Assembly (NCBI RefSeq): GCF_020745735.1
Contig: NC_083435.1
Coordinates: 28,705,231 to 28,769,230 of the forward strand
Length of the DNA: 64,000 bases
Direction: 5' to 3'
Source: Hemiscyllium ocellatum
Lineage: Eukaryota
The notes under the pieces are model-generated. The model worked only from the letters and a program-made list of their open reading frames with translations. It was not told the DNA's origin and ran no database searches. Positions 1 to 64,000 of this stretch are shown piece after piece (positions within the stretch are counted from its first letter, which is position 1; each line of letters opens with the position of its first letter). The translations under genes were made by a program, and so were the position numbers.

Positions 1-1741
1 ACTGCACTTAAAACTAGCAAACATGTTGATCCAGTTCTCCATCTGGGAGACCAGTCACAACTCTTAGCTGCTGGGAAGACAGTTAACTGAGCTCTTGACT
101 AAGGCTATTAATTGGCCATTAATTGATTGATGGTGAGTGAAGACGTCACCCACAGAAATTGCTACTGAACCTTTAATCATCGAGATGGCGAGAAGCTTGG
201 GTTAAAGTGCGCAAGTATTTGCTCTTCCTGACTCTTGCCTCACTACTCCAAGGGAGTCTGTAATCAAACGTTATAATTCCAGAGTAAGAATCAAGTATTC
301 AAATTGCAGCTCATGAAAACCAATTTAGAACTGTCCTGAAAGTCATTTGACGAGACTGAAACACGTGATTCAGATGTCATGAAATTTAAGGAGTCTGCAG
401 TCCTTAAATTAGCTCTCTTTAATAAGCCAATGTTGCATTTTCAAGCTTTTTAACAGAAATAGCCCGTGTAATTGATATTTGGCTTACACTTTTTCAAATG
501 AAGGTTTTGTTTCTCCCTTGTAAGTTTGTCTTCCCATGCGTTTTTCTCTCTCTCAATAACAGAGTTTCTTCGTAAGCATGCTGTCTCTGCAGCATTATCG
601 GGTCAAAATCCATACACCTTTTAGGAAGGTTTTGATTCTTTTGTAGGTTCAAATTAGCAGGAAGCATTAATAACAATTAGCAAACAGTTTGCAGAGATTA
701 CAAAAAGCAAGGTGGTTATTAAAAAAGGACCCTAACAATCTTTGAGGAGGTAGTTGAACTGTTTACAGGAAATTGTGCTAGGTGCAGAGCAGAGGAAACT
801 TAAGAACATAATGACAAGTTATCACACGGGTGTGGATTAGAGAATATTACGGAAGTACTTTGTATTCGTCTTCACACAAAATAAAGTTCTAACTAGAGCA
901 CGACATCCTTATTCCATTCCAACCCATCATTCAAGGTTAGAATCTGGAATGAAGAAAGCTGACAACATGTTACTTCAGAGGTCCCTGTCCAGCACCTCAA
1001 GCAGTGGTTCCTATTTTTGATATTTCAATTATTCCTGTGGAGAAGTCGGCCACGCTGAGCAAGCGGATGAAGTGAGGCAATGTAACTAATCCCATTTTCG
1101 AGTTCAGACAGGAAGAGGAAGAAGTTTGTGTGCACAAATTTCTCGAGGTGTCACAAGAAGTTGAGAATAACTGCTTTAAAATGAAGTACTGTGAGCTTCT
1201 GAACTTTAAGATCTCCAAGAAAATATGGAGGGAAAGGCAATGGCCTAATGATAATATCACTAGTTATTAATCCAGAAACTCAACTAATGTTCTGGGGACA
1301 TGAGGTGCTGCAAATCCTGCCACGAGAATTTGAATTCAATAAAGCTTTTTGTAATTTACATAAATGATTTGTGTGTGAATATTACTGGTGTAGTGGGCAG
1401 TGAAGGAAGTTATCTCAGAGTACAATGAAAGCCTGATCAGATGGGTCGAGGAATGTGAGGTTTTGGGCAAGCAAATGAGGGCAGGACATGCACACTTAAT
1501 AGTAATATCAGTGGGAGTGTTGCCAACTAAAGAGACCTTGGAGTGCAGTTTCATATTTCCTAAAATGTAGAGTTACAGGTAGACAGTATGTTGACAATAG
1601 TTATCAGTTACCTTGCCTTTATTGATCAGTGCATTGGATATGGAAATTAGGATGATATAGCTATATAGGACGTTGTTTCAACCACTGTTAGAATATTATG
1701 TTCAATTCTGGTTCCCCAGTTTAAAGCAAGTTTTTTTTTTT

Positions 1742-2055
1742 AAAAAATCATTCATGAGATGATCGCTGACTAGATCAGTATTTATTGTCAATCCCATATT
1801 GCTCAGAGGACAAGTAAGAGTTTCTATTTGTCTGGAGTCACATGCAGGCCAGAACAGGTAAGGATTGCAGGTTCCTTCCGAGAGAACAGGAGTCATTAAG
1901 ATGGATTTTTCACAATAAGTGTTAATGGATTCAGTGTCATCGTGAGACTCTTAATTCCGCTTTCTGTGGCATGATTCAAACCCAGATCCCCTGAAGATTA
2001 CCTATGTCACTGGATTAACAGACCAGCAATTAAAGCACAAGGCCATTGTCTCCTC
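1742..2055 (-). mobile_element. SacSINE1/DeuSINE-like SINE; other pieces 1228-1345(+), 2545-2780(+), 12708-12930(-) and unit B copies
   Basis: Shared motifs ctggttcactaatg, gccatccttac, gtgactccaga, aaatgctggcctagccag, gaatttgaattcaataaa. Confidence 0.65.
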
Positions 2056-2065
2056 ATGCTGTTGA

Positions 2066-2540
2066 GCTTGAAAGGCTTCAGAAAATATTTACAAGGATGT
2101 TGGTAGAATTGGAAGGTTGGAACTACAGGGAGAGTCTGAATAGGGTGGGGGCTATTTTCTCTGGAGTGTGGGAGGCTGAGGGAATTACAGGAGTTTATCA
2201 AATCTTGAAGAAGAATGGATTGAATAAATAACCAAGATCTTTTTCCCAGCGGGGGGGGTCCAAAATTAAAGGGCTGAAGTTTCAGATAAGACAGGGAATC
2301 ATATAAAATCCTAAGTGGCAACTTACTCAAGCAGAGTGTGATGCATGTATGGAATGAGCTGCCAAAGGAAGTGAAGGTAATATTTAAAATTCATCTGAAT
2401 GGGTACACGAATTGGAAGGGTTTAGATGAATGTGGGCCAAATGTTAGCAAATGGGATTAGGTGAATTTGGTATAACTTGTCGGCATGCATGAGTTGGTCA
2501 AAAGGATCTCTAACCGTGCAAGATTACAACTCTATAGTTG
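2066..2540 (+). mobile_element. CR1/HER1-type LINE 3' end; unit B copy ~36537-37018
   Basis: LERLQKIFTRMLVELEGWNYRESLNR; 3' UTR ending actcta. Confidence 0.8.
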
Positions 2541-3049
2541 CAATCTGGAAGTAAGGCTCTATTGGCAATCATGCAACAATTGTCGATTGGCAGAAAGATA
2601 TCTGGTTCACTAATGTTATTTAGAGAAGGAAACCTGCCATCCTTACTTGGTTTGGCCTACTTGTGACTCCAGATGCACATCAATGTAGTTTCCTCTCAAC
2701 AGCCTCTATGCAATGAGGAATTGGTAATAAATGCTGGCCTAGCCAGAGCTCTCCACATTTCATGATTGAATACGAAAAAAATACAATATTCCTATGTTAA
2801 AATATAAAACACACTAGAAGTGGAAAATATGAAATTAATACTGAAAATGCTGGAGAAGCTCTGCATCTCAAGCAGTAAGAGTCAAATATGGTCCTTCTTC
2901 AGAATTGAGATCTAAAAAGCCAAATGAAATAGAAGAACTGAATTCAAGTTGAGTTAAGAGTAACTGCTCTTGACACCAAAATAAAATTTGACTGAGTTGG
3001 CAAGAAGGAAAAAAAATTGAAGTCAATGATATGGGGTGTCCATCAACCT

Positions 3050-3590
3050 AGGACAATGGTTGCTTTTATTTGAGGTCAAATATCTCAGTCTGACCACATT
3101 GCTACAGGAGCTTCTCAGAGTAATGTCCTAAAACCAAATGCCTTAAGTTGATTTATGAATGACCAGTCCTCTATCAAGAAGACATTATGGAGATATTACC
3201 TAATGATTGCACAATGTTTAGCACCATTCACAATTCCTCGTACATTGAAGTAGTCCTATCCAACAGGCAGTAAAACTGGACCATATCCAGACATGAGTGA
3301 CAAGTAGTCGTCAAGCCAGGAATGACCATATTCATGAAGAGAAAATCTTACCATCTCCCTTTGACTATCAATGATTCTACTATTAATGAGTTCTCCAATA
3401 TCCACATTCTGGTTATTTCTAGTGAACAGAAAATGAAGTGGAGAAGCCATACAAATACTGACCCTGAAAGAGTAGGTTAGAGGCTACAAATTCTAAAGCA
3501 GGCAACTCACTTCTTAATTCTCCAAATACGGGTCATCATCACTAATTAGAAGTATGCTGAAATAGTCTGTATTTTCCTTCAGCCAAAAGA
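3050..3590 (+). mobile_element. Decayed CR1/L2-clade LINE RT fragment; unit B copy ~37530-38060
   Basis: Resembles the RT end (D-L-D-x-I-Q-x-W...KWQV...TI...LG) with many stops. Confidence 0.55.
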
Positions 3591-4516
3591 AAGTATTGTG
3601 GTGAACTTGGTGGTGGAAAGTTGCTCAGTTGTGCGTGACAGCGCTTATGGGTAAAAAGGAAAATAAAAGTAGGTGCAGACTTGAAGGAACAAAGTCAGTT
3701 TCTATCTGAAGCAACGTAAATGAAGCCTGGAAACAGTTATTATTTCCTGACATTTTTACGGTTCACTGTTGCCTGTAATGAGTGACTGTGAAACTGAACA
3801 ATTAGTGTGTAAGTCATCTATGTCTTTGGCAAAGAATGGAAAGAATTTGGAAGGAAGGAACTTGGAGAACAAAGGATTTTGAGGATCCAGAATAGCACCT
3901 TATCAAGAAGCATGGCTGGTGGTTATTGAATTGCATTTCCCTAGCGTATTTTCCCTGAAGCATAAGACCTGCTGTAACTTCCATTTTCTTTTTTTTAGAT
4001 ATGTGCATGTTTTCGAAGGCAGTTACAGTTTTGTCAGGTGAAGGTATGTGTCCACAGTTCATGGTTTTATTTACTTTTTTTTGAGAAATCATTTATTCCT
4101 TAAAATCAGTAGTACTTGTTGAGCACAGATACATGTCCATGATCTGAGTCCATCAGGAAGGCAAATTTGGAGTTGTGTGTACATTGCTTCAATCATAGTG
4201 GGTCTTGGCAATTAGTTAACTTTTCCGAAAAGTGTCAGAACAAATGTAAATTTTCAACAATGGTTTTTTTTATGTTTCAGTGGGAGACCACCTCATTTAA
4301 ACAATAGCAAAACAAGATTTGATCTTTCAAGCCAGTCTTCAGTCTGACATCTGACTTGTCCCATAACACCATCAATTGAGATTAAAACGCATGTATAGCT
4401 GAGGATGTTTGTCAGCATGTTCTTCAGTTATTTGAAATTTGGAGAAGTATCTCATTCATACTAGGGAAACATTAGCAACACATCTCCAAGTTGTTCTCCA
4501 TTGTTTTGCTCGTTAA

Positions 4517-5406
4517 TTATTTAATTTTAAATTTGACTATATGTTTCACCATGATCTTCAATTGTTCCCTGAACTTGGACTGAGTCACCCCATAAATAAA
4601 TGCATTTGAACAACAATTTAAACTGAGCAGCATATCTGCAACATCTGCAAAGATATGCATTGAATTATTATAATATTCAGGACTAATTCCAGTAATGACA
4701 AAATAAAAGAAATCTATAACATATAAAAGCCACAGGAGTGTGAAGCTGCCAGATATGGTGAAGAGTAGCACCATAGACTTCCTTCTATTCTCCATCTCTG
4801 TGTCACGGGAATTCTGTCCTTTGCTTTGACCCCTCAGTGCCTTCCGGACTTGACTGGTCACTAATATGTATCTGACTGTCAGAGTGTTGAACAACAGAAT
4901 TAAAGCATATGGGATTAATGGAGTTAAGACCTTAGCAAACCAGTTAAATGCCACCCATGCAGGATCAGTGAAGAAGCTTGGCTTGAAACTGCAGAACCAG
5001 GGAATATTGTCAATTATTACTCTATGTTCAATGGTGAAGTAGAAGGAAATATCTTTCAAGCAGAGAAGAATGCAGATAGTTGTCTGAACCAGCACTGCAA
5101 TTTTTCCACTACAATATTTTGTTTTCAGCTTCTGGCAACAAATGGCCACAAATCGATCAAAGGAGAAAGTGACAGTAAGCCAGACTGAACATTCTGAGGA
5201 AGCATAAATCAGGACAAAGTTAATATTACACACAGTGGTGATGTTGAGGAATGATCCTGGGAAATAATACGATTTAATTCTCCATAGTATAAATGCAGTG
5301 ATAACAACCAGTAGATCCGCTGTTGCCATGGCTATCAGATAACGAGTGGTGCAGGTGGAGAGTCCACACTTTCCTCGTGATAGATTCAAAATTGCTAATA
5401 AATTAA
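4517..5406 (-). CDS. GPR139-like: GPR139/GPR142-like class A GPCR, copy 1, coding exon 2 (TM1 C-half to TM7, stop)
   Basis: Acceptor ...ttgcctgtcttgcag|TT AAT TTA at 5407/5406 (phase 1). Open frame with LSRGKCGLS, MATADLL (D2.50), DRFVAICC, ECL2 PWFC, TM7 NAFIY; TAA at 4519-4517. Confidence 0.93.
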
Positions 5407-5567
5407 CTGCAAGACAGGCAAAAGAAACAAACTGGATATTACTGATAAATCATTATCTATGTTGACCTGGTAAGTCAGATATTTTATATGTAGAATAATA
5501 GAGTGGGAAGGGGAAAAATAAATATTGATGGAAAAGAAAATCAAACATGAATTGAATTTTTCCACAT

Positions 5568-6226
5568 TGTTATGTACTAAGCCAGACATCCTCAAAATAT
5601 TTCAAGAAGGTCGCCCAGACCCTAAATTTTCAAATTGTTTTAAGCAAGTGTAAAGTGGATATTCCAGGACTGATGCAGCTGGCCCAACCACTCAGTTTTA
5701 CATATCGCATAATGTTAGCACGTTTTGAGAAGATTTGAAATATAACATGATTTATTACGTACTCCTGAATGAAGCATGAATTAAAGAAAACCAAACTTTG
5801 AATAAACTTTGAAACTTTGAAAGCCCAAATGACTCTATTGCAATGTTTCAAATATTTGCAACATCCCCTCAAACAGCCCCTTGACAAAAAAAGTTAAAAT
5901 CAAACATAGGTTCTTACAGGAGAGAGATCAGAGAGAGAGAGAGAGAGGATCAGCATAGAGCTGTTTCTTTGGATGCCAGCAGCTCCTTTGGATTCCCAGC
6001 TAAAACTTGACCAGCAGCTGCAAACAAAACATTTTGCTAAGACTAAACCAAACCCTGAACTGGGAGAACTGGCCACTCCATTTCATTGTACAAGTGTTTA
6101 AAAAAAGAACACTGAAAAGCTTTCCCAAGTATGTATTTCCAAACATGTCAAAACCTCTGCATTTAGGACCCCTCTAAAAAAAAGGAAAGGACAACATGAC
6201 CTTTTTAAAGGAGTAGCATCATCACA
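5568..6226 (-). repeat. 3' LTR (659 bp) preceded by a polypurine tract
   Basis: Minus strand aagggggagg|TGTGATG...CATAACA; PPT at 6227-6236; related to LTR pieces at 7490-7640 and 8545-8787. Confidence 0.8.
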
Positions 6227-6399
6227 CCTCCCCCTTAAATAAAATTAACCATCAATATCCAAAGATGATTTCATTTTAAAACCACTTTATCTCATGCTGT
6301 TAGTACGTTACTGAACACTGACTCCCACCATGCAAACATGCACTATTACATTCTATTTCAGTCCATTTATTCCTGCCACCAAATGCCTCTGTTTCTCAA

Positions 6400-7440
6400 T
6401 CAAGTCTCAGCAGTGTGGCAACAATCACATTTTCTTGTCCTGCTGCACGCACAATTTTCAAATTGAATGCCTGTAACAACAAGTTCCATTAAACTGTCTG
6501 AATATTTGTCCTTAAATGTTTCAAAAAGCTTCAATGGATTATAATCAATGTATATGATTGTCTCAAATATATTACTGGAAAAATTAACATTGAAATGCTG
6601 AAATGCTAATGCCACGCTCAAAGTCTCCTTCTAAACTTTCAAATATTTCTGCTGATGAACATCCAATTTCCTGGAGAAATACTCGATAGGTTTTTTTTTC
6701 TATCTTTTCATAGTCATCCTGCAAAAGCACAGCACTGAGACCCGAATCATTTGCTTCGATAGCCACTTTCATTTGCTTTGCATAGTTTGGTGTGACTAAT
6801 ACCGGGGCAGTGGTTAACGTAGATCTCAAGTTGTCAAATGCCTTCTGACAGTTCACTGTCAATTGAAACATCTTGTCATTTTTTGAGTAATTCAGTGAGT
6901 GGAACAGATACATTGGTAAATCTTTAAGATAATTTCCAATAAAATCCACTCAATCCCAGGAATCTGGGATTCACTTTTTGCCAATGGTTTGTGGAACTCG
7001 TCAATTTATTTTGCTTTTGCATTCCATTGTCCATGTCCAATAACATGAACCAGAAAGTTTTCTTGGAGTTTGGCCAATACACTCTTAGCCAGTTTTTATC
7101 ATCAAGCCTGCCTCCCGAAGTCAATTGAACAATTCTGATAAATGTTGCAAATACTTTTTCCATGTGTGACTAAAAAGGTCACGAGGTTATCAATATAAAC
7201 TAAACAATTGGTTAATCCGGAAGTGACCTTTTTGGTTAGTCTCTGGAATGTGGCTGGTTCATTTTTCAAAACAAATGGTATGACTTTAAATTGATGTAAT
7301 CCATTTGACGTTGAGAAAACTGAAATTGACTTCACTCTTTTGGACCCTCTGAGTAAGTCCAGTTTCAAAATACAAGTTGCTTGACCCACATTTTCAACAC
7401 AGTCTTCCAAACGTGGAGTCAGGTATGCATCACTCTTTGC
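6400..7440 (-). pseudogene. Degenerate Gypsy pol (RT + RNase H)
   Basis: ORF pieces KLDLLRG, FKVIPFVLKNEPATFQR, VYIDNL (YIDD), FLGLSGFY, CQKAFDNL...APVL, AVLLQ, with frameshifts. Confidence 0.85.
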
Positions 7441-7639
7441 AACGCATTGACTTTGTGACAGCTAAACCTTGACCACTAGCAACAAACTAAACAACTTGTT
7501 ACAACTAAACCAAACCTAACCCTGAAGTCAGAGAACTAGCTATTCCCCTTTCATTGTGCAAGAGCTTAATTGCCACAGAGAGGCCAAAGAGGGGGGCAGA
7601 CAGAGAGGGAGAGAGAGGGGTGATCATCACAGAACTGCT

Positions 7640-9617
7640 TCTGTAATTGTCTAAGCATATTTATTTCTCTTTCTTAAGTACAGGAATTATTTTATCTCTC
7701 TGTTAGTCCTCTATGTTATATCTTGTGAAATATGTGAAGCATTATAACTGCTACATTTTGTCTAGATTCTTTTCATCTGTAACTTGTGAAAACTTCAGTC
7801 TTTATTTCCTCTTTTAGTTAGTTTATTTTATTCCGATATAACCTCTTTTTATTTATAATACCCTTAACTCTTTGCTAATCTTATCATTCATTAACAGGAT
7901 AATGTATCTTAAGTTCTCTGATACATTCCAAGGTCAAACAAACGATCCTTTAGATATCTGCCAGCTCTCTATCTTGACCTGTCTATCCAGCATGAAACCA
8001 ATTTCTGTTATAGTGCTACATTTGTATATCTGTTTAATAATTTTTGTTTTATAGTAATTGTTTAATAATTTGAATTCACAGATCCTCTTTTTCTAACTTG
8101 ATTAATTGATTTAAATCTCTCATTTTCCCCTTTGTATGATCTCTTCTCAGGCACTCAAGAATAATGAGCTTCATGTATCTCTTGACTAACTCTCAGTTGT
8201 CCTCCTGCATTCTAAGGACGTCCAAGAGTTTTGGATTAGCCACATGATCCACTTTCTCAGGGTCTGATCTTGGGTTGCTGCCGGAGTCATTTCCTGTTAC
8301 TCATCTCTGGGTATCTGTCTGGAATTTGTAATGAAATGAAGACACCTCTGGCTGACAGGATTCATCCTGTAGTTCAGGCAAACTCTTTTTTTTTACCTTA
8401 TTCAAATGTCATCATATTTTGGGGTGCAGTTGTTTGTCTGCCTTTTCCCCAAGCTTAAACGTTGATGTTGTGACAATGCTGTTTCTTTAACAAGGTTATG
8501 TTGTCCTTGTTTTATTTTCAGAGAGGTTGTAAGTGTAGCGGCTTCTCTGAGTTCCTAGCTAAAGATAACCAGCAGCTGAAAACAAAACATCGAGCTAAAA
8601 CCAAACCAAACCAAACCCTCATCGGGGAGAACTGATCACTCCCTTATATTGTGTAAGATTTTACAAAACAAAATTACTGAAAAACTTTCTCAAATCAATA
8701 TTTCCAGGCATATCACAATCTCTACGCTTACGACCTCTCTGAGAAAAAAGGACAACATAGCCTTGTTAAAGGAGTAGCACCGTCACAACATCAACGTTTA
8801 GAATTGGGGAAAAGGCAGACAAACAACTGCACCCCCAAATATGATGACATTTGAATAAGGTTAAAAAAAATGAGTTTGCCTGAGCTACAGGATTAATCCT
8901 GTCAGCCAGAGTTTTCTTCATTTCATTACAAATTCCAGAAAGATACCCAAGATGAGTAACAGGAAATGACTCCGGCAGCAACCCAAGATCAGACCCTGAG
9001 AAAGTGGATCATGTAGCTTATCCAAAACTCTTGGACGTCCTGGGAATGCAGTAGGACAATTGAGGGTTAGTCAAGTGAAACATGAAGATCATTATTCTAG
9101 AGTTTATTGTAAGAGATCATACAAAGGGGAAAATTAGAGATCTAAATCAATTAATCAAGTTAGAAAAATGAGGATCTGTGAATTCATATTATTAAACAAA
9201 TACTATTAAACAAACAATCTATCAACAGACATACAAATGTAGCACTACAACAGAAATAGGTTTAATGCTGGATAGACAGTTCAAGGTAGAGAGCTGGCAG
9301 ACATACTAAAGGATCGTTTGTCTGACCTTCGAAGGTAGGAGAGACCTAAAGATATGTGATTATATTAATGAATAACATGACTAGCAATGAGTTAAGGGTA
9401 TTATAAATCAAAAGAGGATATATTGGAATAAAATAAACAAACTAAATGAGGAAATAAAGACTGATTTTCACAGTTCACATTTGAAAAGAATCTAGACAAG
9501 ATGTAGCAGTTATAATGCTTCACATATTTAACAAGATATAGCATAGAGGACTAACACAGAGATAAAATAATTCCTGTACTTAAGAAAGAGGAATAAATAT
9601 GCTTAGACAATTACAGA
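7640..9617. repeat. Long inverted repeat: arms 7640-8538 and 8722-9617, spacer ~180 bp
   Basis: E.g. tctgtaattgtctaagcatattta (7640) is the reverse complement of taaatatgcttagacaattacaga (ends 9617); ORFs 8270..8458(+) and 8766..8981(-) are mirror translations. Confidence 0.93.
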
Positions 9618-10889
9618 CCACTGAGCCTAATTTTGATGATAGGAAAATAATGGAATTCATAAGGAATGAAATGAAGATTATCTAAAAATAGGAAGTATTA
9701 CAATTAATAACATGACTTTCAAAAGGGAGAGCCACCTCATCCATAGAAGCATAGAAAAGCCGCAGAAGTAGGCCATTCGGCTCTTAGAGCTTACAACGTC
9801 ATTCAATATGGTCATGACTGATCATCTGAGTATCTTGTTTGTGCTTTCTCCCCTTCCTTTTGATCACTTCACTCCTAAGAAATATAGGTAACTTCTTCAT
9901 GAAATTATTCAATGTCAGTAAAACTTCCTACTAAGTAACTGAATTAAAGACAACTTGTAGTAATTTACATACAACAATTTACTGTTGCATTTTTAAAAGG
10001 AACTTCGAATTTTCCCCACTCTAATGTAAGACTGACCAATTCCCTGTTGTCTCTCTCTCTATATTTAAAAAAAAACTAGATGGTATACATTAACCTTGAA
10101 CCTTGGTTAACATCGAATCCATCGGAACTATTCCAGAGTCAATAGAACTTTGAAAAATGCCCACCAATGCATTGAACATTTCTGTGACCACATCCTTAAT
10201 AATTCTTTGATGTATATCAACAGGATCTGGAGATTCATTGTTCTTTAATCCCATCAATTACCCTAACAACATTTCCCTACTAAAACTGACTTTCTTCATT
10301 GCGTTCTTCTCATTAGGCGCTGTGCTCCACAACATTTTTGGCAGTTTATTTGAGTATCCTTCATAAAGGCAGAATCAAAGTATGTACTTAATTGGTCTGC
10401 CATCTCTTCATAACAAATTACAACTTCTTCTACTTTTCGCTGTCAGGGGCTTCCATTTGTCATCACTTAATCTTGTTTTTGTATTCACATATCTATAGAT
10501 GTTTCTACAATTTGTATGAATGTTCCCAAAATGTTTCCTCTTGTACTATATTATCCTCCAAATTAATAAAATGATAATACCATAAGGATAGGTTTAGGAG
10601 TAGGCGGTTTAGTCCCTCAAACCTGCTCCACCATTCAATGGGATCATGGCTGATCTGGCATTCCTTATGTCCATTTTTCTATCATTTCCCGTAACTCTTA
10701 ACTCTCATACTGATAAAGGCATCTTATCTTTAAATATCCAGAAGGACTCTCCCAACACAGCATTCTGTTGCTTGACTGACCAAAACTTTTTTTGTTAAAA
10801 CAGTGACAGATATAACAAAAGATATGACTTATCTGGGTTTTTTTTTAATCATCCTTGGTATTGTGCACAAGAGTGGATGAATGAGTAAA

Positions 10890-11275
10890 ATGAGGGAATA
10901 TGGAGTCACGGGGCAAATGGCAGCTCAGGATGGAATCATTGCTTTTCACAATATACATGACTAATCAGGTACTGCATGCAAAAATTAAAGGGTGGAGGTT
11001 TAAGGTCAGAGGGATAAGTTATAAAAGGGACAACTGTATCATGCAGAGGCTGGTGCATGTATGGAATGAGCTGACAGAGGAAGTGTGGAGGCGAGTAAAA
11101 TTACAACAGCTAAAAGGCACCTGGATGGATAGTTGAATAGGAAAGTTTTACAGGAACATTGTCAAAATAATGGCAAATGGGAATAGATTAATTTAGGATA
11201 TCTGGTCAGCATGGATGAGTCGGATCCAACGGTCGGATTCTGTGCTGTACAACTGCATGTCTCTATGACTCTAAT
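10890..11275 (+). mobile_element. CR1 LINE 3' end; unit B copy ~45670-46060
   Basis: QRLVHVWNEL..EV, 3' UTR ctgtacaactgcatgtctctatgactcta. Confidence 0.7.
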
Positions 11276-12010
11276 GGTTTTGATACTGGAATCAAGAACA
11301 CAGTTTATAATTTTGCAGCTGACAAATAATTAAGGGGAAGCTAGGCAAGTATGTGAGGGAGCACAGAGTAGGTGGCCATGACAGCAGGCATGGATGAAAA
11401 ATGAAGCAAGGAGCCTTGAAAGAAGAAATAATATTCACATTGTCTGTTTGGAACAAATTTCCACTTCCGTTGCGCTGCATGTCTGATGTAATCAATATTT
11501 ACTTTGAAAGCATTATCAACAGCAAATGCTTTCTCTTTGTTGTTTATTATGTCTGAAAAGAAAGCTGGCCGTTCCAAAGAGAAAACATAAATGCAAACAA
11601 AGCAAGGAGAACAATTCCAGGAACTGACCAATTCCAATATTTACTCTTTGAATGTCTCCTCTACTAATCACTGACTCGGCTGTACATAATGTACCACGAA
11701 AGGAACCAAATTGAAGACAATAAATGAGACTGAGAGTTATGAACATGTTTATTGTCTTTCTAAGCAAATGAACAAAACTGGAAATGTAATTCAGGATGTT
11801 TAACTTTAAGAAAAGTGTCACTGATCCGGATCTGATCAGACAAAAAGCATAAATATTAATCAAGACTAAAATGACAGAATGATTCCCTATCACTGATTTA
11901 CAAATTTCAAATCTCAGAAAAAAAATCCAGAAATAGCAAAAAAGGAATAAAGAAATCCTTTTTCACTCCAGGACCTGACTCACTCTCCGAAAAACGCAAG
12001 AGATACTTAC

Positions 12011-12074
12011 CAGGAACACCAATGATAGCAAGAATTGAGTAGTATGCTTTCTTGATGCTGAAAAATGTTTCCAT
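12011..12074 (-). CDS. GPR139-like: GPR139-like GPCR copy 1, coding exon 1 (METFFSIKKAYYSILAIIGVP)
   Basis: ATG at 12074, 64 nt ending GGT GTT CCT G|gtaagt (donor 12010); joins exon 2 in frame as GVP-V-NL, giving 317 aa; intron 6604 bp. Confidence 0.88.
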
Positions 12075-13539
12075 ATTTTTCTCTGTGATGTTATCTGTCC
12101 CTTGATGCTGCTGACAATCCCTATAAATTGGACTCTGAAGCAATATATTCGCAAAACCTTCTATTTTTACACTTTCGGACCTCCATAGGGAAATTGACAT
12201 CACGGGATTGCTCAATATAGTTTTGTTAGTGACAACGAGAACCTGGAAATTATTTTAAATCACTAGAATGTCGGGTACTACTCATTTGTCAGATTGAATA
12301 AGCGAATCAAATAAACGAAACAATTTTCATTTCAAGAATTTGTTAGCTGAAATTGCAAGCTGTAATCCAGTAGCGATGGGATTAATCAGCTCTTCAGTGT
12401 GCACAAGGGGCCAGAATTTAATGAAATCGGATAACTTGGAAGGATTTGGGACTCAAGATAAGAGCAGATTGGAAGATTTGAGACACAGTTTGACCAAAAT
12501 TTGACAGAGTAGAAATTTAAAATATAACTGAGGAATGAGAGAGAGAAATATTTGGGGGAAAAGAAGTTTTATTGCTACAGGAGCAAGGTATCTGCTTGTA
12601 CTATTAATGACGTCAGTTATGGAGGAAAATGAGACATGAAATGAAAATAAAATAAATGGTTGATATGAGGGTTCAGAACAGGAGTGAGCCGATAGACCGA
12701 GCAAATTATTTTTTGATATTCAGTCACAGACTATGAACGTCACTGGCCACCCCAGTGTTTCGTATCCATTCCTCATCATCCAGAGGGCAGTTGAGAGTCA
12801 ATCACATTGCTGTGGGACCAGAGTCACATGTTGGCCAGATGGGTAACGATGGCCAAGATCCTAAATCCAAAATGGTTTTAGATTTAAAGGTCATTAGTAA
12901 ATCAGAAAGGTTTTTCCCACACTCGGAATAGACACCCAGACATATATAAGTCTATGAGGTGAATTTGAGTTTGCAGAATTATATTTGCAGATACATTCTT
13001 TTTTGCTCAAACAGTCTGCAGGCAGTCAATGCAGGCCGTCAATCCATGTAATATTTTATGAATTCCTATTTTGGAAATAGCACACGTCTGATTCAAGATT
13101 GGGATACATACAGACGGACTCTAACCTCACTGCTTTAATGCATTGTCTGAGCTGAAATGTCACCTATTTTAAAAAATATATAAAAGCTTGCTTTTTTGAG
13201 GATACGACTAAGAAGAAGTTCTGGGATTTACGTATTCATGAACTGAAAACTGAAACCCATTCCAAAAGACGAAAGACTTTACAGCAGTCTAGGTTTGTTC
13301 AATATAGCATTTCAGTTGCATGACACTGTCATCTTTTGTGATAAATTCTGCCTCTTTTGATTCTTTTTCAAAGTTACCAAATGAAAGATTTGCAGTCCAA
13401 AAGCTAGTGCTTCCAAATAAACCTGTTGGATGAAAACTTAGTGCTGTGTGATTTTTAACTATGTCCACTCCAGTCCAACATCGGCACCTCCACATCATGA
13501 ATAAAAGGGCATTGAATTACTATCAGAGATATAATAAGC

Positions 13540-13925
13540 ACTTCCTCAGTACTAACTCTCTGACAATGAAGCACTCACTTATTACTTAACTTCTGACAGT
13601 GTGGCACTCCCTCAGTAATGACTCTCTGAACTTTCAGCACTCCCTCAGCATTGACACTCTGAACCACGCCCTCAGTACTGTCCCTCTGACAATATAACAT
13701 TCCCTCAGTATTTTCGCTCTGACAGTGCTGCACTCCTTCAGTACTGACTCTCTGACAGGACAATACTATCTCAGCACTGACCTTCTGATAGTGCGGCACT
13801 CCCTCAGTATTGGCCCTCTGACAGTGCATCAATCGATAACTATTGATCTAATGGCAGTGCAGCACTCCCTCAGTTCGAACATCGGACAATACAGCAATCT
13901 ATTACTACTGCTGACACAACAGTGT
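13540..13925 (+). repeat. ~32-bp minisatellite (cactccctcagtactgactctctgacagtgcag), about 12 degenerate units; unit B copy ~48280-48640
   Basis: Directly visible periodicity of cactccctcag/ctctgacag. Confidence 0.85.
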
Positions 13926-14044
13926 TAGCATTGTCTCAACTTTGACGTTCTCATAATTCACGATTCCTCAGTGTTCTTCTTCTGTTCATGCTATACTTCC
14001 CAATGATGCCTTTGTGACAGAGTAACCCTGCCCAAGGGGTACTG

Positions 14045-14180
14045 TGAGAAACTGAGGACTGCAGATGCTGGAGACCAGAGTTGAAAAATGTGGTGCTGGA
14101 AAAACACAGCAGGCCAGACAGCATCTGAGTAGCAGGAGAATTGACATTTCGGGCATAAGCCCTTCTTCTGGAAGGAGATT
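14045..14180 (-). mobile_element. Penelope pLTR relic with mutated hammerhead; unit B copy ~48760-48895
   Basis: Minus strand ccagaagaagggcttatgcccgaaatgtcaattctcctgct; unit B cctgaagaagggcttatgcccgatacatcg. Confidence 0.7.
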
Positions 14181-17100
14181 CCAAGGAGTACTGTGAGCAG
14201 TTTTGCTCCCCTTAGTTCAGGAAAGATGTCATTTCACTGGAGGCCAATGAAGAGAAGATTCAGTTGAATAATCGCTTTTGGCAAAAAAAAAAGTCTCAAC
14301 TCTAGTAACTGGATTTTCGAAGAAGGAAAGGTGATTTCATTAAACATGTCTGATTTTTAAGGACTTAACACGGTAAGTGTTAAATGGATGGTTCGCCGCA
14401 TGGAAGAGTCCAGGAGTACAGGGCAGAGTCTCAGAATAATGCAAAGCAAATCTGAGACTCAGATGAGGACAAACTTCTTCTCGAGGAGGATTGTGATTGC
14501 TTGGAACTCCCTTCTGCAGAGAACTATGGGGGCAGTGTCCTTAATTATATTTCAATTTAGGATAGAGAGATTAATGATCAATCAGGGAACAAGGCTTATA
14601 GGGAAAGCGCAGGAAAGTGCAAGTGAGAAATATTGGTTTGCTCATTTTGTTAAAAAATGGTTGTGTAGTTTGATGCACCAAATGGCCTACTCCTATTCCT
14701 GTTTCTCATTCTCTTAAAACTGATAGTAACAGGCTCCACTATCAATAATAATTCTGCGAATGGTGACAGCATGTTTATGGGCATAACATTTGCTGAAATA
14801 AATATATATTATACGATATTTCAAAAATGATTTTCTTATTTCAGTTTGAATTCTGGTAAAATACAAATACATTTCTGATCACATGGAACAGGGATCAGCT
14901 CTGAGTCATAGAAATTGACAACATAGAAAGATACCATTCAAGCACTGTCAAAGTGCTCCGCTGCCTCATTTCCACTTCTCAGCACTTGGTGTTTAGTTTG
15001 GAAATTTAGGACATTTCAAGTGTATATTCAATTATGATTAAAATGAAATACAATCAGAATGCTTGCCTTTGTAAACCTTCATGCTTAGATTTCTAGACAT
15101 TCGAAATGCCCTCAGTGCAAACATTTTTCTCAATTCCCCTTTCATCACCCTGATTGCTGATATCAATTTGTTGACGGATGTCTGTCTTAATCTCCATTCA
15201 TTCTACATCACCAGAAATTGCACTCACCTCCATCCAATTTCTCTGCAGCATCTTCTGTTCCATACAAAATCTGAAAACCTTATCCACTCCTTTTGAATAT
15301 GCTTCGTCTGTGGCGAGTCCTCGTGAATCTCCACGACACTCACTCCCATAGTAGAACATCACTCCCATACCAGGCACTGTGTGCAGAATCAATGGCCCAA
15401 CTCTTCGTTCACTTTGCTCTTGCATTAAATTACTGCTATCTCCAGGCAGTCCCCAGCTTATGAACATGTTTCAGAGTATGTATGTAAGTCAATAAGTTGG
15501 AAACTATGTGGTACTGTGAAAGTACAAGTGAACATTGACATGCCAGCTCCTTCAACTTCTGAGTAACATAGGATATCTTGGACGTAAGATCACAAATTCC
15601 GTATTCATAAGTGAATCATGAGCTGGCAAGGTTCTATCCATGGTTTTTAATTATCTTCACTAGCAACGGTGTATAAACTGTAATACGACGCATTATGAAA
15701 TCATACGTACTTATTTTCATGCATTTTCTCAATACCATTCCCCAATACCTTTCCCAATGCTGTAATTCTGTACAAAACTTCTATTGTGGCATTGTATTAA
15801 ATACTTGCTGAAAATCCAATTACAGAAAAAGCATGTGCATCTCTCTACCCGCTGTATCAGTTTTAAAATGTGTACAAATCTATCAGATATAGTCCTTCTA
15901 ACAAATATATTGATTTAAACTTTTAGACTGGCTTTCATATCATCCACAGGCTTCTGCTCACATTCTGCAGCTCTTTCCGCATTGTTCTTTTTATTCTCCT
16001 TATTTCTCAAAATCTGAGGGATTTGCATTATGCTGTGCTTTTATTCTCGTTCTTTTTTTAGCTTTGATTCTGTGTTATACTCATATAGGTAATGCTAAGT
16101 ATTTGTTGGCAATCTGTTGGTGAAAGCTCTGTTGAGGAATAAAGTGCATTATGCTGAGGGAAGATGATACTTATGTCCATCCACGCTGGTTGATGGCAAA
16201 GGATAATTACTCTGTTTCTCAGGTGCCAGCCATTTTCTGATTCATTATTGAAGACAATGTTATTGATTAAATCAGGGGCAACGTTTATGATAGATAAGTT
16301 AATCAAGGTTTGGCAGTTAATTGACAGTATCTGCTAACTGATGCACTTTTCATGGCCAAACATCTACCAATTCGAGTGCGGTTACTTAATAAACATCCCG
16401 TCATCCATTGTCTCATCCTGTTAGAATTTTATACATTTCTATGAGATCTTTCCTCATTCTTCTAAATTCTCATGTATTTAGCCCAACCTGATGCAGCGTC
16501 TCTTCAGAGCGATTCCACATGTGGAAGAATTCAAACCTCAACGCCATAAATGCAAAACATTACAAATAGATACCTTGGAGGTCATCAGGAGCAGACTTGT
16601 TGGGTGGTTACAATGTGTAACTATCTTCCATGGGGAGTTGATTAGGCAAGTTGTTTAAACGCTTTCAAAGTAAAACAAGAGAATGTTTATTTGGAAACGG
16701 GGAGGGATTGATGAACTGAATAATTGAGATGAAGTCAATGGAATGAAGTTAGTTCTATCAGCAGAATAAAGTTCAAGACAGACCAAATGTTTACTTGGTC
16801 ATTTCTCTTCTCGACATGGTCGATTAAATAAAATTCTCTGTATCTGTATCTGTCGAGGAAGATCCAAATTTTGAAGTTGCAAAACACCTGCTCCACTCTA
16901 CAGCTGAGCTAACTCATAATAGAATACCTCAAATATAATGCAGTGATCCAGTGGCATTGCCTGGCAGGAAATATTGGTTTGCAGCATTGTTATGACATTG
17001 TCACAGCACACATGACAAGTGAATCAACTGTTGATATGCACAGCGGACATTCAGTGGTTCAAATGTAGAGACATCCAGTTTCTTTTTTTCCTTTTTGATT

Positions 17101-17317
17101 TTTGTCTGCATTAATGTCTCTTGCTGAAAATTTGTTGATGGAAAAGCGCAGCAGATCAGGCAGCATCCAAGGAGCAGGAGAATCGACGTTACGGGCAAAT
17201 GGTACACAATATTCCATTAAAAGAGCAGACCTGTGAGGTTTACTTTCATTCGGATGAAATAGAAGGGATCACTTGAGGCATTTGACTGAACAAAAATGGA
17301 GAACTAATCTGTATTGT

Positions 17318-17623
17318 GGGCGGCACCATGGTACAGTTGTTAGCAGTGTTGAGTCAAAGCGCCAGAGACCCGGGTTCAATTCCCTCCTCAGGCGAATTTC
17401 TGTGTATCCCCCGTTTCTGCGTGGCTTTCCTTCGGGTGTTCCGGTTTCCTCCCACAATCCAAAGATGTTCAGGTTTGGTGAATTGGCCATGCTAAATCGC
17501 CCGTAGTGTTAGGTGAAAGGGTAAATGTAGAGAAATTGGTCTGGGTGTTTCGCGCTTCGGCGGGTCGATGTGGACTTGTTGGGCTGAAGGGCCTGTTTCC
17601 ACACTGTAAGTAATCTAATCTAA
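17318..17623 (+). mobile_element. HE1-type tRNA-derived SINE; unit B copy ~52017-52294 (internal deletion)
   Basis: ggcggcac...cgggttcaattcc A/B boxes, V-domain ggtttcctcccacaatccaaagatg, (taatc)n tail. Confidence 0.88.
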
Positions 17624-18724
17624 GCATTATCTGCATCAAGGCTATGCGTAGATCAGCAAGTTATAAAAGAAAAGGCAGAGACCTTGGTTTTCTTCCTCAC
17701 ACATGCATGACATGCATTTACGCAATTTTGAGAGTCAGCCACTAATGAGGAGCGCCAAAGTAAGCAAGAATTGTTCAGTGTATTTCCTGACATGATGTGA
17801 TGGTTTCACGCTAATCTCATCCCATATGCAGTTTTTTTTCTCTGTCTGCCTGCACATAGTATGATGAATAAGCTGCTGTCTCTTCTTACAAACAAACCTC
17901 AGATGAGATTCTCCAATTTATTTAGGTTCTAAATTGGAGATACCCTGAACTTTTAAGCTCTTTGAACTTAATCATTCAGGCAACATTATATTTATCGAGC
18001 CCCCCCCCCCTCAACTGCTTCAGTGACACCATTTTACTACGATTGAGCAGATAAGTGCCACATTTGAATTGTTTCTTGAATGTCCAACACCATTTTGATA
18101 CGCAGCTTCCCTCTATAACTGTAGCCAATCAGATAAATAATTAAATGAGCAATTTATGACAATATATTTTCAACTAATACCAACCATCAGATTATTACAG
18201 CCCTTCAGGCTAACATCGAACTTCAAGCTAATTGCACATAACATAGTTACAAAAACAAGCCATTAAGCCAAAGCAGTCTTTTAAAATCGTTTAAGTGTGG
18301 TTGGCATTGCAGCCAAGAACTTCATTAATTAAACATCTCTAATGCACTTATGGAGGTGGTCATGCAGCATCTTCTGAAACTGCAGCAGCTCTTGGTGTGT
18401 AGGCACATTCCCAATGCTTTGAGGAAGGGAATTCCAGTCTTTTGAACCAGACAATCAATAAATGATCCCATTCACTGTCAGATTGCCATATGGCTTGGAA
18501 ATGAACTTGCAAATAAATGCCTGCAGCAATGTTGTTGGACCAAGCTGTCTGGCATAAATTAGATATCTTCCTTGCTCTAAGATATGATTCTAACCAATGG
18601 ACTCCAATTAATTTCAACTTTGCTACAATTGTTCCATCCCACATTCAGTCAAATAGTCCTTGATACGAAACTCTCGGTCACCTCATTTCTTGAGTTCTGA
18701 TATTTTGTCATTTTGTTTGTCATT

Positions 18725-19370
18725 TTTGGGAAATGGGCGTCACTGGCTGGCTAGCATTGATAGCCCATCTCTATTTGACCTTGAGAAGGTGATGGTGAGC
18801 TACCTTCTTGAATCGCTGCAGTCCACTTGCTGTGGGTATACCCACAATGCTTACAGGAATGGAATTACAGGAGTTTGACTCAATAATTATGAAGGAGTTG
18901 TGGTATATTTCCAAGTCAGGGTGATGAGTGACTTGGAGGGTAACTTGCAAGTGGGGTCGTTCGCAAATGCCTACTGCCGTTGTCCTTCTAGATAGAAGTG
19001 GTTTGGAAAGTGCTGTCTAAGGATACTTGGTGAATTTGAACCAAAGCTGTAATGAGATCTGGCATAGAGTGGACCCGGAAGACCCCAAACTGAATGTCAA
19101 TGAACTGATTAAATGGCAATATATGAAATTGCAAATTACATTTTCCAGTACGTAATCAAGAATAAACTAACGGATTGATCGTTGGTGCAATTGAATTTCT
19201 GCTATGTTTTAGTTTTGGTAAGGATGTGCCTGGGCAATTTTCCACATTGTCGAGCAGATTGCAGTGTTGCAGTTGAAATAGACAACTTGGCTAGCATTGA
19301 GACTTCTCTAGAGCTCTCTGTACCATTATAGGGATATTGTCAGAGCCCAGAGAACGCAATCATTTTAATA
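18725..19370 (-). mobile_element. LINE 3' region (second family); unit B copy ~53390-54030
   Basis: cccttgagaaggtgatggtgagctaccttcttgaatcgctgcagtcc tail motif; unit B ORF SRRTRAAGIWEHHHLQVP. Confidence 0.6.
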
Positions 19371-19559
19371 GAAATGAAATGGAAGACAAAATTAAGGCAA
19401 CAGATCCTGGTTTAATGAATGCAGTTCAAACATAGCCGCAGCAAAAAAAAAACGACCAGCTTCCTTTGTTAGAAATGCGAGATCACCATTCTGTACTTTA
19501 CTTCTCATTAATGAAGTAAAAATTTAAATATTGTGGCTGATTGTAGACGTACTTTAGTT

Positions 19560-20648
19560 TAGGTTAGATCTCATGGAATACAAGGGCAACTGGCCATTTG
19601 GATATAGAAAAGGCTCAAAGATTGAAGAAAGAGGGCGGTGATGGAGGGTTGTTTTTCTGACTGGAAATGTGTGAACAATGGAGTGCCACAAGGATCGGTG
19701 CTGGGTTCTGGAATTTTTGTCATTTACATAAATGATTTTGATGCAAGCATAAGAGATACAATTAGTAAGTTTGTAGATTGGAGGTGTAGTGGACAGTGAA
19801 GAGGGTGACCTCAGATTACAACAGGATCTGGACCAGTTGGGCCAATGGGCTGAGAAGTGGCAGATGGAGTTTAATTCAGATAAATGCGAGGTGCTGCATT
19901 TTGGGAAAGCAAATCTTAGCAGGACTTATATACTTCATGGTAATGTACTACGGAGTGTTGATGAACAAAGAGATCTTCATAACTCCTTGAAAGTGGAGTC
20001 GCAGGCAGATAGGATAGTGAAGAAGGCGTTTGGAATGCTTTCCTTTATTGGCCAGAGTATTGAGTAATGGAATTGGGAGGTCATGATGCGGCTATTCAGG
20101 ACACTGTTTATGCAACTGTTGGAATATTGCGTGCAGTTCTGTTCTTCTTCCTATTGGAAAGGTGTTGTGAAACTTGAAACGGTTCCGAAAAGATTTAGAA
20201 GGATGTTGCCAGGGTAGATGGATCTGACCTATAGGGAGAGGCTGAACCGGATGGGGCTGTTTTTTCTGGAGTGTCGGAGGCTGAGGGAGGACCTTACAGA
20301 TGTTTACAAAATGATGAGCGGCGTGGATAAGGTAAATCAGCAAAGTCATTTCCTTGGGGTTGGGGAAAACAGAGCTAGAGGGCATAGGTTTAGGGTGAGA
20401 GGGGAAAGATATAAAAGAGACCTAAGGGGCAACTTCTTCACGCAGATGGTGGTACGTGTATGGAAGTAGTGGAGGCTGGTATAATTGCAACATTTAAGAG
20501 GCATTTGGATGGGTATATGAACAGGAAAGTTTTGTAGATAAATGGGCCAGGTGCTGGCAGGTGGGACTAGATTGGGATGGGATATTTGGTTGGCATGGTT
20601 GGGTTGGACCAAAGTGTCTGTTTCCATGCTGTACATCTCTATGACTCT
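19560..20648 (+). mobile_element. CR1/HER1 LINE RT + 3' UTR, disrupted
   Basis: GVPQGSVLG, LQQDLDQLGQWAEKWQMEFNSDKCEVLHFG; frameshifts and small deletions. Confidence 0.9.
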
Positions 20649-21364
20649 AACCTCACACTTGTGAATTGTTTTAATTGCCTTTGAGGACGCTGTCAATGGG
20701 ATCTTCCAATTCTTGTGAAAGGAAAAAGTTAAAATGAATCATGTACTGAGTGATATTTTTTATTCTTGCTGGTTTGGGGGCAATGCAGGAGAGGTAATTT
20801 GATGCAAATCGATAGTTTAGGCCTTCATTGACCAAATGTACTGTTGACCCTGATGATTCTGACAACTACCCAAAGGTCAAAAAGTAAAGAATTTTGTCAG
20901 AGTATTGAAGCCAAATGTGAACCGTGTCGCCTGAAATATGAGAAAAAAAAACAGGGTCCTTACGTTTAGACTTGAATTGCATTGCCATGTATACTCAAGT
21001 ACAGAAGTGCAGGAGTGCAGTAAAAAGTATATAATGTTGTCACGCAGGGCACCATCTCAATTGCAAATATACCTCAGTACAAAATAAAACCCTCAGATAC
21101 AAAATAATCAAAGAAACAAAGTTAAAAAGTTAATAATTACCTTCATTGAATAAGTCGGAAAATGTCAGAGTCAGCATTCAAGTCCTTCGTAATATAAACG
21201 AGAAAAATAAAGGAATAAAGTTCAAAGTTCAACAGTGTTTGATGAGTCTCCACTTTTCTCATTCTCAGGGAGAATTCAGCTGCCAGTTCTGAACCAAACT
21301 ACCGCAGATACTGGGGGACGTCCCTCACCGCTCGCTTTTCCCGCTTTGGGCTGCAATGTCATTA

Positions 21365-21391
21365 CTGCTGCTGCTGCTGCTGCTGCTGCTG
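21365..21391 (+). repeat. (CTG)9 microsatellite; (CTG)7 at 56054-56074 in unit B
   Basis: Direct reading. Confidence 0.95.
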
Positions 21392-22789
21392 AAACTGCCA
21401 CCTCCCTGATCTCTTCCTCCTATTTCCAGAACATGCCAAGGTACTGTCAGAACTGGCTGAAAACCAGGCTGAGACACTGCAGTGGGTCACTGAGGGATTG
21501 CTTCGAGACATCATCAGGCAGCTCAGTAGAAGCTCAGAGGCTCAGATAGGTGGTAGATAAAAGTATCAAGATTTGCTTCCAAAACAAGAGAGCTGACTAC
21601 CGAAATTTCCCGTTAAATCAGCCCTTACTCATCTTAGAACCTTCTGTTCGATGTTCCTTAACAACAGTATCTTTTGTTAACAAATATATTCTGTACGAAG
21701 TTGCCTATCTACACAAAAATGAATTTAGAAAATTCAAAGTGCTATTCTAATCAAACTGATGGACAATGTGCATAGAAGTCTAAACGCTTGCAGAATTGTA
21801 ACTTTAAACATTACAGATGACAAAGTTAACACAAACCAATTTTTCCAATTAGTAATTACAACAAATTAAAACACACCAGTGCAAGGACATAACATTGGTT
21901 ATGATTTCTTGACAAGGGCTAGTCAGCAAGAATGACATCACCACTGCGCTTGTAACCTGGGAAGTATGGATATAAGCTGCACAATTGTAGTGTCCCTGTC
22001 TGTCGGCTAGTAAGTCGAGATAGAAGCCCCACCTGTGCAGAAAATGCCTCATAGTTGGTCCAAGCAGGTTGGTTAAAACAAAATCTTTCAATCTTAGAGT
22101 CATTGTAGTAACTTCTTTGATTAAAAGCCTTAGTGGTACAGTGGCAGTGTCACTGTCTCCAAGCCAGAAGTATTGGTTCAAGTCAAACCTGCTTCAGAGG
22201 TGTACTATAACAGAACTCAGCGGGTTGGTTAAGGAATATCTGTAGTCGTAACAAGGACTGCTTGACCTTGCATCTGTAACTGTAAATTTTTCGGTCACTG
22301 CCTTCATTCTATTCATTATCCCATGATGTATTTTGATGTAAACTGAAGTTGAGCTGAATCACATAATATTAAGTTGTCAAGACTTGCATTGGCTGCTGTT
22401 AAGTAGCACAACACATTAGAGTTAACAAAACGTATGCCTTGATTGTGCAATGAAACGTAAACTAAATTGATCATCAAAAGACAGTTTCCCGAATAATCCT
22501 AATCACTCTTCAGTTGATTTTGGGAAAGAAGGCCTTGGTTTCCCAGCTGCAACTCTGGAGGGCACTGAGGGAAAAAAATGGAACCGATGGTTACAGAATG
22601 AGCAAAATCCAATTCATCCAAAATAATCCCCATAAGTCCCAATATTTTGCGTCAAAGAAATCAATCATTTCCACAAACCCCAGCAATGAAACTGATCAGA
22701 TACCTAAACTGATGTAAAAACATTAAAATTCAAAAGACTTGGATACAGTTATACACACAGAACAAAAAACAATACAGCAGGGAAACGGG

Positions 22790-23340
22790 TCCTAGCTTGT
22801 CTTTGTTGCTTAGGGCATTGAGGAGAAAAGTCATCTTGCTGCTGTACAGAGCTTTACGTCGACCACATTTGATGTATTGCGTGCATTCTAGTCACCACAC
22901 TGCAGGAGGGAAGTGGGGGCTTTGCAAGATGCAAAACAGATTTACCAGGATGTGGCCTGAAATGGACTATATTAGCTTTACGGAGAGGTTGCACAAATTT
23001 GGAGAGATGGAGGCTGAGTATGACCTGATATAAGTATACAAAATTATGAAAAACATACATAGGATAGATCGTCAGAGTCTTCTTCACAGGATGGAAACGT
23101 CAAGTATTAGCGTAAATAAGTTTAAGATGACAGAGGGGGTAAGTTTAAAGGAGGAGAAAGTGTGAGGCAAGTCCTTTACACAGATGGAAGTATGTGCCTG
23201 GAAGGCACTATCAGGGAAAGTAGTAAAGGAAAATCCATAGTAATGTTTACAAAGCATTAGACAGACACATGAACAGATCAGGAATAGAGGGCTACAGGCC
23301 ATGTGCAGGTAGATGAAATGAGTTCGGAATGTCATTATGG
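22790..23340 (+). mobile_element. Decayed CR1 LINE 3' end; unit B copy ~57450-57990
   Basis: LLYRALRRPHLMYCV...QNRFTRM. Confidence 0.7.
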
Positions 23341-23751
23341 TAGGCGCAGACACGTTAGCTCTTACAGCTCCAGAGTTTTTGGAAGAAAGTGTGAACAACT
23401 TACGGAATTAATGATCAGCCATAGTCATATTGAATAGGAAAATAAATCTTTGAACGTGCCTCAACCAAACATTCAGACCGTGCATAACAGGTCAAGTTTG
23501 TATTCCCTTAGAAAATTAAAGGGGTGATTTGATGAAAGTTTAAAACATTAAAGAGAAAAGGATGTTAAATGATAATAGTTGTTAAATCATAGTCATAAAT
23601 TCATGGGAACATTGAAAACAGGAGCTGAACTAGGCCATTCAGCCCTTTGAGCCTGCTCACTCATTCAGCATGATCACGGCTGATCATCTTTCAGAAAGTC
23701 AACTTTGGAAGCATAGGCACATCCTCAGTCAAATGGAGAGGCAGAAAGTCA

Positions 23752-24036
23752 ATGCAACACAACAAACCTAACTGGGAATTAACTCCACTCAGTTATAGAA
23801 CAACACTGTCGATTAATGGGCATTCATCAGCGGAATTGTTCAAGGGGATGCCCTTGAAGGTGGATGCACTAGTTTTAGAACATGACCTCAGGCCACATAT
23901 AAACTCTGAAATCTGTGAGAAGGTAAAGCAACTAGAGAAAATGTCTCAACATAAAAGCAGTAAAGGTATAGCAACTCTGAACAGAGTGAAAAACATGAAA
24001 CTTAAATGCAAGGTAGAAAGCCTGGTTAAAATATAA
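23752..24036 (+). mobile_element. Decayed Gypsy (K02A2.6-like) integrase C-terminal relic; unit B copy at 58403-58687
   Basis: LSYRTTLSINGHSSAELFKG resembles the integrase motif LxYRTTP...GxSPAELLMGR. Confidence 0.5.
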
Positions 24037-25061
24037 CAACCAACTGCAGAGTCTGGCCATGCTGAAAAAAGATTGCCCTTACCCCGGATCAATTGCATTA
24101 AAATTCCTTGTTATTATCAGTTCTGAAGAAAGGTCACTGGACACAAAATATCAATTCAACTTTTCCTCTGCGGTTTTCCAGCAATTTTTGCTTTTGTTGC
24201 AGGAAGTTTGATTTATGGATAGGAAGTCAAACAGCTCGGTCATCAGAGAAACAAATCATCAGAAGTTTAACCTTGTCAGAAGACCTGAGGGCATATTCAG
24301 GACGGACAGGAAGGGATTGGTCTGACGTGAGACTAGCAGCATGTCCAAGAATGATTGTCAGAGGAGGAAGACGAATACCCATACAGTGTCACACAGAGTG
24401 AATCAGCCATTTCAGACGGTACAACATCATCAGCTTCGAGTTGAAATCAAGCAAACACGATCATTTCGTCTAGTCAGAGTTTCTGATTCGTGCAACCTGA
24501 GAGAATTGGCTGTAGTGGCATCAAGACAATATTTTCATTTATATTAGCAAATTCAATGTCAACAAGCAAAAATAAACTTCCAGAATAGTGCAGACCAGGT
24601 AGAGAGAAACTTAGGGCGAGATCTCAAAAAATAATCTTAAAGCGCATGGGAGATTTATACAAGTGATGATGGTTAAATGATGATGTGACTAACATCAGTG
24701 AAAGGGGAGATACGGGACTGTTGTTAATATGAAAGATAGAGACAGGGCTTAGTTCCGTGTATTAACTTGAAGACTTTAGATGCAAATACAATCATGTCAA
24801 AATACATAGGATATGGAAGATTTGCTTAAAGGGAGCAGCAAACAATTTGATGCTCAGTGTATGTGCAAATACCCACAGCACAAATCCCCAGACCAGTACC
24901 TTAATGTCTAAGTACCAATATGGCTTAACAGATAACCCACAGTATATTGAGGGCAAGACAGACACGATGCTCAGATTCCACCCACCAGACTGTAATGTTA
25001 ACACCAACTGTCCAACCAAAGTTAATTGGAGTTCCCCTTTTTGAATGACACCACACGTACA

Positions 25062-25108
25062 TCAGACACTGGCAATAGAAATGTTTGAGGATTCACCTTC
25101 TCCAGAAG
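25062..25108 (-). pseudogene. Probable last cytoplasmic exon of the MHC class I pseudogene (SGEGESSNISIASV*)
   Basis: Pyrimidine-rich acceptor tctctccttccattcacag|CT TCT GGA, Ser-rich tail ending TGA, resembling shark class I tails. A 33-nt ag/gt-bounded segment at 25457-25489 may be the intervening tail exon (weak). Confidence 0.6.
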
Positions 25109-25565
25109 CTGTGAATGGAAGGAGAGACATTGAAAATAAACTTGTGATTTCCAGAGACAGGAAGAGTCAAATGTAGAGGCAGAGTGAGAGAGAGAGTGAG
25201 AGAGAGTGAGACCTTAGTCTCTTGCCACTATCCACACTCTAGCCCTTAAATCTCTCCGTGTCACTCATCCCTCGCTCACTCCTGATCCAAGCCAAACACG
25301 CTCTTCTGATTCTAGCCCCTCACTATCATCCTGAACCTACCCTCTACCCCCACCTTGACTCTAGCTTTCTCACTTTCTCACTGTCCTTAACTCATTACTC
25401 CATCCCCATTGTTAACGACTTGCTCTTTCCTTGATCTTAGCACTGTCACTCCCAACCTGAATTGGATAGCTTCTCCATCAGGCCTCAACCTGCACAGTAG
25501 AAATTCTATGACTCTAAGGCTCTGAACTCCTGATGAGGAACTGCCACTTTCTCTCCGGTTCCTAC

Positions 25566-25686
25566 CTTTCCTGCTGTAGATGATAATGACAGCCACTGCA
25601 GTGAGAACTATGAGCAGCTGTGAGCAACCAAAGCACTCCAACTGAAATCACAATGGTGAGAGGAACCTATGCCTGAGACTCCAGAT
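25566..25686 (-). pseudogene. MHC class I connecting peptide/transmembrane exon (pseudogene)
   Basis: ctcctcttaaacag|AT CTG ... AGG AAA G|gtagga, 121 nt (one extra base); (D)LESQA*VPLTIVISVGVL/GCSQLLIVLTAVAVIIIYSRK, a hydrophobic segment with basic stop-transfer residues, placed downstream of alpha3. Confidence 0.75.
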
Positions 25687-26234
25687 CTGTTTAAGAGGAG
25701 AGATAAAGAGAAACCAGGGGTAAATGGAGAGAAATATGGTGCGAGAAAGGAAAAGGCAATAGAATTAACGTGAAATTTCATAACTTGTGCTGCAATAGGT
25801 CATTCAGCCCAACCTGTCCATGCTTGTCTTGACTGAATTATCGCATTTACTGTACAGATGGAGGCCAGTTCATCCATCATGTCTCTAACAGTTAATTCTC
25901 CTCCCAGGTTCTTCTTCAATATTTTCTAGTCTTCACCTATTATCATTGCAATGCATTCCTCCCTCCCTCATATTTGTCAAGCGCATTTCTAGCGTTCAGT
26001 CCAACCACTCCACCGTGAGTGAGTTCCACATCCTCACCATTGCTTGTTTTAAGAGGTCTATTCCAAGTTCCCTATTAGATTTCTACAAATGAGAAACGCT
26101 CTCTTACAATCCATGTTGCAAAGATTTCCATCATTATAAAGACGACCAAGGGGGTCACCTTTCTGTTTTCCAGGGGAATTGGGAGCCAGCCTGTCAATCC
26201 ATTCTTGGTAGATATTGACATGTTATCCTGGCAC

Positions 26235-26650
26235 ACCCTCTCTAGTACAGGATCCTAACTGGGACTTCTGCTGTTTGTGATATATATAAATGACTTGAAT
26301 GAAAATATGAATGGGTGCATTAGTAAATTTTCAGATGGCACAACGATCAGTTGATATGTGGATAGTGCAGAAATTGTCAAAGGATACAGTGGTATATAGG
26401 TAAGTTGCAGATATGACCGGACAAATAGCAGAAGGAGTAAGTGTGAGGATCTACACTTTGGGAGATCAGATGTTAAGGAAAAGTACACAGTTAATGGCAG
26501 AACCCTGAACAGCATTGATGTACAGGGAGATCTTGGAGTTCAAGTCCATAGCTCCACAAAAGTGGCCATATAACAAGATAGGTTAGTAAAGAAAGCATAT
26601 GACATGCTTTGTTTTACTGGTCAGGTAATTAAAATCAAGCGTCAGGATGT
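26235..26650 (+). mobile_element. CR1 RT fragment; unit B copy ~60255-60670
   Basis: GSxLGxLLFVIYINDL...ISKF in the plus frame. Confidence 0.7.
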
Positions 26651-26652
26651 CA

Positions 26653-26828
26653 TGGTGGCTCAGTGTTTAGTACTGCTGGCTCACAGTGCCCGGGACCCGG
26701 GTTTGATTCTAGCCTCGGGTGACTATCTGTGTGGAATTTGCACATTCTGCCTGCATCTGTGTGTGTTTCTTCCAGGTGCTTTGGTTCCTCCGAAAATCCA
26801 AAGACGTGCAGGTTAGGTGAATTGTACA
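26653..26828 (+). mobile_element. 5' part of HE1-type SINE; truncated unit B copy 60672-60772
   Basis: ggtggctcagtgtttagtactgctggctcacagtgcccgggacccgggtttgatt. Confidence 0.75.
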
Positions 26829-26829
26829 T

Positions 26830-38366: not shown

Positions 38367-39317
38367 GGTCTGAGTGGGATGTCTGGTTTGTGTACTTTAG
38401 GTAGTCCATTGAATCTGGGGGTGTTGTTGCTTACCAGTATCATTCTTTGTAGGTCAGCTTTGTTTATCTGTCCGTTTTTTTTTGTAGACACCTTAGTGTG
38501 TCATTTATTCTATTGGTGAGTTGTGGTGTGGGGTCAAATTCCTTCATTTGGTAGGTGATGGTATCTGCGAGTAGTTGTTGTGCTTTTTGGATATAATCTG
38601 ATTTATCTAGGATGACCATCATTCTGCCTTTATCTGCTGGTAGTATGATTATGTTCTTATCGTTTCTTAGTGATTTCAGTGCTTCCCTCTCCTTGGTGTT
38701 GAGGTTATGTGTTTGTCTTTTCCTTATCATCATAGGTACGACAGTTTGTCTCACTGTTTGTTGTGTCTCTTCTGTCAGTCCATTGTTCCTGAGTGTGCAT
38801 TCCAGTGCTGCTAGGAAATCTGCTGTCTTGGCATCCCTGTGGTTGTAGTTGAGTCCCTTGGCCAGTATTGTTCTTTCCATGTCTGTGGGAGAGGTTTTTA
38901 ACCCAGGTGTGTGTTGTAGTGTCCTCTTTGTTATGTGTTAGTTTGACGCTAGTAGCCACACACACAGACAACAAGCAACATGAATTCGACTGGGACAACA
39001 CCACTATCATAGGGCAAGCCAGACAGAGAACAGCCAGGGAATTCCTAGAGGCATGGCATTCATCCACAAACTCCATCAACAAACACATCGACCTGGACCG
39101 AATATATCAACCACTATAGCGAAAAGCTGAAACTGACAACAGGAAGTGGCAAGGACAGACCACTATAAATACTGGAAGAAACATCAAAGAAGCGCTTCGC
39201 AGGAGGCTCCACAGAACTGATGTGCCAGGGGACGAAACGTTTGCAACAAAAACTTCCAGCTCGGCGAACAGAACCACAACAACAAGCACCCGAGCAACAA
39301 ATCTTCGCACAAACTTT
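38367..39317. mobile_element. Penelope-like element fragment, two pieces in inverted orientation; unit B only
   Basis: Minus piece 38367-~38950: PADKG and PRFNGLPKVHKPDIPLRP. Plus piece ~38950-39317: GIY-YIG end (HEFDWDNTTIIGQARQRTAREFLEAWHS) and 3' UTR. Confidence 0.88.
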
Positions 39318-39739
39318 GATCAGTCGTCCTTGTTGAGCACAGATACATGGCCATGATCTGAGTCTATCAGGAAGGCAAATTTGGAGCAATGTGAACATTG
39401 CTTAAATCAGACTGTACCTTGGCAATAAGTGTACTTTTCAAAAAATGTCAGAACAAATGTAAATTTTCAACAATTTTTTTTATGTGTTTCAGTGTGAGAC
39501 CACTTCATTCAAACAAAGCATAACAAGATTTGATCGATCACGTCAGTTTTCAGCCTGAGATCTGACTTGTCCCATAGCAACATCAATTGAAATTAAAACG
39601 CATGTATAGCTGAGGATGTTTGCAAGAAAATTCCGCATGTTCTTCCGTTATTTGAAATCTGGAGAAGTATCTCATTCATACTAGGGAAACATTAGCAACT
39701 CATCTCCAATTTGTTCTCCATTGTTTTGCTTGTTAATTA

Positions 39740-40626
39740 TTAAATTTTAAATTTGACTGGATGTTTCACCATGCTCTTCAATTGTTCCCTGAACTTGGAC
39801 TGAGTCACCCCATAAATAAATGCATTTGAACAACAATTTAAACTGAGCAGCATAACTGCAACATCTGCAAAGATACGCATCGAATTATTGTAATATTCAG
39901 GACTAATTCCAGTAATGACAAAATACAAGAAATCTATAACATATAAAAGCCACAGGAGTATGAAGCTGCCAGATATGGTGAAGAGTTGCACCATAGACTT
40001 CCTTCTATTCTCCATCTCTGGGTCCCGGCAATTATGTCCTTTTCTCTGATCCCTCAGTGCCTTCCGGACTTGACTGGTCACTAATATGTATCTGACTGTC
40101 AGAGTGTTGAACAACAGAATTAAAGCATACGGGACTAATGTAGTAAGGATCTTATCAAACCAGTTAAATGCCACCCATGCAGGATCAGTGAAGAAGCTTG
40201 GCTTGAATCTGCAGAACCAGGGAATATTGTCAATTATTACTCTATGTTCAATGGTGAAGTAGAAGGAAATATCTTTCAAGCAGAGAAGAATGCAGATAGT
40301 TGTCTGAACCAGCACTGCAATTTTTCCACTGCAATATTTTGTTTTCAGCTTTTGGCAACAAATGGCCACAAATCGATCAAAGGAGCAAGTGACAGTAAGC
40401 CAGACTGAACATTCTGAGGATGCATAAATCAGGACAAAGTTAATATTACACACAGGGGTGATGTCGAGGAATGATTCTGGGAAATAATAGGATTTCATTC
40501 TCCTTAGTATAAATGCAGTGATAACAACCAGTAGATCCGCAGATGCCATGGCTATCAGATAACGAGTGGTGCAGGTGGAGAGTCCACACTTTCCTCGTGA
40601 TAGAATCAAAATTGCTAATAAATTAA
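39740..40626 (-). CDS. GPR139-like: GPR139-like GPCR copy 2, coding exon 2
   Basis: Acceptor ttctag|TTAAT intact; open 7TM frame about 91% identical in protein to copy 1; stop one codon earlier (AAA>TAA). Confidence 0.9.
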
Positions 40627-40788
40627 CTAGAAGACAGGCAGAAGAAACAAACTGGATATTACTGATAAATCATGATCTATGTTGACGTGGGAAGTCAAAC
40701 ATTTTATATGTAGAGTAATAGATTGGGAAGTGGAAAGAATAAATATTGATGGAAAAGAAAATCAAACATGAATTGAATTTTTCCACAT

Positions 40789-43680
40789 TATTATGGACTA
40801 AGCCAGACATCCTCAAAATATTTCACAAAGGTAGCCCAGACCCTAACTTTTCAAATTGTTTTAAGCAGGTGTAAAGTGGATATTCCAGGACTGATGCAGC
40901 TGGCCCAACCACTCAGTTTTACATATAACATAGTGTTAGCAAGTTTTGAGAAGATTTGAAATATAACATAATTTATTAAGTACTACTGAATGAAGCATGA
41001 ATAAAAGAAAACCAAACTTTGAATAAACATTGAAACTCTGAAAGCCCAAATGACTCTATTGCAATATTTCAAATATTTGCAACATCCTCACAAACAGCCC
41101 CTTGACAAAAAAAAGTAAAATCAAACACAAGTTCTTACAGGAGAGATATCAGAGAGAGAGAGGATCAGCATAGAGCTGGTTCTTTGGGTGCCAGCAGCTT
41201 ATTTTGGTTCCCAGCTAAAACTTGACAAGCAGCTGCAAACAAAACATCTTGCTAAGACTAAATCAAACCCTGAACTGGGGGAACTGGCCATTCCATTTCA
41301 TTGTGCAGTGTTTAAAAAAGAACACTGAAAAGCTTTCCGAAGAACGTATTTCCAGACATGTCAAAACCTCTGCATTTAGGACCCCTCTGAGAAAAAGGCA
41401 AGAACAACGTAATCTTGTTAAAGGAGTAAAATCATCACAATTCCCCCTTAAATAAAATGAACTATCAATATCCAAAGATGACTTCGTTTAAAACCCCTTA
41501 ATCTCATATTGTTAGTACATTACTAAACATATATACTTCACATTGACACCCACCATGCAAACATGCACTACTACATTCTATTTCAGTCCATTTATTCCTG
41601 CCACCGAATGCCTCTGTTTCTCAACCAAGGCTCAGCAGTGTGGCAACAATCACATTTTCTTGTCCTGCTGCATGTACAATTTTCAAATTGAATGCCTGTA
41701 ACAACAAGGTCCTTTAAACATTCTGAATATTTGTCCTTAAATTATTCAAAAAGCTTTAATGGATTTTAATCAATATATATGATTGTCTCAAATATATTAC
41801 TGGAAACATTAACATTGAAATGCTGTAATGCTAATGCCAAGATCAATGTCTCCTTCTAAACTGTCAAATATTTCTGCTGATGAACATCCAATTTTCTGGA
41901 GAAATAATCGACATGTTTTCTTCTATCTTTTCATCATCATCCTGCAATAGCACAGCACTGATACCCAAATCATTTGCATCGATAGCCACTTTGAATAGCT
42001 TTGCATAGATCTCAATGACTCCTGACAGTTCACTGTCATCTGAAACTTCTTGACTTGTTTATTAGTCATTCAGTGAGTGGAACAGCTACATGGCTAAATC
42101 TTTAAAATAATTTCCAATAAAATGCACTCAATCCCAGGAATCTGGGATTCACTTTTTTGTCAATGGTTTGTGGAACTCGTCAATTTATTTTGCTTTTGCA
42201 TTCCATGGGGTCATGTGTCCATGTCCAATAATACGACCCAGAAAGTTTACTTGGAGTTTGGCCAATTCACTCTTAGCCCGTTTTTAATCATCAAGCCTGC
42301 CTCCTGATGTCAATTGAACAATTCTGATAAATGTTGCAAATACTTTTTGCATGTGCGAGTAAAAAAGTCACCAAGTTATCAATATAAAGTAAACAATTGG
42401 TTAATCCAGACGTGAACTTATTGGTTAGTTTCTTGAATGTGGCTGGTTCATTTTTCAAAACAAATAGTATGACTTTAAATTGATGGAATCCATTTGACAT
42501 CGCGAAAGCTGAAATTGACTGCACTCTTTGGAGCCTCTGAGTAAGTCCAATTTCGAAATAAATGTTGCTTGATCCACCTTTTCAACACAGTCTTCCAAAC
42601 ATGGAGTCTGGGATGCATCACTCTTTGTAACACATTGACTTTGTGACAGCTAAACCTTGACCACCAGCAACAAACTAAACAACTTGTTACAACCAAACCA
42701 AACCTAACCCTGAACTCAGAGAACTAGCTATTCCCCTTTCAATGTGCAAGAGCTTAATTGCCACAGAGAGGTCAGAGAGGGGGGCAGAAAGAGAGGGAGA
42801 GAGAGGGGTGATCATCATAGAACTGCTTCTGTAATTGTCTAAGCATATTTATTCATCTTTCTTAAGTACAGGAATTATTTTATCTCTGTGTTAGACCTCT
42901 ATGCTATATGTTGTTAAATATGTGAAGCATTATAACTGCTACATTTTGTCTAGATTCCTTTCACCTGTAACTTGTGAAAACTACAGTCTTTATTTACTCT
43001 TTTAGTTAGTTTATTTTATTCCAATATAACCTCGTTTTATCTATAATACCCTTAACTCATTGCTAGTCTTATCATTCATTGACATGATCATGTATCTTTA
43101 GTTCTCTGATACATTCCATGGGCAAACAAACGATCCTTTAGTATGTCTGCTAGCTCTCTATCTTGAACTGTCTATCCAGCATTAAACCTGTTTCTGTTAT
43201 AGTACTACTTTTGTATATCTGTTTCATAATTTTTGTTTTAGAGTAATTGTCTGATAATTTGTATTCACAGATCATCTTTTTCTAACTTGATTAATTGATT
43301 TAAATCTCTAATGTCCCCTTTGTATGATCGCTTACCATACACTCTAGAATAATGAAATTCATGCTTCTCTTGACTAACCCGCAATTGTCCTACTGCATTC
43401 TCAGGACTTCCAAACACAGAGTTTTGGATTAGCTACATGATCCACTTTCTTAGGGTCTGATCTTGAGTTGCTACCAGAGACATTTCCTTTTACTCATCTC
43501 GGGTATCGTCTGGAATTAATAATGAAATGAAGAAACCTCTGGCTGACAGGATTAGTCATGTAGCCCAGGCAAACTCATTTTTTACCTTATTCAAATGTTA
43601 ATATTGTCGTAATATTTTGGGGTGCAGTTGTTTGTCTGCCTTTTCCCCAATTCTAAACGTTGATGTTGTGATGCTGCTGC
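40789..43680 (-). mobile_element. Unit B copy of the Gypsy element (LTR 40789-41439, pol relic ~41600-42640)
   Basis: Colinear with 5568-8480; ORF FKVILFVLKNEPATF...LYIDNL at 42291-42524. Confidence 0.8.
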
Positions 43681-44389
43681 TCATTTCAGTACAAATTCCA
43701 GACAAAGATATCCGAGATGAGTAATAGGTAGTGAGTCCAGCAGCAACCCAAGATCAGATCCTTAGAAAGTGGATTAAGTGGCTAATCCAAAACTCTGTGC
43801 TTGGACGTCCTGGGGAAACAGGTGAACAATTGAGGGTTAGTCAAGAGAAACATGAAGCTCATTATTCTAGGGTGTCTGGTAAGAGATAATACAAAGGGGA
43901 AAATTAGAGATTTAGATCAATTTTTCAAGTTGGAAAAAAGAGGATCTGTGAATTCAAATTATTAAACAATTACTATAAAGCAAAAAATCTATAAACAGAC
44001 AGACAAATGTAGCACTATAACAGAAATAGGTTTAATGCTGGATAGACAGTTCAAGATAGAGAGCTGGCAGACATACTAAAAGATCGTTTGTTTGACCTTG
44101 GAATGTACGAGAGACCTAAAGATATATGATCATATTAATGAATAACAAGACCAACAATGAGATAATGTTATTATAATTAAAAAGTGGATATATTGGAAGA
44201 AAATATGCAAACTAAATGTGGAAATAAAGACTGTGGTTTTCACAACTTACAGTTGAAAAGAATCTAGACAAAATGTAGCAGTTATAATGCTTCACATACT
44301 GAACAAGATATAGCATAGAGGAATAATACACAGATAAAATAATTCCTGTACTTAAGAAAGAGGAATAAAAATGCTTAGAGAATTACAGA
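42828..44389. repeat. Unit B copy of the inverted repeat, with the centre deleted
   Basis: Same arms; the junction gatgctgctgc|tcatttcagtac at 43680/43681 removes ~440 bp (equivalent of ~8480-8918). Confidence 0.88.
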
Positions 44390-46782
44390 CCAGTGGGCCT
44401 AATTTTGATGAAAATGAAAATAATGGAATTCATAAGGAATGAAATGAAGAATATCTAAAAATAGGAATTATTACAATTAATAACATGACTTTCAAAAGTG
44501 AGAGCCCAACTTATCTGTCGAAGCATAGAAAAAGGAGCAGAAGTAGGCCATTCGGACCTTAGAGCCTACAACGTCATTCAATATGGTCATGACTTTCATC
44601 CAACTCAGTATCTTGCTTGTGCTTTCTCCCTTTCCTTTTGATCACTTCAGTCCTAAGAAATATACGTAACTTCTTCTTGCAATCATTCAATTTCAGTAAG
44701 ATTTTCTACTAGTAACTGAATTAAAGGCAACTTATGGTCATTTACCTACAACAATTTACTGTTGGATTTTTTAAAAAGGAACTTGGTATTTTCCCCACTC
44801 CAATGTAAGACTGACTAATTCCCTGTTTTTTCTCTCTCTCTATATATTTAATATCTAGAAGGTTTACATTAATCTTGAACCTTGGTTAACCTCGAATTCA
44901 TTGGAACTATTCCAGAGTCAATAGAACTTTGAAAGATGACCACCAATGCATTGAACATTTCTGTGACCACTTCCTTAAGCATTCTTTGATGTATATCAAC
45001 AGGGTCCGGAGATTCATTGCTCTTTAATTCCATCAATTAACCTAACAACATTTCCCTACTAAAACTGACTTTCTTCAGTGCGTACTTCTCATTAGGCGCT
45101 GTGCTCCACAACGTTTTTGGGAGTTTATTTGAAGATTCTTCATAAAGGCAGGATCAAAGTCTGTACTTAATTGGTCTGCCATCTCTTCATTACCAATTAT
45201 AACTTCTTCTCAATTTCGCTGTCAGGGGCTTCCATTTGCGATCACTTAATTTTGTTTTTCTGTTCACATATCTATAGATGTTTTTACACTTTGTATGAAT
45301 GTTCCCAAAATGTTTGCTCCTGTACTATATTATCCTCCATCTTAATAAAATGATAATACAATAAGGATAGGTATAAGTATAGGCTGTTTGGTCCCTCAAA
45401 CGTGTTGAACCATTCAACAGGATCATGGCTAATCTGGCTTTCCTCATGTCCATTTTTCTATCAAATCCCTTAACTCTTAACTCTCATACTGATAAAGACA
45501 ACTTATCTTTAAATATCCATAAGGACTCTCCCAACATAGCATTCAGTTGCTTGTCTGACCAAAACTTTTTGTTAAAACAGTGACGGAGATAACTGAAGAT
45601 ATGACTTATCTGGGTTTTTTTAAAATCATCCTTGGTTTTGTGCACAAGAGTGGATGAATGAGTGAAATGAGGGAAAGTGGAGTCTCGGGGCAAATGGCAG
45701 ATCAGGATGGAATCATTGTTTTTCACAATATACATTAATGATCAGGCAGTGCATGCAAAAATTAAAGGGTGGAGGATTAAGGTCAGAGGGACAAGTTATA
45801 AAAGGGACCAAGGAGACAACTGTATCGTGCACAGGCTTGTGCATATATGGAATGAGCTGACAGAGGAAGTGTGGAGGCGTGTAAAATTACAACAACTAAA
45901 AGGCACCTGGATGGATAGTTGAACAGTAAAAGTTTACAGGGACATTGTCAAAGTACTGGCAAATTGCATTAGATTAATTTAGGGTATCTGGTCAGCATGG
46001 ATGAGGCGGATCCAAAAGTCGGATTCTGTGCTGAACAACTGTATGTCTCTATGACTCTAATGGTTTTGATACTGGAATCAAGAACTCAGTTTATAAATTT
46101 GCAGCTGACAAATAATTAAGGGGAAGCAAGGCAGAGAGCTGAGTAGGTGGCCATGACAGCAGGCATTAATGAGAAAGGCAGCAAGGAGCCTTGAAAGAAG
46201 AAATAATATTCACTTTGTTTGGAACAAATTGCCACTTTCATTGCGCTGTATGTCTAATGTAATCAATATTTACTTTGAAAGCATTGTCAACAGCAAAATG
46301 CTTACCCTTTGCTGTTGATTATGTCTGAAAAGGAAGGCGGCAGTTTCATTGAGAAAGACGAAATGCAAACAAAACAAAGAGAACAATTCCAGGGACTGAC
46401 CAATTCCAATACTGACTCTCTGCGTGTCTCCTGTACTGATCACTGACGCGGCTGTACATAATGTACCATAAAGGAAACAAATTGAAGACAATCAATGAGA
46501 CTGAGAGTTATGAACATGTGTATTGTCTCTCTAAACAAATGAACAAAACTGGAAATGTAATTCAGGATGTTTAAATTAAAAAAAAATGTCACTGATCCAG
46601 ACCTGATCAGATAAAAAGCATAATTATTAATCAAGACAAAATTGACGCAATGATTCCCTATCACTGATTTACAGATTGCAACTCTCAGACAAAAATTGCC
46701 AGAAACTGCAAAAAAGGAATAAAGAAATCCTTTTTCACTCCAGGAACTGACTCACTCTCCGAAAAACGCAAGCGATACTTAC

Positions 46783-46831
46783 CAGAAAGAATTGTGTAGT
46801 ATGCTTTCTTGATGCTGAAAAATGCTTCCAT
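46783..46831 (-). CDS. GPR139-like: GPR139-like GPCR copy 2, coding exon 1 with 15-bp in-frame deletion (MEAFFSIKKAYYTILS)
   Basis: ATG at 46831, 49 nt ending CTT TCT G|gtaagt; AIIGVP of copy 1 is replaced by a single S; spliced product 311 aa. Confidence 0.82.
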
Positions 46832-49800
46832 ATTTTTCTTTGTGATGTGATCTGTCCCTTGATGCTGCCGGCTATCCCTTTAAATTGGACTCTAAAGCAA
46901 TATATTGGTAAAACCTTCTACTTTTAATCTTTGGCACCTCCGTAGGGAAATTCACATTACGGGATTGCTCAATATAGTTTCGTTAGTGACAATGAGAACC
47001 TGGTAATTATTTTAAATCATTATAATTTCACGTATTACTTGTTTGTGAGATTGAATAAGCGAATCAATTTTCATTTCATGAATTTTTTGGCTGAAATTGC
47101 AAGCTGTAATCCACTAGTGATGGTATTAATCAGCTCTTCAGTGTGCACAAGCGACCAAAATTTAATGAAATCTGATAAATTGTAAGGATTTGGGACTCAA
47201 GATAAGAGCGGATTTGAAGATTTGAGACAAAGCTTGACCAAAATTTGACAGAGTAGAAATTAAAAACATAACTGAGGCCTGAGAGAGAGAAATATTTCGG
47301 GGAAAAGAAGTTCTTTTGCTACAGGAGCAAGGAATCTGTTTGTACTATTAAATGACGTCAGTTATGCAGGAAAATGTGACACGAAATGAAAATAAAAGAA
47401 ATGGTTGATGTGAGGATTCAGAACAGGAGTGAGCCGATAGACCGAGCGAATTGTTTTTTAATATTCAGTAATAGAATATGGACGTCACTGGCCAGCCCAG
47501 TGTTTAGTACCCATTCCTCATCATCCAGAGGGCTGTTGAGAATCAATCATATTGCTGTTGTACCAGAGTCACATGTTGGCCAGATGGGTAACGATGGCCA
47601 AGATCCTAAATACAAAATGGTTTTAGATTTAAAGTTCATTAGTAAATCAGAAGGGTTTTTCCCACACTCGGAATAGACACCCAGGCATATATAAGTCTCT
47701 GGGGTGTATTGAGTTTGCAGAATTATATTTGCAGATACATTCTTTTTTGCTCAAAAGGAGCACAGTCTGAAGGTAGTCAATGCAGGCAGTCCATTCATGT
47801 AATATTTTATGAATTCCAATTTTGGAAATAGCACACGTCTGATTCAAAATTGGGTTACATACAGACGGACTCTAACATCACAGCTTTAATGCATTGTCTG
47901 AGCTGAAATGTCAGTTTAAAAAAAAATAAAACTTTGCTTTCTTGAGAATGCGACTAAAAAGAAGTTCTGGGATTTACATATTAATGAATTGAAACCTGAA
48001 ACCCATTCCAAAAGACGAAAACTTAACAGCAGTCTAGATTTGTTCAATATAGCATTTCGGTTGCATGACACTGTCATCTTTTGTGAAAAATTCTGCGTCT
48101 TTTGATCCTTTTTCAAAGTTACCAAATGAAGGATCAGCAGTCCAAAAGGTAGTGCTTCCAAATAAACCCGTTGGATGAAAACTTAGTGTTGTGTAATTTT
48201 TAACTGTGTACACCCCAGTCCAACATCGGCACCTCTGCATGATGGATAAAAGTGCATTGAATTACCATCACAGACAAAATAAGCACTCCCTCATTACTTA
48301 ACTTCTGACAGTGCGGCACTCCCTCAGTACTGACTCTCTGAACTTTCAGCACTCCCTCAGCATTGACCCTATGACGCACTCCCTCAGTACTGTCCCTCTG
48401 AAAATGTAACATTCCCTCTGTATTGACGCTCTGACAGTGCTGCACTCCTTCAGTACTGACTCTCTGTCAGTGCAACACTCCCTCAGCACTGACCTTCTGA
48501 TCGTGCAGCACTCGCTCAGTATTGGTCCTCTGACAATGCATCAATCAATTACCACTGACCTACTAACAGTGCAGCACTCCCTCAGTACTGAACATCGGAC
48601 AATACAGCAATCTGTTACTACTGATGACATAACAGTGTTAGCGTTGCCTCAACATTGACGTTCTCATAATTCACGATTCCTCAGTGTTCTACTTCTGTTA
48701 ATGCAATACTTCCCAATGAGGTTCTTGTGACAGAGTAACCCTGCCCAAGGAGTATTGTGAGAAAGTGAGGACTGCAGATGATGGAGACCAGAGTTACAAA
48801 ATGTGGTGCTGGAAAAAAACAAAAGGCCAGACAGTATCTGAGGAGCAGGAGAATCGATGTATCGGGCATAAGCCCTTCTTCAGGAAGGAGATTCCAAGGA
48901 GTACTGTGAGGAGTTTTGCTCCTGTTAGTTCAGCAAAGATGTCACTTCGCTGGAGGCCAATGCAAAGAAGATTCAGTGGAATAATCGCTTTTGACAAAAA
49001 AAGTCTAAACTCTAGAAAGTGGATTTTAGAAGAACGAGAGGTAATTTCATTAAACATGTCTGATTTTTAATGACATAACATGGTAAATGTTAAATGGATG
49101 GTTCCCCGCATGGAAGAGTCTAGGAGTACAGGGCGGAGTCTCAGAATAAGGCAAAGCAAATCTGAGACTCAGATGAGGACAAACTTCTTCCCGAGGAGAA
49201 TTGTGATTGCTTGGATCACCATTCTGCAGATAACTACGGGGCAGTGTCCTTATTTATATTTCAATTTAGGATAGAGAGATTCATGATCAATCAGGGAACA
49301 GGGCTTATAGGGAAAGTGCAGGAAAGTTGAAGTGAGAAATATTGGTTTGCTCATTTTGTTAATGAATGGTTGTGAGGTTTATGCGCCAAATGGCCTACAC
49401 TTATTCCTGTTTCTCATTCTCTTAAAACTGATAGTAACAGGCTCCACTATTAATATTAATTCTGCATCTAGTGACAGCATGTTAATGGGCATTACATTTG
49501 CTGAAATAAGTATGTCTTACTATATTTCAAAAATGATTTTCTTATTTCAGTTTTAATTCTGGTAAAGTACGAATACATTTCTGACCACATGGAATAGGGA
49601 TAATCTCTGAGTCATAGAAATTGACAACATAGAAGGATACCATTCAACCACTGTCAAAGTGTTACGCTGCCTCATTTCCACTTCTCAGCACTTGGTGCTT
49701 AGCTTGGAAATTTAGGACATTTCAAGTGCATATTCGGATGCTTGCCTTTGTCATCCTTCATGCTGAAATTTCTAGACTTCCAAGATGCTCTCTTTGCAAA

Positions 49801-52800
49801 CATCTTTCTCTATTCCCCTTTAATCCCCCTGATTGCTGATAACAATTTGTTAAAGGATATCTGTCTTTGTCTCCATTCATTCTACATTACCAGGAATTGC
49901 ACTCAACTCCATCAAATTTCTCTGCAGCATCTTCTGTTCCATACAAAATCTGAAAACCTTATCCTCCCCTTTTGAATATGCTTCGGCCCTGGTGAGTCCT
50001 CATGAATCTCCACTACACTCACTCCCATATTAGCACATCACTCCCATGCCAGGCACTGTGTGCAGAATCTATGGTCCAGCTCTTAGTTCATTTTGCTGTT
50101 GCATTAAATTCCTGCTGTCTGCAGGCAGTCCCCAGCTGATGAACAAGTTCCAGAGTATTTATGTAAGTCAATAAGTTGGAAACAATATGGTACTGTGAAA
50201 GTACATGTGAACATTGACATGCCATCCCCTTCAACTTCTGAGTAACATAGGATATCTTGGAAGTAAGATCACAAATTCCGTATTCATAAGTCAATCATGA
50301 GCTGGAAAGGTTCTACCCATGGATTTTAATTATCTTCACTAGCAATAGTTGATAAGCTGTTATATGACCCATCATGCGGTCATACGTATTTATTTTCATG
50401 CAGTCATCAATCTCATTCCATTCTAAGATATTTTCCTCAATACCATTCCCCTATACTTCTCCCAAGGCTGAAATTCTGTACAAAACTTCTATTGTGGGAT
50501 TGCATTAAATCCTTGTTGAAAATCCAATCACAGAAAAAGCATGTGCCTGTCTCTACCCGCTGTATCAACTTTAAAATATGTACAAATTTATCTGGTATTA
50601 TCCTTCTAACAAATGTATAGATTTAAACTTTTAGGCTGGCTCTCAAATCATCCACAGGCTTCTTCTCACATTCTGCAGCTCTTTCCGAATTTTTGTTTTT
50701 ATTCTCCCTATTTCTACCAATCTGAGGGATTTGCCTTATGCTACGCTTTTATTCTAGTTCTTTCTTTAGCTTTGATTCGGTGTCATACTCATATAGGTAA
50801 TGCTAAGTATTTGTTGGTAATCTATTGGTGAAAACCCTGTTAAGAAATAAAGAGCATTATGCTGAAGGAAGATGATACTTTTGTACGTCCACACGAGTTG
50901 ATGGCAAAGGATAATTACTCTGTTTCTCAGGTGCCAGCCATTTTCTGATTCATTATTAAGGACAATGTAATGATTAAATCGGGGCACCATTTCTGATTGA
51001 TCAGTTAATCAAGGTTTGGCAGTTAATTGACAGTATCTGCTAACTGGTGCACTTTCCATGGCCAAACCTCCACCAATCAAAGTCCAGTTACTTAATAACA
51101 ATCCCGTCATCCCTTGGCTAGTCCTGTTAGAATTTTATACATTTCTATGAGATCTCTCCTCATTCTTCTAAATTCTTGTGTAATTAGCTCAACCTGATGC
51201 AGTCTCTCTTCAGAGCGATTCCTCATGTGTAAGAATTCAAACCTCGACGCCATAAATGCAAAACATTATAAATAGATGCCTTGGAGGTCATCAGGAGCAG
51301 ACTTGTCGGGTGGTTCCAACGTGGAGCTAGCTTCCATGGGGAGTTGATTAGGCAAGTTGTTTAAAAGATTTCAAAGAAAAACAAGGGAATGTTTATTTGG
51401 AAAAGGAGAGGGATTGATGAACTGAATAATTGCGATGAAGTCAATGGAATGAAGTTAGTTCTATAAGCAGAATTAAGTTCAGGACAGACCAGATTGTTTA
51501 CCTCGCCATTTCTCTTCTCGACATTGTCTATTAAATAAAATTCTCTGTATCTGTATCTGTCGAGGAAGATCCAAATTTTGAAGTTGCAAAATACCTGCTC
51601 CGCTCTACAGCTGAGCTAACTCATAATAGAACACCTCAAATATAATGCAGTGATCTAGTAGCAATGCCTGGCAGGAAATATTGGTTTGCAGCATAGTTAT
51701 GACATTGTCACAGCACACATGACAAGTGAATCAACTGTTGCTATGCACAGCGGATAGTCAGAGGATCAAATGTTGAGACTCCCAGTAACTGTTTTCCTTT
51801 TGTCTGCATTGATGTCTATTACTGAAAATGTGTTGCTGGAAAAGAGAAGCAGGTCAGGCAGCATCCAAGGAGCTGGAGAATCGACGTTTCGGAAAAACGG
51901 TACACAATATTCCATTAAAGGAACAGACCTGTGAGATTTACTTTCATTGGAATGAAATAGAAGGGATCACTTGGGGCAATTGATTGAAAAAAAAATGGAG
52001 AACTAATCTGTATTGTGAGCGGCACGGTGACACAGTGGTTAGCACTGCTAATCACGGTTTTCGTGACCCGGGTTCAATTCCCTCCTCAGGCGACTCTCTG
52101 TGCGTAGTTTGCACATCCTCCCACAGTCCAAAGATGTGCAGTTCAGGTGAATTGGCAATGCTAAATTGCCCGTAGAGTTAGGTGAAGGGGTAAATGTAGG
52201 GGAATGGGTTTGAGTGGGTCGCATTTCGGCGAGTCGGGGTGGAGTTGTTGGACTGAATGGCCTGTTTCCAAACTGGAAGTAATCTGATGTAATCATTATG
52301 TGTATCAAGGCTATGCGTAGATCAGCAAGTAATACAGAAAAAAAGCAGCGACCTTGGTATTCTTCCTCACACATGCATTACATACGTTTACGCAATTTTG
52401 AAGTCAGTCGCTAACGAGGAGCGCCAAAGTAAGCAAGAATTGTTCAGTGTATCTTCCTGACATGATGTGATGGTTTTACGCTAATCTCATCCCATAAGCA
52501 GTTTTTTTTTTCTGTCTGCCTGCAGATAGTATGATGAATAAACTGCTGTCTCTACTTACAAGCAAATCTCAGGTGAGATTCTCCAGTTTATTTAGTTTCT
52601 AAATTGGAGATACCCTGAACTTTTAAGCTCTTTGAATGCCATCATTCAGACAACATTATATTCAGCGAGGCCTCCCACTGCTTCAGTGACACCATTTTAC
52701 TCGGATTGAGCAGTTAAGTGCCAAATTTGAAGTATTTCTTGAATGTCCAATAACATTTTGATACGCAGCTTCCCTCTATAACTATAGCCAATCAGATAAA

Positions 52801-54224
52801 TAATTAAGTGATCAATTTATGACAATATATTTTCAATCTAATACCAACTATCAGATTATTACAGCCCTTCAGGCTAACATAGAACCTCAAGCTAATTGCA
52901 CATAACATAGTTACAAAACCAATTCATTAAGCCAAACCAGTCTTTTAAAATCCTTTAAGAGAGATTGTCATTGCTGCCAAGAACATCATTAATTAAACAT
53001 CTCAAATGCACTTATGGAGGTGGCCATGAGGCATCTTCTTAAATTGTAACAGCGCTTGGTGTGTAGGCACATTCCAAATGCTTTGAGGAAGGGAGTTCCA
53101 GTCTTTTGAACCAGACAGTCAATTAATGATCCCATTCACTATCAGATTGCCATATGGCTTGGAAATGAACTTACAAATAAATGCCTGCAGCAATGTTGTT
53201 AGACCAATCTGCATGGCTTACATTAGATATCTTCCTTGCTCTAAGATACGATTCTAACCAATGGACTACCATTAATTTCAACTTTGCTACAATTGTTCCA
53301 TCCCACATTCAGTCAAATAGTCCTTGATACGAAGCTCTTGGTCACCTCATTGAGTTCTGATATTTTGTAATTTTGTTTAGTCATTTGGGGGAAATTGGCA
53401 TCACTGGCTGGCTACCATTGACAGCCCATCTGTATATGCCCTTGAGAAGGTGATGGTGGGTTGCCTTCTTGAATCGCTGCAGTCCACTTGCTGTGGATTG
53501 ACCCACAATGCTTACAGGAATGGAATTACAGGAGTTTGACTCAACAATTATGAAGGAGTTATGGTATATTTCCAAGTGAGGGTGGTATGTGGTTTGGAGG
53601 GGAACTTGCAGGTGGTGGTGTTCCCAAATACCTGCTGCCCTTGTCCTTCTAGATAGAAGTGGTTGTGGGTTTTGGAAAGTGCTGTCTAAGGATACTTGGT
53701 GAATTTGAAACAAAGCTGTAATGAGATCTGGCATGGAGTGGACCCAGAAGACCCCAAACTGAATGCAAATGAGATGGTTAAATGGCAATATATGGAATTG
53801 CAAATTACATTTTCCAGCACGTAATCAAGAATAAACTAACGGATTGATAGTTGGTGCAATTGCATTTCTGCTATGTTTTAGTTTTGGTCAGGATGTGCCT
53901 AGGCAATTTTCCATATTGTAGGGTAGATTCCAGTGTTGCAGTTGAAATAGACAACTTGTCTAGCATTGAGACTTGTTTAGTGCTCTCTGCATCATTATAG
54001 GGATATTGTCAGACCCCAGAGAACGCAATCATTTCAATAGAAATGAAATGGAAGACAAAATTAAGCCAACAGATCCTGGTTTGATGAATACAATTCAAAC
54101 ATAGCCGTAGACAAAACAAAAAACGACCAACTTCCTTTGTTAGAAATTGGAGATCACTATTTTGTACTTTACTTCTCATTAATGAAAGAACATTTAAATA
54201 TTGTGGCTGATTGTAGACATGCTT

Positions 54225-55338
54225 TAGTTGAGGCGAGATCTCATGGAATACAGGGGAACTAAACATTTGGATACAGAACAGGCTCAAAGGTAGAAGACAG
54301 AGGGTGGTGATGGAGGGTCGTTTTTCAGACTGGAAATCTGTGAACAATGGAGTGCCAGAAGGAACGGTGCTGGGTTCTCGAATTTTTGTCATTTACATAA
54401 ATGATTTGGATGCGAGCACAAGAGATACAATTAGTAAGTTTGCAGATGACACCAAAATTGGAGGTGTAGTGGACAGTGAAGAGGGTTGCCTCAGATTACA
54501 ACAGGATCTGGACCAGATGGGCCAATGGACTGAGAAGTGGCAGATGGAGGTTAATTCAGATATATGCAAGGTGCTGCATTTTGGGAGAGCAAATCTTAGC
54601 AGGACTTATACACTTAATGATAATGTACAAGGGAATGTTGCTGAACAAAGAGACCTTGGAGTGCAGGTTCGTAACTCCTTGAAAGTGGAGTCGCAGGTAG
54701 ATAGGATAGTGAAGAAGGCGTTTGGTATGCTTTTCTTTATTGGTCAGTGCATTGAGTACAGGAGTTGGGAGGTCAAGTTGCGGCTGTACAGGACATTGTT
54801 GGAATATTGCGTGCAGTTCTGGTCTCCTTGCTATCGGAAAGATGTTGTGAAACTTGAAAGGGTTCAGAAAAGATTTGGAAGGATGTTGCCAGGGTAGGTG
54901 GATCTGAGCTATAGGGAGAGGCTGAACAGGATTGGACTGTTTTTCCTGGAGCATCAGGAGGCTGAGGGAGGACCTTATAAATGTTTACAAAATTATGAGG
55001 GGTATGGATAGGGTAAATCCGCAAAGTCATTTCCCTGGGGTCAGGGAATCCAGAACTAGAGGGCATAGGTTTAGGGTAAGAGGGGGAAGATATAAAAGAG
55101 ACCAAAGGGGTAACTTTTTCCTCCAGAAGGTGGTGCGTATGTGGAATGAGGTTCCAGAGAAAGTGGCAACATTAATTGCAACATTTAAGAAGCATTTGGA
55201 TGGATATATGAATAGGAAGGGTTTGGAGGGATATGGGCCAGGTGCTGGCAGGTGGGACTAGATTGGGTTGGGATATCTGGTTGGCATGGATGTGTTGGAC
55301 CAAAGGGTCTGTTTCCGTGCTGTACATCTCTATGACTC
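54225..55338 (+). mobile_element. CR1/HER1 LINE RT + 3' UTR, unit B copy (197-aa open stretch 54304-54897)
   Basis: FVIYINDLD...ISKFADDTKIGG...LQQDLD...EYCVQFWSP; 5'-truncated, premature stop. Confidence 0.9.
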
Positions 55339-58300
55339 TAAACTCACACTTGATAATCATTTTAACTGCCTTTGAGGTCGCTGTCAATTAGATCTTCCAA
55401 TTCTTGTGAAAGGGAAAAGTTAAAATGAATCATGTCCTGAGTGATATTTGTATTCCTGTTTGTTTGGGGGCAATGCAGGAGAGTTAATTTGATGCAAAAC
55501 GATCGCTTTGGCCTTCATTGACCAAAAGTATCGTTGTCCCTGATGATTCTGAAAACTACCCGAAGGTCAAAAAGTAAAGAACTTTCGCAGAATATTGAAG
55601 CCAAGTGTGAACCATGTCGCCTGAAATATGTAAAAAAAATTCTTAAATTTAGACTTGAATTGCATTGTCATGTGTACTCAAGTACAGAAGTGCAGGAGTG
55701 CAGTGAAAAGTAGGCAATGTTGTCTCGCAGGGCACCATCTTAAGTACAAATGTACCTCTGTCCAAAAAAAAATTCAGGTGCAAAATAGTCAAAGAAACAA
55801 AGTTAAAAATTTAATCATTACCTTCATTGAATAAGTCGGAAAATAAAACAAAGGTCAGAGTCAAATTAAAGTCCTTCTTAATATAAACGAGAAAAATAAA
55901 AGAATAAAGTTCAAAGTTCAACAGTGTTTGATGAGTCTCCATTTTTCTCATTCTCCGGGAGAATTCAGTTGCCAGTTCTTAACCAAACCACCGCAGATAC
56001 TGGGGGAGGTCCCTCACAGCTCGCTCTTCCCGCTTTGGGCAGCAATGTCATTCCTGCTGCTGCTGCTGCTGCTGAAGCTGTCACCTCCCTGATCTCTTCC
56101 TCCAATTTCCCGAACATGTCAAGGTACTGTCAGAACCGGCTGAAAACCAGGCTGAGACACTGCCGTGGGCCACCGAGGGATTGGCTCGAGACATCATCAG
56201 GCAGCTCAGCAGAAGCTCAGAGGCTCAGATAGGTGGTAGATTAAAGTGTCAAGATTTGCTTCCAAAACAAATCAGCTCTTACTCATATTAGAATCTTCTG
56301 TTCGCTGTTTCTTAACAACAATATCTTTTGGAAACAAATAAATTCTGTAAGAAGTTGCTTATCTATGCAAAAATGAATTTGGAAAATTCAATGTGTTATT
56401 CTATTCAAACTGACGGACAATGTGCATAGAAGTCTAAACGTTTGTAGAATTGCAACTTTAAGCATTACAATTACAAAGTTAACATAAACTAATTTTTCCA
56501 ATTAGTCATTTAAACAAATTAAAACACACCAGTGCAAGGATATAATATTAGTTATGATTTCTTGACAAGGGCTAGTAAGCAAGGATTGCATCAACACTGC
56601 TTTTGTAACCTTGGAAGTATGGAAATAAGCTGCACAATCGTAGCGTCCCTGTCTCTAGGCTAGGAGGTATAGATAGAAGCCCCACCTGTGCAGAAAATGT
56701 CTCATAATTGGTCCAAGCAGTTTGGTTAAAACGAAATCTCGAAATCTTAGAGTCATTGTAGTAACATCTTTGATTAAAAGGCTTAGTGGTACAGTGGCAG
56801 TTTCACTGTGTCGAAGCCAGAACTATTGGTTCAAGTCAAACCTGATTCAGAGGTGTGCTATAACAGAGCTCAGCAGGTTGGTTACGGAATATCTATAGGC
56901 CTAACAGGGCCTGCTTGACCTTGCATCTGTAACTGTAAACTTTTCTGCCACTGTCTTCATTCTATTCTCTATCCCAACGTGTATTTTGATGTCAACTGAA
57001 GCTGAGGTGAATCAACTAATATAAAGTTGTCAAGACTTGCATTGGCTGCTGTTAAGTAGAACAACACATTAGAGTCGACAAAAACCATGCCTTGATTGTG
57101 CAATGAAAGGTAAAATAAATTTATCATCAAATGACAGTTTCCCGACCAATCCAAATCACTCTTCAGCTGATCTTGGGAAAGATGGCCTTGGTTTCCCAGC
57201 CGCAACTCTGGAGGGCACTGAGGGAAAAATGGGACAGATGATTATAGAGTGAGCAAAATCCAATTCATCCAAAATAATCCCCATAAGCCCCAATGATTTG
57301 CGTCAAAGAAATCCATCAAATCCTCAAACCCCAGCAATGAAACTGATCAGATACCTAAACCGATGTATAAACATTAAAATTCAAAAGACTTGTATACAGT
57401 TAAACACACAGAACATAAAACAATACAGCATAGAAACAGGTCCTAGCTTGTCTTTGTTGCTTAGGGCATTGAGGAGAAAAGTCATGTTGCAGCTGTACAG
57501 AGCTTTAGGTAGACCACATTTGATGTATTGCGTGCATGCTAGTCACCACACTGCAGGATGGAAGTTGTGGCTTTTCAAGGTGCAAAACAGATTTACCAGG
57601 ATGTGGCCTGAATTGGACTGTATTAGCTTTATGGAGAGATTGCACAAACTTGGAGAGATGGAGGCTGAGTATGACCTGATATAAGTATATTAAATTTGAA
57701 AAACATAAATAGGATAGATCATCAGAGTCTTTTTCACAAGATGGAAATATCAAATATTAGAATACATAACATTAAGGTGAAAGAGGGGGTAAGTTAAAGG
57801 GAGGAGATGGGTGAGGCAAGTCCTTTACACAGATGTAAGTATGTGCCTGGAAGTCAATGCCAGGGAAAGTAGTAGAAGCAAAAACCATAGTAATGTTTAA
57901 AAGGCATTAGACACACACGAACAGATCAGGAGTAGAGGGCTACAGGCCATGTTCAGACAGATGAAATTAGTTCGGAATGCCATTATGGTTGGCGCAGATA
58001 CGTTAGCTCTTACGGACCCAGAATTATGGGGAGAAAGTGTGAACAAGGTACTCAATTAATGATCAGCTATAGTCATATTGAATAGGAAAATAAATCTTCT
58101 TTGAACCTGCCTCAACCACACTTTCAGACAGTGCAGAACAAGTCAAGTTTGTATTCCCTTAGAAAATTAAAGGGGTGATTTGATGGAAGTTTAAAACATT
58201 AAAGAGAAAAGGATGTTAAATGATAATCGATGTTAAATCATAGTCATAAATTCATGGGAACACTGAAAACAGGAGCTGAACTAGGCCACTCAGCCCTTCG

Positions 58301-59712
58301 AGCCTGCTCACTCATTCAGCATGATCATGGCTGATCATCTTTCAGAAAGTCAACTTTGGAAGCATAGGCACATCCTCAGTCAAATGGAGAGGCAGAAAGT
58401 CAATGCAACACAACAAACCTAACTGGGAATTAACTCCACTCAGTTATAGAACAACACTGTCGATTAATGGGCACTCATCAGCGGAATTGTTCAAGGGGAT
58501 GCCCTTGAAGGTGGATGCACTAGTTTTAGAACATGACCTCAGGCCACATATAAACTCTGAAATCTGTGAGAAGGTAAAGCAACTAGAGAAAATGTCTCAA
58601 CATAAAAGCAGTAAAGGTACAGCAACTCTGGACAGAGTGAAAAACATCAAACTTAAATGCAAGGTAGAAAGCCTGGTTAAAATATAACAACCAACTGCAG
58701 AGTCTGGCCATGCTGAAAAAAAATTGCCCTTACCGCGGATCAATTGCATTAAAATTCCTTGTTATTATCAGTTCTGAAGAAAGGTCACTGGACACAAAAT
58801 ATCAATTCAACTTTTCCTCTGCGGTTTTCCAGCAATGTTTGCTTTTGTTGCAGGAAGTTTGATTTATGGATAGGAAGTCAAACAGCTCGGTCATCAGAGA
58901 AACAAATCATCAGAAGTTTAACCTTGTCAGAAGACCTGAGGGCATATTCAGGACGGACAGGAAGGGATTGGTCTGACGTGAGACTAGCAGCATGTCCAAG
59001 AATGATTGTCAGAGGAGGAAGACGAATACCCATACAGTGTCACACAGAGTGAATCAGCCATTTCAGACGGTACAACATCATCAGCTTCGAGTTGAAATCA
59101 AGCAAACACGATCATTTCGTCTAGTCAGAGTTTCTGATTGGTGCAACCTGAGAGAATTGGCTGTAGTGGCATCAAGACAATATTTTCATTTATATAAGCA
59201 AATTCAATGTCAGCAAGCAAAAAGAAACTCCCAGAATAGTGCAGACCAGGTAGAGAGAAACTTGGGGCGAGATCTCAAAAAATAATCTTAAAGCGCATGG
59301 GAGATTTATACAAGTGATGATGGTTAAATGATGATGTGACTAACATCAGTGAAAGGGGAGATACGGGACTGTTGTGAATATGAAAGATAGAGACAGGGCT
59401 TAGTTCTGTGTGTTAACTTGAAGACTTTAGATGCAAATACAATCATGTCAAAATGCATAGGATCTGGATGATTTGCTTAAAGGGACCAGCAAACAATTTG
59501 ATGCTCAGTGTATGTGCAAATACCCACAGCACAAATCCCCAGACCAGTACCTTAATGCCTAAGTACCAATCTGGCTTAACAGATAAGCTACAGTATATTG
59601 AGGGCAAGACAGACACGATGCTCAGATTCCACCCACCAGACTGTAATGTTAACACCAACTGTCCAACCAAAGTTAATTGGAGTTCCCCTTTTTGAATGAC
59701 ACCACACGTACA

Positions 59713-59740
59713 TCAGACACTGGCAATAGAAATGTTTGAG
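59713..59740 (-). pseudogene. Remnant of the MHC class I last exon in unit B (TM exon and tail acceptor deleted)
   Basis: Matches 25062-25089; sequence then jumps to the equivalent of 25723. Confidence 0.6.
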
Positions 59741-62335
59741 AATGGAGAGAAATAAGGTGAGAGAAAGGAAAAGAGAAATAGAATTAATGTGAAATTTCAT
59801 AAATTGTGCTGTAATAGGTCATTCAGCCCAACCTGTCCATGCTTGTCTTGACTGAATTATCGCATTTAATGTACAGATGGAGGCCAGTTGAACCATCACG
59901 TCTGTACCAGTTAATTCTCCTACCAGGTTCTTCTTCAATATTTCCTAGTCTTCACCTATTATCATTGCAATGCATTCCTCCCTCCCTCATATTTGTCAAG
60001 CGCATTTCTAGCGTTCAGTCCAACCACTCCACCGTGAGTGAGTTCCACATCCTCACCATTGTTTGTTTTAAGAGGTGTATTCCAAGTTCCCTATTAGATT
60101 TCTACAAATGAGAAACGCTCTCTTGCAATCCATGTTACAAAGATTTCCATCATGATAAAGATGACCAAGGGGGTCACCTTTCTGTTTTCCAGGGAAATTG
60201 GGAGCCAGCCTGTCAATCCATTCTTGGTAGATATTGACATGTTATCCTGGCACACCCTCTCTAGTACAGGATCCTAACTGGGACCTCTGCTGTTTGTGAT
60301 ATATATAAATGACTTGAATGAAAATATGAATGGGTGCATTAGTAAATTTTCAGATGGCACAACGATCGGTCGATATGTGGATAGAGGAGAAATTGTCAAA
60401 GGATACAGTGGTATATAGGAAAGTTGCAGATATGACCGGACAAATAGCAGAAGGAGTAAGTGTGAGGATCTACACTTTGGGAGATCAGATGTTAAGGAAA
60501 AGTACACAGTTGATGGCAGAACCCTGAACAGCATTGATGTACAGAGGGATCTTGGAGTTCAAGTCCATAGCTCCACAAAAGTGGTCATATAACAAGCTAA
60601 GTTAGTAAAGAAAGCATATGACATGCTTTGTTTTACTGGTCAGGTAATTAAAATCAAGAGTCAGGATGTCATGGTGGCTCAGTGTTTAGAACTGCTGGCT
60701 CACAGTGCCCGGGACCCGGGTTTGATTCTAGCCTCGGGTGACTATCTGTGTGGAATTTGCACATTCTGCCTGTTTGTAACTAATCTCGATGCTGTCTTGT
60801 TTAATATCTCGTACCACAATCTCCGCCCCTAAAATATTCTCCTTTTCCTGAGTGAAAACCGATGAGAAATGTCAGTTTAGCACCTCTCCGATTTCCATAG
60901 GGCCCACACTCAACTTCCCACTTCTGTTTTTGACTGGCCCTATTCCTACCTTTATCATCTTTTTATTCCTCACATACATATAGAAAGCTTCGCGCTCTCC
61001 TTTATTCTATTTGCAGAAGACTGCTCTTGTCGTGTCTTTGCTCTTCTTAACTCTCTCTTTAGATTCTTTCTAGCTGATCTGTAACTCTCCATCGCCTCAT
61101 CTGAACCATCTTGCATCATCAACACATAAGCTGCCTTCTGCTGAACAAGAGATGCAATTTCTGTAGTTAACCACGATTCCCTTACCTTACGATTTCCTCC
61201 CTGCCTGACAGGGACATGTGTACCAAGGACACACAATATCTATTCGTTAAACCAGCTCCACATTTCCATTGTCTGCATGCCCTGCATTTTGATACCCCAT
61301 TCTATGCATCCTAATTCTTGCCCAATTGCATTATATTTACCCATGCCCCATCGATAACTCTTGACCTGTGGCATGTACCTTACCCTTTCCATCGCAAAAC
61401 TATATGTAACTGTATTATGGACACTCTCTCCAAAGTGCTCAACCTACAACTAAATCAAAATCCTGGCCTTGTTCTTCACCAAGCTCCAGATCCAGTGTGG
61501 CTTCCCGTTTTGTCGGTTCTTCGACATACTGTGTCAGGAAACCTTCCTGCACACATTGGATAAAAACTGATCCATCTGACGTACGAGATTTATAGCATTT
61601 CCAGCCAATGTTGGGGAAATTAAAATCCCCCACAATGACCACCCCGTTCCTTTCAATCTTACCCATCCTAATTCTGCCAATCCTCTCTTCCAGCTCCCTG
61701 GAACGCTGCAGAGGCCTATAAAAAACTCCAAGCAGCGTGACCTCTCCTCTCCTGTTTCAAACCTCAGCCCACACTTCCTCAGTACAGGAGTCCTTGTCAA
61801 AAGTTCTCTCAGCCACCATTATACTATCCTTGACTAACAAGGCCACACGTCACCCTCTTTTTCCACCTTTCCTGTTCTTAATGAAAAATATCAATCTGGA
61901 ATCTGTGACATCCATTCCTCACCCTACTCTATCCTTGCCTCCGAAATAGACACAACATCGAAGTCTCAAGTACCTGTCCATGCTGCAAGGTCACCAACCT
62001 TATTTTGCATACCTCTAGAGTTGAAGTAGACACACTTTAAATCAGTTTGTCTAGGGAAATTTTGGGCAATAAATTCAACCTAAACAGCAACACCCGTATC
62101 ATATGAACGACTTTAAAAAAAAATGTCCTCATATGGTTATATTCCAGAATACACTGGGCATTGTCCTCTCGTAGAACCTCAGGGTATGCTCTCACTTTTC
62201 ATATTATAACATGAAGATTTTGTTGCAATGTAATATCACAGGTCTTGTTGCACTCTGAAAATTTGAGGATATGTAAGATGTCTATAAACTCCATTTCACC
62301 ATCCCGGGACATTTTGTACATATGGCCATACTGTA

Positions 62336-63796
62336 ATGCTCGAGGATACAAAAGTCCTGTCATACTGCAATCCATACTGTGGTCCTCATTGTACTCTAAC
62401 ATCCCAAGATAGAGCTCTCCGCTTCTTCCTGTCCCGCCGCACCAACCAGAACCCATCCACTGACACCCTCCTTCGACTGACTGAACTGGTCCTCACCCAG
62501 AATAACTGCTCTTTTCAATCCTCCCACTTACTCCAAACTAAAGTAGTTGCCATGGGCACCCGCATGGGCCCCAGCTATGCCTGTCTCTTCGTAGGATATG
62601 TGGAACAGTCCATCTTCCGCAACTACACTGGCACCACCCCCCACCTTTTCCTCCGCTACATCGATGACTGTATCGGCGCTGCCTCGTGCTCCCACGAGGA
62701 GGTTGAACAGTTCATCAACTTTACTAACACCTTCCATCCTGACCTCAAATTCACCTGGACTGTCTCTGATTCCTCCCTCCCCTTCCTAGACCTTTCCATT
62801 TCTATCTCAAGTGACCGACTCAACACAGACATCTACTATAAACCGACTGACTCCCACAGCTATCTGGACTACACCTCCTCCCACCCTGCCCCCTGTAAAA
62901 ACTCCATCCCATATTCCCAATTCCTTCGTCTCCGTCGCATCTGCTCCCAGGAGGACCAGTTCCAACACCGCACAGCCCAGATGGCCTCCTTCTTCAAAGA
63001 CCGCAGATTCCCCCCAAACGTGATCGACGATGCCCTCCATCGCATCTCCTCCACTTCCCGGTCCTCCGCCCTTGAGCCCCGCCCATCCAACTGCCACCAA
63101 GACAGAACCCCACTGGTTTTCACCTACCACCCCACCAACCTCCGTATACAGCGTATCATCCGCAGTCATTTCCGCCACCTCCAAACGGACCCCACCACCA
63201 GGGATATATTTCCCTCCCCTCCCCTATCAGCGTTCCGCAAAGACCACTCCCTTCGTGACTCCCTCGTCAGGTCCACACCCCCCACCAACCCAACCTCCAC
63301 TCCCGGAAACTTCCCCTGCAACCGCAGGAAATGTAAAACTAGCGCCCACACCTCCACACTCACTTCCCTCCAAGGCCCCAAGGGATCCTTCCATATCCGC
63401 CACAAGTTCACCTGTACCTCCACACACATCATCTATTGCATCCGCTGCACCCGATGTGGCCTCGTCTACATTGGGGAGACGGGCTGCTTACTTGCGGAAC
63501 GCTTCAGAGAACACCTCAGGGACGCCCGGACCAACCAACACAACCACCCCGTGGCTCAACACTTTAACTCTCCCTCCCACTCCACCGAGGACATGCAGGT
63601 CCTTGGACTCCTCCACCGGCAAAACATAACAACACGACGGTTGGAGGAAGAGCACCTCATCTTCCGCCTGGCAACCCTCCAACCACTAGGGATGAACTCA
63701 GATTTCTCCAGTTTCCTCATTTCCCCTCCCCCCACCTTATCTCAGTCAGTTCCCTCAACTCAGCACCGCCCTCCTAAACTGCAATCTTCTTCCTAA
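62336..63796 (+). CDS. Penelope RT (C-terminal part) + GIY-YIG endonuclease, open frame 486 aa; first ~25 aa are host flank
   Basis: MGTRMGPSYACLFVG, LRYIDD, PFLDL, YYKPTD, IIYCIRC..C..VYIGETG, ERFREH, VAQHF, RLEE. Lacks the N-terminal RT motifs. Confidence 0.85.
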   Translation: MLEDTKVLSYCNPYCGPHCTLTSQDRALRFFLSRRTNQNPSTDTLLRLTELVLTQNNCSFQSSHLLQTKVVAMGTRMGPSYACLFVGYVEQSIFRNYTGTTPHLFLRYIDDCIGAASCSHEEVEQFINFTNTFHPDLKFTWTVSDSSLPFLDLSISISSDRLNTDIYYKPTDSHSYLDYTSSHPAPCKNSIPYSQFLRLRRICSQEDQFQHRTAQMASFFKDRRFPPNVIDDALHRISSTSRSSALEPRPSNCHQDRTPLVFTYHPTNLRIQRIIRSHFRHLQTDPTTRDIFPSPPLSAFRKDHSLRDSLVRSTPPTNPTSTPGNFPCNRRKCKTSAHTSTLTSLQGPKGSFHIRHKFTCTSTHIIYCIRCTRCGLVYIGETGCLLAERFREHLRDARTNQHNHPVAQHFNSPSHSTEDMQVLGLLHRQNITTRRLEEEHLIFRLATLQPLGMNSDFSSFLISPPPTLSQSVPSTQHRPPKLQSSS

Positions 63797-64000
63797 CCTC
63801 TCCGCCCCCACCCCACTCCGGCCTATCACCCTCACCTTGACCTCCTTCCACCTATCACATCTCCATCGCCCCTCCCCCAAGTCCCTCCTCCCTACCTTTT
63901 ATCTTAACCTGCCTGGCACCCTCTCCTCATTCCTGATGAGGGGCTTATGCCTGAAACGTCGAATTTCCTATTCCTTGGATGCTGCCTGACCTGCTGTGCT
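62411..64000 (+). mobile_element. Young 5'-truncated Penelope-like retroelement; unit B only, runs off window
   Basis: Homology to unit A stops at atcccaagat (62410); C-rich coding strand; pLTR/3' end ttggatgctgcctgacctgctgtgct. Confidence 0.93.
63929..63964 (+). ncRNA. Minimal type I hammerhead ribozyme in Penelope pLTR
   Basis: attc CTGATGA g gggc-ttat-gcct GAAAC GTC gaat: full core, stem II GGGC/GCCU, palindromic ACGU stem III, stem I AUUC/GAAU. Confidence 0.8.

Follow-up and report, generated by a model that had tools for sequence, protein, structure and literature searches.

Tandem segmental duplication on a shark MHC chromosome carries open class A receptor genes together with class I fragments

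The window, by which we mean the whole 64,000-nucleotide stretch of Hemiscyllium ocellatum DNA that was analysed, contains parts of two units of a repeated segment, each bearing, on the minus strand, a class I sequence and a single class A receptor gene of the kind labelled "GPR139-like" (Table 1). Self-BLAST of the window showed that positions 1-29489 recur in the same order at 34561-62411 (89-97% identical), the unit period being 34.2-35.7 kb, and this collinearity bears out the original prediction of a tandem cassette in which a class I sequence and a GPR139-like receptor were copied together. The array is also bigger than the window, as had been suspected: it comprises four head-to-tail units of ~35 kb each (U1, A, B and U4) at 28.668-28.798 Mb of the shark MHC chromosome (G000:C113) and, beyond these, one dispersed older copy (U0). 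The class I sequence was copied with the receptor in three of the units, and U4 has the receptor without any class I sequence. There are thus more than two units, and class I lies beside the receptor in the zebra shark and the whale shark as well, so that neither of these two grounds for abandoning the prediction applies.

Table 1. Features of the receptor/class I array in the window (positions are those of the window).
Feature	Position	Strand	Remarks
Unit A, part inside the window	1..31484	-	unit begins ~4.2 kb ahead of the window; collinear with 34561-62411
Receptor A exon 2, intact, last part of TM1 through stop codon	4517..5406	-	7tm_1, E 1.6e-21; acceptor is polypyrimidine tract + CAG, phase 1
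Receptor A intron 1, 6604 nt, GT-AG	5407..12010	-	~900 bp inverted repeat at 7640-9617
Receptor A coding exon 1: ATG, N-terminus, first half of TM1	12011..12074	-	donor G/GTAAGT; tblastn with N-terminus of zebra shark orthologue, E 1e-20
Possible class I transmembrane exon, fragment A	25390..25647	-	hydrophobic stretch followed by basic anchor; BLASTP E 0.27
Decayed LINE inside class I fragment A	26900..29000	-	endonuclease and reverse-transcriptase pieces; Exo_endo_phos_2 E 1.4e-4, RT-like frames
Class I alpha3 exon, fragment A	29815..30302	-	1-bp insertion, Trp-to-stop, 61-bp insertion; aligned to intact alpha3 of plus-strand gene, tblastn
Class I alpha2 exon, fragment A	31068..31364	-	in-frame TGA; Cys164 to Tyr
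High-copy repeat across unit junction	31424..31591		word depth and junction mapping
Unit B, part inside the window	31485..64000	-	unit end at ~window-equivalent 65700
Receptor B exon 2, ORF intact	39740..40626	-	7tm_1, E 9e-20
Receptor B coding exon 1	46783..46831	-	15-bp in-frame deletion, TM1 five residues shorter
"Remnant B", homologue of the class I intron/LINE region of copy A	59741..62411	-	no class I coding exon within the window
Penelope-like retroelement ORF (RT, GIY-YIG) inserted in class I fragment B	62336..63796	+	GIY-YIG E 1e-4, RVT_1 E 0.006

All four array receptors still begin with an ATG and consist of two exons whose splice sites, on either side of a GT-AG intron, are preserved; their frame stays open over ~950 nt without a frameshift, and their spliced products come to 317, 317, 317 and 311 amino acids, the shortest being that of B. 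By their 7tm_1 domain, matched by both A and B, and their complete ORF they are rhodopsin-like (class A) GPCRs. The possibility that they are 5'-truncated pseudogenes was rejected, since the stops upstream of TM1, at which the reading frames had been predicted to end, are intronic, and the coding exon 1 (64 nt), with canonical splice sites, was found 6.2-6.6 kb upstream of exon 2. Hydropathy analysis resolved seven segments in the U4 receptor and fewer separate peaks in A, B and U1 at the threshold used; moreover, the TM1 peak is lower in B, and A carries a Val-to-Asp change in TM7. Judged from their sequences, the array receptors look functional.

These receptors belong to a family with at least 135 copies in the genome, all 135 scored matches that were listed having E<1e-106 and being spread over many chromosomes. 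Among these best 135 matches 48 lie on the chromosome that holds all class I matches, and nine exon 2 copies lie within 294 kb around the array. The top PDB match is human GPR139 (PDB 7VUG; 39.5 bits, E 3.8e-9), with CXCR4 at 34.2 and GPR15 at 32.1 bits, and the name "GPR139-like", taken from automatic annotation, appears to be only a label. We found nothing on a shark GPR139-like expansion in the literature searched, in which these intact orphan class A receptors of sharks, with their two exons and their very large number, appear not to have been described as a family.

The class I parts of the array are fragments consisting of alpha2, alpha3 and possibly a transmembrane exon, with the leader and alpha1 absent. 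Minus-strand matches to PF00129 cover alpha2 only (28700835, 28736337 and 28770550), and neither PF00129 nor tblastn with 14 class I proteins (E<=0.1) detected a minus-strand alpha1 in 294 kb. Against PF00129, the alpha2 of A scored 35.1 bits when its ORF piece was compared; in the genome scan the scores were 52.8 bits for A and 51.9 bits for B. The alpha2 exons of A and B carry the same TGA and the same Cys164-to-Tyr change, so that the Cys101-Cys164 pair is broken, and the alpha2 exon of U1 has lost its 5' part. Likewise, the 1-bp insertion and the Trp-to-stop change in alpha3 are common to U1 and A, the 61-bp insertion being a further lesion of A, and the alpha3 exon of B is mostly deleted. 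The region of the candidate transmembrane exon is present in U1 and deleted in B; its BLASTP match to a shark class I protein is not significant. With such lesions in common, the class I fragments appear to have been inactivated before the amplification.

In fragment B, the stretch that had been described as a class I remnant inside the window turned out to be only an intron/LINE homologue: the homology of unit B to unit A ends at 62411, at the Penelope-like insertion, and the alpha3 remnant of B, together with its alpha2 exon, is found past the end of the window (window-equivalent 64356-65580). Nor does the array have intact class I members outside the window, as had been thought possible. 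Of the proposed duplicated unit of one class I heavy chain plus one GPCR, therefore, the receptor stands but the heavy chain does not, as it has no leader or alpha1 and its lesions seem older than the amplification. Nor was there support for the fragments having arisen by inverted copying of the plus-strand class I gene next to them, since their alpha2 is 45% identical to that gene as against 52-59% to the cluster at 26.5-26.8 Mb, and an alpha2 tree gave no clear placement. No class I exon sampled in the genome exceeds 59% identity to the fragment alpha2, and a phmmer search with the alpha2 exon against 1.84 billion representatives returned matches of at most 50% identity bearing automatic names only. 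Since the fragments are headless and seemingly dead before amplification, and since U4 lacks class I sequence altogether, we regard the alpha2/alpha3 piece as a passenger without coding capacity. For annotation this means that the "orphan" class I alpha2 exons of the region are debris left by duplication, to be kept out of any count of class Ib genes.

A single junction, ~115 bp upstream of alpha2, is common to all units. Between A and B it maps to 31484/31485, within the high-copy repeat, whose word depth is 1100-6700 as against 10-20 nearby (four runs), and a 95.5% alignment runs straight across the A/B and B/U4 junctions. A separate original breakpoint within the alpha2 of U1 was rejected, the U1/A junction being the same common junction with a later 268-bp deletion. 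Because this junction falls in the alpha1-alpha2 intron, the leader and alpha1 are missing from every class I copy. The units differ from each other by 4-11%, besides many indels, TE insertions and deletions, and being so far apart they are paralogues and not assembly duplicates. Their divergence is graded, intron divergence being 4.3% in the youngest pair, B and U4, versus 7.6-9.2%, and the array mixes intact and dead members, the receptor of U0 being dead. Thus, with one junction, graded divergence and a mix of intact and dead members, the locus is a tandem segmental-duplication (birth-and-death) array.

The order of events that we infer begins with a class I gene that would have shared the receptor's strand and lain upstream of it, and that would have been inactivated prior to the amplification. 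One breakpoint of the first duplication would then have fallen in the alpha1-alpha2 intron of this class I pseudogene and the other in the 3' flank of the receptor, at or next to the high-copy repeat, and unequal crossing-over among units would have spread the single junction until there were four units. Under this history the upstream end of the array should still have the original minus-strand class I gene in full length, but it is missing, U4 stopping short of it, so that an extra deletion has to be assumed. Throughout, moderate constraint would have kept the receptors open and spliceable, and since they are so today, they are probably expressed, as orphan receptors. We consider it likely that the locus arose in this way, by a lineage-specific tandem segmental duplication in an MHC region of rapid gene birth and death, the receptor being kept and the class I sequence carried along as a passenger. 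What we describe is ordinary gene-family turnover and not a working receptor/class I pair: unequal crossing-over routinely yields cassettes of this kind, and this one shows no class I/receptor co-function.

An unlikely reading, though the one that fares best among the alternatives, is that the entire array is neutral and that its receptors are pseudogenes still free of disabling mutations. Between copies, exon 2 has diverged by 2.3-5.6% with no frameshifting indel, about half the rate of intron 1, which has diverged by 4.3-9.2% with 2.8-6.7 indel events per kb, and it is despite these intronic indels that all four copies keep their start, splice sites and frame. The receptor dN/dS against the zebra and whale shark orthologues (0.24-0.39) likewise argues for constraint over the long term, but among the copies it is 0.36-0.87, the dispersed U0 copy is dead, B has its TM1 deletion, and none of the sequencing runs recorded as RNA in which the receptor sequence was sought contains it, all of which would suit a neutral array. 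The RNA result also weighs against the reading of a receptor kept through lineage-specific duplication, and so do the dN/dS among copies, the TM1 deletion of B and the TM7 change of A, which suggest that some array receptor copies may be decaying.

The zebra shark and the whale shark have one receptor orthologue each, at 82% identity (next match ~65% in each), with an annotated class I gene ~9 kb away. Receptor and class I are adjacent in these sharks too, but the class I neighbour there does not correspond to the one copied in the array: it flanks the receptor on the opposite side, in convergent orientation, and no class I exon was found upstream of the receptor at either locus. In H. ocellatum, the receptor beside the counterpart of this convergent class I gene is dead, having lost exon 1 and carrying a TAG. 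The closest receptor relatives in the basking shark and the horn shark have no class I neighbour within 10 kb. On a larger scale, all 83 PF00129 matches of the genome (83/83) fall on one chromosome, which agrees with the published placing of every elasmobranch class I gene in the MHC (PMC10751288). A whole-genome search with PF00969 for class II linkage gave no matches here and none in control genomes either, and is therefore uninformative. Moreover, a published sawfish MHC table lists ten GPR139-like genes between class Ib groups and has no comment on them. Because the receptor block is found in the class Ib region of this shark, the zebra shark, the whale shark and the sawfish table, its linkage to the MHC is old; lying on the MHC chromosome and kept across elasmobranchs, the block is an MHC-linked receptor cluster, and this old linkage of the receptor family block with the class Ib region is so far unstudied.

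It is quite improbable that the GPR139-like block amid class Ib genes would be both ancient, older than the shark-ray split, and a meaningful MHC-linked sensory or immune repertoire, a counterpart of OR and V2R clusters, with the convergent pair of receptor and class Ib gene that other sharks conserve as its regulatory core and the array as the recent expansion of one such receptor. Very improbable is a functional class I/receptor cassette, whose parts would have been amplified together for joint function like mouse H2-Mv and V2R. The co-copying of class I and receptor in three units, their neighbourhood in the zebra and whale sharks and the sawfish receptors amid class Ib groups might be read in its favour, but the co-amplified class I sequence is headless and bears common stops and frameshifts, U4 does without it, other sharks conserve as neighbour not this class I sequence but the convergent gene on the other side, and the receptor next to that gene in this genome is itself disabled. 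Least credible of all is an assembly artefact of duplicated haplotigs or a mis-joined repeat, since, although the high-copy repeat coincides exactly with the unit junction, where short contigs end, the differences between units far exceed allelic variation and are graded with B and U4 nearest, contigs of three other samples match the alpha2 fragment of copy A with 0-2 differences and reach 19-30 nt beyond the junction, and there are no N runs in 294 kb. A lineage-specific tandem duplication that kept the receptor remains the reading that we prefer, and it is this that we compare with known systems.

Elasmobranch class Ib clusters (UBA, UDA, UEA and UFA; PMC10751288) likewise have their class I genes on one chromosome, and the text of that paper does not include these receptors. 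Human GPR139, the best solved-structure match, is also a class A 7TM receptor, but the shark family, with its hundreds of copies, has no TM6 motif of the CWxP type, and N-A-F-I-Y stands where NPxxY would be. In mammals, an olfactory receptor cluster is linked to the MHC, and in the mouse, H2-Mv class Ib is associated with V2R. With these systems the shark locus would share the physical linkage of a large receptor family to class I on the MHC chromosome, but the shark receptors are of neither the OR nor the V2R family, the co-amplified class I sequence cannot encode a protein, and the array therefore does not have the intact class I partner amplified with its receptor that marks an H2-Mv/V2R-type system. 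The closest parallels are birth-and-death arrays such as those of MHC class I and chemoreceptor clusters, which likewise consist of head-to-tail units with one junction and graded divergence, mix intact with dead members, are dense in retroelements and sit on the MHC chromosome; the difference is that here the survivor is the receptor and not class I, which was cut by the duplication breakpoint when it was, by its lesions, probably already dead.

Consistent with the original prediction, the receptor and class I pattern of this stretch is periodically repeated, since self-comparison of the window revealed a long direct repeat (1-29489 collinear with 34561-62411, 89-97% identity) together with two Pfam 7tm_1 frames (E 1.6e-21 for receptor A, 9e-20 for receptor B), a class I alpha2 exon and alpha3 pieces. 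Mapping the extent of the array in the 294 kb around the window also bore out the suggestion that it continues outside, giving four head-to-tail units (U1, A, B and U4) plus a dispersed fifth copy, U0. Close receptor copies, with 88-94% protein identity, were located at 28601902, 28675919, 28709750, 28744973 and 28780625. A higher-order duplication of ~40 kb, whose copies are 87-94% identical, flanks U0 and U4, and both of its copies contain a less closely related receptor paralogue, 58% identical to A. At synonymous sites the units diverge from one another by 0.03-0.09, about as much as zebra shark does from whale shark (0.06); their divergence from either species is much larger (0.29-0.37). 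The locus is an ordinary birth-and-death array.

Coordinates of the array and associated features (window positions, or positions on the MHC chromosome, G000:C113, where Mb or the prefix is given; the window spans G000:C113:28705231-28769230)
Feature	Position	Strand	Remark
U0	28.586-28.609 Mb		dispersed fifth copy
Unit U1	28.668-28.701 Mb		head-to-tail array
Unit A	ends 28.7367 Mb		head-to-tail array
Unit B	ends 28.7709 Mb		head-to-tail array
Unit U4	ends 28.7978 Mb		head-to-tail array
Higher-order duplication	G000:C113:28612428-28652413; G000:C113:28801877-28839230		paired copies
Receptor A frame	4517-5389	-	7tm_1
Receptor B frame	39740-40609	-	7tm_1
Inverted repeats, receptor intron 1	7640-9617; 42828-44389		one per unit
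Class I alpha3 pieces	29815-30302		broken
C/T-rich tract	30257-31072		low complexity
Class I alpha2 exon	31068-31364	-	PF00129
High-copy repeat	31424-31591		on junction 31484|31485
Penelope-like element	62336-63796	+	RT + GIY-YIG, 486-aa open frame; inserted in class I fragment B
Plus-strand class I gene beside U0	G000:C113:28574978-28586264	+	alpha1, alpha2, alpha3 exons open
Penelope-like copy	G000:C113:28576251-28577860		94% identical
Truncated class I duplicate	G000:C113:28659493-28664268	+	5'-truncated
Class I gene cluster	G000:C113:26514471-26666130		several genes

The amplified unit had been proposed to consist of a class I heavy chain plus a GPCR; co-duplication of the two holds, but the class I part is no heavy chain, having neither leader nor alpha1 and carrying shared lesions. 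In a class I search of the 294 kb, minus-strand alpha2 exons were confined to U1, A and B, and no minus-strand alpha1 match was found anywhere in this region with either PF00129 or tblastn using class I proteins of sharks and fish (14 queries); a seeming extension of U1 into alpha1 proved to be alignment noise. The alpha2 exons of both A and B contain a TGA and a Tyr at Cys164, a Trp codon turned into a stop and a 1-bp insertion are common to the alpha3 sequences of U1 and A, and unit B has lost most of alpha3. Judged from these sequences, the class I gene was already dead prior to the amplification. U4 has the receptor and lacks class I sequence. Thus, the class I component, a truncated pseudogene, has travelled with the receptor gene as a passenger. 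The segment 59741-62411, previously taken for a class I remnant of B, turned out to be just intron and LINE region broken by the Penelope-like element, although an alpha2 exon and alpha3 remnant of B do exist just beyond the window end. The C/T-rich tract fills the alpha2-alpha3 intron of fragment A; it has a strong negative GC skew, and its plus strand reads as long but spurious open frames with a high content of Ser, Thr, Pro and Leu.

The A/B junction is identical to the B/U4 junction, while the U1/A junction is the same one with a later 268-bp deletion that clips alpha2. Homology to the receptor 3' flank, known from U0 and from the low end of U1, begins at window 31485. The shared junction thus precedes the alpha2 exon by ~115 bp, and the duplicated unit therefore never contained a leader or alpha1. 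Exactly on the junction lies a high-copy repeat with a word depth of thousands, compared with 10-20 nearby, which may plausibly have been the substrate for the first rearrangement or duplication. Four runs, representing three samples, yielded contigs that show 0-2 differences from the unit A alpha2 fragment, reach 19-30 nt beyond the junction and end there because of this repeat.

A query with the N-terminal part of the zebra shark orthologue located coding exon 1 of the receptor in all four array units (U1, A, B and U4), 5.7-6.6 kb upstream, with an ATG start and a G|GTAAGT donor; the exon 2 acceptor is a polypyrimidine tract followed by CAG or TAG. The stops upstream of TM1 are thus intronic and the receptors are complete genes, with spliced lengths of 317 aa in U1, A and U4 and 311 aa in B, which has a 15-bp in-frame deletion within TM1. 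Between units, exon 2 diverges by 2.3-5.6% with no frameshifting indels, and intron 1 by 4.3-9.2% with 2.8-6.7 indel events per kb. Receptor dN/dS was 0.24-0.39 in comparisons with the zebra shark and whale shark orthologues; comparisons among array copies gave 0.36-0.87. We read these values as long-term constraint of a moderate degree, relaxed among the young paralogues or giving way there to diversification. The U0 receptor is dead, its exon 2 being interrupted by a TAG and its exon 1 lost to a ~5-kb deletion. Predicted TM7 has an Asp in receptor A (4517-5406) and dead U0 and a Val in the other copies, a difference that may reflect either an altered binding pocket or the onset of decay. Intron 1 of both window units contains an inverted repeat of ~900 bp (85-89% arm identity) with a ~180-bp spacer. 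No run on record as RNA contained receptor sequence.

A single orthologous receptor (82% identity) is present in zebra shark and in whale shark, at loci collinear with U0. In both species an annotated class I gene lies ~9 kb downstream, convergent as at U0, and the upstream side of the receptor is free of class I exons. Both the amplification and the class I fragment upstream are therefore specific to the Hemiscyllium ocellatum lineage. The positional orthologue of these class I neighbours is the plus-strand gene convergent with the dead U0 receptor; its 9-kb alpha1-alpha2 intron harbours the Penelope-like copy. At the low flank of U1, its truncated duplicate keeps alpha3 and a TM-like exon alone, adding a second type of class I debris to the locus. 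Identity of the fragment alpha2 to exons in the 26.5-26.8 Mb class I cluster is 52-59%, compared with 45% for the adjacent plus-strand gene, and a tree of this short exon does not settle its placement; its best matches among 1.84 billion representative proteins were shark class I sequences of at most 50% identity, bearing automatic names alone. Several genes of the cluster have alpha1 and alpha2 in one open frame of 243-258 aa, which points to an intron that is either very short and in frame or absent.

Similarity of the receptors to true GPR139 is weak (39.5 bits versus 34.2 for CXCR4). All 135 scored receptor matches, the best of 12,509 unconfirmed first-look candidates, had E<1e-106 with 57-94% identity, and were spread over at least 15 contigs, 48 being on the MHC chromosome, mostly at 26-35 Mb. 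Nine exon-2 copies lie in the 294 kb, and at such density chance alone will put a receptor of this family within tens of kb of a class I gene in the region. A literature search found no description of this receptor expansion in sharks. All PF00129 matches in the genome (83/83) are on the MHC chromosome, in agreement with the report that elasmobranch class I genes all map to the MHC (PMC10751288), the text of which never mentions these receptors. More interesting than the cassette are this large and apparently undescribed family of receptors and its linkage to the class Ib region of elasmobranchs, which is old and has gone unexamined.
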